Of a DNA stretch of 64,000 nucleotides, positions 1-64,000 are shown one piece after another. The notes beneath the pieces were generated by a model that saw only the letters and a list, made by a program, of their open reading frames with translations, was not told the origin of the DNA and did no database searches. Source of the DNA: a virus. Within the stretch, counting starts at the first letter, position 1. Each line of letters begins with the position of its first letter. The DNA is taken from the IMG/VR virus record IMGVR_UViG_3300024306_000013, one strand, 5' to 3'. The position numbers and the translations under genes are program-made.

Positions 1-855
1 ATATGTAGTAGTATCATACCCGGCTTTAGGTACATCTAGTTCTGCTTGTTCAAGCACGGCTTGAGTTATACCAAGTTCAGTTTTGTAAGTACTAGTCACA
101 TCTCTGAGACTGTCTGCCAGTTTATAATAATTTGTGTTTGGCGGCGCGATATCTGTTACAGGAGCAGTTACGGTATATTTTTTACCATCTGGACCTGTTA
201 CAACATCGCCGATCTGATAGGTATAACCAGGACGATACACACCTACATCGCTGTCTGTGTCGGCTATACCGTCTAGTATCTGTTTGAATTCTTGGCTGTC
301 TACCAGTGGAGTACATTTGGCACGATACAAGTGTGGGTACCAAGTTACTGAAAATCCCTGTGCTGCTCTATTAACTTCTTGAATAACATAAAATCTTTTG
401 AGAGCAAACTTAAGATCGTTAAGAGCATGATAATCTTTAAGGTGTGGCAATTCTAGTACATCGCCTGGCATAATCTTCCTGCCTAATTTTTCCACAGTAT
501 CATTGATGTGGAATGTAATGAATACCGTGTCGTTTTGTAAAAATAAACCAAATTGACTGAGATTAAAATCTATATCCTGTATATTGTAATGACCTCGCAA
601 AATGTAAACATTAGGGTCATATTTTCTATCTCTGTTTTCTAAAAACAGCAAATCTTGTATATGCGTTTCAGGAGTAGAAGTTCCTGTATAATTAGGTAAA
701 CTAGGGCTGCTTTCCCCAGGCAATGGATCTCCAGGACCGGCATATTTGTGTACTAGAACATCCGTACCGCCAACTTGGAACATCTCCCAAATATTGCGGT
801 CAAAAAACTTGTAATCGTTGCCTTTTTCGGGCTTGTATAAACTGAGTCTTGGCAT
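1..855 (-). CDS. gp14: Neck / head-closure protein (T4 gp14-like), partial, runs off the left edge
   Basis: Manual translation from the ATG at 855 gives MPRLSLYKPEKGNDYKFFDRNIWEMFQVGG...DFNLSQFGLFLQND...KIMPGDVLELPHL. Missing from the ORF track because its stop lies outside the window. Divergent from gp13. Confidence 0.7.
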   Translation of the reverse strand, partial: MPRLSLYKPEKGNDYKFFDRNIWEMFQVGGTDVLVHKYAGPGDPLPGESSPSLPNYTGTSTPETHIQDLLFLENRDRKYDPNVYILRGHYNIQDIDFNLSQFGLFLQNDTVFITFHINDTVEKLGRKIMPGDVLELPHLKDYHALNDLKFALKRFYVIQEVNRAAQGFSVTWYPHLYRAKCTPLVDSQEFKQILDGIADTDSDVGVYRPGYTYQIGDVVTGPDGKKYTVTAPVTDIAPPNTNYYKLADSLRDVTSTYKTELGITQAVLEQAELDVPKAGYDTTTY

Positions 856-888
856 AGTATTATATTTACCGCCACGATAAATAACAGT

Positions 889-1653
889 ATGAGCCAACTA
901 GATGAAGAAAAACAGAAGGTCTATGACTATTGTAAGACCATGCTGGGCGACGGCATGATCGACGTCGAACTAGATCCTATACACTATCAAACAGCCCTTG
1001 ATAGGTCATTAGCTATTTTTAGGCAAAGATCGGACAATTCTGTAGAAGAATCTTTCGCATATCTAACGCTGGAAATAGACAAAAACGAGTACATACTGCC
1101 TAAAGAAATACAGGTAGTACGTGAAATCTATAGGCGTTCGATAGGTTCTAGATCCGGCGGCGGCACGGGAGGCACAGTATTTGAACCATTCAATCTAGCC
1201 TATACAAATACCTATCTATTAAGCTCGACAAACATGGGCGGTCTTCTAACTTATGAACTGTTTGCTCAATATCAAGAACGTGTGGGTAAGATGTTCGGTA
1301 GCTTCATACAGTTTACATGGCATCCACAAACGCACAAACTGACTATACACCAAAGACCGCGTTCTATGGAACAAGTCATGTTATGGGTTTACAATACTCG
1401 CCCAGATCATGCTATCTTGACAGATACGTATGCTAACATATGGATCAAAGATTACACACTAGCTAACTGTAAAATGATGCTAGGACAAGCACGTGAAAAA
1501 TTCCAAACTATCGCAGGCCCAGGCGGCGGAACCAGCCTAAACGGGCAAGCATTAAAACAAGAAGCACAAGCAGATATCGAACGACTGACAGCAGAACTGG
1601 TCAACTTTGTACCAGGCACTGCTATGGCCGGATATACATTCGTTATTGGTTAA
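889..1653 (+). CDS. gp13: Neck protein (T4 gp13-like)
   Basis: 254 aa with LGDGMIDVELD near the N-terminus and WIKDYTLA..K.MLGQAREKF...LNG..LK near the C-terminus. Morphogenesis context. Confidence 0.8.
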   Translation: MSQLDEEKQKVYDYCKTMLGDGMIDVELDPIHYQTALDRSLAIFRQRSDNSVEESFAYLTLEIDKNEYILPKEIQVVREIYRRSIGSRSGGGTGGTVFEPFNLAYTNTYLLSSTNMGGLLTYELFAQYQERVGKMFGSFIQFTWHPQTHKLTIHQRPRSMEQVMLWVYNTRPDHAILTDTYANIWIKDYTLANCKMMLGQAREKFQTIAGPGGGTSLNGQALKQEAQADIERLTAELVNFVPGTAMAGYTFVIG

Positions 1654-1660
1654 ACCACAC

Positions 1661-1689
1661 TTGACAGCAGCATAGACGACCTGTATTAT
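1661..1689 (+). promoter_or_regulatory. sigma70-type promoter for dNMP kinase
   Basis: TTGACA-17 bp-TATTAT. Confidence 0.7.
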
Positions 1690-1710
1690 ATACTTTAAAC
1701 AGGGGGCTCT

Positions 1711-2391
1711 ATGATTATAGGTATCTGCGGTTTCATAGGCAGTGGTAAAGACACTATTGCCGACTATCTAGTAAATTTCCATGAATTTAGGCGTGAGAGT
1801 TTTGCCAATACTCTCAAAGATGCGTGTGCGGCTGTGTTTGGCTGGGATCGTACACTGTTAGAAGGAAGAACTAAACAAGCCCGCGAGTGGCGTGAACAGC
1901 GCGACGAGTGGTGGAGCCAACGTCTAGGAATGGATATTACTCCTAGATGGATACTACAATACTGGGGAACTGAGGTTTGCCGCAGGGGTTTCCACGACGA
2001 TATCTGGATTGCCAGTTTAGAAAATAAACTGCGTAACAGCAAAGACAATGTTGTTATAAGCGACTGCCGCTTCCCAAACGAAATTACCAGTATCAAGAAC
2101 GCAGGCGGCAAGATTATTTGGGTACAGCGCGGTCCCTTACCGGATTGGTACGATCTTGCTGTTCAAGAAAATGTACACGGCTCTGAAGAAGCTAAGTTTG
2201 AATTGATCAAGCGTAAAGTACACGCCAGCGAAACCAGTTGGGTTGGAACAGATTTTGATGTCATCTTAGACAACAATGGTACTATTGACGAGCTGTATAA
2301 ACAGGTCAAAAGTCTGGTGTTAGATCTCCCTGACGCCAACGAACGTTCTCTTTATGTAGGACTCTCTGACAGTTTGCGCATACTGACTTGA
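1711..2391 (+). CDS. Deoxynucleoside monophosphate kinase (T4 gp1-like)
   Basis: IGICGFIGSGKDT P-loop, SFANTLK, RWILQYWGTE, ISDCRFPNE, HASE motifs. Confidence 0.9.
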   Translation: MIIGICGFIGSGKDTIADYLVNFHEFRRESFANTLKDACAAVFGWDRTLLEGRTKQAREWREQRDEWWSQRLGMDITPRWILQYWGTEVCRRGFHDDIWIASLENKLRNSKDNVVISDCRFPNEITSIKNAGGKIIWVQRGPLPDWYDLAVQENVHGSEEAKFELIKRKVHASETSWVGTDFDVILDNNGTIDELYKQVKSLVLDLPDANERSLYVGLSDSLRILT

Positions 2392-2641
2392 GATTGCTAG
2401 GGCGGCAATTATCGAGATTTTCGTCTATATGATAGACCGCAAAAACTTCTTTGTGAGGAGATTTAAATCCGCATCGATCACACTGAAGTTTCAAACGGTA
2501 CCCTGCTCTATACCATCTAGGGATACCGTGATTTTTTCCATGCTTTAGGCAAATTTCACATAGTGACCTATAATAGGTCTTGCCATTTTTATGGTAGTTG
2601 ACTGCTGCCGGCCTAAATCCGCAGCTACAAAGCGGTCTCAT
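2306..2641 (-). CDS. Small Zn-binding HNH-like protein
   Basis: CxC and CxxC pairs plus YHIDENLDNC..SNL..VCANC (HNH-like; the last His is replaced by Gln). Confidence 0.65.
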   Translation of the reverse strand: MRPLCSCGFRPAAVNYHKNGKTYYRSLCEICLKHGKNHGIPRWYRAGYRLKLQCDRCGFKSPHKEVFAVYHIDENLDNCRPSNLKSVCANCQRVLHKENVRWRQGDLTPDF

Positions 2642-2747
2642 AAAAATATTTACCCTTTTCTACCCCTTTAGAACTAGTTATAAAGGTACATTTTCTCCAA
2701 AACACGCTAAATATTTTAACAAGATTTAACCTTCAGGAGATAACGGA

Positions 2748-5700
2748 ATGGCCCTTCAATCACCAGGCGTACAGGTTACGGTAGTTAACGAAAGTTACTA
2801 CACAACAAACACACAGGGGACAGTACCTCTGTTTGTCGTAGCTACTGCGCAAAACAAGAACAACTCTAGCGGCACAGGTATTGCTGCTGGCACACTAAAA
2901 GCAAACGCAGAATCAGTTTATACAGTAGCTAGTCAAAGAGAGCTATCAGACTATTTTGGAACACCAAAATTCAAGACAGCCATCGACGGCAGTCCGATAC
3001 ACGGTGCTGAACAAAACGAATATGGCTTACAAGCAGCATACAGCTTCTTGGGCGTTTCAAATCCTGCTTATATTGTAAGAGCGGATCTAAACCTAAATGA
3101 ACTAACAGCACAAGATAAAGCTCCTGGTTCTGAACCAGCAAATGGTCAATGGTGGCTAGATACTGCTAGCACACAATGGGGTATCTTTGAATGGGATTCA
3201 ACACCCGTTAGATTGAATGGCCAAAAATTCGTACACAAAGTACCTACCGTAATCAACGATACTGACGTTGATATGCTAGACGACGTTGGCGGAGTTATGT
3301 ATCCAAAAGCCAGCGTGGGCAAGTCAGGAGATTACGCTGTAGTTTCCGCTTCTGATGTGATTAGATATTTTTACAAAGGCACAGATTATACAACTTCAGG
3401 TAATCCTATTTCATGGCAGCTAATCGGTACCAAACAATGGAGAAAGTTTTGGCCAACATTTGTTTCAGCTGGATATAACCCTCCAACAAGTGGTGATATC
3501 AGCATAACAATCAATGGTAGATTAGTAACAGTACCTAACAACAGCACATTAAATGACGTAGTCACTTTGATCAATTCGTTAGTTATCACTGGAGTCAAAG
3601 CAGCCAATATTGGTGGAAATCTAAACTTGTTCGTCACTGACAAGACTGACGATGTAGGCGACTCTACAGACAGTATTTTGATCCTTATGGAGGACAGCAC
3701 TGTTGGTTCAGTTGCTGCTTTGTTTGATGTACCAGCAGGCGAATACTTTGGTCCAGAATTGACCATAGCTCCACATACTTCAGTTCCACAGTGGAAGGCC
3801 GGAGACTCATATCCAAGACCAAGCGGTTCTGTATGGGTTAAATCTACAGATCCAAATCTAGGTGCTAGATACAGGATCAAGAAATATAATTCTTCTACTA
3901 AAGCATGGGCAGAAGTGCGTACAGGCCTAAATGCCACTCCTCAAGCTGCTATCTATGCGTTAGATAGAACAGGTGGCGGAGTTAATATTCCTGTAGATCA
4001 AGTATTCGTACAATATAACTATTCAGAAGATACTGGATATGATAATACTCCACAAACTACCAGCTTCAAGATTTTCGTAAGAAAGAATGCTGGTGTAAAT
4101 GCTACAAGTATCACTTCAGATGCTGTAACTAACCAGCTATCAGCAGGTTCAAAGACTATCTTTATCCGTGAAAGTCTAAAAGGCAGTCCTACACTCGGTC
4201 CGGTAACACAGATTAACTTTACCGCAGCTGGTAATTCAGCAGATGCTAATGCGATCGCTGTAGCTATCAACTCTTCTTCACTGACCAATATCAGAGCATC
4301 TGTTGCATCAGGTAGATTGACTATCGTACACACATTAGGTGGCGAATTTAGAATCACTGATACTTCAGGAGCATTGGCTGCGATTGGTTTTACAACATTC
4401 AACTATGAAGATGGTTCAGGTACACCAAATCTATATGCTGTGCCAGCAGGTTCTGTAGTAGACGAAAATGATGTTGAAGTTCTCGAAACTTTCGTAGCAT
4501 CTAGCTGGTTGCCACTGGCTGGATCATTGACTGGTTACATTTCTGCTAAGAATGCTCCAGAAGCCGAAGCTAGCGACGGTCAGCTTTGGTATTCGAATGT
4601 AGTTAATGAAGTGGATATCATGATTCATAACGGAACTACTTGGGTTGGATACCTAGATAGTACTTCACCATACTACAAAGGTTCTTCAAGTCAACAAACA
4701 GACCCAAGTGGTCCTATCGTAAGTGCTACACGCCCATTGCTACAAAGCGACGGTACAGTATTGGTTACTGGAGACATTTGGATTGATACCAGCGATTTGG
4801 AAAATTATCCAGTGATCTATAGATTTAACAATGATTTATCAGATACTCCTGTAGCAAACAGATGGGTATTGATAGACAACACAGACCATACATCAGAAAA
4901 TGGTGTATTGTTTGCTGATGCTAGAGCAGGAACTACAGGTGGTGATGCTACTACAGCACCATCCGGCACTATCAAAGAATTGTTAGTCAGCAACTTCGTA
5001 GATTTCGATGCCCCAGATCCAGCACTATATCCACGTGGTATGATGCTATGGAATACACGTCGTAGCGGTTTCAATGTAAAAGTTTATAGACATACTTACG
5101 TAGATACCACAGCAGACAACATAAGATTCAATGACGAATCGATGGCTCTATACCATAGATCGCGCTGGGTTACAGAATCAGCTGATAAGTTTGGTCGTCA
5201 TGCTCAGCGTCATGTTGTAGTAACGGCTCTCAAGAAAGTTATAGCTACTAGCCAGCAGCTAAGGGAAACTGAAGTGAGACAGTTTAACTTGCTAGCTTGC
5301 CCAGGCTATCCAGAAGTACTACAAAACTTGATCGATCTAAACGCAGATCGTGGCGATACAGCGTTTATCGTTGGTGATTCACCATTCAGATTGCCAGCAG
5401 ATTCGACTTCATTAACCAGTTGGGGTACTAACGCAAAAGGCGCAGCAGATAACGATGAAAATTCATTAGTATCTTATGATGCTTATACGGCTGTATTTTA
5501 TCCAAGCGGATTGACCACAGATAACGTGGGCAATTCAGTAGTAGTACCTGCTAGCCACATGATGCTCAAGACTATGGCTGTCAGCGATCAAGTAAGTTAC
5601 CCATGGTTTGCTCCAGCAGGTATACGTCGCGGCGCTATTACTAACGCAACATCGGTTGGTTATATCGATAAGACAACCGGATCTTTCAAGACTGTAGCTC

Positions 5701-6146
5701 TAACAGAAGGACAAAGAGATACTCTTTACAATGTTGGGGTTAACCCATTAACATACTTCAACGGTGTTGGACTAGTCAACTATGGTCAAAAGACCCGTGC
5801 TAACACAGCTTCTGCGCTAGATAGGATCAATGTAGCAAGACTTGTGATTTATCTAAGAACACAGCTAAACAAATTAGCAAAACCATATGTGTTTGAGCCA
5901 AATGACAAGATCACACGTGACGAAATCAAGCAGGCAGTTGAAAGTCTATTGTTAGAACTAGTTGGTTTAAGAGCTCTATATGACTATGCCGTTGTTTGTG
6001 ACGAAACAAACAACACACCTGATAGAATCGATCGAAACGAACTGTATGTTGATATTGCTATTGAACCAGTCAAAGCAATTGAGTTCATCTACATTCCATT
6101 GAGATTGAAGAACACAGGAGAAATTCAACAATCCTCGACTAGATAA
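2748..6146 (+). CDS. gp18: Tail sheath protein (gp18-like), enlarged (1132 aa)
   Basis: N-terminal SPGVQVTVVNES; C-terminal WFAPAG.RRG, RINVARL, FEPND..TR, IDRNELYVDIAIEPVKAIEFIYI. Confidence 0.95.
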   Translation: MALQSPGVQVTVVNESYYTTNTQGTVPLFVVATAQNKNNSSGTGIAAGTLKANAESVYTVASQRELSDYFGTPKFKTAIDGSPIHGAEQNEYGLQAAYSFLGVSNPAYIVRADLNLNELTAQDKAPGSEPANGQWWLDTASTQWGIFEWDSTPVRLNGQKFVHKVPTVINDTDVDMLDDVGGVMYPKASVGKSGDYAVVSASDVIRYFYKGTDYTTSGNPISWQLIGTKQWRKFWPTFVSAGYNPPTSGDISITINGRLVTVPNNSTLNDVVTLINSLVITGVKAANIGGNLNLFVTDKTDDVGDSTDSILILMEDSTVGSVAALFDVPAGEYFGPELTIAPHTSVPQWKAGDSYPRPSGSVWVKSTDPNLGARYRIKKYNSSTKAWAEVRTGLNATPQAAIYALDRTGGGVNIPVDQVFVQYNYSEDTGYDNTPQTTSFKIFVRKNAGVNATSITSDAVTNQLSAGSKTIFIRESLKGSPTLGPVTQINFTAAGNSADANAIAVAINSSSLTNIRASVASGRLTIVHTLGGEFRITDTSGALAAIGFTTFNYEDGSGTPNLYAVPAGSVVDENDVEVLETFVASSWLPLAGSLTGYISAKNAPEAEASDGQLWYSNVVNEVDIMIHNGTTWVGYLDSTSPYYKGSSSQQTDPSGPIVSATRPLLQSDGTVLVTGDIWIDTSDLENYPVIYRFNNDLSDTPVANRWVLIDNTDHTSENGVLFADARAGTTGGDATTAPSGTIKELLVSNFVDFDAPDPALYPRGMMLWNTRRSGFNVKVYRHTYVDTTADNIRFNDESMALYHRSRWVTESADKFGRHAQRHVVVTALKKVIATSQQLRETEVRQFNLLACPGYPEVLQNLIDLNADRGDTAFIVGDSPFRLPADSTSLTSWGTNAKGAADNDENSLVSYDAYTAVFYPSGLTTDNVGNSVVVPASHMMLKTMAVSDQVSYPWFAPAGIRRGAITNATSVGYIDKTTGSFKTVALTEGQRDTLYNVGVNPLTYFNGVGLVNYGQKTRANTASALDRINVARLVIYLRTQLNKLAKPYVFEPNDKITRDEIKQAVESLLLELVGLRALYDYAVVCDETNNTPDRIDRNELYVDIAIEPVKAIEFIYIPLRLKNTGEIQQSSTR

Positions 6147-6172
6147 GATTTAGGGGATTTATCCCCTAAATT
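6147..6172 (+). terminator. Hairpin after the sheath gene
   Basis: ATTTAGGGGA-ttta-TCCCCTAAAT inverted repeat. Confidence 0.55.
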
Positions 6173-6207
6173 GGATTGATAAATAATTATAACGGAGCAA
6201 AAATAAT

Positions 6208-6849
6208 ATGGCGATTTCAACACTATCAAAACTAACAGTGCCGTTAGCTTCAGACCAAAGTTCAGCAACTCAAGGTCTGTTGATGCCAAAGCTCAAGTAT
6301 CGCTTTAGAGTGGTACTAAGTGGATTTGGTGCTAATGGTTCTGTAGCTACAGAATTAACTAAGCAGGTCGTAGACGTAACTCGTCCTAAGGTCAGCTTTG
6401 AAGAAATGGAAATTCCTATCTACAACAGCAGAATTTATCTGGCTGGTAGACATCAATGGGAAGCGATCACTTTAAATATCAGAGATGATGCTAGTGGTGC
6501 TGTACAGAGACTGTGCGGTGAGCAGGTACAGAAGCAGTTTGACTTCTTTGAACAGGCATCTGCTGCTTCAGGTCAGGACTATAAATTTACTACCAGAATC
6601 GAAATCTTAGATGGTGGTAACGGCGCACAAACACCAAATGTTCTTGAAACATTTGAAGTATATGGCTGTTTTGTACAAAATATCGATTACGGTGAACTTG
6701 CGTATGGTACAAACGAAGCAGCTCAGATACAGTTGAGCATCAGATATGATAACGCTATCCAGTACAGAGGCGGATCAGTAGATGGCATCGGACGTAACAT
6801 CGGTGCTAGAACTATCGGTTCACTAACTACAGGCGGCGGTAATATCTAA
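6208..6849 (+). CDS. gp19: Tail tube protein (gp19-like)
   Basis: PKLKYRFRV, W..ITLNIRDD, GCF...DYGEL.Y, I.LSIRYDNA; follows the sheath gene. Confidence 0.85.
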   Translation: MAISTLSKLTVPLASDQSSATQGLLMPKLKYRFRVVLSGFGANGSVATELTKQVVDVTRPKVSFEEMEIPIYNSRIYLAGRHQWEAITLNIRDDASGAVQRLCGEQVQKQFDFFEQASAASGQDYKFTTRIEILDGGNGAQTPNVLETFEVYGCFVQNIDYGELAYGTNEAAQIQLSIRYDNAIQYRGGSVDGIGRNIGARTIGSLTTGGGNI

Positions 6850-6871
6850 AATAATCCGTTGAATTCGCCTT

Positions 6872-6903
6872 AAAAAGCCCAGCTTAAAACCTGGGCTTTT
6901 TTT
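6872..6903 (+). terminator. Intrinsic terminator
   Basis: AAAAAGCCCAG-cttaaaac-CTGGGCTTTTTTT. Confidence 0.8.
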
Positions 6904-6919
6904 ATTAATAAATAATGTT

Positions 6920-8038
6920 ATGGCAAACTATTTCACACGATTCTTAGTCGGTCTAGGACAAGGACTAACAAACCCCAAAGGCAACATGGGGGACTTCCAA
7001 CATGCATCTAGAGTATTTGTAGATAATACGTTCCGTCTAGCACCAAGGACTAAATTTACATTTCATGTATACCTTGATATAAATCCTCTAGCTCTACAAG
7101 CTTCTAATTGGAAAGCACAGCATCATAAAGAAGCAGGAATGTTAGTAAAAACAGCCGACCTTCCTAAATTTACATTACAAACAGAAGTCAAAAATCAGTA
7201 TAATAAAAAGAAAATAGTTTACAAAGACATCACATACGATCCAGTTAATATCACGTTCCATGACGATAATCTAGGTCTTATAAATTCTTTATGGGCACAG
7301 TATATGGCCTATATCAGTCCCGATCGACTAAATCCTAGAGCAGCGTATAACGCAAAATCTATTAATGTATATAGATCTACAGGACAAGGATCAGTAACAG
7401 CCGACGAAGCCAGGGATGGCGCAACTACGACAGGCAGTACTGGGGGCGGATTTGATTTTTATAGATACGGTCTAGACAAGGACGGATACACAGAACCGTT
7501 CTTTAGATCGATTACCATTTATACATTAGCAAGAAAACGATTCAACAGTTATACGTTGGTTAATCCTATGATAACCTCGTGGACTACTGGTCAGATGGAT
7601 TATAACCAAAGCAATGGTATGAACGAAATGACCATGAGCTTACAGTATGAAACTGTTTTTTATGGTTATGGAACTGTCACCAGGGGAGTAGAACCAAATG
7701 GCTTTGCTGACCTACATTATGACACCGCACCTAGCCCGTTGACTATAGGTGGTGGTGGCACCAGCACTGTTTTTGGACCAAATGGTGTCCTTGGAGGATT
7801 ATATGGTTCAGGACTCGCCGGAGCGCAACTGATATTCAGGAATGATTTTGGAAATATCAACGGAACACCAAACTTCTTCGGTGCAGCCATTAATGCTATT
7901 AATACCTATAGAAGTCTTTCTAATATTAACCTCAATACTATCAAGCAAGAAGCTGTAAACATACTAACAGTGCCTAACAATTATGTCAATAATTTAGGAC
8001 CATTGCCTGGGGTAGTTATTAATTCAGGACCAAGATAA
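6920..8038 (+). CDS. Tube-fold baseplate / tail-tube initiator protein (gp54/gp48-like)
   Basis: KTADLPKF, NQYNKK, YDPVNITFHDD, ITSW...MDY, MSLQYE tube-family pattern; next to the tube gene. Confidence 0.6.
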   Translation: MANYFTRFLVGLGQGLTNPKGNMGDFQHASRVFVDNTFRLAPRTKFTFHVYLDINPLALQASNWKAQHHKEAGMLVKTADLPKFTLQTEVKNQYNKKKIVYKDITYDPVNITFHDDNLGLINSLWAQYMAYISPDRLNPRAAYNAKSINVYRSTGQGSVTADEARDGATTTGSTGGGFDFYRYGLDKDGYTEPFFRSITIYTLARKRFNSYTLVNPMITSWTTGQMDYNQSNGMNEMTMSLQYETVFYGYGTVTRGVEPNGFADLHYDTAPSPLTIGGGGTSTVFGPNGVLGGLYGSGLAGAQLIFRNDFGNINGTPNFFGAAINAINTYRSLSNINLNTIKQEAVNILTVPNNYVNNLGPLPGVVINSGPR

Positions 8039-8040
8039 TT

Positions 8041-8421
8041 ATGGCTGAGACTACTTTTAGTAATTTACCACCTGTACCTAAAACAGACAGCACCGCAAGA
8101 ACTCTCTTGTATTATAATAACTATGCGGATAAAGGTCAGGAATATAAAGCCGAAGATGTAGATTCAACTGTAGGTTTTCTAACGTCTAAAGGATTTAGCA
8201 ATACTGCTGCTACTACTACTGCTATGGTTTTGTTGCGTCAAGCCAAAGTAGATCAACTGTCTACATATTCTTTGTTAGAAACACTAAAAGGATTAGACAG
8301 TCTTCAATTAAGTTTTCTAGTTGGTCAGATCCTGAATCAAAATCGTTCACCGACTTCGGCATTGGGATACCGAGCTACTGCTGCTGTACAAACTTATCAG
8401 AATAGAAATATATTACCCTGA
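8041..8421 (+). CDS. Hypothetical protein in the structural module
   Basis: 126-aa ORF, translationally coupled to the next gene. Confidence 0.6.
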   Translation: MAETTFSNLPPVPKTDSTARTLLYYNNYADKGQEYKAEDVDSTVGFLTSKGFSNTAATTTAMVLLRQAKVDQLSTYSLLETLKGLDSLQLSFLVGQILNQNRSPTSALGYRATAAVQTYQNRNILP

Positions 8422-8861
8422 TGCCTAGATTTGCCCAAGGTCACTTTACTATGAAAAACCCCGATAAGTATATCGGGAAAAAAACTCCACTAGCACGTAG
8501 CAGTTGGGAGTTTGTTTTTATGAAAATGCTAGATGAGCATCCAGGTGTACAAAATTGGGCTAGCGAAAGTATACAGATACCCTATAGGGATCCATTAACT
8601 GGTAGATATACGATTTATGTTCCTGATTTTTTTATAGTTTATGTAGATAAAGATAAAAAGAAACATGCTGAGCTTGTAGAAATAAAACCAGCCAGCCAAA
8701 CACTAAGAGAAAAAGTGGGCAAGAGTGTGTTTAATCAAGCACAGTTTATCAAAAATCAAGCCAAATGGGAAGCAGCTAATGCTTGGTGTAGACAGCAAGG
8801 GATACGTTTCCGTGTAGTTAATGAGGGCGATATTTTCCATCAGGGCTCCAAAAAACGATAA
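8421..8861 (+). CDS. gp4: Head completion nuclease (T4 gp4-like, TnsA-type fold)
   Basis: KNPDKYIG, RSSWE, WASE.IQIPY, YVPDF, VEIKP, NQAKW.AA. Confidence 0.85.
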   Translation: MPRFAQGHFTMKNPDKYIGKKTPLARSSWEFVFMKMLDEHPGVQNWASESIQIPYRDPLTGRYTIYVPDFFIVYVDKDKKKHAELVEIKPASQTLREKVGKSVFNQAQFIKNQAKWEAANAWCRQQGIRFRVVNEGDIFHQGSKKR

Positions 8862-8869
8862 GTAATTGT

Positions 8870-9343
8870 ATGACTAAGAAATTAGAAGAATTGTTCAATT
8901 TAGAAGAGTCTTTGCCAGCAAACGTAGAAACACCAGAAGCTAGCAAGGATAATATCACTTCGTTAGAACGCAGCTATAAAGAAGTAGAGCAGATAGCATC
9001 TACACTGCCTGCTATTGATGATTTAGAAAGCCTAGACGAAAGCGAATTAGATTCGTTAGCTAAAAAAGCAGAAACTGCCTATGACGATCTAATGGATTTG
9101 GGCATGAACGTAGAAGTACGCTACAGCGGACGTATATTTGAAGTAGCAGGTACTATGCTTAAGAATGCTATAGATGCCAAGGCTGTTAAGATCAATAACA
9201 AACTAAAAGCTGTAGATCTCAAGCTGAAAAAGCTGAAAATTGACAGAGATTCCGGTGATGAAGAACCGGGCATGATGAATGGGCAAGGATTTGTTATCAC
9301 TGATCGTAATGCCTTGCTCAAAAAACTAAGCGGAAAAGAATAA
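8870..9343 (+). CDS. Probable terminase small subunit (gp16-like)
   Basis: RIFEVAGTMLKNAIDAK...KLK.VDL.LKKL and a C-terminal FVITDRNALLKKL resemble the gp16 pattern; upstream of the large subunit. Confidence 0.55.
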   Translation: MTKKLEELFNLEESLPANVETPEASKDNITSLERSYKEVEQIASTLPAIDDLESLDESELDSLAKKAETAYDDLMDLGMNVEVRYSGRIFEVAGTMLKNAIDAKAVKINNKLKAVDLKLKKLKIDRDSGDEEPGMMNGQGFVITDRNALLKKLSGKE

Positions 9344-9351
9344 ATATGAGT

Positions 9352-9927
9352 ATGAAATCACTAAAAGACTATCTTACAGAAAGCCAAAAAACTTACAGTT
9401 TCCGTATCAAAGTAGCTGGTAAGTATAATGAAGGTTTCGTTGAAGCTGCTAAACAGGCTATGAGCAAGTATGGTTGCGCAAAGTTTGAAAAAGTCAGCGA
9501 TATTCCTATTGCTAACAAGCATTTGGATTTTCCACAGCTAGAAAATATAGATGTGTCTGTATACGAAACTGATTGTACATATCCTGTAACACCTATCGAA
9601 ATTTCTGCGTTACTACACGAAGTAACTAAAATCCCAGAAGTGTATTTCAAAGTTAGAAACCTAGGTGATACTACAGACATCTATATTCCTGTAGATGCGC
9701 AAAAGAGTGGTAAAGCTCTATTAGATGATCCAGAATACAAAGAACATCCCAAGTTTGCTTCAAAAGATTACTTCGGTGATGATTTCAACAGATCGTTCTT
9801 GAAAGACCTAGCCAAGCAAAGCAAGGCACAGAAAAAAGAAATAGGCCAGAACGAAGAATACAAATTACCAAAAACTAAAGCAGATAAGGCAGGTGTATCT
9901 AGTCCTATCTCAAGGAGTCCTAGATGA
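9352..9927 (+). CDS. Hypothetical late protein
   Basis: Start placed at the second ATG (MKSLKDYLTE), 5 nt after ATAAATA. Confidence 0.6.
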   Translation: MKSLKDYLTESQKTYSFRIKVAGKYNEGFVEAAKQAMSKYGCAKFEKVSDIPIANKHLDFPQLENIDVSVYETDCTYPVTPIEISALLHEVTKIPEVYFKVRNLGDTTDIYIPVDAQKSGKALLDDPEYKEHPKFASKDYFGDDFNRSFLKDLAKQSKAQKKEIGQNEEYKLPKTKADKAGVSSPISRSPR

Positions 9928-10442
9928 ATTTCAACGAATTATACAAGAAGATAGCAGACTTAGATCAGCCAGTCTCTGAACAGAAAGTAGACGAGTGCGG
10001 TGAAATGCCCTCGATGCAATCTTCGATGGATCAGCCATCAGTTAGCGTCAATCTTAATGCTAGAGGTTTAGACAATATCGAGCATTTGATGGCATTGTTT
10101 ACTAAAGTCAATCCTGACATGATGCCAAAAGGTGATGCTCCGATGCCAAAGATGGTCGATCCGGCAGCTCACATGTCCAGTCTAAAGCAAAAGCTATTCG
10201 GTGACGGTGAAGAAATGGATGCTGAAGAAGATGCCGCCGGTGGATTTGATTCTGCTTCAACCGCTCCTGATGAGAAAGTAGCAGATTTTACAGCCGCTAT
10301 ACCAGCAGGCGATGATTTCCATAAAGAAAAGAAAATGTATCCTAGAGCACAACCAGGAGATAATCCACGTGCTATGGAAAGCCTAGTAGACAAGATCAAA
10401 GAACAACTATTAGCTGATCTACAAAGTCATAAAAATCAATAA
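9924..10442 (+). CDS. Acidic hypothetical protein (possible internal head protein)
   Basis: 172 aa, D/E/M/P-rich, ATGA overlap with the previous gene. Confidence 0.55.
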   Translation: MNFNELYKKIADLDQPVSEQKVDECGEMPSMQSSMDQPSVSVNLNARGLDNIEHLMALFTKVNPDMMPKGDAPMPKMVDPAAHMSSLKQKLFGDGEEMDAEEDAAGGFDSASTAPDEKVADFTAAIPAGDDFHKEKKMYPRAQPGDNPRAMESLVDKIKEQLLADLQSHKNQ

Positions 10443-10457
10443 AGATTTAAAAATACC

Positions 10458-10486
10458 AAATAGGCCCATTAGGGCCTATTTTTTTC
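10458..10486 (+). terminator. Intrinsic terminator
   Basis: AAATAGGCCC-atta-GGGCCTATTTTTTT. Confidence 0.8.
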
Positions 10487-10499
10487 ATTAAATATAGTC

Positions 10500-12089
10500 A
10501 TGAGTAAAAGTTTAGATGGCGTATTAATCAAGAAGGCGCATAAGCCGGAAAGATATACTCTCGAAGAAGTCAAACACCTAGAAGCATGTTTAGATCCGAT
10601 AGACGGACCATTATACTTCTGTAAGAACTTCTTAAAGATTCAACATCCGACTAAAGGTTCTATTCCTTTCGAACCTTACGAGTATCAAGAAGAATTAATA
10701 CGTGCTTATCATAATCATACCTACACGATAGCGATGTTGCCGCGTCAGATGGGTAAAACTACCTGTGCTAGCGGTTATCTACTTTGGTATACAATGTTTG
10801 TACCTGAAGCACAGGTACTAATTGCTGCCCACAAATACACAGGTGCGCAAGATATCATGAATCGTTATCGCTATGGTTACGAAAATCTTCCTGATTTTAT
10901 ACGTGCTGGTGTATATTCATATAACAGAAATACTATCGAATTCGACAATGGCGCACGTATACAAGCAACTACAACGACAGAAAACACAGGTCGTGGTAAA
11001 TCTCTTTCGCTAATATACTGCGACGAGTTTGCGTTCGTACAACCTCCAGAAAAAGCCAAAGAGTTCTGGACTGCTTTATCACCAACATTGTCAACGGGTG
11101 GTAAGTGTATTATCACATCAACACCAAATTCAGACGAAGATCAGTTTGCTATGATCTGGACTGAAGCTAACAAAAAATTCGACGAGTATGGTAACGAAAG
11201 AGAAGTAGGCACTAACGGATTCTACCCATACTTTGCTCCATGGAGCGAACATCCGGATCGTGATGAAGAATGGGCTAAGGTAGAACGTGCCAAGATTGGT
11301 GAAGAGCGTTTCCGTCGTGAATTTGACTGCGAGTTCTTGATCTTTGATGAAACACTGATCAACGCAGTAAAATTAACTGAGCTTAAAGGTGTAGACCCTA
11401 TAATGACTATGGGTCAAACACGTTGGTACAAAGATATCGATCCTCGTTGTACCTATCTCGTAGCACTAGACCCTAGTTTGGGTACAGGCGGCGACTATGG
11501 TGCTATCCAAGTATTTGAAATGCCTACTATGGAGCAGGTCGCAGAATGGCGTCATAATTTAACTCCGATACAGGCACAAGTTAAGCATATGCGAGAAATC
11601 ATAAAATATATCGCAGAACGCGGTGAAGAAAAAGGTGGAGCATCTCCACAGATCTATTACAGTGTTGAAAACAATACACTAGGTGAAGCAGCTCTAGTAG
11701 TGATCAATGATTTAGGTGAAGAAAATTTCCGAGGATTATTTTTAAGTGAACCCATCCGTAAAGGTCATGTGCGTAAGTTCCGTAAAGGGTTTAACACTAC
11801 GCATCGCACTAAAATCTCTGCTTGTGCTATATTCAAAAATCTGATAGAAACACACAGGATGAAAATATTCTCTAAACCGTTAATATCTGAGCTAAAAACG
11901 TTCGTAGCACACGGTGTAGGGTTTGGAGCTAAAACGGGTGAGCACGACGACTTAGTTTCAGCTATGCTATTAATCATACGCATGGCGGGCATACTCAGTG
12001 ATTGGGATCCGCAGATCTATGAAAAAATGACGGAACAGCTCACTGAAGATCAATTGCCTATGCCTATCTTTGTAAGTACAGGATTCTGA
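10500..12089 (+). CDS. gp17: Terminase large subunit (gp17-like)
   Basis: PRQMGKT Walker A, LIYCDEFAF Walker B, ITSTPN, FRREFDCEF, nuclease motifs ALDPS.G and HDDLV. Confidence 0.95.
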   Translation: MSKSLDGVLIKKAHKPERYTLEEVKHLEACLDPIDGPLYFCKNFLKIQHPTKGSIPFEPYEYQEELIRAYHNHTYTIAMLPRQMGKTTCASGYLLWYTMFVPEAQVLIAAHKYTGAQDIMNRYRYGYENLPDFIRAGVYSYNRNTIEFDNGARIQATTTTENTGRGKSLSLIYCDEFAFVQPPEKAKEFWTALSPTLSTGGKCIITSTPNSDEDQFAMIWTEANKKFDEYGNEREVGTNGFYPYFAPWSEHPDRDEEWAKVERAKIGEERFRREFDCEFLIFDETLINAVKLTELKGVDPIMTMGQTRWYKDIDPRCTYLVALDPSLGTGGDYGAIQVFEMPTMEQVAEWRHNLTPIQAQVKHMREIIKYIAERGEEKGGASPQIYYSVENNTLGEAALVVINDLGEENFRGLFLSEPIRKGHVRKFRKGFNTTHRTKISACAIFKNLIETHRMKIFSKPLISELKTFVAHGVGFGAKTGEHDDLVSAMLLIIRMAGILSDWDPQIYEKMTEQLTEDQLPMPIFVSTGF

Positions 12090-12100
12090 TAAATATTAAC

Positions 12101-13759
12101 ATGGAAGATAATGTCAAAAGCGTAGCCACTGATTTATTCTACAAAGTTAGAAGCCGTTTTTCTGGCTTAAAACTAGGGAAAGAAACCGGTGAAGTAACAA
12201 TAAATCCCGAAGAAGCTGTATTTTTCGACTTTGATTATATGGAGGGCGAAAACCCATTAGGACACGTGAGTGTGAGCCTAGCAGAGCCCGGAAGCATGAA
12301 AGTCTATTATAGTACAGGTATCACAGAATCAATGAACCCTTTACAGAAAAACAATTGGTATGATTTTCTTAGAGGTTTAAGAGAATTTGCTAAACGCAGA
12401 TTGATGACTTTTGACACCAGAGATATCACAAAAGATTATCTAGACAAGAGAGACTTCGCTTTCTTGTCTCAGTACTCAAACAATTCACAGGTCGGAGAAT
12501 CGGTTATGAAAGAAGGAATGTATGGTAGCTCAAAGACTAGCTATCAAAAATTAGAAAATACGAAATTAATCGTCAAGCACAGTAAACAAGTAGACGAAAA
12601 TTCTCCAGGTTCAAGGACCAGGAATATCGTAGGACTGTTCATCGAAAACAGCGCAGGAGAAAGATTCAAATATCCTTTCATCCATTTAGCTGGAGCGAGA
12701 GCGATGCAACGTCATGTACAAGAAGGTGGTTTGCCTTATGATCCAATTGGCAAGCATATCGTAGGCATCAGTGAACAAATAGCACAATTGAAAAATTTCA
12801 ATAACTATGTAACAAAAAACAATCTAATCACAGTAGAAACTATCAACATCATGGATAGGAGCAAAGGCGCACTTGACAAGTTGAGAGAAGAGATACAAAA
12901 ACTATCGAGAAAATCTTATTACGAGCAATTCAAGACTAACTTTAAAGAATCTTCTCTACAAGAAATTCCAGAGGATGTAATCGAAGATCTAACAAATAAA
13001 TTCACAGTAAAGAATTTCAAAGAAGATATCAAATCCGTGTTTCCTATCATTTATAACTTGATGCAAGAGGAAAACGGTTTAGGCTATGACGACATAGTCG
13101 CAATTGATTTAGTAGATCAAGACGAGCCAGTACAAGAAGAAACACATGAGTATGTTTCTAACTTTGACAAGTTTGAATCATGGGTATTCAACCTAGGTGA
13201 AGAAAGTGCTATACTCAGCACAGACGAAGATGAAAGATCGGCTGCTGTAACCAAACTGGGTGAATTGATCAATCAACATTTTCCAGCAGGCACCGATGGC
13301 ACTAACGCTATAGAGGCATTAAATGGTATCATCGATGATCCAGGCCTAAACAGTCAGATCAAGGCTGCTGCCAAGCAAGATCCAGATGCGTGTGTAAGAC
13401 CATTAGTATACGAGTGGTTACAACAACATGCTCCTGAGATAGTCAACGAACTAGATTTTGGTGATATGGAGCAGCCACAAGAATCTCAAGAAGAAGAACC
13501 AGAACAAGAAGAACCAGAAACCACAGAATCTTATACTGTGAAAGATTTGGCAGAATTCATTGGTTCATTCTACGATAAAGAAGCAGGCGCATTTCCTAAA
13601 GGCCCAGAAGGTGTATCAATCATGGTAGGCAAAAAGTTTGGCGAAAGAGCTGAACAGATCGCAAGAAAGATGGTCGAAAGAATGGCTCCTCAGCAAACAC
13701 ATGAAAAGAATCCACAACTAGCAGAACTGTCAAGAATTAAATCATTGGCAGGCATCTAA
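12101..13759 (+). CDS. Large acidic hypothetical protein
   Basis: 552-aa ORF with a late promoter and an E-rich C-terminal third; no recognisable family. Confidence 0.7.
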   Translation: MEDNVKSVATDLFYKVRSRFSGLKLGKETGEVTINPEEAVFFDFDYMEGENPLGHVSVSLAEPGSMKVYYSTGITESMNPLQKNNWYDFLRGLREFAKRRLMTFDTRDITKDYLDKRDFAFLSQYSNNSQVGESVMKEGMYGSSKTSYQKLENTKLIVKHSKQVDENSPGSRTRNIVGLFIENSAGERFKYPFIHLAGARAMQRHVQEGGLPYDPIGKHIVGISEQIAQLKNFNNYVTKNNLITVETINIMDRSKGALDKLREEIQKLSRKSYYEQFKTNFKESSLQEIPEDVIEDLTNKFTVKNFKEDIKSVFPIIYNLMQEENGLGYDDIVAIDLVDQDEPVQEETHEYVSNFDKFESWVFNLGEESAILSTDEDERSAAVTKLGELINQHFPAGTDGTNAIEALNGIIDDPGLNSQIKAAAKQDPDACVRPLVYEWLQQHAPEIVNELDFGDMEQPQESQEEEPEQEEPETTESYTVKDLAEFIGSFYDKEAGAFPKGPEGVSIMVGKKFGERAEQIARKMVERMAPQQTHEKNPQLAELSRIKSLAGI

Positions 13760-13763
13760 CAAC

Positions 13764-13790
13764 TAGGGCACTTCGGTGCCCTATCTTTTT
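13764..13790 (+). terminator. Intrinsic terminator with a C(UUCG)G tetraloop
   Basis: TAGGGCAC-TTCG-GTGCCCTA-tcttttt. Confidence 0.85.
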
Positions 13791-13876
13791 GGCGAAATTC
13801 CTGTAAACTTTTTACGCAGTAAAACGTTCTATATATAACACAGATAGTTTTCTGTGTCTTTTAAAAGGAATTTCAT

Positions 13877-14074
13877 ATGAAATCGATCGTAGCATTATTC
13901 GCATCACTAGCATTCGCATCTGTAGCACTAGCCGCAGAACCAGCTAAGAAAGAAGAAAAGAAGGTAGAAGCCAAGCCAGCAGCCGCAGCACCCGCAGCTA
14001 AAGACGCTAAGGCCCCAGCCGCTAAAAGCGATACCAAGCCTGCTGATAAAAAAGCCGAAGCTCCTAAGAAGTAA
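13877..14074 (+). CDS. Small secreted Ala/Lys/Pro-rich protein
   Basis: Signal peptide ending ALA|AEP, low-complexity PAAK tail, AAAGGAA RBS. Confidence 0.7.
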   Translation: MKSIVALFASLAFASVALAAEPAKKEEKKVEAKPAAAAPAAKDAKAPAAKSDTKPADKKAEAPKK

Positions 14075-14276
14075 TCCAACAAGAAGGTCACTCATCGTCA
14101 ACGGAGATGATCTAGGTTATCTAATAGACGATGAGGATCTGCTGTCAGGATACAGAACTCCTGAACTAGTCAAAAGAAAAAAATCAGAAGATGATGATCT
14201 TTCAGATTACGTTAGATGGAGATTGTTCTTAGCAAGGCAACTGGCTTTGTTAAAGTACCGAGAAAAGTGGACATGA
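14073..14276 (+). CDS. Protein-like reading frame with no ATG start (see findings)
   Basis: Frame is open from 13968 to 14276 (...DDDLSDYVRWRLFLARQLALLKYREKWT*) and ends in a terminator hairpin. Confidence 0.4.
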   Translation, partial: NPTRRSLIVNGDDLGYLIDDEDLLSGYRTPELVKRKKSEDDDLSDYVRWRLFLARQLALLKYREKWT

Positions 14277-14290
14277 GCCACTTTTCTTTT
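14263..14290 (+). terminator. Intrinsic terminator
   Basis: AAAAGTGG-acatgag-CCACTTTTCTTTT. Confidence 0.7.
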
Positions 14291-14313
14291 GGTAGAAAAA
14301 AATCACAATTAAG

Positions 14314-14394
14314 TTGACTTTACTAAATAAAACACGCATACTAACACTATGCGCAAGGCATACATTTTAAGGCATATAAAGGAGGCAAATTAAA
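14314..14394 (+). promoter_or_regulatory. gp32 promoter and structured leader
   Basis: TTGACT-17-CATACT with CTAAATA nested in the spacer; leader has TATGC/GCATA and two copies of AAGGCATA. Confidence 0.6.
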
Positions 14395-15381
14395 ATGGCT
14401 ACACTAGCAGAAATCCGTGCTAAACTTCAAGAAGCACAATCACGCCAAGGCGGCACATCTACAGGCGGCGGCGACAACGCAATTTACCCCCACTGGAATA
14501 TGGAAGAAGGCAAGGAAGCCACTGTTCGATTCTTACCGGACGGTGATCCTAACAACACATTCTTCTGGGCAGAACGTGCGATGATCAAGCTGCCATTCGC
14601 AGGCATTAAAGGTGACACTTCCAGTAAGCCAGTTACTGTACAAGTTCCCTGTGTTGAGATGTGGAATGAAACCTGTCCAATCCTAAGCGAAGTACGTGGT
14701 TGGTTTAAGGACAAGGCTCTAGAAGATATGGGCCGTAAGTATTGGAAGAAGCGTTCTTATATCTTCCAAGGTTTCGTTGTTAAGAGTCCTATCGCTGAAG
14801 ATACGACACCAGCAAATCCGATCCGCCGATTTATTATCGGTCCTCAGATCTTTACGATCATCCGTTCAGCATTGATGGATCCAGAACTCAACGAACTGCC
14901 AACTGATTTCTTACATGGTGTGGATTTCCGCATCGCTAAGACTTCTAAGGGCGGGTATGCTGACTACTCTACTTCTAAGTGGAGCCGTAATGAACGTGCT
15001 CTATCTCCAGAAGAATCGGCTGCTATCGAAGCAAATGGCTTGTTCAATCTAAAAGACTTCTTGCCCAAGAAGCCAACAGATGTTGAACTCAAGGTCATGA
15101 AAGAAATGTTCGAAGCATCAGTTGACGGTGAAGCATACGACATGGATCGTTGGGGTCAATATTTCAAACCAGCCGGCATGAGCCAGCAAACTGGTGATCC
15201 ATTGAAGCAAAATGGTGCGGCTCAGGCAGCAACAACACAAGCATCTGAAGATTATGATGATGAGCCAACACAGGCTGCTCCTGCGGCTAAGGCAGCACCT
15301 GCTCCTACTAACACTAATTCTGAATCAGCAAGTCGCGCACAAGATATCTTGGCGATGATTCGTAACCGTCAGAAGCAGTAA
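14395..15381 (+). CDS. gp32: Single-stranded DNA-binding protein (gp32-like)
   Basis: VRFLPD, CPI, YWKKRSY, IRRFIIGPQIF, G.DFRIAKT.KGGYADYSTSKW, acidic/Ala tail. Confidence 0.9.
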   Translation: MATLAEIRAKLQEAQSRQGGTSTGGGDNAIYPHWNMEEGKEATVRFLPDGDPNNTFFWAERAMIKLPFAGIKGDTSSKPVTVQVPCVEMWNETCPILSEVRGWFKDKALEDMGRKYWKKRSYIFQGFVVKSPIAEDTTPANPIRRFIIGPQIFTIIRSALMDPELNELPTDFLHGVDFRIAKTSKGGYADYSTSKWSRNERALSPEESAAIEANGLFNLKDFLPKKPTDVELKVMKEMFEASVDGEAYDMDRWGQYFKPAGMSQQTGDPLKQNGAAQAATTQASEDYDDEPTQAAPAAKAAPAPTNTNSESASRAQDILAMIRNRQKQ

Positions 15382-15445
15382 TAACACGGCTCGGGCCTCT
15401 GAGACATAGTTCTTACGCCCGAGTTTTTCATCTAGGAGATTAATA

Positions 15446-15637
15446 ATGGCAAAACTAACAAAACTAGCAAAAGTCAGTGAATCTATCACTATCAATCGTT
15501 ATGACAACGCATGGATGGTTGAAATTGGTGGACGTGACAAGAAAGAAGATTGGAAAAATACTAAGACAGTATGTAATACTGAACAAGAGTTAGTTGATCT
15601 AATCAAAGAATATAATACGATGGAGTTGGATAATTGA
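15446..15637 (+). CDS. Hypothetical protein (63 aa)
   Basis: AGGAG RBS, in operon with uvsX. Confidence 0.65.
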   Translation: MAKLTKLAKVSESITINRYDNAWMVEIGGRDKKEDWKNTKTVCNTEQELVDLIKEYNTMELDN

Positions 15638-15638
15638 T

Positions 15639-16712
15639 ATGGCTAATAAACCGTTTGACGTTTCAAAATTTAGAAAAAATCTAACAAAGAGTATCGACGG
15701 TCTTAGCATTGGCTTCAACGATCCGACGGATTGGATTTCAACTGGCAACTATGCCTTGAACTATCTTATCAGTGGCGATTTCAACAGAGGCGTGCCATTA
15801 GGCAAAGTCACTGTGTTCGCAGGTGAATCAGGCGCAGGTAAAAGTTTTATCTGTTCTGGTAATCTTGTACGTCACGCACAAGAACAAGGTATATTTGTAG
15901 TTCTCGTCGACAGCGAAAATGCTCTAGACGAAAATTGGTTGAAAGCATTGAACGTAGATACCAGCGAAGAAAAACTACTCAAACTCAACATGGCTATGAT
16001 CGATGATGTTGCTAAGACTATCAACGAGTTCATGTCAGAATACAAAGCTATGCCCGATGGTGATCGACCAAAGGTATTGTTTGTTATCGACAGTCTAGGT
16101 ATGTTGTTGACTCCAACTGATGTTAATCAGTTTGAAGCAGGTGATTTGAAAGGTGACATGGGTCGTAAACCTAAGGCACTGACAGCACTTGTTCGTAACT
16201 GTGTTAATATGTTTGGCAGTCATAATGTTGGCCTAGTAGCAACTAATCATACATACGCAAGTCAAGACATGTTCGATCCTGACGACAAGATTTCAGGTGG
16301 GCAGGGTTTTATCTATGCGTCAAGCATTGTAGTTGCTATGAAAAAGCTCAAGCTCAAAGAAGATGATGATGGCAACAAGATTTCAGAAGTTAGAGGTATC
16401 CGTGCCGCATGTAAGATCATGAAGACACGTTATGCTAAACCTTTTGAATCAGTACAGGTAAAAATTCCTTACGAAACAGGTATGAATCCATATAGTGGAC
16501 TGGTCGACTTGTTTGAAGCTAAAGGTATGCTCAAGAAAGAAGGAAATGCTTTGGCCTATACAACCAGCGATGGCGAGATCATCAAACAGTTCCGTAAGGC
16601 TTGGGAAAAGAATGAGAAAGAAGGTCTAGACAAAATCATGGAAGACATTTCAAATCATGGCGAAAAATCCGTTTCAGAGATAATTACAACTGTTGAAACG
16701 GAGACTATCTAA
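15639..16712 (+). CDS. uvsX: RecA/UvsX recombinase
   Basis: ISTG.YALN, GESGAGKS, VDSENA, VIDSLG, ISGGQG..YASS. Confidence 0.93.
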   Translation: MANKPFDVSKFRKNLTKSIDGLSIGFNDPTDWISTGNYALNYLISGDFNRGVPLGKVTVFAGESGAGKSFICSGNLVRHAQEQGIFVVLVDSENALDENWLKALNVDTSEEKLLKLNMAMIDDVAKTINEFMSEYKAMPDGDRPKVLFVIDSLGMLLTPTDVNQFEAGDLKGDMGRKPKALTALVRNCVNMFGSHNVGLVATNHTYASQDMFDPDDKISGGQGFIYASSIVVAMKKLKLKEDDDGNKISEVRGIRAACKIMKTRYAKPFESVQVKIPYETGMNPYSGLVDLFEAKGMLKKEGNALAYTTSDGEIIKQFRKAWEKNEKEGLDKIMEDISNHGEKSVSEIITTVETETI

Positions 16713-16714
16713 CC

Positions 16715-16969
16715 ATGAAAGAAGACCTGATTGCTGATCTTTGGACCACGCTTGTCGAATTTATTCCTGAAAAACAAAAGAAGGAAGCCGCACAGAATTT
16801 TGTAGATATACTATTAGACTATGGTATCAAAGAATCTGTGTTAGATGATTTGCTAGGCGTTGATCCGTATCTCGATCAAGCTATTGATTATGTCGCAGAC
16901 GAAAAAGGCTACGATGACAGTGAAGAAGACTATCACGACGATGACGATTCTTACGATGACGAGGACTAA
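16715..16969 (+). CDS. Small acidic hypothetical protein
   Basis: 84 aa, D/E-rich tail. Confidence 0.65.
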   Translation: MKEDLIADLWTTLVEFIPEKQKKEAAQNFVDILLDYGIKESVLDDLLGVDPYLDQAIDYVADEKGYDDSEEDYHDDDDSYDDED

Positions 16970-17424
16970 TGAATTGGTACGATAAAATATCCAAAGATAT
17001 TTCTAATATCCCAGATGCTGTAGCTTATTTTGAATCTGAGCTACAGCAAGCAAGGATAGAATGTAAGATCTTTGGAAACATCGAAAAGGCTTCGGCATCT
17101 ATGCCTGGTATAGTAGAAAATCGCTTTGGTCAATTACAAGAGATCGAAGCGATTCTCGAATACCTTAATATAGAGTTACGTCGACTAAAAAGTCAACATT
17201 TTAGAAAATATCTTGAAAACTATCAACGTGCTTTGTCATCTAGAGACTGTGAAAAGTTTGTAGACGGCGAAGCAGACGTTGTAGATTTTGAAAAGATTAT
17301 CAATGAATTTGCTCTACTACGCAACAAATGGTTAGGTATTACCAAAGCACTTGATCAGAAACAATGGCAATTGACTAATATAGTCAAACTCAGAATTGCC
17401 GGCATGGAAGACGCCACTCTGTAA
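16969..17424 (+). CDS. uvsY: Recombination mediator UvsY-like
   Basis: Helical ~150 aa with RDCEKFVDGE and K.LDQKQWQLTNIVKLRIAG; follows uvsX. Confidence 0.75.
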   Translation: MNWYDKISKDISNIPDAVAYFESELQQARIECKIFGNIEKASASMPGIVENRFGQLQEIEAILEYLNIELRRLKSQHFRKYLENYQRALSSRDCEKFVDGEADVVDFEKIINEFALLRNKWLGITKALDQKQWQLTNIVKLRIAGMEDATL

Positions 17425-17455
17425 TACCACAAAAACATAGCATATAAATATTGCT

Positions 17456-18214
17456 ATGAAAATAGTTTTAGTAACAGGTGGTTTTGATCCGATACATTCC
17501 GGACACATCTCATATCTCAAATCCGCAAAATCTCTAGGAGACAAACTGGTCGTTGGACTAAACAGCGACAGTTGGTTGGCCAGAAAGAAAGGCGCTGCGT
17601 TCATGCCCATAGAAGAACGCAAAGTTATTCTTAAAGCTATCAAGCCTGTAGATTATGTTTTAGAATTTAATGATACTGATGGCACAGCATTAGATGCTAT
17701 CCGAAAGACTAGGTTAAATTTTCCCGGAGATAGTATAATATTCGCCAATGGCGGGGATAGAACCAAAGATAATATTCCAGAAATGACTACTGACGATTAC
17801 GATACTACATTCGTTTTCGGAGTAGGCGGTGATGATAAGAAAAATTCCAGCAGCTGGATATTACAAGAGTGGAAAGCACCGAAGACCGAACGTCCATGGG
17901 GATATTATCGTGTGTTACACGAAATTCCCGGAACAAAGGTAAAAGAACTTACAGTCAATCCTGGACAAAGTCTCAGTATGCAAAAACATCAGTCAAGGGC
18001 AGAATACTGGCACGTAGCATCGGGTTCGTGTGTGGTAAATGCCATCATGGCCAGCGGATATGTTTTACCTTCTAAAACTTTAGAACAACATGACGAATAT
18101 AAAGTACCTCTAGGGGAATGGCATCAATTGACAAATCCTTTTGATGAACCTTGTAAGATCGTAGAAATACAGTATGGCGAGCGATGTGTAGAAGAAGACA
18201 TTGAAAGAAAATGA
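17456..18214 (+). CDS. Cytidylyltransferase (HxGH) fused to a mannose-6-P isomerase type II cupin
   Basis: TGGFDPIHSGH, GLNSD.WL.RKKG, FANGGDR; then ERPWG.Y, LSMQKH..RAEYW, VEIQYG..C.EEDIER. Confidence 0.85.
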   Translation: MKIVLVTGGFDPIHSGHISYLKSAKSLGDKLVVGLNSDSWLARKKGAAFMPIEERKVILKAIKPVDYVLEFNDTDGTALDAIRKTRLNFPGDSIIFANGGDRTKDNIPEMTTDDYDTTFVFGVGGDDKKNSSSWILQEWKAPKTERPWGYYRVLHEIPGTKVKELTVNPGQSLSMQKHQSRAEYWHVASGSCVVNAIMASGYVLPSKTLEQHDEYKVPLGEWHQLTNPFDEPCKIVEIQYGERCVEEDIERK

Positions 18215-19011
18215 AAGATTGGATTTTCTTAAGCAAAGATGGCCAAGATGAATATATCAATATGTTTGCCAAAGGATGTGGATCAGAATCCGTAAACACA
18301 GAAGACTTTGATTATGATTCTAGCGATCTTCCTATAGTTCTAAGAGGCATTCTAAAACACAAGATAATGAAACGCTGTTGGGAAGATCGAAGAGACTTTT
18401 ACTATGTAGATACCGGATATTTTGGCAACGAACGCACTACAAATAATCCTAACGGTTGGAAATATTGGCACAGGATAGTTAAAAACAATCTTCAACATGG
18501 GGAAATAATATCAAGGCCAGATGATAGATTTCGCAGGTTCGGAAAAAAATTCCAACCGTGGAAAAAGACCGGTAAGAAAATACTAATAGCTAAACCAGAT
18601 GTCAAACCTTGTAAATTTTACGGTGTAGATCTAGAACAATGGACTACTGATACTATAGCAGAGATCAAAAAACACACAGACAGGCCTGTAGAGGTTCGTG
18701 AAAGAGCACCCAAGCGTATTGATAGAATAAAGACATCTACGTTACAACAAGCATTAGATGATGATGTATTTGCTCTAGTAACATTTAACAGTGTAGCTGC
18801 TGTAGAAAGCATATTTCACGGAATACCTGCGTTTACTTTAGCTCCTGCTAATGCTGCTAGCCCTGTTAGTTTACAAGACATTAGCCAAATAGAAAAACCC
18901 TACTATCCAGACAGCGATAAATTATATGCGTGGGCCTGTCATCTAGCTTATGGTCAGTTCCATGTGTCGGAATTAAAAAATGGTGCGGCTAGGGAGATGT
19001 TAAATGCCTGA
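18211..19011 (+). CDS. Capsule-biosynthesis-like glycosyltransferase (GT-B-like, KpsS-like C-terminus)
   Basis: YYVDTGYF, RP..VR, LVTFNS.AAVESIFHGIP, LAYGQF..SEL; paralog of 20446-21363. Confidence 0.5.
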   Translation: MKDWIFLSKDGQDEYINMFAKGCGSESVNTEDFDYDSSDLPIVLRGILKHKIMKRCWEDRRDFYYVDTGYFGNERTTNNPNGWKYWHRIVKNNLQHGEIISRPDDRFRRFGKKFQPWKKTGKKILIAKPDVKPCKFYGVDLEQWTTDTIAEIKKHTDRPVEVRERAPKRIDRIKTSTLQQALDDDVFALVTFNSVAAVESIFHGIPAFTLAPANAASPVSLQDISQIEKPYYPDSDKLYAWACHLAYGQFHVSELKNGAAREMLNA

Positions 19012-20449
19012 AATGATCAAGGTATTTGTAGGTTTTGATTCTAGAGAAGAAATCGCCTACGAAGTCTGTAAACATTCAATTTTAAAACACAATAAGAACG
19101 TAAAAGTTTCTCCGTTGAAACAAGACCATCTAAGAAGATTGGGATTATATTGGAGACCAACTGATCCGTTATCAAGCACCGAATTTACCTTTACAAGATT
19201 CTTAGTACCGGCACTTTGTAACTATCAAGGCTGGGCAGTTTTTTGTGATTGCGATTTTATATGGACTGAAGACATTGCCAATTTACTAGCCAAGGCTGAT
19301 CCTAAGTATGCTGTGATGTGTGTACATCATGACTACACTGTAAAAAATACAGTCAAGATGGATGGAAAAGAACAGACTATCTATCCTAGGAAAAACTGGA
19401 GTTCGATGGTGTTATTCAACTGCGGACATCCATCTAATCGAACATTAACCGCAGATTTAGTTAATAAAGAAACGGGCAAGTATCTACATAGATTTGGTTG
19501 GTTAAAAGATGAAGAGATTGGCGAAATATCTCATGAATGGAATTGGTTAGTTGGTGTATATTCTGAATCAACTGGCGGAAAACCTAGAGCTATACATTAT
19601 ACAGAAGGCGGCCCGTGGTTCGATAATTATAGAACTTGTGAATATGCTGATGTATGGAATAACTATCTTCTATCGTATTCGTTAGATATCATACAAAAGG
19701 ATAAACAAGCAGACATTGATATTCCTATAACATGGGTCACAAGTCTTAGTAGAGAATATTGGAACATAATTGCCGAAGCCACATTGCCTACATGGAGTAA
19801 TCTCCCTGGACAGGTAGTATTTGTTTGGGACGATAAACCAAAAGATCTAGGATTTGGTTACAATTTTATGTTCAGCAAAGACGTATGTCCGGATTCCGAT
19901 CCTTGGATACGAGAAAAGATGGGTTCTTACAAGTCTGACAGATTTTGGAAAAAGAGCCGTGTACAAGTATGGGCAGCACGTAAATTTAAAGGTCTAGTAG
20001 TTTGGTTAGATGCCGATATATCTGTTAAGAACAATATTGATCTTGATACCGCTATTAAACTTTTACATCCCAGAGAAAAAGTATGTGGTATATTAGATTG
20101 TGGCGGCGAATGGGACGTTGACACTGGGCTCGTTACTTTTAATACTGACCACGTAGCTATACACGACTTTATCAGCAAGTATTCATTGATGTGGTACAAT
20201 GGGCAGATATCTACACTTCCTCAACCTTATGACCATTATGCTATGAGTAAATTGAGAAATAGCATAGCAATGAAAACATACGTGTTACCTAAGGAACAAT
20301 GGAGAGAAACCCCAACTGAAAACATAAACAGATCAGCTATGCGTAATAGCATTTTCGATTATCACTTCGAACATCACTTAGGTATAGAAAATAAAGATGA
20401 AGTTCGTAGTAAATTTAGACAAATACCTTTAGTGAGTAGCAAACAATGA
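19004..20449 (+). CDS. Two-domain glycosyltransferase (GT8-like plus a second GT-A domain)
   Basis: STEFTFTRF, FCDCD, YPRKNWSS, HEWNWL, HYTEGGPW; second domain has WLDAD. Confidence 0.8.
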   Translation: MPEMIKVFVGFDSREEIAYEVCKHSILKHNKNVKVSPLKQDHLRRLGLYWRPTDPLSSTEFTFTRFLVPALCNYQGWAVFCDCDFIWTEDIANLLAKADPKYAVMCVHHDYTVKNTVKMDGKEQTIYPRKNWSSMVLFNCGHPSNRTLTADLVNKETGKYLHRFGWLKDEEIGEISHEWNWLVGVYSESTGGKPRAIHYTEGGPWFDNYRTCEYADVWNNYLLSYSLDIIQKDKQADIDIPITWVTSLSREYWNIIAEATLPTWSNLPGQVVFVWDDKPKDLGFGYNFMFSKDVCPDSDPWIREKMGSYKSDRFWKKSRVQVWAARKFKGLVVWLDADISVKNNIDLDTAIKLLHPREKVCGILDCGGEWDVDTGLVTFNTDHVAIHDFISKYSLMWYNGQISTLPQPYDHYAMSKLRNSIAMKTYVLPKEQWRETPTENINRSAMRNSIFDYHFEHHLGIENKDEVRSKFRQIPLVSSKQ

Positions 20450-21363
20450 AAGTAGTTTGTTATATCTCAGCAATCCCGCCTAACAATAAAAATCAAGAAA
20501 AGAAAGATCTACATGTTCTTTTTGATCAAGGAGTTAAAACGATCGGTGACGAATCATTTTTGATGCATGGCACACAGATAATGGACTGTGATGTAGCATT
20601 ACTACAAGGATGGGTACATGAAGGTTCTAAAAATGCTCCACACTTAAGATTGCGACAGGGAGTGATAGATCATCAACGCAATACAGGAAAGCATGTATTA
20701 ATAGCTGATAGCAATCTTTTCCTTTATACCGACAAAGACAATCCTTTACATTATCTCAGATACAGTTTCGATGGCGTTTTTCCTACAACAGGAATTTATT
20801 TTGATAGAACGGTAGATCCTTCAAGATGGCAACAGATTAAAAGAGATCACAAAATAGATATCAAAGACTGGAAAACAGATGGTGAATATATTCTTATTTG
20901 TACTCAAAGAAATGGCGGATGGAGCATGGGGTCTTTTGCTGTAACCAGCTGGTTAGATATGATAATCAGAGAAATACGACGGTATACTGATAGACCTATA
21001 GTAGTAAGAGGACATCCTGGAGACAGAAACACTGCGATATATCTAAAAGATTATGATCCAAGGTATACTTTAAGTAAAAATCCTAGTATACTAGATGATT
21101 TTAAAAATGCTAAAGCAGTTATCACTTATAATAGCAGTCCAGGCGTGGCTGCTGCTATAGAAGGTATTCCAGTTTTTGTAACAGACGATATGGCACAGAA
21201 TAGTCAAGCATATGCTGTAGCAAATACTAACCTTTCGATGATAGAAAATCCCATCATGACTAATAATCGACAAGCATGGATCGAAAAAATCTGTATGAGT
21301 CACTGGAATTTTGAAGAACTTAGGTCAGGTAAGGCCTGGGCACATTTTAAACAGTATGTCTGA
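20446..21363 (+). CDS. Capsule-biosynthesis-like glycosyltransferase, paralog 2
   Basis: RPIVVRGHP, VITYNSSPGVAAAIEGIPVF, SHWNFEEL.SG. Confidence 0.5.
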   Translation: MKVVCYISAIPPNNKNQEKKDLHVLFDQGVKTIGDESFLMHGTQIMDCDVALLQGWVHEGSKNAPHLRLRQGVIDHQRNTGKHVLIADSNLFLYTDKDNPLHYLRYSFDGVFPTTGIYFDRTVDPSRWQQIKRDHKIDIKDWKTDGEYILICTQRNGGWSMGSFAVTSWLDMIIREIRRYTDRPIVVRGHPGDRNTAIYLKDYDPRYTLSKNPSILDDFKNAKAVITYNSSPGVAAAIEGIPVFVTDDMAQNSQAYAVANTNLSMIENPIMTNNRQAWIEKICMSHWNFEELRSGKAWAHFKQYV

Positions 21364-22024
21364 CGCTATAACAAAATTAAATTTAGAATTTAGAGAAAGT
21401 AAAGCCCACGGCGGCAGTTGGCTTTGGCCTAACGACGACACGGTAGCTTGGTCATACCTTAATAAAGCAGCACATAGACATTTGCCCCACAAGATTTCTC
21501 AATTTTGTGATAGAAAATCATTGGTTATACAAGCAGGTGGTAACGCAGGTCTATATCCTAAACAATATGCTTCCTTATTCCAACAGGTAATAACTATAGA
21601 ACCAGATTATAGAAACTTTTTTTGTCTTTGTTACAATGTTCCTGATGCTAATGTATTCAAATTCCAAGCATGTCTTGGTGATAGCAACAAGATGTTAGGA
21701 TTAGATTACAATCCTCGATGGAATAATGAAAACCGAGGAGCGATGAAAGTATCTAGTTCTGGTATCATTCCACAAATAACCATCGACAGTTTCAATCTAG
21801 CACCGGATCTAATACATCTTGACATAGAAGGTTACGAAGGATTTGCTCTCAACGGTGCTATTGATACCATTACCAAACACAAACCATTGATAGTGCTAGA
21901 AACGAATGGTTCAGGGGATGAATATGGATGGCCGCAGAACAAAATTGATGAATTATTGTTTTCTTTAGGTTATAAAATTCTAGAAAACTGGGGTCATGAT
22001 ACGGTGTACAAAAATGAAACGTGA
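21356..22024 (+). CDS. FkbM-family SAM methyltransferase
   Basis: IQAGGNAG, IEPD, LIHLDIEGYE..AL.GA..TI.KHKP. Confidence 0.8.
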   Translation: MSDAITKLNLEFRESKAHGGSWLWPNDDTVAWSYLNKAAHRHLPHKISQFCDRKSLVIQAGGNAGLYPKQYASLFQQVITIEPDYRNFFCLCYNVPDANVFKFQACLGDSNKMLGLDYNPRWNNENRGAMKVSSSGIIPQITIDSFNLAPDLIHLDIEGYEGFALNGAIDTITKHKPLIVLETNGSGDEYGWPQNKIDELLFSLGYKILENWGHDTVYKNET

Positions 22025-22685
22025 TATTTTATGGGTTACTGGATTTAGCGAGAGTTATTATAATGCTGTAGGAAAAATTACCTTAGGCACATGGAATTTT
22101 CTCACTAACGATCACATATTTTTTAGCGAAAGTCGTATTTCTCATAAAGGTACGATTTATATCGGCGAAGAAATGAAAAATTATCATCCAGATTTACAAA
22201 ATAAGATTTTTAATGAAAGTAAAAAGACATATAAATTTTTCAAGAAAGCATTTTGTATCTGGTATGCTCTAAAAAACTATCAAGACAAGTATAAGTCTAT
22301 TATTTGGTTAGACACAGATGTGTTAGTTAAAAAACCTTTTGATGTAAATGAATTTTTACCAAACCAAGATCAGATTTTTTCTACTATCATCCACGGACAA
22401 CATGGCTGCGACTCGGGTTTCGTAGCATTTAACACTGATTATCCAGATTTTGACAAATTTGTCGACGAATATATCGATTACTATTTGTCAGGTAGGATAT
22501 ATCAGATGCACAATCCATGGGATGCTTATATCCTCGAAGACTTTTCTAAAAGGATGCCAGTAAAAAATCTATTTTCTGGTAAGCCCTCTAAAGAAGATTG
22601 CGGATTCCAAAACACTTTGTTAGATCCTTATCTCGATCATTACTGGGGAAAGAAAGGAAAAATAGAATTGGAGTCTAAATCATGA
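22014..22685 (+). CDS. GT-A nucleotide-diphospho-sugar transferase-like protein
   Basis: WLDTD DxD motif, DSGF.AFN, WD. Confidence 0.6.
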   Translation: MKRDILWVTGFSESYYNAVGKITLGTWNFLTNDHIFFSESRISHKGTIYIGEEMKNYHPDLQNKIFNESKKTYKFFKKAFCIWYALKNYQDKYKSIIWLDTDVLVKKPFDVNEFLPNQDQIFSTIIHGQHGCDSGFVAFNTDYPDFDKFVDEYIDYYLSGRIYQMHNPWDAYILEDFSKRMPVKNLFSGKPSKEDCGFQNTLLDPYLDHYWGKKGKIELESKS

Positions 22686-23416
22686 AATATACCGTAAAAT
22701 GGTCGGGATTAGCTGATTCGAAATACTATGAATATATTGCTAAATTTTGTTTACCTTCATGGACAATGTTGCCAGGAGAAAAATTCGTCATTCATGATGG
22801 CAACTTGATCAACATACCAGGTATCAATGTAGTACCATGGGAAGGAATACCCAACGAACAGTCAAAATTTATCGCCAATCAGCCTAAGAAGAAACCTTGG
22901 AACTTCTGGCGGAAGATGCAGAGCCAAGTACACGCAGTAAGAACACAAAAAGATTGCGATTTTTTGGTTTTGTTAGACACCGACATCGAAGTTTTTGATT
23001 TTAATGCGAAATTATTTTCACAAGAGTTAGAAAATTTACTAACATCGGGGCTAGTATGGGCTACTGGTCAATCTCAATTGAGAAAATTAGATGCCGGTTT
23101 CATCATCATTAACATGAAACACCCATCCAGAGAACAGTTGATAAACGATTATGAAGATATTTGGGAATCTGGTAAAATTTATACACTAGAAAAAGGCTAC
23201 GATGGAGATGCTGTCGAAAGTCTTTTTGAAAAATATCCTTCATACAGATTAAAAAACAGAGATTACGGGTCTGGCCTACATGTTTACGATCTAGGAGTGA
23301 TACATTGGGGTAGCAAACTACCAAAAGAACTAAGAGCTGCGTGGCAAGGAGATGCTAAAAGTCTTCTTGATAAAAGATTATCAGAGATAGTGATCAAAGA
23401 ATATAAAAATCGCTAA
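22682..23416 (+). CDS. GT-A transferase-like paralog
   Basis: LLDTD, DAGFIIIN, YDGD. Confidence 0.55.
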   Translation: MKYTVKWSGLADSKYYEYIAKFCLPSWTMLPGEKFVIHDGNLINIPGINVVPWEGIPNEQSKFIANQPKKKPWNFWRKMQSQVHAVRTQKDCDFLVLLDTDIEVFDFNAKLFSQELENLLTSGLVWATGQSQLRKLDAGFIIINMKHPSREQLINDYEDIWESGKIYTLEKGYDGDAVESLFEKYPSYRLKNRDYGSGLHVYDLGVIHWGSKLPKELRAAWQGDAKSLLDKRLSEIVIKEYKNR

Positions 23417-24222
23417 GACACCCAATAGCTTTCTTGTCTGTTTACCCTAAGATCAGTGATTTTGCTTTTTCCTAAGTCTTTTCTAGCACCTTTTAAATGA
23501 TCTAGGTAAGCTCCCCAAGCAGAATTTATCAAAGGATGACCTTCACCTTTGATCAAACCTCTACTCCAATCGTGTTGTTTGAGAAAAGGCATCCTTAACC
23601 TAACGTCATCAAAAACAAAACTGTCATGCCACTCTGTAAGACGGAAAATTCCGGTCTCTGCGTGGTCATACATCCTTTGAAATTCTCTTAAAAAATCTAA
23701 TGTTTGGAGATTTTTAAGATTCATAGAATACAACCCACATTCGGACCATTTATTTTCTCTACCTAAAAAACATATGTCTTGTTCTTTTGGTATCAATTGT
23801 TCAATAGCTACTAAATTTATGGGACTATGACATATTGTGTCAGCATCCATCCATAATAAAATGTCACTTTCACAGTTTTTAGCACAATGAAATATAGCAT
23901 AGACCTTATGACTGAATCTTACAGCATCCCATCTAAAGCCTATACCGGGCTGTTTACCACCTTTACCGATCGGACCTGTAGCAAGGTTTCCTGTAGCTCG
24001 TGGATCATCTTTCCATTTTTGTTTGAAGGAAACTAATTCAGGACTGCTAGAGTGTAAATCACGTACTACAAGGTTTTTTGCCTGTTCAACTACTTGGCAG
24101 TTTTCACTATATGCGTACAGCGTAACTTCTTCGGGCCAATTTTTTATAAAACTATTGATCATGTTTCGGCCATATTTTTCATAGCCGGATTGATTGAATG
24201 TAGTAACCACGGAAATTTTCAT
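23413..24222 (-). CDS. GT-A transferase-like paralog
   Basis: RFSHK.YA, WMDAD, ECG, WHDSFVFD, HLKG; has its own late promoter. Confidence 0.65.
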   Translation of the reverse strand: MKISVVTTFNQSGYEKYGRNMINSFIKNWPEEVTLYAYSENCQVVEQAKNLVVRDLHSSSPELVSFKQKWKDDPRATGNLATGPIGKGGKQPGIGFRWDAVRFSHKVYAIFHCAKNCESDILLWMDADTICHSPINLVAIEQLIPKEQDICFLGRENKWSECGLYSMNLKNLQTLDFLREFQRMYDHAETGIFRLTEWHDSFVFDDVRLRMPFLKQHDWSRGLIKGEGHPLINSAWGAYLDHLKGARKDLGKSKITDLRVNRQESYWVS

Positions 24223-24295
24223 ATTGATATTTATAGATGGTAAAAAAGTGAATTTTTTTCTTGATCTTTGAGGTCAGAGAAGTTAATATTATATA

Positions 24296-25483
24296 ATGAT
24301 CTCAACACAACCTATCGATAAAATCTTTGAGGACTTTGCCAACAGTGTGGTGTTCGGAAACATCCGTGTGGACACCGCAGATGAAAGTCCTGTTTATAGT
24401 TTTCATACGGTTGTCACACAAAATACCCCATTAACTAAGAAACAGAGTCTCTATGTTTTGAGGTTATTGAGGAAGTATCAGACACCCTACGAACAATACA
24501 GTAAAAAATCTATCACACATGCTTTGGCCAATCCTACATGGACACATCCATTTAGAGAATTAGATCCTAGCAAGAAAATCTATGTGGAAGAAATTGGAAA
24601 AATCACCTGGATTTTTGCTAAATTTCCATATGCCCTTAAAGAAGAATTTGCCAAGGAATTCAAGGTGTATGGAAAGATGATGTGGGATCCTGAGACCAAA
24701 TCACAGAGAGCAAGATTGTATGACATCAATGTCGTACATCTTCATAGTTTTGGTCAAAAACATGGTTTTGAATTCGATGAAAAATTCCAAAATCTTGTAG
24801 AATCGGTTGAAGAAATATGGCAACGTGAAAATGAAATCACACGCTCATGTATAGTCGAAAGTGACCATGTCAAGCTGATTAATGCTACAGAATCAGCTCA
24901 GGAATATTTTGACAAGAATAAGAAAAACAGCTTAAAATCTGACCTATTTTTAGCCAGAATGTTAGGTCACAAATTTATCACTGATAAAACACAAAATAGA
25001 ATAGAAACACTGTGCTCAAAGAAAAAATCTAAATTTTGGTTTCGAGATATCAATGTTCTCATGTCAGTGGTTAAAGACCTAGACCATCACCCTGTTTTGA
25101 TATTTTTAGATAGAACCACCGATGTAGTTGACTATGCTAAAAAGTTTGTAGAAGCAGGAATAAATGCCGGGATACCAAATGAATATTTCCGAATTCTTTT
25201 TAGATTCAAGAACGATGAAGAACAGGGTCAACGGTTTAACGAATGGATCAAAGAAAACAATCTCGGCGGTGAAGTCGAAACTGGCAAGATATTCATTTGC
25301 CAACACAAACCACCAAAATGGATGATTAAGTCTAATTTACAGCCATCTTTACTGATAAGTAATACACTCAATCCGCATACAAATACATCAACCATTTCAA
25401 TGATCAACCAGCACCACACTGTGTTTTACGTTGGTAACATCAGACCCACTGTGTCGAAGGAGACTGAAGTTGTCCATTTGTAA
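24296..25483 (+). CDS. Hypothetical protein upstream of UvsW
   Basis: 395-aa ORF overlapping the uvsW start. Confidence 0.65.
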   Translation: MISTQPIDKIFEDFANSVVFGNIRVDTADESPVYSFHTVVTQNTPLTKKQSLYVLRLLRKYQTPYEQYSKKSITHALANPTWTHPFRELDPSKKIYVEEIGKITWIFAKFPYALKEEFAKEFKVYGKMMWDPETKSQRARLYDINVVHLHSFGQKHGFEFDEKFQNLVESVEEIWQRENEITRSCIVESDHVKLINATESAQEYFDKNKKNSLKSDLFLARMLGHKFITDKTQNRIETLCSKKKSKFWFRDINVLMSVVKDLDHHPVLIFLDRTTDVVDYAKKFVEAGINAGIPNEYFRILFRFKNDEEQGQRFNEWIKENNLGGEVETGKIFICQHKPPKWMIKSNLQPSLLISNTLNPHTNTSTISMINQHHTVFYVGNIRPTVSKETEVVHL

Positions 25484-26927
25484 ACTAATCATTAAAGACG
25501 AAGTCAATGTAAAGATAGAAGGACTCGCTTTAGAAACTAGACGTAAGCTGGCTAATAAATTCAAGATTGATGTACCGTGGGCACGTTATCAACCGGCATA
25601 TAGATTAGGCCGGTGGGACGGTACCGTAGCTTTCTTCGGCATAGGAGGCACAGGCTATATGTGCCATATCGAAGAAATCGTAGAAGTATTAACCAATGAC
25701 GGCTATGAAATAGAAATAGAAGATCAAAGACAGCACCTGGATCTTAAGTTTACTAAAGTCACCGAAAACTACTGGGCAGACAAAGGAAAGGTATGGCCCA
25801 AAGGACATAGGTTTGAAGGAGAACCTATCGTGCTACGTGATTATCAATATGATGCTGTCAACAAGTTCTTAGAGAATCCACAATGCTTACAAGAAATCGC
25901 AACAGGTGCGGGTAAAACTATTACAACAGCAACACTCAGTCATTGTTGTGAGCCATATGGTAGAACTGTAGTCATCGTACCTAACAAATCACTCGTCGAA
26001 CAGACAGAAGAAGACTTTCGCAATGTCGGGCTCGATGTAGGCGTCTATTACGGTGATCGAAAAGAATTAGGAAAGACTCACACTATCTGTACTTGGCAGA
26101 GTCTAAATGTATTAGATAAGAAAAGTCATGATGCTGAAGAAGCATTGACTTTGAAAGAATTCTTCCATGATGTCGTAGCAGTCATCGTCGATGAAGTACA
26201 CATGGCTAAAGCCGAAGTGTTAAAAAACATATTAACACAAGACTTGGCAAACTGTCCTATACGTTGGGGATTAACTGGAACCATACCAAAAGAAAAATTT
26301 GAATTTGTCAGCATATTAGCTGCTATAGGACCAGTTATCAATCGTATCACTGCGCATGATCTACAACAGAAAGATGTTCTAGCTCAATGTCATGTGGAAG
26401 TACTACAGACCATAGAAATCAAAGAATTTCGTTCTTATCCTGAAGAACTGAAATACCTAGTCACAGATCCTGTTAGGATTGACTGGGTAGCTGAAAAAAT
26501 AAAAAACATAGCTGCTACAGGAAATACACTGGTGCTCATAGACCGAATAGAGACCGGAGACAAGCTGTGTGAAAGAATACCAGAAGCTGTGTTTATCAGC
26601 GGAAAGGTCAAAACAAAAGATAGGAAAGAAGAATACGATGAGGTACAATCTGTGGATGATAAGATCATTATTGCTACTTATGGTGTTGCCGCCGTTGGGA
26701 TTAACATTCCTCGCATTTTTAATCTTATTCTTATTGAACCAGGCAAATCTTTTGTAAGAGTAATACAAAGTATTGGACGAGGAATCCGCAAAGCAGAAGA
26801 TAAAGATTTTGTCCAGATATGGGACATCACTGGCGGTACGAAATATGCTAAACGTCACTTAACTGAACGTAAAAAGTTTTACAAGGATGCTCACTATCCT
26901 TTTAATATAACCAAGGTAACAATATGA
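25470..26927 (+). CDS. uvsW: UvsW-like SF2 DNA helicase
   Basis: LRDYQ, ATGAGKT, VDEVH, GLTGT, QSIGRGIR; TTG start with an AAGGAG RBS 7 nt upstream. Confidence 0.9.
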   Translation: MSICKLIIKDEVNVKIEGLALETRRKLANKFKIDVPWARYQPAYRLGRWDGTVAFFGIGGTGYMCHIEEIVEVLTNDGYEIEIEDQRQHLDLKFTKVTENYWADKGKVWPKGHRFEGEPIVLRDYQYDAVNKFLENPQCLQEIATGAGKTITTATLSHCCEPYGRTVVIVPNKSLVEQTEEDFRNVGLDVGVYYGDRKELGKTHTICTWQSLNVLDKKSHDAEEALTLKEFFHDVVAVIVDEVHMAKAEVLKNILTQDLANCPIRWGLTGTIPKEKFEFVSILAAIGPVINRITAHDLQQKDVLAQCHVEVLQTIEIKEFRSYPEELKYLVTDPVRIDWVAEKIKNIAATGNTLVLIDRIETGDKLCERIPEAVFISGKVKTKDRKEEYDEVQSVDDKIIIATYGVAAVGINIPRIFNLILIEPGKSFVRVIQSIGRGIRKAEDKDFVQIWDITGGTKYAKRHLTERKKFYKDAHYPFNITKVTI

Positions 26928-27430
26928 GAATTTTAACTTTAAACAACACATCATTTGATCTGAATGAACTACCAGAAGACGTAGAAGAAGATACAAGATT
27001 TTCGGTACTAGACAATTCAACACCTAGTGAACCCGATTTCTTTTTTGTTCCTCTTATCTTTCTTGAATCATTTAATGCTCCTGCTATCGTACTAAAGATA
27101 GGTGGGCATGAAGTACAAATGCCGTTAGATTGGAGCATGGTAGTAGGCGATAAAGAATGTGGAGCAGATCCAGAAGTACTACCATTAACTAGTCTAAATG
27201 AACGAGGATTTGACGCATTAATATTCAATCCTATTAAAGGATTCAAGGTAGAATACGCACCAGTTGAAATTGTCAATATCTATCAAGACGTCAAATGGTA
27301 TTTCCCTAAGATGAAAAACAATCAACTATTGACGGTGCCTATTCGTGAAGGGATCAATCCGCCGTGTGCTTATTTTGTCAAAGAAATTTCTAGACAGAGC
27401 GAGATAGTCCAGATAGATAAAATTTTATGA
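26924..27430 (+). CDS. Hypothetical beta-rich protein (possibly a degenerate Hint fold)
   Basis: 168 aa, ATGA-coupled to uvsW. Confidence 0.6.
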   Translation: MRILTLNNTSFDLNELPEDVEEDTRFSVLDNSTPSEPDFFFVPLIFLESFNAPAIVLKIGGHEVQMPLDWSMVVGDKECGADPEVLPLTSLNERGFDALIFNPIKGFKVEYAPVEIVNIYQDVKWYFPKMKNNQLLTVPIREGINPPCAYFVKEISRQSEIVQIDKIL

Positions 27431-27687
27431 TACCAGGAACAGATTTTTCTAGAAGATACTGGGGTCAAAACTACGATCATTTCGAACGTGTCGCTGCGTG
27501 GGGCGAAGAGTTTTTCTGGCTTCCAAAGCGTTGTTATGTTACCAAAAAGCTTCTATGGCTAGTGACAGCATATCGAGGCGTAGCGATGTACACTGGACCA
27601 GGGGAGGCCGTCGTAGAGTTTCGTTTTTATTCTAAAGAGTCATTCATGATGAAAGCCTTGCGAGGAGAACTAAGGTGGGATCATTAA
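27427..27687 (+). CDS. Hypothetical protein
   Basis: 86 aa, coupled overlap. Confidence 0.55.
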   Translation: MIPGTDFSRRYWGQNYDHFERVAAWGEEFFWLPKRCYVTKKLLWLVTAYRGVAMYTGPGEAVVEFRFYSKESFMMKALRGELRWDH

Positions 27688-27935
27688 AACCAGGAGCGAC
27701 TTATGTCTATGAACGTGTAGACGACACAATATATGCCCGTGAGCTAGGCGCTGATCCAAAAGATCGTTTTGTGATTGGCTATGATTATAAAATACGTCAA
27801 GAAGTAGAAAATAGATTTAGGCCGTTTAAGTGGGTCGATATGATGCGTGAAGCAAGACATAACGAAGCTTTACAAAAAGCCATAGACCATGCTATACTAA
27901 TATATGAGTTAAGCAGAAAATACGATGCCAAATAA
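27675..27935 (+). CDS. Hypothetical protein
   Basis: 86 aa; LKPGATYVYERVD.TIYARE.G. Confidence 0.6.
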   Translation: MGSLKPGATYVYERVDDTIYARELGADPKDRFVIGYDYKIRQEVENRFRPFKWVDMMREARHNEALQKAIDHAILIYELSRKYDAK

Positions 27936-28404
27936 ACATATAGACCTTTTCAAAGACATGATACCCGCAGTAGACATGGGTCTTAAAGACCTGTGGGAAG
28001 TCGCGTCGGAGGAAGGTCGTAAAGAAATCAAAGGTGATTTGTGGAATCTTAATCGTTATATCAGCAGTGTCAAATCCAATAACAGAGAATTACAAGAACA
28101 CTATCTTATATTGGTTAATGAACTATATAACAAAAACTATGCTTCGGCTAGTAAACATCCTAAACTGATGTGGTTGCTATTATGTTCTTGTCATCACGAA
28201 AGCAAGAAAACACATTTCCACGAATGGATACCTTTAAAAAGGACTAGCGATAATAAAAATATAAAATTATTGATGGACATTTATCCTACTGCCAAAGTCG
28301 AAGATCTAGAATTATTGTCTAAGATTTTAGGTGCTAAAGGACTGAGGCAGTTGGCTAGAGATCATGGATACAATGACAAACAAATCAAAGACCTTAAGCT
28401 ATAG
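27925..28404 (+). CDS. Clamp-loader small subunit (gp62-like)
   Basis: LNRYISS...LVNELYN...KHPKL.W...HEWI resembles the gp62 pattern. Confidence 0.5.
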   Translation: MPNKHIDLFKDMIPAVDMGLKDLWEVASEEGRKEIKGDLWNLNRYISSVKSNNRELQEHYLILVNELYNKNYASASKHPKLMWLLLCSCHHESKKTHFHEWIPLKRTSDNKNIKLLMDIYPTAKVEDLELLSKILGAKGLRQLARDHGYNDKQIKDLKL

Positions 28405-29068
28405 TTGCGGCTACTGCGGAAAGTCTTTTACCAAAGAAAAAACATTGGCAGTACATGTCTGTGAAAAGAAACGCAGGCATATGAGTCGTGGTGAAAAACA
28501 TGTACAGGCTGCTTTGATCGCATTTCAAAAGTTTTATGAGATAGCGACTAGAAGTAAAAATAAAACATTTGATGAGTTTGTAGACAGCCCATATTACAAT
28601 GCCTTTGTTAAGTTTGGCAGTTTCTTGGTAAATGCTAATCCTATATATCCTGAAAGATTTATCGAATGGGTTATAAAAAGTGGTATTAAACTTGATCACT
28701 GGTGTCGTGATGAATTATACGATCAATACGTTTGCGAACTGATAAAAACTGAACCAGCAGACGGTGCTATACAACGAACTATCGCTACCATGATAGATTG
28801 GGCCAATGATAATCAAGCACAATGGGAACATTATTTTCTTTATGTGAATACTAATAGAGCCACTAAGCATATTAAAGAAGGGCTAATCAGTCCTTGGGTA
28901 TTGCTTAACTGTTCCGGTGGAAAGTCACTTTTAAAGAAATTAAATAACGAGCAGATAGAAATAATATCGCCTATACTAGATCCAGATCACTGGAGAAACA
29001 GATTTAGGAATTTACCAGCCGATTTAGAATTAGTAAAAGAACTAATTAAAGAAGCAAAAATATTATGA
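28364..29068 (+). CDS. Protein with an N-terminal C2H2-like zinc finger
   Basis: YSCGYCGKSFTKEKTLAVHVC. Confidence 0.65.
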   Translation: MDTMTNKSKTLSYSCGYCGKSFTKEKTLAVHVCEKKRRHMSRGEKHVQAALIAFQKFYEIATRSKNKTFDEFVDSPYYNAFVKFGSFLVNANPIYPERFIEWVIKSGIKLDHWCRDELYDQYVCELIKTEPADGAIQRTIATMIDWANDNQAQWEHYFLYVNTNRATKHIKEGLISPWVLLNCSGGKSLLKKLNNEQIEIISPILDPDHWRNRFRNLPADLELVKELIKEAKIL

Positions 29069-29292
29069 CAAAGAAAAAAACACAAGTCGAAAATCAAATA
29101 GAAGAACTAGCAGAAAATGAAGAATTTATTTCGGAAAGAGATGATCTTGATATCGAAGTAAGATTAGGAGAAGATAATTCAGTCATGGTAAGGTTTACAG
29201 GATTTGAGGATGAAGAAGAAGCAGACGAGTATGCTCAATTCTTAGCTGAAAACTTACCACTATTGCTATTTGAAACTACAAGGTTACAATAA
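29065..29292 (+). CDS. Small acidic hypothetical protein
   Basis: 75 aa, E/D-rich. Confidence 0.6.
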   Translation: MTKKKTQVENQIEELAENEEFISERDDLDIEVRLGEDNSVMVRFTGFEDEEEADEYAQFLAENLPLLLFETTRLQ

Positions 29293-29876
29293 TGCCAGAT
29301 ATAGACATAGACTTCGCTGATAGAAACAAAGCATTAGCTGTGTTAAAACATGTGCGAGCCAGCCGCTTTGATAAAAAAGAGCAGAAATTAGTTCCGCATA
29401 ATACCGGAGTCTATTTCCATTCTGTGCCTAAGTATAGTAAAGATAATCTATGTTCGTTAGAATATGAATCAGCAGAAGAATTAGGATTTTTTAAAATAGA
29501 TTTTCTTAATGTAGGTATCTATGAAGGTGTAAGAAGTGAAGAGCATCTCATACAACTAATGGAGACTGAACCACTATGGGATCTACTAGAGCAAGACGAC
29601 TTTACCCAACTCCTATTCCATGTGAATGGGCATGGGTCTATTCTGAGGAAAAGCAAACCAAAGTCTATAGAGCAATTGGCAGCAGTACTAGCGATGATCC
29701 GTCCCGCGAAGAGGAATTTGATTGGGAAGGATTGGACGACGATTATGAACGAGGTTTGGACTAAACCTGACAATGATGAGTATTATTTCAAGAAGTCACA
29801 CGCTATCGCTTATGCTACAGCAGTAGTAGTACAGATGAATCTTATCTGTGAAAATATCAGCTACGAGTTCAGTTGA
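29292..29876 (+). CDS. dnaE: Miniature / split DNA polymerase III alpha (DnaE) palm-fingers fragment
   Basis: PDIDIDF, KIDFL, LAMIRP, YFKKSHA.AYA in 194 aa. Confidence 0.8.
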   Translation: MPDIDIDFADRNKALAVLKHVRASRFDKKEQKLVPHNTGVYFHSVPKYSKDNLCSLEYESAEELGFFKIDFLNVGIYEGVRSEEHLIQLMETEPLWDLLEQDDFTQLLFHVNGHGSILRKSKPKSIEQLAAVLAMIRPAKRNLIGKDWTTIMNEVWTKPDNDEYYFKKSHAIAYATAVVVQMNLICENISYEFS

Positions 29877-30248
29877 TTATTTGGCTTTTCTAACTAATGT
29901 GATACTTTTTCTTTTGATTCTTTTAGTGATTATGTCGTTAAGGCTAGTTACTGGTCCAAATAACACTTTGACATCTTTGGTGGAAAAATTTCTAATAATG
30001 TAACGGAAGGGCAACATATCTTTGTTCATAAAGATATTGATAGGAATTAATCTGTTAGATTCCCACCACCACTGTTCTCCTAGTTCTAAAAACTTGGCTT
30101 TTTGATCTTCTGTGTGGATCAACCCGTAGTCATAGAAACTGGTAACTTGTGAGTCTTGATTTATTAGTATTCCTACGTATTCGTGATCTATATAATTGAT
30201 CACTGTTATAAAAGGAAAATTTTGTTGTAAATGCTCGCTTATTCTCAT
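29877..30248 (-). CDS. Hypothetical protein
   Basis: 123 aa; FLELGEQWWWESNR.IPINIF. Confidence 0.65.
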   Translation of the reverse strand: MRISEHLQQNFPFITVINYIDHEYVGILINQDSQVTSFYDYGLIHTEDQKAKFLELGEQWWWESNRLIPINIFMNKDMLPFRYIIRNFSTKDVKVLFGPVTSLNDIITKRIKRKSITLVRKAK

Positions 30249-30278
30249 CGATAAATATGTTTCATACTGGGACTAATC

Positions 30279-31082
30279 ATGCAACTAAATCCGTGTTATT
30301 TATATCCAAATAAGATAGACGTTTACACAAATCTCGAGTCCTGGACTGACAGGAGGCAACGTAAAGTGTATCAAAGAACATTCAAAACTTACCGCGGTTG
30401 TGATAATAGATTAGACCTTCAGGTTAGAAACGGTGATGAAAAACCTAGAAACATTTCAGGGTACACCGCCGTCTTCAATATAGTAGTTATCGACAGTAAC
30501 GAATTGATTTTACAAAAAGACTGTGAAATATTAGACGCTACTACAGGTAAGATTTATGTTCGTATCACTGAAACAGAAATGCTAACTCTGACGCAGGGTT
30601 CATATCTATTTTCTGTATATCTACAAGATGCCAACGGTGTTAAGACTCCTTTATACGGTGATAGCCAATATGGTGCTATAGGTAGATTAGAAGTAGTAGC
30701 AGACATGGTAGGTGGTCCTGTTGCTAGCCAAACTATCAACACTTTCAGTTATCTAGGTCCCGACATACACGGCGATCCTACAGATGTTTACTTCAGCGAA
30801 ATAGTAGATGCCAAACCGCAATTCAATAATAACTCCGGACTACACACTTTCGCATTTTATATGACTAACTATTCGGGTGTCGTAACTATACAGGGCACTT
30901 TAGAAAATTCTGATAACATATTCGATTGGTGTGACGTTGAAACTATCAACTTCAATGATAGCGGTATCGCTTATGCCAATATCACAGGTATATGGAGCCG
31001 TCTAAGAATCAAACATATGCCTACACTAGATAGGTTCGGAAATCCTTTAGGGACTATTGACAAAGTATTGTACAGATATTAA
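30279..31082 (+). CDS. Virion structural protein (BppU-like N-terminal domain)
   Basis: LDLQVRN.DEKP..ISGY, G.IYVRITE.EM..L..GSY.FSV; ATAAATA promoter upstream. Confidence 0.45.
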   Translation: MQLNPCYLYPNKIDVYTNLESWTDRRQRKVYQRTFKTYRGCDNRLDLQVRNGDEKPRNISGYTAVFNIVVIDSNELILQKDCEILDATTGKIYVRITETEMLTLTQGSYLFSVYLQDANGVKTPLYGDSQYGAIGRLEVVADMVGGPVASQTINTFSYLGPDIHGDPTDVYFSEIVDAKPQFNNNSGLHTFAFYMTNYSGVVTIQGTLENSDNIFDWCDVETINFNDSGIAYANITGIWSRLRIKHMPTLDRFGNPLGTIDKVLYRY

Positions 31083-31091
31083 AATGTACTA

Positions 31092-32120
31092 ATGAGTCAG
31101 GTAGTCGAACTATTTAGAAAACACTTACCACCTAGAGCTAAACGTACACCCAGCGGCTGGATGAGCTTTAATGCTGTCTGTTGCCATAATAGAGGTGAAA
31201 GCCATGATGATCGCAAAAGAGGTGGGGTGTTATTCAGCGAAGGTTTTACCTATCACTGTTTTAACTGCGGATTCTCAGCTAGTTGGAAACCAGGCAGACC
31301 TGTAAGCCAAAAACTAAGAAATCTAATGACATGGTTGGGTGCTCCCGACGATGATATCAACAAAATGGTCTTTGAAGCCATGAAGACCGAAGCACCTGAC
31401 TACACGCCCGAAGCACATCCTATATTTGCTCGTTTTCCGGAGAAGCAGTTACCTGAAGGCAGCATGACTATCAGCGATTGGATAGAAGCAGAAGTAGATG
31501 ACGCAGAAGTACAGGAAAAACTAGCACAGGTAGTAGACTATCTTATACAGCGTGGGTTCGATCCATTAGACAAAAACTTCTGGTGGAGTCCGGCAGATGG
31601 ATTCAAAGATCGACTGGTCATACCTTTCTTGTATGACAGTAAAACTGTAGGCTATACAGCACGTAAAGTCACTAATGGTAAGCCCAAATATCTATCAGAC
31701 CAAAGTCCTCATTTTGTTTTCAATATCGATTCAGTCACTGAAGATCAGAGATATGTATTTGTATGTGAAGGACCGTTTGACGCACTCAGTCTAGGCGGCA
31801 TAGCATTACTACACAACGAAATCAGTGATGAGCAAGCAAGGCTGATCAACAAGCTGAACAAGACTGTGATAGTGGTGCCTGATCAAGATGAGCCTGGTTT
31901 AAAGTTAATCGCTGATGCTGAAAAGAATGGCTACCATGTGGCATTTCCTAACTGGGAACAGGGCATAAAAGATGCTGCCGACGCTGTGGAAAAATATGGC
32001 TCTATTTTCGTCATTACAGACGCTATCAATACCGCAGTAGCGGGTAGTGTCAAGATACAGCTATATAAGAAGAAATTAGAAAAACAGCTGAAAAATCCTA
32101 CGCTACAGGGGTCGCTATGA
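31092..32120 (+). CDS. gp61: DNA primase (gp61-like)
   Basis: Zn-binding CC..YHCFNCG, VIPF, Toprim EGPFDA and PDQD, KDAADA. Confidence 0.88.
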   Translation: MSQVVELFRKHLPPRAKRTPSGWMSFNAVCCHNRGESHDDRKRGGVLFSEGFTYHCFNCGFSASWKPGRPVSQKLRNLMTWLGAPDDDINKMVFEAMKTEAPDYTPEAHPIFARFPEKQLPEGSMTISDWIEAEVDDAEVQEKLAQVVDYLIQRGFDPLDKNFWWSPADGFKDRLVIPFLYDSKTVGYTARKVTNGKPKYLSDQSPHFVFNIDSVTEDQRYVFVCEGPFDALSLGGIALLHNEISDEQARLINKLNKTVIVVPDQDEPGLKLIADAEKNGYHVAFPNWEQGIKDAADAVEKYGSIFVITDAINTAVAGSVKIQLYKKKLEKQLKNPTLQGSL

Positions 32121-32166
32121 CGGTTTTTTCAGCATCAAAATAAAATATGGCATTCTAGGAGAGTAT

Positions 32167-32259
32167 ATGTTTAGACTGTTTAAAAAGATCGCTGACTGGT
32201 ATAAGTGGAGGAAACGGATCAAAGAACTGCGCAAGCGTGATCCGTTTATCTACAAATGA
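32167..32259 (+). CDS. 30-aa basic peptide
   Basis: MFRLFKKIADWYKWRKRIKELRKRDPFIYK*; GGAGAG RBS; ATGA overlap with the carbamoyltransferase. Confidence 0.55.
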   Translation: MFRLFKKIADWYKWRKRIKELRKRDPFIYK

Positions 32260-33218
32260 TCTATTGGGGCATAAACGCACTAAATCATGGCAGCAGTATC
32301 GCTGTAGTGGGCGGTGCTAAAAATCTCACATTGATCACAGATCAAAACGATAGGCTCAGCAGCAGCATGGTCACAGAAGCGATCAATGCCAGCCACTATC
32401 GAGGACCCGAGCGTATATTTTGGTATGAACGCCCCTGGGTCAAAAAGTTCCGTCAATTGTACGCAGGACAGTATAAAGAATTCTGGGATCGGTCTGTGCT
32501 GCCTAGGCGCCATGTCAATGATCTAAACATACGCTATGCTCCTATCACATACACACCGCATCATGCCAGCCATGCGGCCGCAGGCTATTACACATCACCA
32601 TTCAATCACTGTGCTGTGGTAGTACTAGATGCTATAGGTGAATTTGAATGCGCCAGTATCTGGGAAGGTCGGCATGGCGAATTGACCAAACTATGGAGCA
32701 AGAGCTATCCCAACAGTTTGGGTCTATTTTATTCTGCGTTCACTGAACTGTTGGGCATGAAACCCATACGTGATGAATATCTACTACAGCAGTTGAGTGA
32801 GCAGGGCAACAGATACAAGCACAGTCATCTGATCGAAAGTTACTTTGACAACAGCCTTTCTGACCCTATAGAAGCTCGTGTGAACTTCCATCTAGGTGTG
32901 CCTGATTGGCCTTTTGAAATACGTGAATCAGATCGAGCAGACATAGCTGCTGGCGTACAGGAAGTGTTTGAAAACCAAGTGATGGATGTCATGCTGCTGG
33001 CCAAACGACTGACCAAGGCAGACTGTCTAGTCTATATGGGCGGCTGTGCTTTCAACAGCTTGGCCAACCAACGTGTGGTAGAACCTCTGTTTCCCTATCG
33101 TTGGAGCACACCTAATCCGGGCGATGCTTACAGCAGCCTAGGTGCTGTGCTTTACCATACTAAACATAGAGTGATACTGGAAAAACCTCTTGTAAAACAT
33201 CTAGAGGTCAGTGTATAA
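32256..33218 (+). CDS. Carbamoyltransferase (NodU/CmcH family), N-terminal Kae1-like domain only
   Basis: HH.SHAAAGYYTSPF, VLDAIGE, SLG.FYSAFT, GGCAFNS, PGDA.SSLGA; 320 aa. Confidence 0.85.
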   Translation: MIYWGINALNHGSSIAVVGGAKNLTLITDQNDRLSSSMVTEAINASHYRGPERIFWYERPWVKKFRQLYAGQYKEFWDRSVLPRRHVNDLNIRYAPITYTPHHASHAAAGYYTSPFNHCAVVVLDAIGEFECASIWEGRHGELTKLWSKSYPNSLGLFYSAFTELLGMKPIRDEYLLQQLSEQGNRYKHSHLIESYFDNSLSDPIEARVNFHLGVPDWPFEIRESDRADIAAGVQEVFENQVMDVMLLAKRLTKADCLVYMGGCAFNSLANQRVVEPLFPYRWSTPNPGDAYSSLGAVLYHTKHRVILEKPLVKHLEVSV

Positions 33219-33225
33219 TAATATT

Positions 33226-34653
33226 ATGATTAAGAATTACGATTACGATGTACAAAAACTATATCTAGAGATCATGCTCACAGACGCAGAGACTTTCGTG
33301 CGTTGCCAGGGCATATTTGACGCTAGCCTGTTTGATAGACGTTTACAGGAACCAGCAGAGTTTATTAAAACCTATACAGAACAGTATTCTGTGCTGCCAG
33401 ATGCTGCCATGGTCAATGCGGCCTGTAAGACAGAACTGGCACCTGTAGCAGATCTCAAAGATGGACACATAGATTGGTTCATGGATGACTTTGAACAGTT
33501 TATACGACACAAGAGCCTAGAACGTGCCATAATCAAATCCGCGGATCTGCTGGAAAAGAATGACTATGGTGCTGTGGAAGTCATGATCAAAGAAGCTGTA
33601 CAGATCGGTCTTGCTCGCGACATGGGCACTGACTATTTCGCAGATCCCCGTGCTCGACTGATGGGACTCAAAGACAAGAATGGACAGGTCAGTACAGGTT
33701 GGAGCAGCCTAGATCGCAAACTGTTTGGCGGCATGAATCGCGGAGAGCTGAATATCTTCGCAGGTGGTTCAGGCGCAGGCAAAAGTCTGTTCCTAGCCAA
33801 CTTGGGCGTGAACTGGGCCTTGAACGGCTTGAATGTGGTTTATCTAACGCTGGAACTTTCAGAAGCATTGGTCAGTATGCGCATCGATAGTATGCTGACA
33901 GGCATCACTACCAAAGAGATCTTCAAGCAGATCGATGACGTGGAAATGAAAGTGCGTATCATAGGCAAGAAATCCGGGCGTTTCCAAGTCAAGTACATGC
34001 CCTCAGGCAAGACTGCCAATGACATACGTGCTTATCTAAAAGAGTATGAAATACAAATGGGCCAGAAAGTGGATGTGCTACTGGTAGACTATCTGGATCT
34101 GCTCATGCCCATTTCCAAGAAGATCTCGCCCGCAGATCTCTTTATCAAGGACAAGTTTGTCAGTGAAGAACTGCGTAACTTGGCCATGGAAAAGCAGTGC
34201 GTGTTCGTCACAGCCGCACAGTTGAATCGGGGTGCTGTAGAAGAAGTAGAGTTTGATCACAGCCATATTTCAGGTGGACTTAGCAAGATACAGACAGCAG
34301 ATAACGTGTTTGGTATCTTTACGTCACGTGCCATGCGTGAGCGTGGACGCTATCAGATACAGCTGATGAAGACTCGTTCGTCTAGCGGTGTTGGACAGAA
34401 GCTGGATCTAGAGTTTGACATAGACACTCTGCGCATCAGTGACCTGCCCGAAGATCAGCAGACTGCGGATAACAGTCCCAGAACTGGCAGCATCATACAG
34501 CAGATCAAGAGCCGAGGCAGCACAGTGGTCGATGAGGACGGTGTAGTCACAGAAGATCCCACCCGAGGCGCAGAAGTGGGCCGTAGCCGTGCCATAGTGG
34601 AAAGTACCAAGTTGAGGCAGTTTATCAACGGACTGACAGAAGATGAAGCATGA
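33226..34653 (+). CDS. gp41: DnaB-like replicative helicase (gp41-like)
   Basis: GGSGAGKS, YLTLE, VDYLDL, TAAQLNR, QLMKTR. Confidence 0.93.
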   Translation: MIKNYDYDVQKLYLEIMLTDAETFVRCQGIFDASLFDRRLQEPAEFIKTYTEQYSVLPDAAMVNAACKTELAPVADLKDGHIDWFMDDFEQFIRHKSLERAIIKSADLLEKNDYGAVEVMIKEAVQIGLARDMGTDYFADPRARLMGLKDKNGQVSTGWSSLDRKLFGGMNRGELNIFAGGSGAGKSLFLANLGVNWALNGLNVVYLTLELSEALVSMRIDSMLTGITTKEIFKQIDDVEMKVRIIGKKSGRFQVKYMPSGKTANDIRAYLKEYEIQMGQKVDVLLVDYLDLLMPISKKISPADLFIKDKFVSEELRNLAMEKQCVFVTAAQLNRGAVEEVEFDHSHISGGLSKIQTADNVFGIFTSRAMRERGRYQIQLMKTRSSSGVGQKLDLEFDIDTLRISDLPEDQQTADNSPRTGSIIQQIKSRGSTVVDEDGVVTEDPTRGAEVGRSRAIVESTKLRQFINGLTEDEA

Positions 34654-34873
34654 TCGTGTGGAACTGTTTTCTTGGTATCAACAGCAGACAGATACCATAG
34701 ACGTGCCCTGGGACAGGGTAGAACAGGCCCTGGGCGATCGCTGGCAGTGGCTACAGCAGCAGCCCCGTCATACCTGCCAAGTCATGGTGGAAAACACACT
34801 GGAACAGTATCGTTTGGTAGCGGAATTTTATCAGGATCAAAAGCTAGCTGAGTATCACTGCTGTTTCGCATAA
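34643..34873 (+). CDS. Hypothetical protein
   Basis: 76 aa, overlaps the helicase stop. Confidence 0.55.
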   Translation: MKHDRVELFSWYQQQTDTIDVPWDRVEQALGDRWQWLQQQPRHTCQVMVENTLEQYRLVAEFYQDQKLAEYHCCFA

Positions 34874-34881
34874 ATATACTC

Positions 34882-35262
34882 ATGAGAGCACATGAATTTA
34901 TCACTGAAGCTGTACGCGGCCGTGTACCCCAGGATCTCGTGGACAAAAGCCAGGGTTCTGTCAAACTGACACGCGACACGGGCGGCTACGATCGAGCTTA
35001 TCATATGAATCGACTGATGATGGCCATGGCCATGTCAGATGGGGGTCGAGGCCCTGTGGACATGGACGCAGCTTCATGGTACGAAAAATACAACATCATG
35101 TTTCCCTACACAGATCTAGAAGCTGCCATGGTCAATCAGGCTATCGCTACCATACCCACAGATACCAAGGGCGTGATCGCCCGAGGTAAATCAGTGGAAA
35201 ATCCCGGCACTAACAAGACCAGTCCAGTGGCCCAACAGAAAAAGAATCGTTACGGAGTATAA
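34882..35262 (+). CDS. Late hypothetical protein
   Basis: ATAAATA 5 nt upstream; starts MRAHEFITE. Confidence 0.65.
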   Translation: MRAHEFITEAVRGRVPQDLVDKSQGSVKLTRDTGGYDRAYHMNRLMMAMAMSDGGRGPVDMDAASWYEKYNIMFPYTDLEAAMVNQAIATIPTDTKGVIARGKSVENPGTNKTSPVAQQKKNRYGV

Positions 35263-35263
35263 C

Positions 35264-35953
35264 ATGTGGTTGAGAGAAGTCACGCCCGCAGCAGCAGAAG
35301 TACAGATACATCGCGAGCTAAATCCCCGTCTGTGGGAAAACGGCTATCTCAAAACTGACGTAGCAGAACGGCTGCTGAAAATAGCTCGTGCTTTCGAAGA
35401 GTTCGTGGGCGTGGATTTTTCAGTCAAAGACATCACACTGACGGGATCTAACGCAGGCTACACATATACAGCACACTCTGATCTAGATCTACATCTCATA
35501 GTGGAAGGTCCTTTCACAGAAGCTCAAGCAGAACTGTACAAGGCCAAGCGACAGGTATGGCAGCAGGAGCATGATCTAGCCATAGAAGGATCGCCTGTAG
35601 AATGTTATATACAGGACAGCAGAGAACCTCACTACAGCCAAGGACAGTATTCGATCATAAACCGTCGTTGGATACGACAGCCCTCAAAGACACGCCCCAG
35701 CTTAGATGATGCTGCTATAGATGCTAAAACTCGTGACTTTGCCATGATAGCACTACAGGTATTACAGTCAGGTGACAGAGAGCTACTAAAGAAGTACAGA
35801 GAACGGTTAAGCAAACTGCGCAGAGCAGGACTGGCTCGTGCTGGCGAATGGAGCACAGAAAACTATGTGTTCAAGAATCTACGCAAGCTGGGCATCATCG
35901 ATCAAATCGGCGAACGAGAACGCGAACTGCTGGATCAAGAGTTGAGCAACTAG
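35264..35953 (+). CDS. Pol-beta-superfamily nucleotidyltransferase
   Basis: TGSNAGY...SDLDLHL (GS-DxD) and a third acidic residue in VECY. Confidence 0.75.
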   Translation: MWLREVTPAAAEVQIHRELNPRLWENGYLKTDVAERLLKIARAFEEFVGVDFSVKDITLTGSNAGYTYTAHSDLDLHLIVEGPFTEAQAELYKAKRQVWQQEHDLAIEGSPVECYIQDSREPHYSQGQYSIINRRWIRQPSKTRPSLDDAAIDAKTRDFAMIALQVLQSGDRELLKKYRERLSKLRRAGLARAGEWSTENYVFKNLRKLGIIDQIGERERELLDQELSN

Positions 35954-36077
35954 CGCGAAGCGCGGCGCGGTTTTTTTGCTAAGACTGCGCGAAGCGCACA
36001 GCGGTAGCGATCAAACGGTAAGCAAGATCTTGCGTCCCTTGGCAGCAACAGTCATTCACAGTAATTAACACAGTCGC

Positions 36078-36296
36078 TTACAGCGGGCGATCTAATCGAT
36101 CATGCCGTTTCTTGGCGGCGACCAAACGACGATAAAAGTCATTGAGTCTTATGCGATCGTATTGGAATACTTGTGCTAGATAGCTGGTCATGAAACCACG
36201 TGCCCATTGGCTGTGTAATAGTTCGTTATCAGGATAGGGACTGGCTGCTAGCAGCAGTTTTTCTAGATAGTCACGTGTTTCTCGAAGATCGCTCAT
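36078..36296 (-). CDS. Hypothetical protein
   Basis: 72 aa with a GTAAATA promoter 7 nt upstream. Confidence 0.55.
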   Translation of the reverse strand: MSDLRETRDYLEKLLLAASPYPDNELLHSQWARGFMTSYLAQVFQYDRIRLNDFYRRLVAAKKRHDRLDRPL

Positions 36297-36347
36297 GGTA
36301 TAATATTTACGGTAAATACTGTCTAGATGTGATATCTAGGAGTAACT

Positions 36348-36533
36348 ATGACAGAAACACACAAGAGAACTATAGCAAGAGCTGTATGCTGGCGTATTGT
36401 AGCTACAGCGATCACAGCAGCATATACAGGTATCGGTGGCGCTATAATCATTAACATTTGGATGACCCTAGCGCATTACATACATGAACGCTTATGGTTA
36501 CGAGTCAATTGGGGTAGGCGACAAGAGCTTTAA
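36348..36533 (+). CDS. DUF2061-like small membrane protein
   Basis: HKRTIARAVCWRI...HYIHERLW. Confidence 0.7.
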   Translation: MTETHKRTIARAVCWRIVATAITAAYTGIGGAIIINIWMTLAHYIHERLWLRVNWGRRQEL

Positions 36534-36729
36534 TAGCTCTTTTTTTATGGCATCCGAAAAGGGTCCTACAGGGTAAAAAATCGCCCGCGTAAAAAATTAT
36601 AGGGAAGTACTTGAATTTTCATGATGGTGATTTGCTACCCCTGCCTGTTGTATTTTTGCAACACACGCATACGCTACTAGCCCCCCACCCCCCTGATGGT
36701 GGCCGACTGTTGCCGACCACCTGCTGACC

Positions 36730-36990
36730 TCACATGCTCCAGAACAGTTCTGTGCTAGGATCGCAGCTACGGGGAGTGTCACGTGCTATCCTGACCCACT
36801 CACCGGTCATCAGGTTCCGGACCAGCTTGGTATCAGATCCCTCTAGCTCGTTCTCAGCAGCAGTGTAGATAGCATAGATGTGATCGCGTATCTCAGCCTG
36901 CGTGGCCTTGCTCAAGCATAAGCTGCGAGCAGTCTGCTCTAGGCTATCCAATTGAGTGTCCAGTTGCTTGAGTAGTTCTGCTTGTGTCAT
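36730..36990 (-). CDS. Early hypothetical protein
   Basis: Own sigma70 promoter at 37024-37052; C-terminal V.NLMTG...I..DTP.SCDPS.E..WSM. Confidence 0.7.
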   Translation of the reverse strand: MTQAELLKQLDTQLDSLEQTARSLCLSKATQAEIRDHIYAIYTAAENELEGSDTKLVRNLMTGEWVRIARDTPRSCDPSTELFWSM

Positions 36991-37002
36991 AGTCTGCTCC
37001 CG

Positions 37003-37200
37003 TCAGTTGTTTACAGTGTCGTTATTATATGCGTTTTGGATCTCAGTGTCAACCAAATGGGAAGCCAAGTTCCAAGTCATTCCTGCTGCGGTCAGGGCCA
37101 CTGTGCGCTCACTGCCTGACAGGCTCATCAGCCAATCCTGTAGTCCTTCTGGAGTCGTGGGCGTGTCAAACATGGGCTGTGGCTTTAGGGGATTGTTCAT
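37003..37200 (-). CDS. Early hypothetical protein
   Basis: AGGAGC RBS. Confidence 0.6.
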   Translation of the reverse strand: MNNPLKPQPMFDTPTTPEGLQDWLMSLSGSERTVALTAAGMTWNLASHLVDTEIQNAYNNDTVNN

Positions 37201-37209
37201 CTGTGCTCC

Positions 37210-37392
37210 TTAGAAATGTGCCTCGATACTGTCCAGCAAACCATCCTCGAAAGCTTCAGAATACATCCAAAGGATGTCCTTGCGGAAGAACCGTTCAAGC
37301 TCGCGTTCAGTGGGCTTACGGCCTGTCAGCTCCTGGACTTCTTGCTGTACCTGCTTGATCATCCGTTTGGGGATCTTGACGGTGATTTCCAT
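37210..37392 (-). CDS. Early hypothetical protein
   Basis: 60 aa, coupled to the upstream gene. Confidence 0.6.
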   Translation of the reverse strand: MEITVKIPKRMIKQVQQEVQELTGRKPTERELERFFRKDILWMYSEAFEDGLLDSIEAHF

Positions 37393-37661
37393 TACTGGAC
37401 CTCCAGCATGTTGGCTGGCACACGATAGCGTCCCAGGGCTGTGCGCACGATGACATTCTTGATGGCCACCTTCTCAACGGTCCCGCTCACACGCTGCCCT
37501 GTTCTGCTGCTGGTAAATGAGACGTTGTCCCCCAGGGCGATTGATGCTGCTGTACGCTTAGAGAGGCTGTTGCGACGCAGCTTGATCAGATCGATCAGCT
37601 CTGCTGTATCTGAGACGGTTGAGTCACGGAGGATGAAATCACGGATGTTTGCTGGGATCAT
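37392..37661 (-). CDS. Early protein with an SH3/KOW-like C-terminus
   Basis: LGDNVSF...GTVEKV..KNVIV; AGGAGCG RBS. Confidence 0.65.
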   Translation of the reverse strand: MIPANIRDFILRDSTVSDTAELIDLIKLRRNSLSKRTAASIALGDNVSFTSSRTGQRVSGTVEKVAIKNVIVRTALGRYRVPANMLEVQ

Positions 37662-37717
37662 GTTGCGCTCCTAAGTTGTTTACAGTGTGTGTATTGTACT
37701 GTCAGGACAGGCTGGCG

Positions 37718-37864
37718 TCAACCACGTAGACCGCGTAGATAGCTCTCACGCAGGAGCCGACGCTTTTCTTTGTAGCGTAGCTGTCTGGCCAAAAAGCCAG
37801 CAGATTCAAACCAACCTTGTAGGCAATGACGGGTTTGTCGGATACGCCTCTCTCGCATCTTCAT
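37718..37864 (-). CDS. 48-aa Arg-rich early peptide
   Basis: MKMRERRIRQTRHCLQGWFESAGFLARQLRYKEKRRLLRESYLRGLRG*; own promoter and AAAGGAGCGAAC RBS. Confidence 0.5.
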   Translation of the reverse strand: MKMRERRIRQTRHCLQGWFESAGFLARQLRYKEKRRLLRESYLRGLRG

Positions 37865-37898
37865 GTTCGCTCCTTTGTTTCATGTTCCAATTATAGCC

Positions 37899-38225
37899 TC
37901 AAGCCGCGGCCCTGTCAACCAATTCTGCGTAGTCCATGCTGGGTTCAGCGTGGCGGATCATGCCCTCGTAATCCAGCTGCGACTTCTCAAACCAGCTGAG
38001 GTAGTCATCACCTTCGATAGACCAATCGATGATGTTCTCGCGGAAGTAGTCGTCATCGCGCTCCACGCCTGCTGCTGCGACTATCTCGTCATAGTCTGCG
38101 TTCAGAGGCACACCCAGGATCTTGTATTCTGATCCACCTTTGGCCTTCCAGTGGAATTCACCTGTGAATCCCGTGTGAGCTGCGTAGTTCTCATAGACCT
38201 GTGTACGGATTACCAGCATAGCCAT
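37899..38225 (-). CDS. Early hypothetical protein
   Basis: TQVYENYAAH...WKAKGGSEY; promoter plus AGGAGCG RBS. Confidence 0.7.
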   Translation of the reverse strand: MAMLVIRTQVYENYAAHTGFTGEFHWKAKGGSEYKILGVPLNADYDEIVAAAGVERDDDYFRENIIDWSIEGDDYLSWFEKSQLDYEGMIRHAEPSMDYAELVDRAAA

Positions 38226-38296
38226 TTCACGCTCCTTGTTCTAACTATGACTCTAGTATACTAAATTTGGATTGGGCTGTCAACCAAAAAGATCAG

Positions 38297-38334
38297 AAAA
38301 AAAAGCACTGTGGCATTGCTGCAACAGTGCTTTT
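38297..38334 (-). terminator. Intrinsic terminator containing the TGTKG-N8-CMACA palindrome
   Basis: Minus strand AAAAGCACTGT-tgcagcaatgcc-ACAGTGC-U8. Confidence 0.8.
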
Positions 38335-38340
38335 CAAGTT

Positions 38341-38370
38341 GGCTAATCCGGGAGCGAATCGGGTTAAGCC
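38341..38370 (-). ncRNA. Candidate 3'-UTR hairpin A with the anti-RBS loop AUUCGCUCC
   Basis: GGCUUAACCCG-AUUCGCUCC-CGGAUUAGCC, lying between a stop codon and a terminator. Confidence 0.55.
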
Positions 38371-38678
38371 AGTTCTGCTACCTTCTCGGGGGCAGCTTTC
38401 ACAGCTTTCGGGGCCTTGGCCACTGGAGCTGGATTCTTCTTCGCGATGTACTCGATCGCGGCCTGTACAGCGGCATTGCCACTGCCGAAACCCACACTCT
38501 TCATGTGAGCTGCGATCTCACCTTTGGTCATCGGATGAGGAAGCTCGACGAGGTCCACATCGCTGTGTCCATTCTTGTCCAGGATCTTGATACGCATGAC
38601 GTCGTTCGCGAAACGAACCTTGGTCTTGCCATTAAGGGTGCTAACACCCGCTACAGAGAACTTCTTGTCAGTTGCCAT
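38364..38678 (-). CDS. Hypothetical protein with an Ala/Lys-rich tail (host gene of hairpin A)
   Basis: FSVAGVS...KVRFAND...KNGH.DV.LVELP..MTK; AAGGCAA leader. Confidence 0.75.
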   Translation of the reverse strand: MATDKKFSVAGVSTLNGKTKVRFANDVMRIKILDKNGHSDVDLVELPHPMTKGEIAAHMKSVGFGSGNAAVQAAIEYIAKKNPAPVAKAPKAVKAAPEKVAELA

Positions 38679-38745
38679 TTTAGTTGCCTTTCATTGCCTA
38701 AGTTGTGTATGTAGGGACCATCCCCATCATACTGTTAGTGTATGA

Positions 38746-38952
38746 TCATTTGGTTTGGCTGTCAACCATTTGATCTGCCAATCTGTCGATCCTACAGGAG
38801 ACCGACTGAGTTTCGCCAAGAGCTTGTATGAATTCATCGTCATAGACCAAGTCCTTGACTGTAAGCTCGAACAGCTCGTCGACCTTTTGGGGGTCTTCCT
38901 TGCCGTCCGAACCCAATTCCATCACTACCACCCACGCGATCTTACGACTCAT
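38746..38952 (-). CDS. Hypothetical protein (68 aa)
   Basis: Start re-assigned to MSRKIAW, overlapping the end of the upstream gene. Confidence 0.55.
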   Translation of the reverse strand: MSRKIAWVVVMELGSDGKEDPQKVDELFELTVKDLVYDDEFIQALGETQSVSCRIDRLADQMVDSQTK

Positions 38953-39553
38953 CCTTCTGCCTCTCTTCGGCACCCTCGCGGATCCATTGCGTGAGCTCTT
39001 CTTCGTTTTCGCGCTCGTATTCTTCCATCTGTTCGGAGATACCAAACGCATCGTCCAAATCACTGGGCAGTTCATCACGCACCTGCTGGCTACGCATTTC
39101 GCCCAGCTCATAGTAGTCGTCATCGCCATCTTCGAACACACCAGCGTAGGCCATGCCTGGTTCATAATACATGGCTCGCACGGAGTAGCCCTGCTCGACC
39201 AACTCCTGATAAACTCCGATGGGCGGCGACCATGCTGAATCAAAATAAGCAGTCAGCGTGTTGCCATCTACCTGGGGATCTTCACATTCCACATCCCATT
39301 TGGTGCCCCAGCGGCTGGTCTGGAAACTATACCAGTCTGTGTGTCCATACTTCTCAAGGTTGGCCTTCTGCTGTGCTTCGTGAGCCTCACGCTGATCCTC
39401 GCCCATGAAGCCTGACACTGTGTCAGTGAGCTCTTTAGGAGTAGGAATCACATGTTGGCAGAACTCGCCTGCTTTAAGGGCCTGGGCCAGTGCTTGGATC
39501 TTAGCAGGATCCTCATGGCTGATTTCCACTGTGTTGTTGCACCAATTTGGCAT
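38942..39553 (-). CDS. YubB/Api92-like ferredoxin-fold protein (DUF1281-like)
   Basis: MPNWCNN, WY..Q..RWGTKWD, FDSAWSPP. Confidence 0.75.
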   Translation of the reverse strand: MPNWCNNTVEISHEDPAKIQALAQALKAGEFCQHVIPTPKELTDTVSGFMGEDQREAHEAQQKANLEKYGHTDWYSFQTSRWGTKWDVECEDPQVDGNTLTAYFDSAWSPPIGVYQELVEQGYSVRAMYYEPGMAYAGVFEDGDDDYYELGEMRSQQVRDELPSDLDDAFGISEQMEEYERENEEELTQWIREGAEERQKDES

Positions 39554-39584
39554 AGAACGCTCCTTCAGTTAATGATAGTGTATT

Positions 39585-39800
39585 TTACTTGCTCTGTTTC
39601 AATTTGTCAACCAAATACTGATTGGCCAAGTTCTGATCCACCCGATCCACAAACTTCTGCTCGATCTCACGTGATGCTCGATCAGCGATCTGGCTCAGGG
39701 TCCTCAGTATCTTGGCCGCGCCCATGGCTGTAGTCTCTGGATCGTCCAGTGCGTCCAGAGCGCGACGCATGTAGTCTAGTTCTTCTCGTTTAACGGCCAT
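39585..39800 (-). CDS. Hypothetical protein (71 aa)
   Basis: Start re-assigned to MAVKREEL. Confidence 0.5.
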   Translation of the reverse strand: MAVKREELDYMRRALDALDDPETTAMGAAKILRTLSQIADRASREIEQKFVDRVDQNLANQYLVDKLKQSK

Positions 39801-39978
39801 AATAGTCTGCGTTACGCAGTCCCAATGTGCCACACCACATGATCGCGCAGCCAACCGCGCTGACCAACACACCGTAAAGCAGTCCCATGTCGTCCATGCT
39901 CTGCTCCACACCGCCCACGCCAAATGCTGTCAACAGCAGTCCGACCATGAACACAAACATTGATGCTTTCTCTGACAT
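39790..39978 (-). CDS. Small two-TM membrane protein
   Basis: Two hydrophobic segments around GVGG.E; promoter plus AGGAGCG RBS. Confidence 0.65.
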   Translation of the reverse strand: MSEKASMFVFMVGLLLTAFGVGGVEQSMDDMGLLYGVLVSAVGCAIMWCGTLGLRNADYYGR

Positions 39979-40073
39979 ATCGCGCTCCTTTTGTTTAACT
40001 ATGCCCATATTATAGCAATTTGGGCCCAGGCTGTCAACCAATTTTTTCAACTTTTTTTCTTCAATGATTTCAA

Positions 40074-40334
40074 TTAGTTATGTCGGATGTACACAGCAAA
40101 ACGATTAGCATCCTGCTTCCAAGTACGGCTTTGATCCCTGAAACGCCCACGTGGACCTCTGTAGATCGTCTCAGTGCGCAGCTTGAGACGCTTCATGAGA
40201 GCTCGCACACGATCCAGGTGCTCCATGGGAATATCATGGAAAAGGCTAGCCCTGCCCTGGCCCGAAGCATACTGATTCAGGAAGTCCTGATCCTGTTGGC
40301 TGAGGCAGAAGAACAGGAATTTGTCCACGATCAT
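40074..40334 (-). CDS. Hypothetical protein
   Basis: Start re-assigned to MIVDKF (ATGA overlap). Confidence 0.5.
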   Translation of the reverse strand: MIVDKFLFFCLSQQDQDFLNQYASGQGRASLFHDIPMEHLDRVRALMKRLKLRTETIYRGPRGRFRDQSRTWKQDANRFAVYIRHN

Positions 40335-40585
40335 CCCCAATCTTTGAAGCAGCCAGCGGCAGTGTTGTCGTTGTAGCCCTGGTTGTATTCGGTCACTGAC
40401 GCACAATCAGAGACTTCAACACGGGGACCTGAATCACCGCCAACTCCACCGTAGTGAGGATTACGGCGACGGCCATAGTATGAGTCTGCGGATCCACGAT
40501 CATACAAGCTGCCGTGTTGCTTGCGATCGAACTGCCAACCCTTGAGGATCCCTACCACACGCTCTCTTTCACCTTGTTCGTACAT
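40331..40585 (-). CDS. Early hypothetical protein
   Basis: HGSLYDRG.ADSYYGR..NPHY; RBS AAAGGAGCGAAU. Confidence 0.7.
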   Translation of the reverse strand: MYEQGERERVVGILKGWQFDRKQHGSLYDRGSADSYYGRRRNPHYGGVGGDSGPRVEVSDCASVTEYNQGYNDNTAAGCFKDWG

Positions 40586-40644
40586 ATTCGCTCCTTTAAG
40601 TTATGTCAGTAGTATAACAGCAGTTGCGCCTGCTGTCAACCAAT

Positions 40645-40839
40645 TTAATCCATGTTGACCTTAGGGTCTTTCTTTAGGCCCTTGTGATGCGCATCGCTCA
40701 CGCACACAGCCTTGGCGGTCAGGCGATCCGCGGCCACTTCCCGGGCTGCAGCAGCGCAGCTTTTCTCGGTGGGGAAGGGCACTACGACCTTGTCTACATA
40801 GGTAGGTCCCTGATACAGCGCGATGATCAGCCAAAACAT
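40645..40839 (-). CDS. Hypothetical protein
   Basis: 64 aa with a F.TEKSC..A..VC Cys pair. Confidence 0.6.
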   Translation of the reverse strand: MFWLIIALYQGPTYVDKVVVPFPTEKSCAAAAREVAADRLTAKAVCVSDAHHKGLKKDPKVNMD

Positions 40840-40973
40840 CAGCGGATCTCCACAGCAGCAATCTCACGGGGATCCAAGCGGAACTGTTCCCAGACCAAGC
40901 AAGCAGCACGGAAATCACGTGCGACCACATCGTAAGCTACACCCGAATCCATTACAAAGCGATAGCGTTTCAT
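40839..40973 (-). CDS. 44-aa early peptide
   Basis: MKRYRFVMDSGVAYDVVARDFRAAC...; promoter at 41000-41028. Confidence 0.55.
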   Translation of the reverse strand: MKRYRFVMDSGVAYDVVARDFRAACLVWEQFRLDPREIAAVEIR

Positions 40974-41050
40974 TTCATTTGCTCCTTTGTTGTATCCCTA
41001 ATATAGCAGCAGCAGCAGTTGCGGTCAACCAAAAAAACAGGCACCCTGAA

Positions 41051-41086
41051 AGAAAAAAGGGACTGTGGCATTTCTGCAACAGTCCC
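41051..41086 (-). terminator. Intrinsic terminator containing the palindrome
   Basis: Minus strand GGGACTGT-tgcagaaatgcc-ACAGTCCC-UUUUUU. Confidence 0.8.
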
Positions 41087-41101
41087 AAGTACCACCCACT
41101 A

Positions 41102-41371
41102 TCAAGCGCCGCTATAGTCGTAATCGTCGTAGTCCGGCTCATAGGGTTCATCGTCGTCTTCAACGATTGAGAGGCCCAAGCTGATGATCACGTCTTCTAC
41201 TTCAGTGATCGACACACCCAACTGATCTGAAATCATCTGGATAGCCTCGCGATCTGTCCCGTAAAGGCTGACAAGATCCATAACCTCGTCCTCAAGCATG
41301 GGACCATCCTCGTCAACCATGACTCCATCATCATCATACATCGGATCTTCGAAAGTCTTCATATAGCTCAT
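41102..41371 (-). CDS. Highly acidic small protein
   Basis: 89 aa, about one third D/E. Confidence 0.6.
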   Translation of the reverse strand: MSYMKTFEDPMYDDDGVMVDEDGPMLEDEVMDLVSLYGTDREAIQMISDQLGVSITEVEDVIISLGLSIVEDDDEPYEPDYDDYDYSGA

Positions 41372-41529
41372 TGACCTGCCTCCTTGACAGTTTTGGATGC
41401 CTCTTTGGCCACTTCGGTAACCAAAGCCTTACCCTGGGTTGAAATGAAATTAACCGTGCCTGTGACCAAGTTGATAACAAACATTGGTGCCAGGATGATT
41501 AGCGCGATGATTACAATCCATTTTGCCAT
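41368..41529 (-). CDS. 53-aa membrane-anchored peptide
   Basis: MAKWIVIIALIILAPMFVINLV...; promoter plus AAGGAGC RBS. Confidence 0.6.
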   Translation of the reverse strand: MAKWIVIIALIILAPMFVINLVTGTVNFISTQGKALVTEVAKEASKTVKEAGQ

Positions 41530-41580
41530 AGTTGCTCCTTTACGAAAGTAAGTGTATTATACAAGAACTTTGGGTTCCTG

Positions 41581-41799
41581 TCAACCAAAGAATAATCCCA
41601 CAACATAGATCACGAGCAGCCCGCCATTGATCGCCACTAGATTCCATTCACGGATTCTCAGCGACCAAATCAAGTACAGCAGCGCACCTGAGTTGAGAAG
41701 ATAGATGTTAAGGGGATCGATGCGCAGTGAAGTACACAGCGCACCAGCGAGAGTGATAGCACAAGCTATCCATTTGAGGTAAAAGTTCGTATCCTTCAT
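41581..41799 (-). CDS. Small three-TM membrane protein
   Basis: Three hydrophobic segments; own promoter. Confidence 0.65.
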   Translation of the reverse strand: MKDTNFYLKWIACAITLAGALCTSLRIDPLNIYLLNSGALLYLIWSLRIREWNLVAINGGLLVIYVVGLFFG

Positions 41800-41831
41800 A
41801 GTCCGTATTCTAGACTATTTTGGACAGCTTG

Positions 41832-42248
41832 TCAACCGTTTTTTGGAGAAGAAAGAGAGATGTTGTTTTTCTGCAACAGTTCACGTAGCACAGCAGCTTG
41901 ATCCCCACTGACCGTGTACTTGGCAGCTTTGAACCGTGAACGCAGCTTGTCTACCAGCTCGTGGAAGTCGGCACCCTGCGCCATGAACTGGCCGTCTTCA
42001 TCGTCGTAGAGGAAATAGATCCCATCGTGCTGCTCGATGCGCAGCTGATAGACGGGGAGATCGTCCTCGTCGTCCTCTTCTTCGTTCCTGAGGAAGTCCA
42101 GGGCTTTCTCACGCAGCTCTTTGCGTTTAGTGTCTGTGTCCACGCCCAGTTCTTCTAGTGCGTCGCGCAAGTTGGCTTTGAATACGATCTTGCTGACTAC
42201 CCATCCTGCGTAAGCACCTGCCAGCCATGCTATGATTAATTCAATCAT
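41832..42248 (-). CDS. Membrane-anchored hypothetical protein
   Basis: N-terminal TM segment; IEQH.G.YFLY...FMAQG. Confidence 0.65.
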   Translation of the reverse strand: MIELIIAWLAGAYAGWVVSKIVFKANLRDALEELGVDTDTKRKELREKALDFLRNEEEDDEDDLPVYQLRIEQHDGIYFLYDDEDGQFMAQGADFHELVDKLRSRFKAAKYTVSGDQAAVLRELLQKNNISLSSPKNG

Positions 42249-42256
42249 CTTCGCTC

Positions 42257-42493
42257 CTATCTTTTGAGTTTGGGTTTTGCTCGTTCTTTAAATTCTCTGT
42301 CCACGTAGTATTGTACTAGGGCATTCTTGATCATGACAGTAAGGTCTAGGCCCTGATCGTCGGGCACTATAAATCGGACTGGACAAGTTCCCCACCCACC
42401 GTACTCTAGGAATTCGTTATAATACCGCCTATGCTGCTTGTTGGAGGGATCAAATGCTACCAATGGTCTACAATAGTATTCTAGCTTGCTCAT
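42257..42493 (-). CDS. Hypothetical protein
   Basis: RP.VAFDP.NK.HR..Y..FL....WG.CP.RF. Confidence 0.65.
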   Translation of the reverse strand: MSKLEYYCRPLVAFDPSNKQHRRYYNEFLEYGGWGTCPVRFIVPDDQGLDLTVMIKNALVQYYVDREFKERAKPKLKR

Positions 42494-42600
42494 ATGGTTT
42501 TATTTACGTGATCAGGGTCATCGTCCTTTCGTATTGTGTTTATTTTAACTGTTTTTATCGTTCTTGTCAACATACACGCACACGTAAGCAGCGGGGCCAC

Positions 42601-43218
42601 TTACTTATGGCCAATGATCATGTGCCGGGTAAAAGAGTTGTTTGGGTAGTTAAAAGTGATAGAGCCCGAATAGAGGCACTCTGCGAGAGGATACAGATCT
42701 TTAAGATCTTCCTGGGAAGTGATCCGATTGATATGATCAGGGATAGCCAGATCGCTGCCCTGTATGGCCACTATGGTGCCTTTGGGTATGTCGTCAAACC
42801 ATTTGGTCTCGGCTACATGTTCAGCAGAAGTCATGATGATCACATGCGGGTTGTCTACAGAGTAATCTATGTAGTTAATGTCGCCCGTCTGTGCTTTGAA
42901 CTGCCAATCCTGTATTTCCCAGAACTTATTGATCTTGTCTGCGATAGGTTGGCAAGCAGGATCCCGGTCGATGCTGCGCACATACTTGATCGGGATCACT
43001 GCCCTGGTGCGCATGATCAGATTGGTCACTCCATACCAGCCTGCGAAGATCCAGACCTTGTAACCATCTGCGGGAGCTTGTAGGGGTTGTAGGCACTCTT
43101 CCAATCGCTCGATCAGCCAGGCCTTTGAAGCGACCTGGCTGCTAGCGAAACTGTCGTAATCGAATAGCGGACGGGTCGCTAATAGACCCGCCAGCCAATC
43201 ACGAAGTCTTTTCATCAT
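42601..43218 (-). CDS. Class I SAM-dependent methyltransferase-like protein
   Basis: IFAGWYG, SIDRD, TSAEH. Confidence 0.6.
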   Translation of the reverse strand: MMKRLRDWLAGLLATRPLFDYDSFASSQVASKAWLIERLEECLQPLQAPADGYKVWIFAGWYGVTNLIMRTRAVIPIKYVRSIDRDPACQPIADKINKFWEIQDWQFKAQTGDINYIDYSVDNPHVIIMTSAEHVAETKWFDDIPKGTIVAIQGSDLAIPDHINRITSQEDLKDLYPLAECLYSGSITFNYPNNSFTRHMIIGHK

Positions 43219-44410
43219 AGATCACAGTCTGACCAAAGGGTGCTTCGTTGCTAGAGCCCTTGACGATGAACAGGGTATCGCAGTAGTCCTCGTCACCCCA
43301 GCCACCGCATGGATAGCCGTCTGTAAACATGATAAACTTCTTGGGCACAAGATCGATACCCTTCATGTATTCCCAGTTGGCTTCGAAGTCTGTGCCACCA
43401 CCACCCATGGGCTCGTAGCTCAGTAATGCGTCACCGTCGTCATGTGTGTAGCGTTGGTGATTGTAGATAGCAGTATCAAAGCACCAAATGTCGATGGCAT
43501 AGTCCTCATACTGGTCCATGATGCCTTTGACTTCTGACAGGAAGATCCTGGCATCTGCGTCACCGATAGAACCTGACATGTCGATACCAATGGCCACGTC
43601 TACAGTCTGATCGTTCTTCATGCCTGGAAGCACCGCACCACTGTGCTGGCTCTTGCGGTTAGGACGAGTAAAGGAGTAATCGTTGCGGATGATGCTCTGG
43701 ATGTTCATCTGTAGAACTTCACGCCAGTTCATCTTGGGCTCAGTCAAGTCCTTGAGCAGGCGTTGGATTCCTGCGGGCACCTTGCCGGCACCAGCGGCCG
43801 CGGCACTCTGGATCATGGCCTCTTTAAGCTCATCGCGGATCTTCTGTGCTTCTTCCTTGCTCAGACCAGGCACCTTGCCACCTTTGCCGTCTTTATCGCC
43901 ACTGCCAGCACCAGGGCCTTCTTCTTCGTGGATGTGTTCGTCGAGCAGGTCGCCCAATTGCTTCATAAGATCATTGATATCGATCTTCTCAGCCTTTTCC
44001 CACAATTGATCGTAGATCTCTTCCCAAGCCAAACCACGATACTTTGGATCGTAGCAGATCTTAACTTCAGTGATCTTCTCACCGATACGCTCGTCTACGA
44101 GGATTTGGTTGATAGCGAAGTCCTGTGCGATGTTGCTAAGACCACGGTGACGGCTACCAGTGCGACCAAAGTGATCAAACACGCAATGACCGATCTCATG
44201 TGCGAACAGGAACTCCAGCTTCTTCTCAGAGAGCTTGTTGATGAAGTTGCGATCATACATAAAGTCACGGCCGTTAGTTGCCGCAGTCTTACACCAGCCC
44301 TGATCGGTGACGTCTACCAAACGCATACGGGTGGCCATATTGCCAAAGAACGGTTGCTTGAGCAACAGTCCGATTCGGGCAGTTGTTAGTTTCTCTACGA
44401 TTGGATCCAT
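43199..44410 (-). CDS. DUF2201-type metallopeptidase-VWA protein
   Basis: TAATNG, HEIGH, DMSGS (MIDAS), GGGT.F, FTDG. Confidence 0.85.
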   Translation of the reverse strand: MDPIVEKLTTARIGLLLKQPFFGNMATRMRLVDVTDQGWCKTAATNGRDFMYDRNFINKLSEKKLEFLFAHEIGHCVFDHFGRTGSRHRGLSNIAQDFAINQILVDERIGEKITEVKICYDPKYRGLAWEEIYDQLWEKAEKIDINDLMKQLGDLLDEHIHEEEGPGAGSGDKDGKGGKVPGLSKEEAQKIRDELKEAMIQSAAAAGAGKVPAGIQRLLKDLTEPKMNWREVLQMNIQSIIRNDYSFTRPNRKSQHSGAVLPGMKNDQTVDVAIGIDMSGSIGDADARIFLSEVKGIMDQYEDYAIDIWCFDTAIYNHQRYTHDDGDALLSYEPMGGGGTDFEANWEYMKGIDLVPKKFIMFTDGYPCGGWGDEDYCDTLFIVKGSSNEAPFGQTVIYDEKTS

Positions 44411-44529
44411 TGGACGCTCCTTAACTGTATATATGTATTATAGCACAAGCCCTAGACCCTGTCAACCGGATTGAAAAGGGTGGGGGAGCACCCTGGGCAG
44501 GCACTCCCCCTGAGGGCCACAGGGAGGTC

Positions 44530-45615
44530 TCAGTTCTCCATGGCCTTCAAAACATACTTGCCAAAACGCTTGTGGAACTCGTCGAAGTTCGTCATCTTGC
44601 TGGCGTCCAAAGGCAAGTCATAGTTGGTGAGCGCGGTCTTAGCACCCATCACAACCAACTCAGTTGGGAAATTGTCCATCATGTAGCGGAAGAAGTTATC
44701 TGCCATAGCATCCCAACCCTTGACCTTCTTATCCGCACGGTCCTTGAGCTCGTAGCAGAGGCTAACGGTCAAAGAATACATCGCCGACACTTCCTTGATC
44801 TGGAGATCCTTGACCTTGCCGTCTAGAATGTCTTCTGCCTTAGGCAGTTTACCTGCGATCTTTCGGTGAGCCATGAACTTGATGCCCAGACCATCGCCAA
44901 CAGCACCAGCGATCAAGTTCTGGAGTGTGTCGACATCCACATCTGGATCTTTGAGCAGATCGCTCACGAAAGACCAAGAACGAGGAGTTGCGAATGCGTG
45001 TGAGCTAGACTTAGAGTCGAAGTCAAACAGGTCCTGCTTGGCAAAACCCAAGTAACCAACCACGTCTGCGTGGACCTTGTTCATAACAGCCCACTCCTGG
45101 AAGTCATCGAAGTCAGGCTTCATTTCCAAGTGTAGGAAGCGGTTAGCCAGTGGCTTAGGCATACGGTAGGTAACACCACGGTCACCGTCACGGTTACCAG
45201 CGGCAACGATGTCAACGCCATCGGGCAGGACATAGGTACCAACACGGCGGTTCAAGACCAACTGATAGGCCGCAGCCTGGACAGCCGGAGGAGCAGAGTT
45301 AAGCTCGTCTAGGAAGATGATAGCCTTGCTGGCAGGATCGCGTGGCAGTTCAGAGGGAGGGGCCCACTCCATAGTCTTGCTGTCAGAGTTGTAATAAGGG
45401 ATACCCTTGATGTCAGTGGGTTCCCAAAGTGGCAAGCGAACGTCGATCACTTCGCGATCGGCGCTCTCACCAATCTGCTTGACGATGTCGGATTTACCGA
45501 TGCCTGGAGGGCCCCACAAGAAGATAGGACGACGCATCTTGATAGCGTGACGCAGACTGCGGATAGCACCCTTGGGACCTACGGTGCGGATATTTGTTTC
45601 AGTTGCTTTGGACAT
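44530..45615 (-). CDS. MoxR-like AAA+ ATPase
   Basis: GPPGIGKS, FLDELN, AAGN, LANRF, TPRSW. Confidence 0.88.
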   Translation of the reverse strand: MSKATETNIRTVGPKGAIRSLRHAIKMRRPIFLWGPPGIGKSDIVKQIGESADREVIDVRLPLWEPTDIKGIPYYNSDSKTMEWAPPSELPRDPASKAIIFLDELNSAPPAVQAAAYQLVLNRRVGTYVLPDGVDIVAAGNRDGDRGVTYRMPKPLANRFLHLEMKPDFDDFQEWAVMNKVHADVVGYLGFAKQDLFDFDSKSSSHAFATPRSWSFVSDLLKDPDVDVDTLQNLIAGAVGDGLGIKFMAHRKIAGKLPKAEDILDGKVKDLQIKEVSAMYSLTVSLCYELKDRADKKVKGWDAMADNFFRYMMDNFPTELVVMGAKTALTNYDLPLDASKMTNFDEFHKRFGKYVLKAMEN

Positions 45616-45725
45616 TGAGACCTCCTAAAAAAGTTGCCCAGTTGTGTTTAACTATGACTCTATTATAGTGTATCTGCTTTAGGCAGTCAACCACTATTTT
45701 CTTTCTAGATCAATGTGTTGCAGAT

Positions 45726-46355
45726 TTACAACACCTTGACGTAGTTCAGTTGTGCTGTGTTGTCCGGACGAAGTGCCTTGACCTTGGCCTTCACCCGCAG
45801 CTCCCCGGCTAGCTCCTTGGAGAACCAGAAGTCCACGAAGCTTTCGTTGAGCCGTGCCTGGATGCGGTACTTGCCGAAGTTAGGATTGTATCGCGAGCTG
45901 ATCACTGTGATGTCCCCTATCACAGTTTCACCTACAGCAGCAGCGAGAGGCTGGGCGGAATAGATTTCTCGCTTGAGTTCTGTGCGCTCCTGATCACGGA
46001 CAGCCACGGAAGGCAAGCAGCTGATCACGCTGAAGTCATAAAGATCTCGCCCCGTGAACTCTTCCTTAGCAGCTAACTTCATGGCCGTGGCTTGGAAGTC
46101 ATTGAGCTTGCCCGCCAGGGCCAACAGCGTGTAGGATTTAAAGTGATCCCGAGCAGTGCGACCAGCAGCGTAGTCGACTTCAGTGACCTGGGTGAAATCG
46201 TTGTCGCGGAGCCATTGCTTGACCATAGCTTTGTTGGCTCGCTTGTCCAGCACATAGCCGTCATCTGTGTAACGGCCTTTGTCCTCTTTGAGATACTCAC
46301 CGTTGATACGTTGAGCAGCGGCTGCGGCACCCCAAACTTGATCTGCTGTGAACAT
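45726..46355 (-). CDS. Hypothetical protein with a possible C-terminal OB fold
   Basis: 209 aa; promoter plus CAGGAGCGAAC RBS. Confidence 0.65.
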   Translation of the reverse strand: MFTADQVWGAAAAAQRINGEYLKEDKGRYTDDGYVLDKRANKAMVKQWLRDNDFTQVTEVDYAAGRTARDHFKSYTLLALAGKLNDFQATAMKLAAKEEFTGRDLYDFSVISCLPSVAVRDQERTELKREIYSAQPLAAAVGETVIGDITVISSRYNPNFGKYRIQARLNESFVDFWFSKELAGELRVKAKVKALRPDNTAQLNYVKVL

Positions 46356-46460
46356 AGTTCGCTCCTGTGTTCTAACTATGCCTCTATTATACGGTATTTA
46401 ATCAGGGCTGTCAACCAAAAGATCTGTTGTATTTTTGCAACATGGCGGGAGTGCCGGCCA

Positions 46461-46495
46461 AAAGAAAAGGACTGTGGCTTCTGGGCCACAGTCCC
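46461..46495 (-). terminator. Intrinsic terminator containing the palindrome
   Basis: Minus strand GGACTGTGGC-ccagaa-GCCACAGTCC-UUUUCUUU. Confidence 0.8.
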
Positions 46496-46532
46496 CAAAG
46501 AACGCCCCGGGAGCGAATCGGCTTGTTCTTTG
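46496..46532 (-). ncRNA. Candidate 3'-UTR hairpin B with the anti-RBS loop AUUCGCUCC
   Basis: CAAAGAAC-AAG-CCG-AUUCGCUCC-CGG-GGC-GUUCUUUG, lying between a stop codon and a terminator. Confidence 0.55.
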
Positions 46533-46539
46533 AAACCGA

Positions 46540-46815
46540 TTACTCTACGGACATTCCCAGAGCCTTGGCGCGATAGCCAAGTGCCACGATCTCACGTGAC
46601 GGACGGCCCATCTCGTACTCAGTAACCTGGACGCCGTTGCCAGCCTTACGGTTACGAGTGTAAACAGCGAAACCCTTGTAGCGGATGTCGCTAACAGTTG
46701 CTGATGGGTTCTTGATACCAAAACGCTTGGTGATCTGTGCTTCAGAAAGCTTCTCACCGTTGAACAATGCGTTAAACAGCTTGCCTTCTTTAGTTTCGAG
46801 GTTGATACGCTTCAT
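46540..46815 (-). CDS. Winged-helix-like DNA/RNA-binding protein (host gene of hairpin B)
   Basis: LS..QI.KRFGIKNP.ATVS.IR..G..VY...Y.MG.PSR; start re-assigned to MKRINL. Confidence 0.7.
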   Translation of the reverse strand: MKRINLETKEGKLFNALFNGEKLSEAQITKRFGIKNPSATVSDIRYKGFAVYTRNRKAGNGVQVTEYEMGRPSREIVALGYRAKALGMSVE

Positions 46816-46913
46816 ATTTGCCTTTTCCTTTAAGTTAAAGTATAGCTGATTCAAATCAGCATGTTAATAGTATACCTAAAAGTTCACACAAGGTCAACCT
46901 TTAGGTTTACCAA

Positions 46914-47111
46914 TTAGTTCTTTCGTACCGTCACGTTGGCACGGAAGAACGCTCCCAGCACCACCACAGCAAACCAAGTTTCCATGCTGTATGGAATGGC
47001 CAGTGCGGGGAACAGGGTATTCGCTGCCCAGATCGTGAGCAGGGGGCCCACGACCAACAGCAGAATGACTAGGACGACGACGCCCAAAACGATCGATGTA
47101 GACTTATACAT
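46914..47111 (-). CDS. Small membrane protein
   Basis: GPLLTIWA.NTLFP...IPY...TW. Confidence 0.65.
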   Translation of the reverse strand: MYKSTSIVLGVVVLVILLLVVGPLLTIWAANTLFPALAIPYSMETWFAVVVLGAFFRANVTVRKN

Positions 47112-47361
47112 GGAATTCTAACTCCTTAGGTTCTCCGTCTTCTTCTTTAGCTGCTGGAATCACGTAGGGATCCGCAGGAATCAGACGATTGATTGCTCGG
47201 GCAGACTTCACGGCACTGCCCCCGATATAGACTCTGCTGTAGTGTTCCTGACAGTAGGCCTTGCCCGGGATCACGGCACTGCCGCATGTGAACAGGTTCT
47301 CGTGATCCCTGATTGGGTCCTTGTCGGGCCCAATCCATTGACAGGTGTGGAATAGCATCAT
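47104..47361 (-). CDS. GcrA C-terminal-like Cys/His domain protein
   Basis: CQWIG.D...CG.....G.AYC.EH. Confidence 0.6.
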   Translation of the reverse strand: MMLFHTCQWIGPDKDPIRDHENLFTCGSAVIPGKAYCQEHYSRVYIGGSAVKSARAINRLIPADPYVIPAAKEEDGEPKELEFHV

Positions 47362-48428
47362 TGCCCCCTCTTCATTACAGTGACTTCAGCCATGCTCTGC
47401 CAGCTGTCCGGAAAGCTCTTGCGCAGGTCTGCCACTTTGAGCACCGTACGCAAGCTCAGCTCACGCATCTTAGCACGATTGCCAATCACATATTCGATGA
47501 TCTCGTCGCGCTCGTTGCCTTCGAAGTCATAGGTATCCAACATGCCGTCCTGTACGATCTGCTTGATACGAAGCACCTTCTCACGATCTGTGTCCATCTG
47601 GAGATCGATGTAGTGGCAACGGCTTTCAAGAGCAGCCAAGTGATCCTGTAGCTTTTTACTGCGCACGTTCTCGAACTTGATGTTAGTAATGAAGATCGCA
47701 CCTGCTTTAAACTCAAACTTGTCAGGCACTCCTTCGTTACGTAGCACACGGCTGTCAGTGTTCCACGAAATGGTACGCTTCTTGCTGGAATCCAGTGCGG
47801 CCTTGAGGATGTTCAAGCTGAGATCGTCAAGCAGTACAGAGTCGCAGTCATCGAACACGATAACGTTACCTTTCTCTGAATACTTGTAGAGCTTGGCGTA
47901 CAGGCCTACCGCAGACATCGCGCCTTTGACCACTTCGTACTTGGGTCGGCGATTGCCCAGGGTGTTGAACAGATCTTCTTTAGACAGTACTTCTTCTACG
48001 CCAAAGGATTTGCCCACACCCGGAGGACCCGTCACGATCATAGCACGTACAGTACCTTCTTTGACTGCCTGTGTCATGTGCTTGAGCACTTCAAAACGGC
48101 CACGCAGTCGCTCGATGATCTGCTCATCGGTTTCATGTGCGACTACTTCATCGCTGACTTTGATCTGCTCCAAACTTTTGTCTCCTGCGGGTGTAGCTGG
48201 CACACCGCTGACGACTACGTAGCTTTGTGCTGACGAGCAACGGATACGGATTGAACGATCTGGGATACCAGCGTTCTTTGGGTAGACTGAGCCACCTGCT
48301 ACAGTTACATAGCCACCGTTGGCACCCTCACGATATTGTTCCACGAGCTCGAAACGGTTACCCGCCATGGACACTTCTTGCCCACGGATCTTATAGGTAC
48401 CTTCGCGCATCTCGATGATTGCTGGCAT
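47358..48428 (-). CDS. AAA-family P-loop ATPase
   Basis: GPPGVGKS, VFDDCD, LKAALD, IFITN, ALESR. Confidence 0.8.
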   Translation of the reverse strand: MPAIIEMREGTYKIRGQEVSMAGNRFELVEQYREGANGGYVTVAGGSVYPKNAGIPDRSIRIRCSSAQSYVVVSGVPATPAGDKSLEQIKVSDEVVAHETDEQIIERLRGRFEVLKHMTQAVKEGTVRAMIVTGPPGVGKSFGVEEVLSKEDLFNTLGNRRPKYEVVKGAMSAVGLYAKLYKYSEKGNVIVFDDCDSVLLDDLSLNILKAALDSSKKRTISWNTDSRVLRNEGVPDKFEFKAGAIFITNIKFENVRSKKLQDHLAALESRCHYIDLQMDTDREKVLRIKQIVQDGMLDTYDFEGNERDEIIEYVIGNRAKMRELSLRTVLKVADLRKSFPDSWQSMAEVTVMKRGQ

Positions 48429-48512
48429 TGTCGCTCCTAAAGAAAGTTGTTAAACATGTCAGTATTATACTGCCAGTGGGGGCTGTTGTCAACCCCCACG
48501 AGCCCTATAACA

Positions 48513-48866
48513 TCAAATTTGGGCAAACTTGTTGAGTGCTTCCTGCGCACCCGCGTCCAGCATACAGGCATCCATCGCCGCTTGCTTTTCACGTGCGACC
48601 AGCTTGCGATAGTCCTCAAGCTCTGCTTTCTTTGCTTCCATAGCAGGCCACTCCACATCCTGCGGGTTGAGGTAAGGACCCGTGTAGTCTACCTTGTCTG
48701 CTTTAAGGGTGATCTCGCCAGTGCGGATGCCCTCAAAGACCATGCCCCAGGTAGGCTGTTGTGGACGACCGCTGGGTCCAAAAAGTGCCACTGCCAGCGA
48801 ATTGACCTTTTCCTCTGCGATCTCGTTGAGACGGCGGACGAAATACTCACGTGCTTGTTGTTCCAT
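48513..48866 (-). CDS. Early hypothetical protein
   Basis: 117 aa; promoter plus CAGGAGCG RBS. Confidence 0.65.
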   Translation of the reverse strand: MEQQAREYFVRRLNEIAEEKVNSLAVALFGPSGRPQQPTWGMVFEGIRTGEITLKADKVDYTGPYLNPQDVEWPAMEAKKAELEDYRKLVAREKQAAMDACMLDAGAQEALNKFAQI

Positions 48867-48937
48867 GTTGCGCTCCTGTGTGTGTTAAACAAGTCTGTAT
48901 TATACAGGGCTTAGGGTGCCCTGTCAACCCCTTTTGG

Positions 48938-49375
48938 TTAGGCTGCTTGCCTATCTTCGCAGAACTCGTAGAAGCGACCAATGGGCCCATCGAACAGAGC
49001 AGTATTAGTATCGCTTTGGGTGAGCCCAAACATATTAAAGCCACGATCGCGGACCTGTACATGTATCACACGATCACGCTCGTAGACATGATACTCATAG
49101 TCCTGGCCGCAGTCTACGGCACTCACAGGGTGTAGATAGAACTGCCCGGGGCCGTCCTTGAAGTGTGCGACCAACTGTGCTGCGAGGCAGCTCATGCCGT
49201 TGAACACGGGGCGATCGTCACCGCGCAGGCCGTTGACCAGTGTGCCCTGTGTGAGGAAACGTGCTAGCTCAGCACCGTGGCCCTCCGGATAGCCATCGTA
49301 CTGGCGATAAAGGTTGATGATGGCTGCGTCGGTGATGTCGCCATCATAGACGAAAGTGAGACAACGTGTACCCAT
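48938..49375 (-). CDS. Hypothetical protein with a YDGYP motif
   Basis: MGTR...YRQYDGYP.GHG..L..FL. Confidence 0.7.
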   Translation of the reverse strand: MGTRCLTFVYDGDITDAAIINLYRQYDGYPEGHGAELARFLTQGTLVNGLRGDDRPVFNGMSCLAAQLVAHFKDGPGQFYLHPVSAVDCGQDYEYHVYERDRVIHVQVRDRGFNMFGLTQSDTNTALFDGPIGRFYEFCEDRQAA

Positions 49376-49455
49376 AATGCGCTCCTGTGTGTTGTTGACT
49401 GTGCCTGTATTATAGCAGCAGGGGAGCCGTTTGTCAACCCCCCTGCTGCTGCTAG

Positions 49456-49758
49456 TTATTCCATGCTAGCAAGCTCGTCCTCTTGCATGCCCTGCTCTGT
49501 AAACGTCACAGCGTAGCCCAGTGCCTCGCTAATAGCGTCCTCAAAGCCCGTGTCTGTGTAAATGTCCCATGTCGTGTCGTGTGTAACATAAATGCTCTTA
49601 TAGTCATCTTCTTCTGTTACACTAATCGCAGTCACACGCACTTGTCTGCCTGCTTCACAGCCCCACAAGCCGTCACCAGCTGTAGTAACTATAAAGTCGC
49701 AGTCGTATTCACGTGTTAACATGCCGTCTTCGTTGTGCTCTGCTGTCAATGTTAGCAT
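49456..49758 (-). CDS. Acidic early protein
   Basis: Start at MLTLTAEH after AAGGAGCGA. Confidence 0.65.
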   Translation of the reverse strand: MLTLTAEHNEDGMLTREYDCDFIVTTAGDGLWGCEAGRQVRVTAISVTEEDDYKSIYVTHDTTWDIYTDTGFEDAISEALGYAVTFTEQGMQEDELASME

Positions 49759-49819
49759 ATGTCGCTCCTTGTTAAACATGTCTGTATTATACTGTCGCTA
49801 GCCCAATCTGTCAACTGCT

Positions 49820-50074
49820 TTATGCTGTGCTGTACTTAGGAAATTCAAATCCGCCATGCGCCCCGTACCACTTGCCGTTGCTGCGCATGTAGTAGCCCTG
49901 CGCATACCACCTCGCACACTGTCCGCTAATGCTGCGGTGGTGGCTGGCATGCTGCCCCGCCTTGCTCATCAGTTTCGCTTCTGCCAGTGTCAGCACGTCA
50001 TGTGCCGCCGCGTCCGCTCTCGCCGCAGCGTTGCGCAGCTCTGTGGCTTTAATTAATTGCTGTGCTCTGTCCAT
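49820..50074 (-). CDS. Early hypothetical protein
   Basis: Start at MDRAQQ after AAGGAGCG. Confidence 0.55.
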   Translation of the reverse strand: MDRAQQLIKATELRNAAARADAAAHDVLTLAEAKLMSKAGQHASHHRSISGQCARWYAQGYYMRSNGKWYGAHGGFEFPKYSTA

Positions 50075-50125
50075 CGTCCGCTCCTTGTTAAACATGCGGC
50101 TATTATACAGCCTCTGCGGGCAGTG

Positions 50126-50455
50126 TCAACCAAAATCGCCTCGCACATCTGTGTTTAAATTTGGGCGCACCTCACGGCGTATACGTACTTCTTCTCTGTG
50201 TGCCTCAGCCTTGCCGCGTATCACAGCATGTACTATGATGGTGATGTCTTCTTTGTTCGCGACAGTCCGCAGTGCGCGACACAGGGCCCAATCTTTGTTC
50301 TCGCTGTGAGCACGATAGAAGTGCTTGGCAGCACGAGCGCGGACGCTTTTGTTAACAGTGCTCTCTGTCTTAGCTGTCACGCCGATGTAGTTGCCCTGGG
50401 GTACACGCAGCTCGTAGATGATGTGGTTTCTGTCTGTTCGTTTAGCTCGTGCCAT
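50126..50455 (-). CDS. GIY-YIG-like nuclease-domain protein
   Basis: IIYEL...NYIGVT...R...H. Confidence 0.65.
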   Translation of the reverse strand: MARAKRTDRNHIIYELRVPQGNYIGVTAKTESTVNKSVRARAAKHFYRAHSENKDWALCRALRTVANKEDITIIVHAVIRGKAEAHREEVRIRREVRPNLNTDVRGDFG

Positions 50456-50831
50456 CGTTCGCTCCTTCATTGTCAGTATTGTACAGCCATCCGCCCAAAC
50501 TGTCAACCAAAAACAGCAGATTTTTTCGATTATTTTTTCTGTGGCATTCTGAACACAGTGTGGCATTTCTGCCACAGCCCGCCGAGCGCCCCTTAGCTGC
50601 CCAGCACAGACCCCTGACCACAGGTATGCGCAGCACGTGAAGCCGTCGGGATCATCATTCAGCTGCTGTTCATGTGCTGCTGCTCGAGTGATCTGACCGT
50701 GCCCCGCCCAGAGTTCTCACACTGCTGCCCGTGACTGACTCGTGATCGCTGCTCTGCTGACTGTAAATTTACTCGGGTATTTGCTCGGGTCGTTGCTGCT
50801 GCTGTGCTGCTGCTGTGTAGTGAGAGAACAG

Positions 50832-50907
50832 TGGTGGGCCCAGTAGGATTCGAACCTACAGTCAACGGATTATGAGTCCGCTGCTTTAACCGTTAAGCTA
50901 TAGGCCC
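50832..50907 (-). tRNA. tRNA with anticodon CAU, likely Ile2 (lysidine type); CCA encoded
   Basis: GGGCCTATAGCTTAACGGTTAAAGCAGCGGACTCATAATCCGTTGACTGTAGGTTCGAATCCTACTGGGCCCACCA; 76-nt cloverleaf with TTCGAA T-loop. Confidence 0.9.
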
Positions 50908-50915
50908 AACACTGT

Positions 50916-51200
50916 TCACTCGAGGCCGCGAATCCTCGCTTCTATCTCTTCCGTGATCGCTTGATCCCTGCGACCCTTCAGGATGAATCTGTGTAGATCT
51001 TCTATGTGTGTCATGAACACTTCCGGCACTGCTGCTGCTGCGCGATCCATATCCCACTGTGAAGGATAGTGCCGCAACACTGCCCGGGCACGATCCCTAA
51101 TGCTGCTGTGTACACGTGGAGTGGCTTTGGGATCACAGAGATCTCGCAACATGCGTTCAGCTGCGATCACAGCACGATAGCGTTCGTCTGGCAGTGTCAT
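50916..51200 (-). CDS. Hypothetical protein
   Basis: MTLPDERYRAV...TPRV...R.RA..VLRHYP. Confidence 0.7.
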   Translation of the reverse strand: MTLPDERYRAVIAAERMLRDLCDPKATPRVHSSIRDRARAVLRHYPSQWDMDRAAAAVPEVFMTHIEDLHRFILKGRRDQAITEEIEARIRGLE

Positions 51201-51201
51201 A

Positions 51202-51417
51202 TTATTCCTTAACCTTAGCAGCGGGGCCTATTGGTCTAGTGTCCCTATACATTTCACAGACCTGACCCTGACAGATCCATGGCGGAATACGATCTAAAAG
51301 TGATTGACCCCGGCGTATATCTGGGTCCCAGGCAGCATCACGATAGTCTCTGTACTGTGTATTAGCACAGCCAGCGAGCGTGATAGCCAGTAGTGTAAGT
51401 GTAGTGATCGCTCTCAT
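51202..51417 (-). CDS. Small lipoprotein
   Basis: Signal peptide with an LAGC lipobox. Confidence 0.6.
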   Translation of the reverse strand: MRAITTLTLLAITLAGCANTQYRDYRDAAWDPDIRRGQSLLDRIPPWICQGQVCEMYRDTRPIGPAAKVKE

Positions 51418-51480
51418 AGTCTGTATAGTATATGCTCAGATACGCAGTGTGTCAACCAGATCTAGCGCAGCGGGGCCAGT

Positions 51481-51680
51481 GAGAGAACCGTGGAAAGAGG
51501 ATCAAGAATGGTCAAAAACGGTGGTGAGAATGGTGTCATATGATTCAAAAACGTGGGAAATGGTGCCGCACAGTCATGGCCAAACGATTCAAACGATGGT
51601 GGTTTTGGAGGTATGCTAAAAATGGTCCCCACCCGTTTTCCACCGTTTTCCACCGTTTTCCACCCTTCTCCCACCGAGTC
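51481..51680. repeat. Degenerate ~10-bp repeat array in inverted arrangement
   Basis: Tandem CACCGTTTTC units at about 51630-51665, mirrored by AAAACGGTGG/GAAATGGTG-like units at about 51505-51625. Confidence 0.7.
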
Positions 51681-51764
51681 TTCTCGGCTCTACACAGTCA
51701 CTGCCAGCGTACACACACTATCCTTCGCAGCGGGGCCTGTGCCCTTAGCTCTTTTAAATACTGT

Positions 51765-51962
51765 ATGCGTATACTATGCTATCGTTCCTGGAGTTCATAT
51801 ACTGTACGTGATCGTGTGATTAATTTGATCCGCCACCCGGGCTGGTTTGAACCCATACATGAGTTGTGTACAGACTATTTTCTACTGGAAGACTCTGTAG
51901 CTATAGTGTTGCTAGCAGATCCAGAATGCTTTCGATACCCTGCCAAGGACTATATCCTATGA
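51765..51962 (+). CDS. Small late hypothetical protein
   Basis: TTAAATA 4 nt upstream of the ATG. Confidence 0.5.
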   Translation: MRILCYRSWSSYTVRDRVINLIRHPGWFEPIHELCTDYFLLEDSVAIVLLADPECFRYPAKDYIL

Positions 51963-52144
51963 TCAGCCAAGATCTACACAGTCTAGTCTGTACGCAGGAA
52001 CATCTAGAACGCATTCAGGCGTACAGAGATAACCACGATGTCCTACGCATAATACACATACTGTGGGATGATCTTTACGATCGTTACATAGTGCTAGTAC
52101 GCTGTTCTCCTGCCACATTAACCATGTTGACACTGTTATGCTAG
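51959..52144 (+). CDS. Small hypothetical protein
   Basis: ATGA overlap; 61 aa. Confidence 0.45.
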   Translation: MISQDLHSLVCTQEHLERIQAYRDNHDVLRIIHILWDDLYDRYIVLVRCSPATLTMLTLLC

Positions 52145-52329
52145 CCACACTCAAAAGCATGGACACGCGAGATCAGGACTTTTTCTTTGCTTGGTGCCAC
52201 AGCCAAAACGTTCCCTGTATGCGTGTCAAGCGTGGAGGGGGCTATCGTGCTGCTGCCATCGTGCCCGTGGACAGTCAGCAGACGGTAATCTTCATGCTGG
52301 TTTGGAGTTCGCGCTGTGAGTTTTCCTGA
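52138..52329 (+). CDS. Small hypothetical protein
   Basis: 63 aa, overlaps the previous gene. Confidence 0.45.
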   Translation: MLATLKSMDTRDQDFFFAWCHSQNVPCMRVKRGGGYRAAAIVPVDSQQTVIFMLVWSSRCEFS

Positions 52330-52426
52330 GGGGAATTTTTGCTGCGCATCGCTTCGCTCCAGGGTAAATTATCGCAAAGTCTTTTGGATTGGGTAAATAC
52401 CCTATATAGAGTTATGGAGGACTCAT

Positions 52427-52678
52427 ATGCGTAAACTCACACTACTATTAGCCACTGTCATGTTCGCTGTCGCTTCAGGCGGTGCTTATTCAGCTGAACC
52501 TGTGAAAAAGCCTGCTAGCACTCAAGCACAGAAAAAGTCAGATCCCAAGTGGAAGAACAACAGTTTGGCCAAGAAGCAAGCAGAGTGTAAGGCCAATCCT
52601 GAGTTGGACAAGTGTAAGAAAAAACCTGCTACCAAGCCCGCACCTGCCAAGAAGCAGCCAGCCAAAAAGAAGGCCTAA
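52427..52678 (+). CDS. Secreted Lys-rich small protein
   Basis: Signal peptide (AYS|AEP), one Cys pair, GGAGG RBS. Confidence 0.65.
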   Translation: MRKLTLLLATVMFAVASGGAYSAEPVKKPASTQAQKKSDPKWKNNSLAKKQAECKANPELDKCKKKPATKPAPAKKQPAKKKA

Positions 52679-52681
52679 CAG

Positions 52682-53044
52682 ATGCGAGTGTTTGCTAGTC
52701 TGCTCATAGCACTGAGCCTAGGGGGTTGTGCTTCCCTAAAAGAGCTATGGCCCCGAGCACATGATCCTGTGTTGGTGGACCGTTGGGTGGACACACAGAT
52801 AGCCATAGAGCGTGTGGACTGTGCTAGCAAGCCCATACGGGGTTGGGATGTGGCCACAGACAGCTCAGAGCGTTTGGCTAGACTAAGTGAATTTAGAGCA
52901 GATCCTCAGGCTCGTAACATGAGGGGGCTGGCTGATCTGATCAAGACAGCAGCAGGTCGAGACAGCAAGACATTCTGCGAATTGTCTGTTAAATTGGCGC
53001 AGGATCGTCTGCGAGCAGCACGTTCGGCTTGGGAGGGCCGTTGA
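52682..53044 (+). CDS. Lipoprotein
   Basis: LGGC lipobox. Confidence 0.7.
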   Translation: MRVFASLLIALSLGGCASLKELWPRAHDPVLVDRWVDTQIAIERVDCASKPIRGWDVATDSSERLARLSEFRADPQARNMRGLADLIKTAAGRDSKTFCELSVKLAQDRLRAARSAWEGR

Positions 53045-53046
53045 TC

Positions 53047-53286
53047 ATGGATTATCAAGTAGAACTAGAAAATCTCAAATTGGTGTCGCCACAGGCCGCC
53101 AGTTTGGCACAGCGCATACAGGAAATAGATGGTGCGCTACAGCGAGGAGAAATCACTGTACAGGATAGACAGTTTTTCCTAGAACAGGTCAGAGATGTGG
53201 AAATCGCTCAGCAGCTGGCCGGGGATGAAAACGCAGTACGCATGGCCGTGGCCATAGTGGGAGCAGCTATCACAGTTTTTGGTTAA
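53047..53286 (+). CDS. Small protein with a C-terminal hydrophobic segment
   Basis: Start re-assigned to MDYQVELE. Confidence 0.55.
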   Translation: MDYQVELENLKLVSPQAASLAQRIQEIDGALQRGEITVQDRQFFLEQVRDVEIAQQLAGDENAVRMAVAIVGAAITVFG

Positions 53287-53293
53287 ATATCAC

Positions 53294-53536
53294 ATGCGCA
53301 TATCAGAAGTCATCACCGTCCCAGACATAGAAGAAGAACGTGCCAGCCGTGCTCTGTGTACGTCAGGCAAGCCCGATTCAGCATTGGGCGCCAGCAACCT
53401 AGCCAGCTGTAAGAGCCAGGGCTATCGTTCACGCGATGGCGGCAAGAGCCACAAGATCGGACATGATCGAGTCAAGGTCAGAGGCAAGAAAATCAAAGGC
53501 AAAAAATACGGCGGTCCCTTACCCGACTGGAGCTGA
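53294..53536 (+). CDS. Basic late hypothetical protein
   Basis: TTAAATA 4 nt upstream; SRALC.S.KPDS.LGAS.L.SCKSQG.R. Confidence 0.65.
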   Translation: MRISEVITVPDIEEERASRALCTSGKPDSALGASNLASCKSQGYRSRDGGKSHKIGHDRVKVRGKKIKGKKYGGPLPDWS

Positions 53537-53538
53537 CG

Positions 53539-54081
53539 ATGATCTCAGCAGGTGACATACTGATAGCACCTCCAGGCCTGCCCGACAGTCGTTTTTCAGA
53601 AACTGTGATCTATCTTTGGGAACACAGCCTCAAGGGTTCAGCGGGCGTGGTACTAAACAGGCCCTCTACCAACACCATACAGGAAGTCTGCTCAGATGTA
53701 GTCGAACACATAGGCAGTCACTGCCTCTATTGGGGTGGCCCTGTGCTGCCCAACATAGTGTTCATGCTACACAGCGCAGAGTGGAGCACGGTCAAGACAC
53801 AGATCATAGACCCCCAGATCGCTGTGACTTCAGACAGTGAAATGTTCCTGCGTGTCAGCGAGCTACAGCCCATGTATTGGCGAGCATTCTTTGGACACTC
53901 GGGATGGGCCCCAGGACAGCTAGAGGGCGAGCTGAGAGGACAAGAGCCCTGGCGATCCGAACAAAGCTGGCTGGTATGGCATGAACCCCCTGCGGAGTGG
54001 CTGTTCGAGTGCCCAGAAGACGACATGTGGCAAAGCGCCATAGATCACTGCCGCAGCCAAGCAGTGGCCAGTTGGTTCTAA
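53539..54081 (+). CDS. yqgE: YqgE/AlgH (DUF179) family protein
   Basis: LIAPPG..D.RF..TVI, G.VLNRP, WGGPV, FFG.SGW.PGQLEGE, W. Confidence 0.88.
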   Translation: MISAGDILIAPPGLPDSRFSETVIYLWEHSLKGSAGVVLNRPSTNTIQEVCSDVVEHIGSHCLYWGGPVLPNIVFMLHSAEWSTVKTQIIDPQIAVTSDSEMFLRVSELQPMYWRAFFGHSGWAPGQLEGELRGQEPWRSEQSWLVWHEPPAEWLFECPEDDMWQSAIDHCRSQAVASWF

Positions 54082-54341
54082 CGATCGCTGTTCTTGATCG
54101 TGTCCAACAACTGATTGCGGCTGTCCTTGTACTTTTGCCAGCTGTCTCGGAAAGTGTCTACCACTGCCCACTTGATCATCCAGCCCAAAAAGATCACCAT
54201 GGCAGCACCACTGCTCCATAGATCATAGGGCGAAGGCCACAGCCAACTGGTAGCACTGAGCGCGAACCCTGCCAAAAAACACCACTTCCAAAATTCCAAG
54301 CCTGAGAATACCCAGCGCAGCCATCCAAAAAACAATTTCAT
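54078..54341 (-). CDS. Small membrane protein
   Basis: Two Trp-rich hydrophobic segments. Confidence 0.6.
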   Translation of the reverse strand: MKLFFGWLRWVFSGLEFWKWCFLAGFALSATSWLWPSPYDLWSSGAAMVIFLGWMIKWAVVDTFRDSWQKYKDSRNQLLDTIKNSDR

Positions 54342-54565
54342 TTGCTAACCTTTCTATACCATTGGGGGTCTATCATTTCCAGCAGTGGACCCAAACGACT
54401 GGGCGCCACGCTGGCATATTCGTTACCGTCTACACATTCGATCACGTCATGTCTCAGTGTCAGAGCAGCCACACTATCATAAAAGGCTCTCAATCGATCG
54501 TGCTGTGTCTGTAGGTCTTCTAGACGAGCCTGCGTGTCCGAAGCTACTACCATCCAATCTGTCAT
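54338..54565 (-). CDS. Hypothetical protein
   Basis: 75 aa, coupled. Confidence 0.55.
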   Translation of the reverse strand: MTDWMVVASDTQARLEDLQTQHDRLRAFYDSVAALTLRHDVIECVDGNEYASVAPSRLGPLLEMIDPQWYRKVSK

Positions 54566-54566
54566 G

Positions 54567-54791
54567 CTATTTTCCTCTCAGGTGATCTACGACCATGGCC
54601 TTGGCCCTAGAATCTAGATCCTGCCGTTCAGCTTCACGCAGTGCGTCACCAAACAGATTGACTAGATCTATGACTGCTCGTTCACCGTCGGCAGTCAGCT
54701 TGCCTCGATAATAGTCTTGGAAGTAGCGAGGGTCGCGCATGATGCCGCGTAGTCCTCCTACCAAGCCAAGTTCCAGAGCCTTGACCTCCAT
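54567..54791 (-). CDS. Hypothetical protein
   Basis: 74 aa, coupled to the ligase stop. Confidence 0.55.
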   Translation of the reverse strand: MEVKALELGLVGGLRGIMRDPRYFQDYYRGKLTADGERAVIDLVNLFGDALREAERQDLDSRAKAMVVDHLRGK

Positions 54792-56113
54792 CAGATCTTT
54801 TCGCCTCGCTTGAATCCACGGAATCGCATGAACCTTGGGAATCGCAGGCTGTAGCTGCCATCTTGATTCTGCGTGATCGCGTCCGCACGTACTTCTACCA
54901 ATTGACCAGGCAGAGTATCACGGTTAGCCCAAAACTCAGTTCGATTAGCGTCGCTAAAGCCACTACCAACATTGACGGCAATCTGCTTCCCGTCGTCGAG
55001 TCCGGAGCAAACGAAAGCTCCAAGTCTTCCCACGTTTCTACCAGTACCTTCTTCAACATCTTTGACCTCCAAAGTAACTTCGATAAAGGGTTTCTGCTTG
55101 AGCCAACTGACTGTTCTTTTGGTTTCGTATGGCGCATCGGGATTCTTGATCATGATGCCTTCGTAGCCCTTTTCGATGATCTGCTTGTTGTAGTCTGAGA
55201 ACAAGATACGTCCCACAGCAGTGTCTAGATCCACTTCAGTCTGCTCGATGATATCGATGTTGCCGCAGAGATCAAACACGGGTTTGAAAGATTTAAGCAA
55301 ATTGCTACGGCGTCGTTGACCCATGATCGAAGTACCACTTTTAAATTCTGACAGCGGAACAATATCAAACAGCATCAGTCGTGCGTCCTGTGCCTGTACA
55401 TCTTCTTTGCGATGTACCTGCTTCATGAGATCCTGGAAGCTGGCACTAACCACTTCACCGTCTAGCACATAGCTTCGGCCCAGCTCGTCGATACGAGACA
55501 GCAGTGCTGCCGTGATGTGACTGAAGTTTTCTAGAACTTTGCCGTTGCGTGTGAACTGTGTGACAGTACGAGCTTGATAGTCTACCACGGTCAAACAGCG
55601 AACACCGTCCAGCTTGGGCTCTAGCAGTTTGACTCCTGCGATCTTTTTTTCGTGATTGGCACCATCGTGGGCCAATTGGCATTCAAACACGGGCACACTG
55701 TACTCTGGGCGATTCTGCTTATCTGCTACACTGTTAACGGTCTTTTCGGAAACGCCACAGCGCAGGTCCTTGATAAGGATACGTCGATACCAATCGTTCC
55801 ATTGTTCCTTGGTAGCCACATCCATGGCCAGTTTGATAGCATCACGGGCATCATGCCCTGTGAGCGCACGAGTACGCAGGCTTTCAGCCAATTGCGTGAA
55901 GCTGGCCCAATCAAGACCCTGTCCATCTGCCTTGCTCACAGGCACTTGCTTGACACCAAATGTATGTAGTTTGTCCAGAGCCCAACGCACACCATCAAAG
56001 AACTCATCTAGATTCTCGTTCATGGCCTTGGCCAAGATCACTTCTTTAGCCAAACGACTGTTATCTGCTTCTAGCTGTTGGATGATAGTCTGTGGTTGTG
56101 TTCGCATGGTCAC
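54791..56113 (-). CDS. ATP-dependent DNA ligase
   Basis: EPKLDGVR (motif I), LDGEV, FDIV, EGIMIK, WLK.K, LRFPRF. Confidence 0.93.
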   Translation of the reverse strand: MTMRTQPQTIIQQLEADNSRLAKEVILAKAMNENLDEFFDGVRWALDKLHTFGVKQVPVSKADGQGLDWASFTQLAESLRTRALTGHDARDAIKLAMDVATKEQWNDWYRRILIKDLRCGVSEKTVNSVADKQNRPEYSVPVFECQLAHDGANHEKKIAGVKLLEPKLDGVRCLTVVDYQARTVTQFTRNGKVLENFSHITAALLSRIDELGRSYVLDGEVVSASFQDLMKQVHRKEDVQAQDARLMLFDIVPLSEFKSGTSIMGQRRRSNLLKSFKPVFDLCGNIDIIEQTEVDLDTAVGRILFSDYNKQIIEKGYEGIMIKNPDAPYETKRTVSWLKQKPFIEVTLEVKDVEEGTGRNVGRLGAFVCSGLDDGKQIAVNVGSGFSDANRTEFWANRDTLPGQLVEVRADAITQNQDGSYSLRFPRFMRFRGFKRGEKI

Positions 56114-56160
56114 TCCTAACTGTTAATATACATGTATTATAGCACAGCAGAAACCCTTTG

Positions 56161-56523
56161 TCAATCAAGGCGACTGATCTGTAAGTCTTTGATTTTAATA
56201 AGACTTTCCACGTAATCTATGACGTTTTGGCTGCGTGTATCGCGGATCCATTCGCTCAAGGCCCTGATCTCAGCACAGCGTTTGACTTTGAAATGCTTGA
56301 GTACTTCTCTTTCTAGCCAGCGTATCTCTTGTTCTTCGCCCACCCATGTGGCTTCAAACTGAAACGGATAGTCGGGCCCTATGGCCTGTTGATAATCACA
56401 GCTACGACTGTCTAGGCTTTTGGCGATGCCTATCTTGGCTGAACAGCGACCAGTCAGTTCCTGTAAAGGTTTGAGTGTTTCAAACGTATAGAGATTATAG
56501 GACACGATTGACAGCCTTGCCAA
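56161..56523 (-). CDS. T5orf172 / GIY-YIG-superfamily small protein
   Basis: KIGIAKSLDSR...YQ...P; LE..V..HF...SEW. Confidence 0.55.
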   Translation of the reverse strand: MARLSIVSYNLYTFETLKPLQELTGRCSAKIGIAKSLDSRSCDYQQAIGPDYPFQFEATWVGEEQEIRWLEREVLKHFKVKRCAEIRALSEWIRDTRSQNVIDYVESLIKIKDLQISRLD

Positions 56524-57601
56524 AGTCTACGCTAGACGGAATAGGAATAGTCTTGTTCATGTATTTGTTAGCGAGGTAAGCCAACCCATACATGACCTGA
56601 TGATTGTGTTTATGAGCACCTTCTCCGTCTGTGATTTCGCTGTAGGCATCTTTGATAAAGTCGTCCGCGAACTCGATGATATTCCACCGATTCTTCAGTA
56701 TGGTAGCCAGCTGATCCTGATCAGCTTTAGACCAAGGTGCTTTGTTCCTAGCAGTTTCTCTGTTCATGAGTAACCCAAAGCTGGCGCTGAGGCAGGGATC
56801 CACGGTTTCGTTGGGCCAATGTTCCTTCCACCAAGACAGAGCTGTGTTTAGAGCAGTACCATTCTTGTCCAATTCCCAAAGGAAATGTACGTCATTTAGA
56901 TTGTGTACGGTCATGCCTGCGTTGGCATCCTGTTTGACTTTGAACCCTAATGGATCGATCACATTATGGATGCTGTATTCTGGTTCCTGTTTTTGTACCA
57001 CAGCGATACGATAGATGTCGAACTTGCTGGGCTTCTTGACATTTTTAGAATTAAGGCTGAGAAAGATTTCTCCAGCTATTTCGATAGCTAACTGTAGTGT
57101 ATCTTGGAAACTGCCTTGATCTGGGATGTCTGTGATTTCAAAAGGCAGATAGTCGTCGCCTCTGAGAATGCGTGTGACAGAAGTGTGTCCCGAATCCGCA
57201 GGCAACACGATGCTGCCGTATACTTCAGGCAGTCTAACACCTTTGCCGGAACGAGCGCAGGGCTCAAAGTAATGATTAAAGATATTGATCACATTACCAC
57301 AATAGGTGTTGCGTTGGAACATCCAGTGTGTGAACACAGTGGATTTGTGTATGAGTATACCGCTAGTGGAAGTCATGTTGATAGCAGAATACTTATTGCC
57401 CAAAGGACTAGTGATCTTGTTCTGTATCATGATACCCACGCCGTCGGCGATATCGGTCAAAGGCACCAATCCGTGTTCATAGTTAGCAGACATCTCCTCG
57501 ATGTCAAGGAACACATTGGTTAGTGTAAAAGGATGCTTAAACTTTGACTTGTAAGCAGTCAGCTTCTGCTGCTTTACAAATGATTGGTTAAGTCTAGCCA
57601 T
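56495..57601 (-). CDS. Hypothetical protein with a possible ParB/Srx-like N-terminal region
   Basis: FQR...NI..F....ADSGHT pattern resembles ParB-like folds; weak. Confidence 0.45.
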   Translation of the reverse strand: MARLNQSFVKQQKLTAYKSKFKHPFTLTNVFLDIEEMSANYEHGLVPLTDIADGVGIMIQNKITSPLGNKYSAINMTSTSGILIHKSTVFTHWMFQRNTYCGNVINIFNHYFEPCARSGKGVRLPEVYGSIVLPADSGHTSVTRILRGDDYLPFEITDIPDQGSFQDTLQLAIEIAGEIFLSLNSKNVKKPSKFDIYRIAVVQKQEPEYSIHNVIDPLGFKVKQDANAGMTVHNLNDVHFLWELDKNGTALNTALSWWKEHWPNETVDPCLSASFGLLMNRETARNKAPWSKADQDQLATILKNRWNIIEFADDFIKDAYSEITDGEGAHKHNHQVMYGLAYLANKYMNKTIPIPSSVDFGKAVNRVL

Positions 57602-57658
57602 AGCTCAACTTTCTGTTAGTTGCGATAATTTAAAATGTAACGGATTTTGTATTATTTG

Positions 57659-58579
57659 TCAACCTGGCAGATCTAGTCCGGTGTAGAGATAGCCAATTTG
57701 GGCGGGCTCTGCGAACACGAAAAGATCTGAAGGATTAGAATAGTTGCGTATCAGTATCTCTTCGCCCTTGCTTTTGGTAGCATAGTCTGCGTCATTGCCC
57801 GAACGAGTGGCAGCAGAGCGATAGACGCTTTGCCTATGCCAATTGAACTGTGATTCTGGATACCAAGTACGCAGGTCTTCGAAATCATAATAACTGAGAG
57901 CGAACTTACCTTCTATATTGGCTAGTGTGTCTGCCAATTCTTTGTGTTTGTCTCTAGGAAAGTCTTGGCTGTAATAGAACTCCATGCTGTGATAAGGAGG
58001 ATCTACGTAAAAGAATGTATCAGGACTGTCGTATTTCTTTATGACATCGATACAGTCTAGTTTCTCCACAGCAGTGATAGCTGAAAGCCTATCCGTGATC
58101 CTATGATCAGACAGCTTGCGTTTTAATGTATCATATTTGCTAGGATACTTGCCACCTGCTTTGGTTTCTGTGAAGTAAGGCACATTGTTAGCACTAAGCG
58201 GTGTACCTGCGAATACCTGTGTCTGTAAGTAAAGATATTTGACAGCTAGATCATAGTCGCCTAGGATAACAGTTTGCCAATCTAGATCCACGAACAGTTC
58301 TTTTTGATACTGTCTATATAAGTTGATATCGCTCTTGGGAGTGGCATTCATCAGGCTCAGTACCCTGGCATGATCCAAACGAAAACATTCGAACACATTG
58401 GCTAACAGTGGATTATAGTCGTTGTAGTAACGATCTTTGGCCCATGTGCCTACGTTCTTGCTTTTCACAGAGACCCACCCTGCTCCACCGAACACTTCTA
58501 CAAAGATAGAATAGTTCGATGGAAACAGAGGATCCATCCATTTAATATGATGAGCTTTGCCGCCTATATATGGAAACAT
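57659..58579 (-). CDS. D12-class N6-adenine DNA methyltransferase (Dam family)
   Basis: PYIGGK, FVEVFGGAG, NDYN, FFYVDPPY, KFALSY, EILIRNY. Confidence 0.9.
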   Translation of the reverse strand: MFPYIGGKAHHIKWMDPLFPSNYSIFVEVFGGAGWVSVKSKNVGTWAKDRYYNDYNPLLANVFECFRLDHARVLSLMNATPKSDINLYRQYQKELFVDLDWQTVILGDYDLAVKYLYLQTQVFAGTPLSANNVPYFTETKAGGKYPSKYDTLKRKLSDHRITDRLSAITAVEKLDCIDVIKKYDSPDTFFYVDPPYHSMEFYYSQDFPRDKHKELADTLANIEGKFALSYYDFEDLRTWYPESQFNWHRQSVYRSAATRSGNDADYATKSKGEEILIRNYSNPSDLFVFAEPAQIGYLYTGLDLPG

Positions 58580-58611
58580 ACACTAATTATACAGTCGCTA
58601 AGACACGACCG

Positions 58612-59124
58612 TCAAGTGTTGAGATAGTCTGCCCAACTTGGATGCCTCATGTGGAATCCAAACTTGCGGCGCTTTTCTGTAAGTTCCCAATAGTCAGGAC
58701 GATAAGGTTTGCGTTTAGGCTTCATCTTGGTCTTATCGGCCTTGAGATAGTTACAGTGTTTACAAGCAGTAGACAGGTTATCCCAAGTGCTGCGGCCGCC
58801 CTTTGAAAACGGAATCACGTGATCTAATGTAGCGTCAGCACCACACTCTATACCGCAATACTGACAGAGATACTCGTCGCGAAGAAACACGTTGCGTTTG
58901 GTTAGACGCACATAGGTCTTCTTCTTGAAGTATTCTTTGAGTATAACGATAGCGGGCACACGAGTCTGCCAATTGGCTGATCTCACGATCCAATCTTCGT
59001 GCCAAGCGAGAACTTCTACCTTTTCTAATACAAGGTATCGAATGGCATCTTGCCAAGAGATCGTGCTCAAAGGCAAAAGACTGACAGGCTGTGCGTCTGC
59101 GTTTAGTAATAGGGTATCTGACAT
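58612..59124 (-). CDS. HNH endonuclease (McrA/HNH_5-like)
   Basis: LLLNAD..P, RNVFLRD.Y.CQYCG, TLDHVIP.SKGG..TWDNL.TAC..CN..K. Confidence 0.88.
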   Translation of the reverse strand: MSDTLLLNADAQPVSLLPLSTISWQDAIRYLVLEKVEVLAWHEDWIVRSANWQTRVPAIVILKEYFKKKTYVRLTKRNVFLRDEYLCQYCGIECGADATLDHVIPFSKGGRSTWDNLSTACKHCNYLKADKTKMKPKRKPYRPDYWELTEKRRKFGFHMRHPSWADYLNT

Positions 59125-59218
59125 TTTGAACTTCTTTGGGAGTTTGTTAATGTATTTAACAGTCAAATAATACACTCAGAACCTTAATCGGTCAATGGGT
59201 ATCAGTGATAGATAAGTG

Positions 59219-60052
59219 ATGAAAACAAAAATACTGATCACAGGCGCTGCGGGTTTTTTGGGCAGTCATTTGGTTACAGCACTTAAAGATCTCTATGATG
59301 TTCTAGCATTAGACAAAAACTATCATGAGTTCGATGAACAAGTTCAATTTCTTTGGCAACCATTTGAAACTGTGGATAGACTAAACATAGAAGATGTGTC
59401 TGCGGTCATACATTGTGCCAACGAAGCTAGGATAGATCCCAGTTGGCAGCATTATGAAAAATACTATCAGACCAATCTGACTAACACAGCCAAGTTCTTT
59501 GAATATTGTCAATCTATAGGAATCAAAAAGTTTATCTATGTCAGCAGCAGTTCTGCCAAACATCCTTTCAATCCTTATGCTATCAGCAAGTTGGCTAGCG
59601 AGTATACACTAAAAGCTCTAACAAAAGACTGTCAACTAATCATAGCTAGGCCTTTTACTATCTATGGTCCGGGTATGGTCTTAGGAAATAGAGGCACAGC
59701 TATAGGCAAATTTATAGATCGATATCTAAACAAATTGCCTCTAGAAGTACGCGGTGAAGGTACACAGCGTAGAGATTATATTCATGTTGACGATGTAGTC
59801 AGAGCTATGCTACTATTATTAGATAAAGCTGATCCTGGAACATATGATGTAGGCACAGGGCAAAACGTCAGCATCAACGAAATCGCTGATGTTTTCGAAA
59901 CTAATGTCCTACACGCTATTCCCAAGGGCATAGAATACGATACGCTAGCTGATCGTTCGGATCTAGAGCAATTTGGATTCGCTGCTGATCAACGTGTGAT
60001 AAAATGGTTGAAACAACAAAAACAGGAATCATTCAAGGAGTTATTATGCTAG
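59219..60052 (+). CDS. NAD-dependent epimerase/dehydratase (extended SDR)
   Basis: [13 protein letters not shown] (YxxxK), RPFTIYG, RDYIHV.DV. Confidence 0.88.
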
Positions 60053-60633
60053 TACCAATGGTAGTTGAATCCACAAGCAAAGGTGAACGTGCCTATGACA
60101 TTTACAGTCGTTTGTTAAAAGAACGTGTAGTCATGCTTAACGGAGAAGTTGAAGATCACATGGCCAGTTTGGTCGTTGCTCAATTATTGTTCTTGGAAAG
60201 CGAGAATCCAGACAAAGAAATCAACTTGTTTATCAACAGCCCCGGAGGTGTAGTCACAGCAGGTATGAGCATCTATGATACCATGCAGTTCATCAAATGT
60301 CCTGTAGCTACCTATGTTATGGGGCAAGCCTGTTCGATGGGCAGTCTACTAGCACAAGCAGGAGCTCCAGGCAAGCGTTACATGTTGCCCAATGCTCGAC
60401 ACATGATCCATCAGCCCTCGGGCGGTGCTCGTGGACAGGCCACAGACATCCAGATCCAGGCACGTGAGATCCAAAAGATGAAAGAGAATCTCACGATGAT
60501 CTATGTCAAACACAACTCTAAGGGCAAGACTTATGAAGAGTTTGCTGCTGATATGGAACGTGACTTTTTCATGAGCGCCGAAGAAGCTCTATCCTACGGA
60601 CTCATCGATCATATCATCGATAAGCGTCCATGA
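60046..60633 (+). CDS. clpP: ATP-dependent Clp protease proteolytic subunit
   Basis: DIYSRLL, INSPGG, ACSMG (Ser), IHQP (His), MERDFF (Asp). Confidence 0.97.
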
Positions 60634-61427
60634 AGAAACGTCTGTTCACTTTTGGCTGTAGTTATGTGGATTGGACATGGCCCACATGGGCCGACATGTT
60701 GGGTCGCAGCTACGACTTCCAAAATTGGGCTGTTCGAGGCTCTGGTAACAGAGCTATAGCACAGCGTCTATCGGAAGCCATACTCAGCCAAAAGATAGGC
60801 CCAGGTGATCTAGTCATAGTACAATGGACACACTTCCATAGATTCGATCATCATGCCACTGGCCTTACAGAATTCGGCAACTGGAGCATGAGCGGTAACA
60901 TACACTCGTGTGCTGTTATGATCAGATGGGTTCTAGAATCATGGCAGGAAAAAAGCTACGCTATGTACAGCTTGAATGAAATACATTCGGCCATGGCGTT
61001 GCTGGAAAGCACAGGCTGTGAATATTATATCACCAGTGGGCCTGATCTACGCAAAGACTATCAACACTTCGATGACCTACGTATCTACGATGTATTGTGG
61101 GAAAAATACGATTGGCTAGAACCCATACAGGAGTTCACAGACTCTACAGGCTATAAAGGTACTACCTTAAAAAGAAAAATCATGAACTGGACTTTTAACA
61201 AACTGACGCCCACGACTACCACAGATCCGCATCCCAATCCAGAACATCATCTCATGTGGTTGGAAAGAAATCTATTAGATAAACTGGATATCGAGTTTGA
61301 TAGGAAGTTTGCTGAAGATGCTATCGCTGTCTACAAAACACTGACTGACTGGGATACAGCTGATGGTATACTCAAAGAGCAGTTGGGTTGGACCAGCAGA
61401 CTTAATCAAAGATTCTTAGGACTTTAA
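60630..61427 (+). CDS. SGNH-hydrolase-like hypothetical protein
   Basis: FGCSY, G.GN, VQWT, DPHP blocks. Confidence 0.55.
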
Positions 61428-62602
61428 AAATATCTTCGAAGCTTGTCTACTAGATCTTCCATCATAGCATCGCTATGGAAAGGTGTAGGGGCAAAACGCA
61501 GCCTTTCCGTGCCTACAGGTACTGTGGGATAGTTGATAGGTTGTACGTAGATATTATGCTCATTTAGCAGTTCGTCTGATATCTTCTTACACTTAAACGC
61601 ATCACCAACTATTACTGGCACGATATGCGTTTCACTTTCCATAACAGGCAGACTGTTAGTCTTTAACAACTGTTTCAATTTAGCTGCTCGTTCTTGATGT
61701 CGATCTCTAAGCTCGCTATGTTGCTTGAGATATTTTACAGCGGCCAGTGCTCCGGCACAGATCACTGGGCTGATACTGGTAGTGAATATAAAACCGCTAG
61801 CGATGCTGCGGATAGCATCTATAACTATCTTATCAGCAGCAATGTATCCACCTTGTACTCCGTAGGCTTTCCCAAGCGTACCGTTGACTATGTCGACGTC
61901 ATTCTCTAATCCTAATTGCTCTATGATCCCGCCGCCCTGCTCACCGTAGAGACCTACCGCATGTACTTCGTCCACATAGATCATAGCAGCGTACAGTCTA
62001 GATAGTTTGATAATTTCTTTTAGTTTAGAAATATCCCCGTCCATAGAGTAAACAGATTCTAGCACGACACAGGCCTTGCCTTTGACGGTTTCTAGCTTCT
62101 CTTTGAGATCCGCTAGATCATTGTGTCGGAAGATGTGTTTAGGCGCTCGGCTATGGCGCATACCCTCTATGAGGCTAGCATGATTCTTAGAATCTGAAAC
62201 AAACTCTATGTTGGGGATAATCTTTGCTAGCGCGATTAATGTCCACTCGTTGGCCACGTAAGCACTGCTAAACAACAGAGCTCCGCTCTTTTTGTGTAGA
62301 GTTGCTAGTTCGTGTTCTAGAGCCACATGGTAGTGTGTTGTTCCTGCGATGTTACGTGTACCTCCTGAACCCGCACCCGTTTGATCGAGTGCTGTGCGCA
62401 TGGCATCTAGCACAACTTTGTGCTGTCCCATGCCTAAGTAATCGTTGGAGCACCAGTTGACTATCTTCTTAATATTGTAGGGACCATACCATATAGCGTG
62501 TGGATAGTCTCCAGCTTCGCGCAGGATATCATTAAAAACCCTATATTTCCCCTCAGCTTTCAGCTGGTCAATCAGTCTTTGGAACGGTTCTTTATTAATC
62601 AT
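61424..62602 (-). CDS. hemA: 5-aminolevulinate synthase (class II PLP aminotransferase)
   Basis: WCSNDYLGM, GSGGTRNIAG, SVYSMDGD, VDEVHAVGLYG, GTLGKAYG, QPINYPTV..GTERLR. Confidence 0.92.
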   Translation of the reverse strand: MINKEPFQRLIDQLKAEGKYRVFNDILREAGDYPHAIWYGPYNIKKIVNWCSNDYLGMGQHKVVLDAMRTALDQTGAGSGGTRNIAGTTHYHVALEHELATLHKKSGALLFSSAYVANEWTLIALAKIIPNIEFVSDSKNHASLIEGMRHSRAPKHIFRHNDLADLKEKLETVKGKACVVLESVYSMDGDISKLKEIIKLSRLYAAMIYVDEVHAVGLYGEQGGGIIEQLGLENDVDIVNGTLGKAYGVQGGYIAADKIVIDAIRSIASGFIFTTSISPVICAGALAAVKYLKQHSELRDRHQERAAKLKQLLKTNSLPVMESETHIVPVIVGDAFKCKKISDELLNEHNIYVQPINYPTVPVGTERLRFAPTPFHSDAMMEDLVDKLRRYF

Positions 62603-62649
62603 GGTCTTCCGATAAATATGTAGTAAAAGTATATTTAAGGTGCTGCCAA

Positions 62650-62874
62650 ATGGATATAATCAAACTTGATGTTCCGCTGTTTATCAGGCTGATAGAACTA
62701 GCTCGAGAGGACATAAAAAACGATATGGACCTACATGATGTTGCTGAGATAGTCACAAAGATCAGTCAGAATAGGGTAGCGACCATGAAAGACTACGATC
62801 AGATTTTAGAATTTATGAAACGTCAAGGACAAGAAGATGAGCTTGACACTATCAGAAGGTTGGGCGGAATATAA
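62650..62874 (+). CDS. Hypothetical protein
   Basis: DVPLFIRLIE.ARE...D..LH.V.E; late promoter upstream. Confidence 0.6.
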   Translation: MDIIKLDVPLFIRLIELAREDIKNDMDLHDVAEIVTKISQNRVATMKDYDQILEFMKRQGQEDELDTIRRLGGI

Positions 62875-63164
62875 TGGCTAAACAGACAATCAATGTTTCG
62901 ACAGCGAACAGCGGCAAGGGCGATCCATTACGCACTGCTTTTGTAAAGATCAATGAAAATTTTACAGAACTTTATACAAAATTAGGTCTTATATCAGATC
63001 CTACTTTGAATCTAGGGGCCTTTGAATTCAATGGCAGCACACTCAGCACCACTGATAGCACACCTATCATCATTGCTCAACGGACGACATTCGCCAGTGA
63101 TGTAGTGATAAATGGAGATTTAACGATCGATGGTGGAGTAGCTGCTACATGGCTGACTCCATAA
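62874..63164 (+). CDS. Short virion structural protein with a T4 gp9/gp10-like N-terminus
   Basis: MAKQTIN...GKGDPLR.AF.KINENF.ELY. Confidence 0.65.
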   Translation: MAKQTINVSTANSGKGDPLRTAFVKINENFTELYTKLGLISDPTLNLGAFEFNGSTLSTTDSTPIIIAQRTTFASDVVINGDLTIDGGVAATWLTP

Positions 63165-63207
63165 AATTAATAAGTATTATCAATAGTAATATAACAGGAC
63201 TAGACAA

Positions 63208-64000
63208 ATGACAACAAGAATCAAATTACGACGAGACACTGCCGCAAATTGGACAGCAGCGAATCCAATACTATCTCTCGGTGAACCGGGTTATGATACT
63301 ACCAATAATAAACTCAAGATTGGTGACGGAACTAGTACCTGGACGCAACTAGACTATCTAACTGATGCGACTTTAGGAGGAGATGTCGGAATAGTAGCAG
63401 GAAACATACTTCCTTCTGTTGATAATACTTACGACCTAGGTAGTCCTGATAAACAATGGCGTCACGTATATACAGCAGGCGGCAGTATCTACTTAGACAA
63501 TATTAAACTTACCAACAATGCTGGTAAACTTGAAGTAACAAAAGTTATCAATCCTGGCGAAGAAAACGAAGAACCAGATCCAGAAGACAGCAACGCCGGT
63601 GATTCTGTTACATCAAAATTAACCAACGGTGAACACGAATTTAAATTAGAAGACGACGGTACACTAAGTTTAGACGGTGATCCTTTCACAGGAGGTGGCG
63701 GTGCCAGCACAGGACAGTGGGCATTCAATGGTGACACAGCCTACAACAGCACAGGCAATGGTCTATACATACAGCCTGGACAAGGCAATGCTGATGGCAG
63801 CATTTATATACCAACTACTGAAGAAGGCGGCGATCTAACTATTAGCAACAACAGTGGCGGCACTGGTGCTGTTACTGTATCGACTAATAACAAGACTTGG
63901 GTATTTGACGCTAACGGTAATTTATCATTACCCGCAGGTGGTGATATTCTAGATTCTTCAGGCATATCAGTTCTAGGTGGCGGTGGCGGTGGTAGTAGTG
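63208..64000 (+). CDS. Tail fibre / tropism-determinant-like protein, partial (runs off the right edge)
   Basis: Manual translation: MTTRIKLRRDTAANWTAANPILSLGEPGYDTTNNKLKIGDGTSTW (Mtd/hyaluronidase N-terminal motif). Confidence 0.75.
   Translation, partial: MTTRIKLRRDTAANWTAANPILSLGEPGYDTTNNKLKIGDGTSTWTQLDYLTDATLGGDVGIVAGNILPSVDNTYDLGSPDKQWRHVYTAGGSIYLDNIKLTNNAGKLEVTKVINPGEENEEPDPEDSNAGDSVTSKLTNGEHEFKLEDDGTLSLDGDPFTGGGGASTGQWAFNGDTAYNSTGNGLYIQPGQGNADGSIYIPTTEEGGDLTISNNSGGTGAVTVSTNNKTWVFDANGNLSLPAGGDILDSSGISVLGGGGGGSS

Follow-up and report, generated by a model that had tools for sequence, protein, structure and literature searches.

The window, that is, the whole 64,000-nt stretch of DNA analysed here, comes from an uncultured giant phage; among cultured phages, its proteins match those of PA5oct-like and Atu_ph07-like jumbo phages best, at 30-42% identity. 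The early genes are gathered in one block on the minus strand, with a G+C content of ~0.50 as against 0.36-0.42 in the late region. Starts in this block are repeatedly preceded by AGGAGCG, referred to below as the tag, or by the variant AGGAGCA. The genes are named by their start coordinates; the tag itself occupies minus-strand positions 5-11 nt upstream of these.

35900..51600, minus strand: early gene block, ~37 mostly small genes and 24 sigma70-type promoters
50460..50466, minus strand: AGGAGCG, ATG 50455 after 4 nt; -10 box 11 nt upstream
50079..50085, minus strand: AGGAGCG, ATG 50074 after 4 nt; consensus promoter 50129-50102
49763..49769, minus strand: AGGAGCG, ATG 49758 after 4 nt; consensus promoter 49814-49786
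49380..49386, minus strand: AGGAGCG, ATG 49375 after 4 nt; consensus promoter 49437-49409
48871..48877, minus strand: AGGAGCG, ATG 48866 after 4 nt; consensus promoter 48927-48899
48432..48438, minus strand: AGGAGCG, ATG 48428 after 3 nt; promoter 48492-48464
46360..46366, minus strand: AGGAGCG, ATG 46355 (209 aa) after 4 nt; promoter 46414-46386
44415..44421, minus strand: AGGAGCG, ATG 44410 after 4 nt; 403-aa DUF2201 metallopeptidase/VWA protein
42252..42258, minus strand: AGGAGCG, ATG 42248 after 3 nt; the sole tagged start without its own promoter
40589..40595, minus strand: AGGAGCG, then AAT and ATG 40585; full 9-nt complement of the hairpin loop described below
39983..39989, minus strand: AGGAGCG, ATG 39978 after 4 nt; promoter 40037-40009
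39558..39564, minus strand: AGGAGCG, ATG 39553 after 4 nt; promoter 39610-39582
38230..38236, minus strand: AGGAGCG, ATG 38225 after 4 nt; promoter 38283-38255
37868..37874, minus strand: AGGAGCG, ATG 37864 after 3 nt; promoter 37918-37890
37666..37672, minus strand: AGGAGCG, ATG 37661 after 4 nt; promoter 37721-37693
37204..37210, minus strand: AGGAGCA variant ahead of ATG 37200
40980..40986, minus strand: AGGAGCA variant ahead of ATG 40973
41533..41539, minus strand: AGGAGCA variant ahead of ATG 41529; promoter 41584-41556

The window contains 19 copies of AGGAGCG, where 5.09 +/- 2.25 are expected, and none of 100 shuffles reached 19. The minus strand between 37666 and 50466 holds 16 of these copies, 15 of which stand 3-4 nt 5' of the ATG of ORFs of 48-403 codons; the sixteenth (45985) is within a coding region. 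The copies at 21736 and 27692 are internal or lie ahead of a 6-codon frame only. A near-consensus sigma70 promoter precedes 14 of the 15 tagged starts, and in the promoter of gene 49375 a G-run/C-run stem-loop spans the -35 box. The product of gene 48428 is a 356-aa AAA ATPase (phrog_1250). As the distance of the tag to the ATG is fixed (3-4 nt) and that to the -10 box is variable (11-25 nt), the tag belongs to the translation start and not to the promoter. Start 36990 is preceded by GGGAGCA. An earlier note on this DNA had listed the 15 AGGAGCG starts and the three AGGAGCA starts, and all of them were found again in the sequence. It had also set the MoxR, ligase, sheath and gp32 genes apart as users of other ribosome-binding sites (RBSs); these indeed read AGGAGGT (MoxR-like gene), AGGAGTG, AGGAGAT and AGGAGGC, respectively. 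Its association of the motif with early genes is borne out by the counts, since within the window AGGAGCG serves as an RBS in the 36-51.5 kb block only.

The tag is also present in related phages. Among orthologues of two tagged genes (41-92% protein identity), GGAGCG is found in 50 of 51 and in 53 of 60 distinct upstream sequences, and the A at position 7 (of GGAGCGA), which was not conditioned on, carries 1.7-1.9 bit. The flanking leader positions carry 0.1-0.5 bit only, i.e., the leaders are near-random. As GGAGCG is retained across orthologues with diverged leaders, the CG(A) extension is, on the evidence of these comparisons, maintained by selection and not by recent copying. The earlier note had named a motif that is only a passenger of cassette duplication as the case against its proposal, and this case is disfavoured by the same retention. 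In relatives, the 403-aa gene (start 44410) has AGGAGAGCGA at the tag site; in this variant the SD is moved by 2 nt, with GAGCGA at an unchanged distance from the ATG. In close relatives, whose 403-aa protein is 72-77% identical, the tag is used 2-10 times at each locus, and 91 of the 185 GGAG-type starts of this clade read GGAGCG, 69 of them GGAGCGA. A clade at 52-57% identity in the same protein does not use the tag.

Two conserved hairpins of the early block, both in 3'UTRs and on the sense strand, expose the same loop, AUUCGCUCC, which is the exact complement of GGAGCGAAU.

46540..46815, minus strand: winged-helix (HTH_39) gene, 91 aa, with hairpin A in its 3'UTR
46496..46532, minus strand: hairpin A, outer stem 46532-46525 with 46503-46496, inner stem CCG/CGG, 9-nt loop at 46518-46510
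46457..46496, minus strand: intrinsic terminator directly 3' of hairpin A, 12-bp stem followed by a T run
38364..38678, minus strand: 104-aa gene with a Lys/Ala-rich tail, carrying hairpin B
38341..38370, minus strand: hairpin B, loop AUUCGCUCC at 38359-38351
38297..38335, minus strand: intrinsic terminator directly 3' of hairpin B

Each hairpin is positioned right after a stop codon and right before a terminator, and the 5' stem of hairpin B includes the stop codon TAA itself (38366-38364). The genes that bear the hairpins avoid the tag: the winged-helix gene has the RBS AAAGGAAAAGGCAA and the 104-aa gene GAAAGGCAA, and in the window as well as in relatives such genes use AAAGGCAA-type sites without GGAG. 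The stems change while the loop does not. For hairpin A, 85% of the cells are paired versus 34-60% in slid controls, both sides have changed in six of the nine outer pairs, and none of 500 shuffles reached the observed score. Its homologues include G-U pairs, which are workable on the sense strand only, and in hairpin B of one relative (L018) the inner stem CCG/CGG is replaced by UCG/CGA. A loop-degenerate pattern search found the loop core CGCTCC to be identical in 83 of 83 true homologues, a set from which the other 29 hits, unrelated high-GC contigs, were left out. An Rfam search with the hairpins gave no match. By hand arithmetic, the probability that a given 9-nt loop contains the complement of a specified 7-mer is ~2 in 10,000.

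Hairpins and tag are found together. Each genome has its two hairpins within the 13-15 kb block that contains the tagged starts, and on their strand. In a rearranged relative (G004), both elements have a different genomic location and are again associated, with 17 tagged sites as opposed to none in the control. Thirteen of these 17 sites carry GGAGCGAA, and the tag is also found on the opposite strand, 40-140 kb from the hairpin. Two distant relatives have neither hairpin nor tag. Neither loop nor tag varies in any of the relatives compared, and a joint change was not observed among them. For the most part, their co-occurrence inside one lineage counts as one evolutionary event.

The pairing partners of the tag were compared through duplex energies. 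Against the canonical 16S tail (...CACCUCCUU), which is assumed here and may not be that of the host, AGGAGCG genes give -6.5 to -11.9 kcal/mol (mean -7.9) and AGGAGG genes -10.2 to -11.6 kcal/mol. The claim that CG(A) adds nothing to anti-SD pairing thus holds for the canonical tail. The hairpin loop, on the other hand, gives -10.2 to -14.3 kcal/mol (mean -11.7) on tagged starts versus a mean of -6.2 kcal/mol on 26 other starts, for a short pairing (6-9 nt inside the 9-nt loop) and an energy model that disregards loop geometry. Net of opening costs, loop pairing is favourable on tagged starts and ~0 for the MoxR-like, wHTH and p104 genes. Hairpin A in the window has a competing fold that takes ~4.3 kcal/mol to open, so that some net energies are weak (-0.6 to -4 kcal/mol).

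From the motif, its position and conservation, the covarying hairpins, their exact complementarity and the co-occurrence, we propose, with a probability of roughly 0.55, that the tag is an address through which phage antisense RNA blocks early ribosome sites. The early block would be an array of cassettes resembling promoter-early stem-loop (PeSL) modules, each with a stem-loop, a near-consensus sigma70 promoter, a short G-poor leader, the SD and the ATG. The SD in these cassettes would be extended to GGAGCG(A)(A), of which GGAG pairs with the host anti-SD, and the CGA(A) part, having no anti-SD partner, may serve as a private address. Two early transcripts, the winged-helix mRNA and that of the Lys/Ala-rich 104-aa protein, are predicted to end in a hairpin and an intrinsic terminator. 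Their stable 3' ends may act within the mRNA or as 3'UTR-derived small RNAs, with the loop AUUCGCUCC pairing with GGAGCG(A)(A)(U) on ~15-20 tagged early mRNAs. Such pairing would mask the SD in competition with the 30S subunit, and as the RNA is transcribed and accumulates, early protein synthesis would be limited or shut off.

Parts of this arrangement are known from other systems. PeSL cassettes were described in T4-type phages (Arbiol et al. 2010, PMC2839356; Comeau et al. 2014, PMC4122927). Both there and here, repeated intergenic modules stand ahead of small, mostly orphan early genes and consist of a strong sigma70-like promoter with a G-run/C-run stem-loop at -35/-10, followed by the SD and start codon. 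PeSLs are, however, described as transcription and recombination modules, an extended SD tag or complementary RNA is not reported for them, and the present phage is only distantly related to the T4-type phages in which they were defined. In T4, early mRNAs carry the RegB/S1 target consensus GGAGRAYARAA, and a phage factor uses this SD extension, inactivates early mRNAs and spares most middle and late ones (PMC3014915, PMC1702504). The likeness lies in a GGAG-type early SD with a conserved 3' extension unread by 16S rRNA; T4 uses a protein nuclease with S1 and an A-rich extension, whereas here the extension is CGA(A) and the candidate partner an RNA loop. The c4 antisense RNA of phages P1 and P7 (reviewed in PMC12197685) is likewise a phage RNA whose short complementary loop sequences pair around the RBS of a phage mRNA and block translation, as is proposed here. 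It acts on a single operon (ant) in temperate-phage immunity, whereas here one loop sequence, located in 3'UTRs of a lytic-type jumbo phage, matches the tag of at least 15 unrelated early genes. The Cuckoo RNA family of Alphaproteobacteria, with the loop motif CCUCCUCCC (PMC4615179), similarly has several hairpins with highly variable stems and one identical anti-SD-like loop. Cuckoo RNAs are, in contrast, bacterial, have 2-4 adjacent hairpins per small RNA and mimic the canonical anti-SD, whereas here single hairpins in two separate 3'UTRs match a private, non-canonical SD extension. In bacterial 3'UTR-derived base-pairing small RNAs such as CpxQ and SroC, the regulatory sequence is just upstream of the intrinsic terminator of the mRNA. 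Here too the sequence adjoins an intrinsic terminator, which would allow trans action by a stable 3' fragment, although the seed is in a hairpin loop and not in a single-stranded stretch.

Other explanations have to be weighed against this proposal. The extension might be a passenger of cassette homogenisation, in which PeSL-type modules are copied and recombine, the CG has no function and the loop is the fossil of an inverted fragment. The array matches the published PeSL description (promoters, G-run/C-run stem-loops, 3' SD and start codon), and published PeSL crossovers fall between the SD and -10 boxes (PMC2839356, PMC4122927). Moreover, relatives have GGAGCGAATCG as an actual RBS plus spacer, and the loop with its 5' neighbour corresponds to the reverse complement of this sequence. 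Yet simple copying does not account for the cassettes, as the leaders within a single genome vary from 11 to 25 nt in length and are unlike in sequence; GGAGCGA persists in orthologues though the leaders are near-random, the AGGAGAGCGA variant holds GAGCGA in register with the ATG, and a fossil would not hold a 9-nt loop nearly constant (core 83/83) while its stems co-vary. Homogenisation is thus considered unlikely. A non-trans role of the hairpins, by cis masking of the next RBS on read-through RNA or by protein binding, with the tag conserved for a different translational reason, is just as doubtful or slightly more so. A tagged gene (46355; 38225) follows each hairpin beyond the terminator and a promoter, so a read-through RNA would contain both loop and target, and both hairpins are in mRNAs of likely DNA-binding proteins. 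The cis role, though, accounts for two of the 15 tagged starts and leaves the tag on distant genes unexplained, including those of G004 on the opposite strand, 40-140 kb off.

The earlier note had suggested a second recognition partner for the extension. Its RNA option has gained a candidate in the two hairpins with their complementary loop; its RNA-binding protein or RegB-like nuclease has none among the 20 early-block proteins searched. A protein partner would mean that an RNA-binding protein or nuclease of phage or host, acting as T4 RegB does with S1 or as RegA does, reads GGAGCGA (AGGAGCGA leaders), while the hairpins have another purpose, e.g., as processing or stability elements. It is known that T4 RegB cleaves within the GGAG of early SDs, inactivating early mRNAs, and that its strong sites share a longer consensus, recognised together with ribosomal protein S1 (PMC3014915, PMC1702504). 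The gene may also sit elsewhere, as the window is 64 kb of a genome probably >200 kb. Nevertheless, the motif has a C where the consensus GGAGRAYARAA needs a purine (PMC3014915), no homologue of RegB turned up in the window, Pfam and PHROGs searches placed none of the 20 early-block proteins in the RegB, RegA, S1, KH, Hfq or CsrA families, and the exact 9-nt complementarity of two conserved loops is left unexplained. A protein partner is therefore judged improbable, marginally below the cis role. Least probable is a host-specific preference, in which an unusual 16S tail or other property favours GGAGCGA over AGGAGG. The anti-SD core or its surroundings do vary in some organisms (PMC10783764); still, AGGAGG(T/C) serves several genes of this very phage, the MoxR-like gene and gp32 among them, which implies a canonical host tail, and the tag is absent from late, presumably highly expressed genes.

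Some observations weigh against the antisense reading itself. Two hairpin RNAs would face at least 15 mRNAs made from consensus promoters, and an inverted RBS copy could have left the loop behind as a relic, although this would not account for the invariance of the loop. Regulators and targets also seem to share a promoter class, which makes the timing logic conjectural. If the antisense reading is true, the phage would limit its tagged early genes as a group and leave host mRNAs and its own untagged genes unaffected.

The 64-kb window contains 19 copies of the heptamer AGGAGCG, against 5.09 ± 2.25 copies in dinucleotide-preserving shuffles (shuffle maximum, 11). Sixteen of them are minus-strand copies, located between 37666 and 50466, and in 15 of these 16 an ATG follows 3-4 nt past the motif and opens a reading frame of 48-403 codons. 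These are the same 15 starts, from 37661 to 50455, which the earlier note had described as sharing an unusual ribosome-binding site; the AGGAGCA sites that it had placed at 37200, 40973 and 41529 are also real. The other genes indeed use other sites, namely AGGAGGT (MoxR-like ATPase), AGGAGTG (ligase), AGGAGAT (sheath) and AGGAGGC (gp32), and AGGAGCG serves as the ribosome site of no gene outside the 36-51.5 kb block. The plus-strand copies at 21736-21742 and 27692-27698 share the context AAAACC(G)AGGAGCGA; they do not look like functional ribosome sites, one adjoining an internal ATG and the other preceding a 6-codon frame. A literature search for AGGAGCG returned primer sequences only. The extension GGAGCG(A)(A) is termed the tag here, and the 15 starts are referred to as tagged. 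The features needed for orientation are as follows.

~35900-51600 (-): early block, mostly small genes, including the tagged starts
48428 (-): tagged start of a 356-aa ATPase
46355 (-): tagged start of a 209-aa gene
44410 (-): tagged start of a 403-aa DUF2201/VWA protein

The window covers part of an uncultured jumbo myovirus, with genes for a sheath, large terminase, gp32-like SSB, UvsX-like recombinase, primase, DnaB-like helicase and ATP-dependent ligase. Matches to cultured phages are distant only (PA5oct-like, Atu_ph07 and Phosso, 30-42% protein identity), and a search for a near-identical phage record gave none. The proteins of the early block are mostly small and without family assignment. 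Its G+C content is ~0.50, compared with 0.36-0.42 in the structural and replication region; the step falls between 1-32000 and 33000-56000, the latter comprising the early block and its surroundings, and the relatives display the same contrast (early-block loci, 0.44-0.51).

Could the ribosome itself read the extension? The canonical 16S 3' tail, assumed here for the host, is CACCUCCUUA. The AGGAG of the tagged starts pairs with CUCCU of this tail, and the end of GGAG lies 5-6 nt from the ATG, as is usual for a canonical Shine-Dalgarno (SD) sequence. With the tail so assumed, the duplex energy is -6.5 to -11.9 kcal/mol at the tagged starts (mean -7.9) and -10.2 to -11.6 kcal/mol at AGGAGG starts. 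The C and G of the tag stand opposite C1535 and A1534 (E. coli numbering); CG thus adds no anti-SD pairing and no energy, and the extended pairing of the AGGAGGU type is not formed. The earlier note's statement that CG(A) does not improve anti-SD pairing thus holds against the canonical tail. A CsrA-type GGA site was considered as well but lacks the specificity to account for CG.

The tagged starts belong to small promoter cassettes. In 14 of the 15, a near-consensus sigma70 promoter (TTGACA-N17-TATAAT) is present upstream. Minus-strand promoters matching at least 10 of 12 positions number 24 between 35.5 and 52.5 kb, 11 of them perfect, and promoter-like sites in the block amount to 38 against 16.0 ± 3.6 in shuffles. 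AGGAGCG follows the -10 box at a variable distance of 11-25 nt but always stands 3-4 nt before the ATG, which ties the motif to the start codon and not to the promoter. The tagged leaders differ in sequence and are A/C-rich, nearly without G. For the leader sequence UGUUUAACAA, a likeness to rrn boxA or to the T7 gene 10 epsilon enhancer was considered and set aside, being partial and not kept across leaders. By eye, stem-loops of a G run and a C run span the -35 region in several cassettes (before 49375, 48866 and 48428), and before 46355 and 38225 a terminator hairpin adjoins the -35 box on its upstream side. Such an arrangement resembles the PeSL cassettes of T4-type phages, in which a sigma70-like promoter with a stem-loop, ending in an SD and start codon, precedes orphan early genes (PMC2839356, PMC4122927). 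The shared traits are a strong sigma70-like promoter, placed intergenically ahead of a small early gene, a module that ends in the SD and start codon and, in some cassettes as judged by eye, a stem-loop of a G run then a C run beside or overlapping the -35/-10 region. The gene content between the cassettes varies among relatives.

The block and its vicinity have further features. Two early-block genes, at 41799 and 51417 (-), begin 7-9 nt past a -10 box without an SD (...GACT ATG), and their mRNAs may for this reason be leaderless. The MoxR-like ATPase gene has a long leader of its own at 45615-45690 (-); in relatives (loci L003-L023, upstream of a 361-aa gene) this leader carries a conserved ACTGAGARAG...GAGGTCT ahead of the ATG, which suggests that the gene is controlled separately from the tagged ones. 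A tRNA-Met with anticodon CAT lies inside the block at 50832-50907 (-). It has G at the first position and an anticodon stem without three G-C pairs in a row, and in this it resembles an elongator Met or Ile2-type tRNA and not an initiator; the tag complement is also absent from it, and a role for this tRNA in reading the tag was set aside on both counts. A phage 5-aminolevulinate synthase (ALAS) gene is found at 61424-62602 (-). Its closest relatives (65-69%) are on short contigs in MAGs of Flavobacteriales, Neomarinimicrobiota, Polynucleobacter, Vibrio and others, spread over many unrelated phyla, and most likely represent phage DNA wrongly binned with bacteria; genuine bacterial homologues reach 54-62% only; host assignment through this gene was dropped on account of that spread and of these low bacterial matches.

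In IMG/VR, the relatives of the 403-aa protein number more than 600. At 72-77% identity of this protein, 2-10 AGGAGCG-ATG sites are present per locus; at 52-57%, there are essentially none. When starts were chosen without reference to any SD, as the longest sense-strand ATG frames with 455 distinct upstream regions, AGGAGCG was the commonest 7-mer (84 regions). Among the 185 GGAG-type starts, GGAGCG is found in 91 and GGAGCGA in 69; C follows GGAG in 112 of the 185, and the next position is G in 114. At orthologous starts of 41-92% protein identity, the tag persists in 50 of 51 distinct upstream sequences of the ATPase and 53 of 60 of the 209-aa gene, with 13 of 16 and 11 of 19 in two further sets. 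In the ATPase and 209-aa sets, the flanking leader positions carry 0.1-0.5 bit and the A after GGAGCG, counted unconditioned, 1.7-1.9 bit. The 403-aa gene start in relatives reads AGGAGAGCGA, with GGAG 2 nt further upstream and the distance from GAGCGA to the ATG unchanged. Since the tag is kept while the flanking leaders diverge, and GAGCGA stays in register, CG(A) is, on this comparative evidence, under purifying selection and not a product of recent duplication.

A search for the complement of the tag on the sense strand of the early block yielded two sites, which share the 15-mer CCGATTCGCTCCCGG and lie in two hairpins.

46532-46496 (-): hairpin A, 3'UTR of the gene for a 91-aa winged-helix protein
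46521-46507 (sense strand of the block): 15-mer of hairpin A
38370-38341 (-): hairpin B, 3' end of the gene for a 104-aa protein with a Lys/Ala-rich tail
38362-38348 (sense strand of the block): 15-mer of hairpin B

Both 15-mers lie at most 10 nt from a stop codon, which in hairpin B is part of the stem, and a strong intrinsic terminator comes within ~10-15 nt after each. The 15-mer folds into a 3-bp stem with a 9-nt loop, AUUCGCUCC, seated on an outer stem of 6-10 bp, and this loop is the exact complement of GGAGCGAAU. The two hairpin-bearing genes themselves have an RBS of the AAAGGCAA type, without GGAG, in the window as well as in relatives. An Rfam search gave no family for either hairpin, the sole significant match in the block being the tRNA; a UUCG tetraloop and a tRNA T-arm do not fit as identities of the loop.

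The surroundings of hairpin A have features of their own. The winged-helix gene has two tandem weaker promoters at 46839-46897 (-), where a 16-bp palindrome, GCTGATTTGAATCAGC, adjoins a -10 box and may, from its position, be an operator for autoregulation. A similar hairpin is present in the winged-helix leader of relatives. Another short conserved element, GGCCGGCACTCCC, stands directly past the terminator and ahead of the promoter, at 46440-46455 (-), and also occurs in a relative (L308).

All close relatives whose sequence spans the region have the hairpin element at the same two places. In 18 of 22 individual folds, the loop is unpaired with a probability of 0.73-1.0. In the alignment of hairpin A, 85% of the cells form pairs, against 34-60% with slid partners; six of nine outer pairs have changed on both sides, a covariation reached by 0 of 500 shuffles, and as G-U pairs are present, the fold fits the sense-strand RNA only. 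One relative has UCG/CGA in place of CCG/CGG as the inner stem of hairpin B. A collection-wide pattern scan with six loop positions left free recovered the loop core CGCTCC in 83 of 83 genuine homologues; the remaining matches, including the apparent variants CGCTTT, CGTCTT and others, sit in unrelated high-GC contigs and were rejected. A different loop/tag pair, GCCCUC/GAGGG, was also sought in these loci and gave nothing but noise in coding sequences. One relative carries UAG instead of AUU where the loop starts; in another, a C has become U with a wobble pair retained.

Hairpin and tag also travel together. Each of three long contigs (147-280 kb) has two hairpins, which share both the strand and the 13-15 kb stretch of the GGAGCG-ATG sites. 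In G004, a rearranged relative with a G+C of 0.39, the MoxR/VWA genes lie elsewhere, with other sites, and a hairpin on yet another outer stem is found amid tagged cassettes at 147-154 kb; this record has 17 tagged sites (13 of them GGAGCGAA) against 0 in a reversed control. Two distant relatives lack both hairpin and tag, and in the distant clade L022 the cassette array and a comparable hairpin are both absent.

At all 15 tagged starts, the loop can form 6-9 contiguous pairs with GGAGCG(A)(A)(U), covering the SD. The predicted loop duplex amounts to -10.2 to -14.3 kcal/mol there (mean -11.7), compared with a mean of -6.2 at 26 other starts, and is stronger than the canonical anti-SD duplex predicted on the same tagged RNAs. 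The poorest predicted targets are the two hairpin-bearing genes, at -3.1 kcal/mol. When the opening of the mRNA and of hairpin A is included, net energies of -0.6 to -8.6 kcal/mol are obtained; as the calculation takes no account of loop geometry, these are approximate. The opening of hairpin B takes only 0.1 kcal/mol, so that its net values would be ~4 kcal/mol better than those with hairpin A.

The most economical reading, to which we give a probability of roughly 0.55, is a division of labour within the RBS. GGAG would recruit the ribosome, and CGA(A) would be an address, read by the hairpin loop. The mRNAs of two early regulators would have stable 3' ends, the hairpin RNAs, and these, by covering the SD of the tagged early messages, would limit or end the translation of the latter. 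It is the place before an intrinsic terminator alone that argues for a hairpin RNA being made and accumulating; we infer its stability, the pairing of loop and tag and the direction of the effect from sequence. The wider proposal, that of a widespread uncultured jumbo phage clade with a regulon-wide RNA switch, in which early mRNAs marked by GGAGCGA(A) are silenced by an anti-RBS loop on the 3'UTR hairpins of two regulators and host and late mRNAs are spared, is more tentative, and its chances appear somewhat below even.

Other explanations have to be weighed against this pairing of tag and loop. The tag may have been spread by homogenisation of the cassettes, the loop being a fossil. No joint change of loop and tag was seen among the relatives fetched, all having an invariant loop core and tag, and their co-occurrence is therefore essentially one evolutionary event; a frozen loop and tag are, on the other hand, expected when one loop must match many sites. 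The earlier note had itself allowed that the motif might be a mere passenger of cassette duplication, an objection countered by its conservation at orthologous starts amid diverged leaders, and this explanation is considered unlikely. Slightly less probable is that the hairpins act in cis only or have some unrelated role. A protein as partner of the tag has a precedent in T4, where RegB with S1 selects early mRNAs through GGAG and a 3' extension, with the consensus GGAGRAYARAA (PMC3014915). The tagged early mRNAs likewise have GGAG in the SD, but unlike that consensus the GGAG-type starts mostly carry C then G after it. No RegB homologue was matched among 20 early-block proteins. Of the second partners envisaged by the earlier note, an RNA has gained candidates in two hairpins with an exactly complementary loop. 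A protein is given a shade less weight again. That a host-specific ribosome reads the tag is very improbable, since the phage itself uses AGGAGG sites, which argue for a canonical 16S tail in the host.

With the hairpin loop as reader of the tag, the proposed RNA would take the place of the nuclease of T4. Known phage and bacterial RNAs offer parallels: as in the c4 RNA of P1/P7 (PMC12197685), the antisense sequence is displayed in a loop, and as in the cuckoo RNAs (PMC4615179), the hairpins have an identical loop. Here, too, the complement lies in a conserved hairpin loop, and the predicted complementarity spans the target SD.

Post-transcriptional shut-off of early genes in lytic phages is known mainly from T4, through RegB, RegA and related factors. 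Should the reading proposed here be true, a large environmental group of jumbo phages solves early shut-off by base-pairing alone, with an address in the RBS and a loop that reads it. This would be a new example of regulon-level control exerted by a phage RNA on the phage's own genes, and it would explain why the SD extension is conserved although the ribosome is unable to read it. Such a system would constitute a natural orthogonal RBS/anti-RBS code, the RNA counterpart of the T4 RegB nuclease, and a compact natural design for addressable translation control.

Follow-up and report, generated by a model that had tools for sequence, protein, structure and literature searches.

Two genes of this phage are followed by hairpins that expose an identical loop, and that loop is complementary to a ribosome-binding site (RBS) motif found at 16 of its early genes. 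The preliminary description had proposed an anti-RBS loop against a common early RBS; conservation, co-occurrence and joint changes of loop and RBS tag in three clades strongly support such a predicted element, aimed at the RBS that early genes share. As a whole, the data are best explained, with moderate confidence, by 3'UTR hairpins acting as anti-RBS RNAs that lower early-gene translation, in trans or in cis.

The DNA derives from an uncultured river jumbo phage (IMG/VR record IMGVR_UViG_3300024306_000013), and the window denotes the whole stretch of 64,000 nt. The 15-mer CCG-AUUCGCUCC-CGG occurred in it exactly twice (38348-38362 and 46507-46521, both on the minus strand); allowing up to two mismatches, 2 matches were found against 0.03 expected, and 2 were reached in 0 of 100 shuffles. 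Window searches and RNA folds upheld the preliminary account of one apex on different lower stems: each copy forms the apex of a hairpin placed after a stop codon and ahead of a strong terminator, and the two lower stems are unrelated (A, GGCUUAA/UUAGCC; B, CAAAGAAC/GUUCUUUG).

38340-38371, minus strand: hairpin A, from RNA folds (apex 38348-38362; 9-nt loop AUUCGCUCC at 38351-38359)
38292-38335, minus strand: intrinsic terminator A (stem 38300-38335, then a U-run)
46496-46532, minus strand: hairpin B, from RNA folds (stem CAAAGAAC/GUUCUUUG; apex 46507-46521; loop AUUCGCUCC at 46510-46518)
46458-46495, minus strand: intrinsic terminator B (stem 46468-46495, then a U-tract)

The lower stem of hairpin A takes in the last codons of its gene, P0001, and the UAA stop. 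Each of the two sites in the window has a single hairpin and terminator, and no such hairpin accompanies a third strong terminator near 41058. The distance from loop to U-run was 32-48 nt for type A and 30-38 nt for type B, with a U-tailed intrinsic terminator directly downstream of the conserved seed.

The complement of the loop, GGAGCGAA(U), recurs at the starts of minus-strand early genes, 16 of which carry GGAGCG 3-5 nt ahead of the ATG. All matches reported in the preliminary description were recovered, including the shorter ones at about ten more early genes, which correspond to GGAGCG at 11 further starts.

40586-40594, minus strand: RBS GGAGCGAAU, directly ahead of ATG 40585; 9/9 complement of the loop
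37866-37873, minus strand: RBS GGAGCGAA, ahead of ATG 37864
42250-42257, minus strand: RBS GGAGCGAA, ahead of ATG 42248; operon-internal gene, no promoter immediately ahead of it
46358-46365, minus strand: RBS GGAGCGAA, ahead of ATG 46355; first gene past terminator B
50458-50465, minus strand: RBS GGAGCGAA, ahead of ATG 50455
within 37666-52360, minus strand: 11 further RBSs with GGAGCG 3-5 nt before ATG (low coordinates 37666, 38230, 39558, 39983, 44415, 48432, 48871, 49380, 49763, 50079 and 52355)

GGAGCG was found at none of the plus-strand gene starts in the window, and 15 of the 24 minus-strand GGAG sites read GGAGCG. It occurred 18 times in the mRNA sense of 36-52 kb, while CGCUCC was confined, in the mRNA sense of 36-56 kb, to the two loops. 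Two claims had to be narrowed: the early class is tagged at these 16 starts and not at every early start, and the 9/9 match holds at 40585 but is not the usual length, which is 8 nt, since U follows GGAGCGAA in only 8% of relatives' sites. Tags lie 0-2 nt from the ATG versus 12-23 nt from the -10 box and also precede the internal operon gene; the tag therefore tracks translation and not promoters. Duplex energies between the apex and translation initiation regions had a median of -12.1 kcal/mol for early genes versus -7.5 for plus-strand genes, and were -3.1 and -7.8 kcal/mol for the two hairpin genes. An ATAAATA box ends 5 nt ahead of the ATG in five plus-strand genes, which makes the suggested leaderless late mRNAs plausible. 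The partial match flagged earlier at the late tail-tube RBS was also located, as GGAGC ahead of start 6208.

The genes bearing the hairpins themselves lack the target RBS, as previously claimed, and hairpin B additionally terminates the operon of a tagged ATPase gene.

38364-38678, minus strand: P0001, 104 aa; own promoter, 5' hairpin and CA-rich leader; RBS GAAAGGCAA, untagged
38737-38765, minus strand: sigma70-type promoter of P0001 (TTGACA-17-TACACT)
46540-46815, minus strand: P0002, 91 aa, winged helix-turn-helix (wHTH; PF14090); RBS AAAAGGCAA, untagged
46839-46897, minus strand: two overlapping sigma70-like promoters, upstream of P0002
47358-48428, minus strand: P-loop ATPase (phrog_1250), first gene of the operon ending at hairpin B; RBS GGAGCGACA, tagged

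An AF2 model of P0001 (pLDDT 78) gave no structural match. The ATPase RBS (48432-48437) and hairpin B share one operon with no strong terminator between them, and in other lineages the ATPase orthologue has hairpins in its own 3'UTR. Thus, a 3'UTR motif complementary to the Shine-Dalgarno (SD) of the same mRNA is present for the ATPase operon and absent when P0001 and P0002 are transcribed from their own promoters.

Judging from sequence matches, the 15-mer element is widespread in freshwater viromes, with at least 120 stretches retrieved in a scan of IMG/VR relatives. Among the matches listed, 97 of 121 distinct IMG/VR contexts placed the loop behind orthologues of three gene families, namely P0001, the wHTH protein P0002 and the P-loop ATPase, and five large related contigs each carried exactly two copies, 6-7.5 kb apart. 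Across these relatives both the lower and the apical stems vary with compensating changes around an invariant loop. In the type A lower stem (22 relatives), 6 of 7 pairs were altered on both sides, giving a covariation score of 0.283 versus 0.181 in shuffles (0/500) and 0.05-0.16 in slid controls; in the type B lower stem (44 relatives), three pairs showed 9-21 double changes each. Apical stems around the same loop included CCG/CGG, ACGG/CCGU, CAG/CUG, CUGCG/CGUAG and CUCUG/CAGAG. G-U pairs were more frequent in the mRNA sense than in the opposite sense (124 versus 50 for type B, 73 versus 24 for type C). Some relatives carry two to three hairpins in tandem behind the ATPase gene, and in those of type C the intrinsic terminator itself carries the loop at its apex. 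Pairing explains neither the conserved first A of the loop nor a conserved UAA two nt 5' of the apex, hinting at an additional protein or structural constraint.

Loop and tag also change together. GGAGCG sites numbered 100 of 216 in loci with the loop versus 5 of 82 in loci without it, and on the wHTH tree the two traits were perfectly concordant, with seven changes each and three well-supported independent pairs, all concordant. Because this tree is short and its resolution weak, the count of independent events is uncertain, from three to seven. At the orthologous ATPase gene, RBS tag and 3'UTR motif were matched as GGAGCGA with UUCGCUCC, GAGGGCA with UGCCCUC and GGAGCUA(A/G) with (U/C)UAGCUCC, while 11 untagged ATPase orthologues had no such 3'UTR motif. 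Whole-contig counts of tags 1/2/3 were 8/0/1 in clade I, 0/13/1 and 1/2/0 in clade II, and 2/1/6 and 1/0/6 in clade III, where the tag is sparse and scattered. Within clade II, 13 of 17 sense GCCCUC sites lay no more than 170 nt past the ATPase stop, and the motif was also found unpaired, directly after a stop codon. The expectation that the loop should covary with each relative's early RBS was thus borne out at the ATPase gene in three clades, lineage L281 being an exception with two UCGCUCC loops but GGAGCA(A/C) sites (one C.A mismatch).

Since tag and loop change jointly among related phages, they very probably pair in the cell, and if they do, repression is the likely outcome. We infer that the RNAs are made and stable. 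In the proposed mechanism, the hairpins would be RNA elements in the early-mRNA sense, each exposing the 8-nt UUCGCUCC in an open loop shortly upstream of the terminator. The exposed octamer would pair with GGAGCGAA, that is, with the SD core (GGAG) and a private tag (CGAA) that appears to mark the RBS of most early genes in this phage clade; the duplex would cover the SD and compete with 30S binding, thereby reducing early-gene translation. In trans, tagged mRNAs could be bound by the 3' ends of P0001 and P0002 mRNAs, if these are stable and perhaps, as the preliminary description supposed, released as processed sRNAs; in cis, a hairpin could fold back onto tagged sites of a co-terminal transcript, such as the ATPase operon ending at hairpin B. 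Cis action is as possible as trans, because hairpin B and the type-C hairpins share a transcript with the tagged ATPase RBS. P0001 and P0002 would escape through their untagged leaders; late genes lack the tag, in part look leaderless, and would escape too. Because the promoters of the hairpin genes are of early type, only RNA accumulation or stability could supply any timing.

If the pairing is real, a virulent jumbo phage would exert RNA-based, class-wide control of early-gene translation through a private SD extension, addressing one temporal class of its own messages while leaving host and late messages untouched. It would also extend to phages the 3'UTR anti-SD hairpins so far described from bacterial chromosomes (cuckoo/CcsR, icaR), and the natural orthogonal tag/anti-tag pairs of three clades could serve as compensatory controls and as parts for synthetic translation control. 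A further and rather doubtful idea is that these pairs constitute orthogonal, lineage-private translation codes, whereby the anti-tag RNA of a resident phage silences the early genes of a superinfecting relative sharing its tag and competition drives the switching.

The same co-occurrence and switching would be expected if pairing were real with an outcome other than repression, such as protection of the RBS from an SD-directed nuclease, an effect on the stability or 3'-end fate of the hairpin mRNAs, or early mRNAs serving as a sponge for the hairpin RNA. Expression of the hairpin genes from early-type promoters, concurrent with their putative targets, fits tuning better than late shut-off. 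Nevertheless, we consider these outcomes unlikely, as covering the SD represses in every characterised analogue, namely icaR (PMC3868564) and cuckoo/CcsR (PMC4615179); against nuclease protection, a search of five related contigs for RegB (PF10715) gave no match, although control genomes gave none either. Recognition of the hairpin by an RNA-binding protein, of phage or host, for example in control of 3'-end stability or termination, with RBS complementarity secondary, could account for the conserved first loop A, the frequent CCG/CGG closing stem and the UAA 5' of the apex, and the hairpin RNAs of CcsR are bound by a small protein whose gene lies upstream of them (PMC8034643). We judge this quite improbable: it leaves unexplained both the joint switching in three clades and the confinement of the loop to tag-using genomes, the closing stem is replaceable, and the modelled P0001 shows no recognisable RNA-binding fold.

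Two readings at the level of DNA or the opposite strand fare worse. That GGAGCGAA is a duplex-DNA site, recognised in either orientation by a DNA-binding protein, for instance the wHTH P0002, at early starts and behind two genes, accords with its presence in both orientations and with the wHTH gene adjoining one copy, yet is highly improbable because the site is fixed relative to the ATG and not to promoters, also occurs inside an operon and, in clade II, appears unpaired after a stop codon, while covariation and sense-specific G-U pairing mark the flanking stems as RNA. The preliminary description had offered as its alternative a plus-strand antisense RNA with GGAGCGAAU in its loop, a CsrB-like decoy that would titrate an RBS-binding protein. 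Hairpin A does fold slightly better on the plus strand in this window, but the G-U asymmetry across relatives favours the mRNA sense, the hairpin would follow a weak terminator, no nearby facing plus-strand promoter-like site exceeds 9/12, and there are two copies per genome versus many in CsrB-type decoys; we give this alternative next to no weight and retain the anti-RBS hairpins as the preferred reading.

The suggested RNA analogue of T4 RegB holds as a functional comparison only. T4 RegB cuts GGAG in early SDs and spares late mRNAs (PMC3014915), and like RegB and RegA the putative phage element would provide phage-encoded, class-wide post-transcriptional control at early translation initiation regions; specificity would reside in an RNA loop, where T4 uses the proteins RegB and RegA. 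No Pfam match for RegB was found among 20 early ORFs of the window, and no RegA homologue was detected. Recognition sequences likewise lie in hairpin loops in YUNR U-turn antisense regulators (PMC4485353) and in the terminator loops of SdsR, RseX and ArrS (PMC11979758), but these RNAs have one or few targets each and none a lineage-private RBS tag. The YUNR motif speeds antisense pairing (PMC4485353); the phage loop contains one, UUCG, a weak hint, since roughly one such loop in three should have a YUNR by chance.

On best reading, the closest working parallels would be the cuckoo/CcsR sRNAs or the icaR 3'UTR. The alphaproteobacterial cuckoo family (RSs0680/CcsR1-4, ar14) comprises sets of two to four neighbouring hairpins that share one loop on variable stems, and RNAs of the CcsR type are transcribed together with a small protein gene upstream, from whose 3'UTR RNase E releases them (PMC4615179, PMC8034643). 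The tandem hairpins of some phage relatives resemble this arrangement, and the phage hairpins likewise lie in 3'UTRs. In contrast, cuckoo RNAs are chromosomal and have the family loop CCUCCUCCC, whereas the phage carries a single hairpin per site in the window with the loop AUUCGCUCC (UGCCCUC or UAGCUCC in sister clades), which would target a private SD extension on its own early genes and switches with it between clades; neither hairpin was matched when 36-56 kb was scanned against Rfam at E<=1. In Staphylococcus aureus icaR, a C-rich 3'UTR motif pairs with the SD region of the same mRNA, blocking the initiation complex and leading to RNase III cleavage (PMC3868564). Similarly, the ATPase RBS tag is complementary to a motif at the 3' end of its transcript in all three clades. 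Unlike icaR, the monocistronic P0001 and P0002 transcripts carry the loop and no tag, and many phage genes share the tag, so that action in trans on a gene class is possible.

Within the window, the 15-mer CCGATTCGCTCCCGG (minus-strand sense) was found only at 38348-38362 and 46507-46521, and a search tolerating up to two mismatches gave 2 matches against 0.03 expected. Each copy constitutes the apex of a hairpin, with a 3-bp stem and a 9-nt loop, on lower stems that are unrelated between the two structures:

Hairpin A, minus strand: 3' of P0001 (38364-38678, 104 aa)
Hairpin B, minus strand: 3' of P0002 (46540-46815, winged HTH, PF14090)

At both sites the stop codon is followed by the hairpin, a strong intrinsic terminator and then a consensus sigma70 promoter, confirming the preliminary description, in which a twin apex had been placed between stop codon and strong terminator. 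The spacer separating hairpin A from its terminator (window 38336-38346; columns 50-58 of the A4 alignment) has a short CUUGG or CUUGA motif, kept in most relatives. The strong early terminators (38300-38335, 41057-41084, and 46468-46495; minus) share a core similar to CUGUUGCAGAAAUGCCACAG, and UGUUGUAGAAAUACAACA was kept in the terminators of relatives carrying a hairpin of the B type. The terminator palindrome also stands free at 46421-46438, upstream of the next promoter, and may be an operator or protein-binding hairpin doubling as a terminator.

The candidate targets of the loop are early-gene ribosome-binding sites (RBS) with a private extension of the Shine-Dalgarno (SD) sequence, hereafter the tag. 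The minus strand from 36 to 52.6 kb contains 19 copies of GGAGCG, 16 of them 3-5 nt before an ATG opening an ORF, and these include GGAGCGAA (n = 5) and GGAGCGAAU (n = 1), in agreement with the loop/early-RBS complementarity proposed previously. Among minus-strand GGAG-type sites, 15/24 continued with CG; no plus-strand gene start did. The complementary hexamer CGCUCC was found, in mRNA sense between 36 and 56 kb, only in the two loops. Given that the tag lies at a fixed distance from the ATG (0-2 nt) and a variable distance from the -10 box (12-23 nt), and also precedes an operon-internal gene, it is a feature of translation and not of the promoter. Five plus-strand genes (889, 6920, 12101, 17456, and 34882) carry an ATAAATA box with its end exactly 5 nt upstream of the ATG, and 17/29 plus-strand starts have no SD-like motif; it is therefore possible that late mRNAs are leaderless, in which case they would escape any SD-directed control.

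Protein-anchored IMG/VR searches placed the apex directly behind orthologues of P0001 and P0002 (64-80% protein identity), and in each of five large related contigs there were two exact copies and no more, on the same strand and separated by 6-7.5 kb. An exact 15-mer scan recovered at least 121 distinct contexts; among the matches listed, at least 44 lay behind the wHTH gene (P0002), at least 22 behind P0001, and at least 31 behind the gene of a P-loop ATPase whose homologue in the window, encoded at 47358-48428 (minus), is 70% identical. Hairpins behind orthologues of P0001, the wHTH and the ATPase are termed types A, B, and C, respectively. In type-C lineages the motif either occupies the apex of the terminator hairpin or belongs to a tandem series of 2-3 hairpins. 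The window ATPase is the first gene of an operon whose last elements are P0002, hairpin B and terminator B, with no strong terminator between. The remaining listed contexts were chance coding matches, or inverted copies of the 15-mer serving as an RBS in other phages. This reverse complement, CCGGGAGCGAAUCGG, directly preceded the starts of genes encoding CsgF-like secreted proteins and endonuclease VII on other phage contigs, an arrangement that looks like routine use of this RBS by other lineages; it sets the RBS within a mini-hairpin fully complementary to the anti-RBS apex.

IMG/VR loci with the reverse-complement 15-mer: L073, L075, L076, L096, L097, L154, L056, L129, L133

The window phage is an uncultured jumbo myovirus. 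Its nearest cultured relative, Pseudomonas phage PA5oct, shares ~54% identity with it in the terminase (54%) and an AAA ATPase, and contains neither the loop 9-mer nor its complement. Among cultured phages, megablast of the region found nothing, P0001 was without tblastn matches, and the only match to P0002 was a 35% one in a pelagiphage. The region was present in 24 riverine metatranscriptome runs as assembled contigs crossing the terminators, which cannot show ends, strand or level.

Comparison of relatives indicates that the hairpin folds as RNA, in the sense of the mRNA. In the type A lower stem, both sides had changed in 6/7 pairs, and the covariation score was 0.283 against 0.181 +/- 0.021 for shuffled alignments (0/500 reached 0.283) and 0.05-0.16 for slid controls. 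The type B lower stem showed 9-21 double changes in three pairs, while the apical stem was swapped with compensation (ACGG/CCGU, CAG/CUG, CUGCG/CGUAG, and CUCUG/CAGAG) around an invariant UUCGCUCC. Type C lower stems, of variable length and not registered by MAFFT/RNAalifold, were evident by eye only. The preliminary description had also offered an alternative in which a plus-strand RNA displays the complementary loop as a decoy. The antisense apex does gain a G-U pair within the invariant 15-mer, rendering type A folding energies uninformative as to sense, so lower-stem G-U counts were used instead; G-U pairs were commoner in the mRNA-sense fold (124 vs 50 in type B and 73 vs 24 in type C), disfavoring the decoy. 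The main interpretation of the preliminary description is supported in part: judged from sequence, pairing between the mRNA-sense loop and the tag is very probable, and processing of the 3'UTRs, action in trans and shut-off of the early genes are putative.

Loop and tag also varied together across lineages. GGAGCG accounted for 100/216 GGAG-type sites at loop-bearing loci and for 5/82, the chance level, at loop-less loci. On the wHTH protein tree, which is short and weakly resolved, loop and tag were fully concordant, with 7 changes each, and 3/3 independent pairs on well-supported branches were concordant. Switching was then scored at 80 loci anchored on the ATPase gene, with relatives in clades I-III. 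ATPase orthologues of clade I had the RBS GGAGCGA in 24/25 cases and UUCGCUCC at the transcript 3' end. In clade II (n = 6), the RBS was (A)GAGGGCA(A) and the 3'UTR carried (U/G)UGCCCUC one to three times (two or three in 5/6), of which one tops the terminator stem and one, unpaired, follows the stop codon; 13/17 sense GCCCUC sites in this clade lay within 170 nt after the ATPase stop. In clade III (n = 4), an RBS of GGAGCUA(A/G), one being GGAGCCUAG, was accompanied by the loop (U/C)UAGCUCC. All 11 ATPase orthologues without a private tag were also without such a 3'UTR motif. The sole mismatched lineage was L281 (IMGVR_UViG_3300027973_000032), with two UCGCUCC loops behind the ATPase and a local RBS of GGAGCA(A/C). 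With that exception, tag and 3'UTR motif switch together in three clades, as expected from the covariation posited earlier. Whole-contig counts of the tags followed clade assignment, the clade III tag being sparse.

Occurrences of each of the three tags before ATG on large contigs of relatives
Contig; clade; GGAGCGA; GAGGGCA; GGAGCUA
G001; I; 8; 0; 1
G006; II; 0; 13; 1
G007; II; 1; 2; 0
G008; III; 2; 1; 6
G009; III; 1; 0; 6

In the proposed mechanism, the loop would base-pair with tagged ribosome-binding sites and occlude the SD sequence. Predicted apex-TIR duplex energies were -12.1 kcal/mol (median) for early genes, -7.5 for plus-strand genes, and -3.1 and -7.8 for the two host genes. Within the loop, UUCG is a YUNR U-turn motif of the kind that speeds antisense pairing (PMC4485353), which lends weak support to the idea that it favors pairing here. 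The acting form could be an sRNA processed from the transcript and working in trans, the intact mRNA, or a hairpin working in cis on transcripts that share its 3' end. The geometry for cis action exists, the tagged RBS of the ATPase and the hairpin lying on one predicted transcript. Trans action is also indicated, since many tagged genes belong to blocks with no hairpin at their end, such as that at 46.4-41.06 kb, which ends at an ordinary terminator. A model of read-through acting purely on the following gene was rejected, as the RBS of that gene is often untagged in relatives. Pairing does not account for two conserved features. One is the A that opens the loop, since in relatives the base following GGAGCGAA is U in only 8% of sites; the other, seen in types A and C, is a UAA located two nt 5' of the apex. 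A protein partner for the hairpin is possible. This UAA is the P0001 stop codon in type A and precedes the apex CCG by 2 nt in 24/31 type-C hairpins (L051, L067, L069, L074, L077, and others); a small ORF ending there was rejected, as no ORF with a start codon does so in 30/31. T-loop/tRNA mimicry was likewise rejected on account of the 9-nt loop and a C at the position requiring A58.

The cuckoo/CcsR/ar14 sRNAs comprise 2-4 hairpins with variable stems and a common anti-SD loop, CCUCCUCCC (PMC4615179, PMC8034643), and the phage hairpins may work alike. Membership of that family was rejected, however, as the phage loop differs, no Rfam family matches hairpin A or hairpin B, and the hairpins are phage-encoded. 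A similar parallel may be drawn with the icaR 3'UTR, a motif of which pairs with the SD of its own mRNA (PMC3868564). The earlier comparison with T4 RegB holds as a functional analogy, as does that with RegA, and does not extend beyond function (PMC3014915). The novel aspects are a private SD extension that marks out a class of viral early genes and the fact that this extension and the anti-tag switch together from clade to clade.

P0001 had no functional match in Pfam, PHROGs, the protein atlas, Foldseek against PDB or VIA-align wide (best Z 3.0). Both host genes have longer leaders comprising a 5' hairpin, a CA-rich stretch and a weak untagged RBS (38679-38736 and 46816-46866; minus), found also in their orthologues; a 5' hairpin with a CA-rich leader is typical of very stable, well-translated mRNAs. 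The untagged clade I RBS of P0001 and P0002 (38679-38690; 46816-46826) is AAGGCAA, or AAAGAGGUAA in relatives, and is close to the (A)AGAGGGCAA tag of clade II, where P0001 is itself tagged in this way (loci L225-L237, L284, and L285); no anti-tag hairpin was found at P0001 orthologues of clades II and III. A weak, sub-threshold GcrA-like match (47104-47361, minus), together with the ALAS gene noted in the preliminary description, hints at an alphaproteobacterial host. Cuckoo RNAs occur in Alphaproteobacteria. GC content is ~39% in the structural and replication genes (1-32000) versus ~50% in the early-gene block (32000-56000). The early region also contains a tRNA-Met (CAT) gene (50832-50907, minus), which is not of the initiator type because of its G1-C72 pair.
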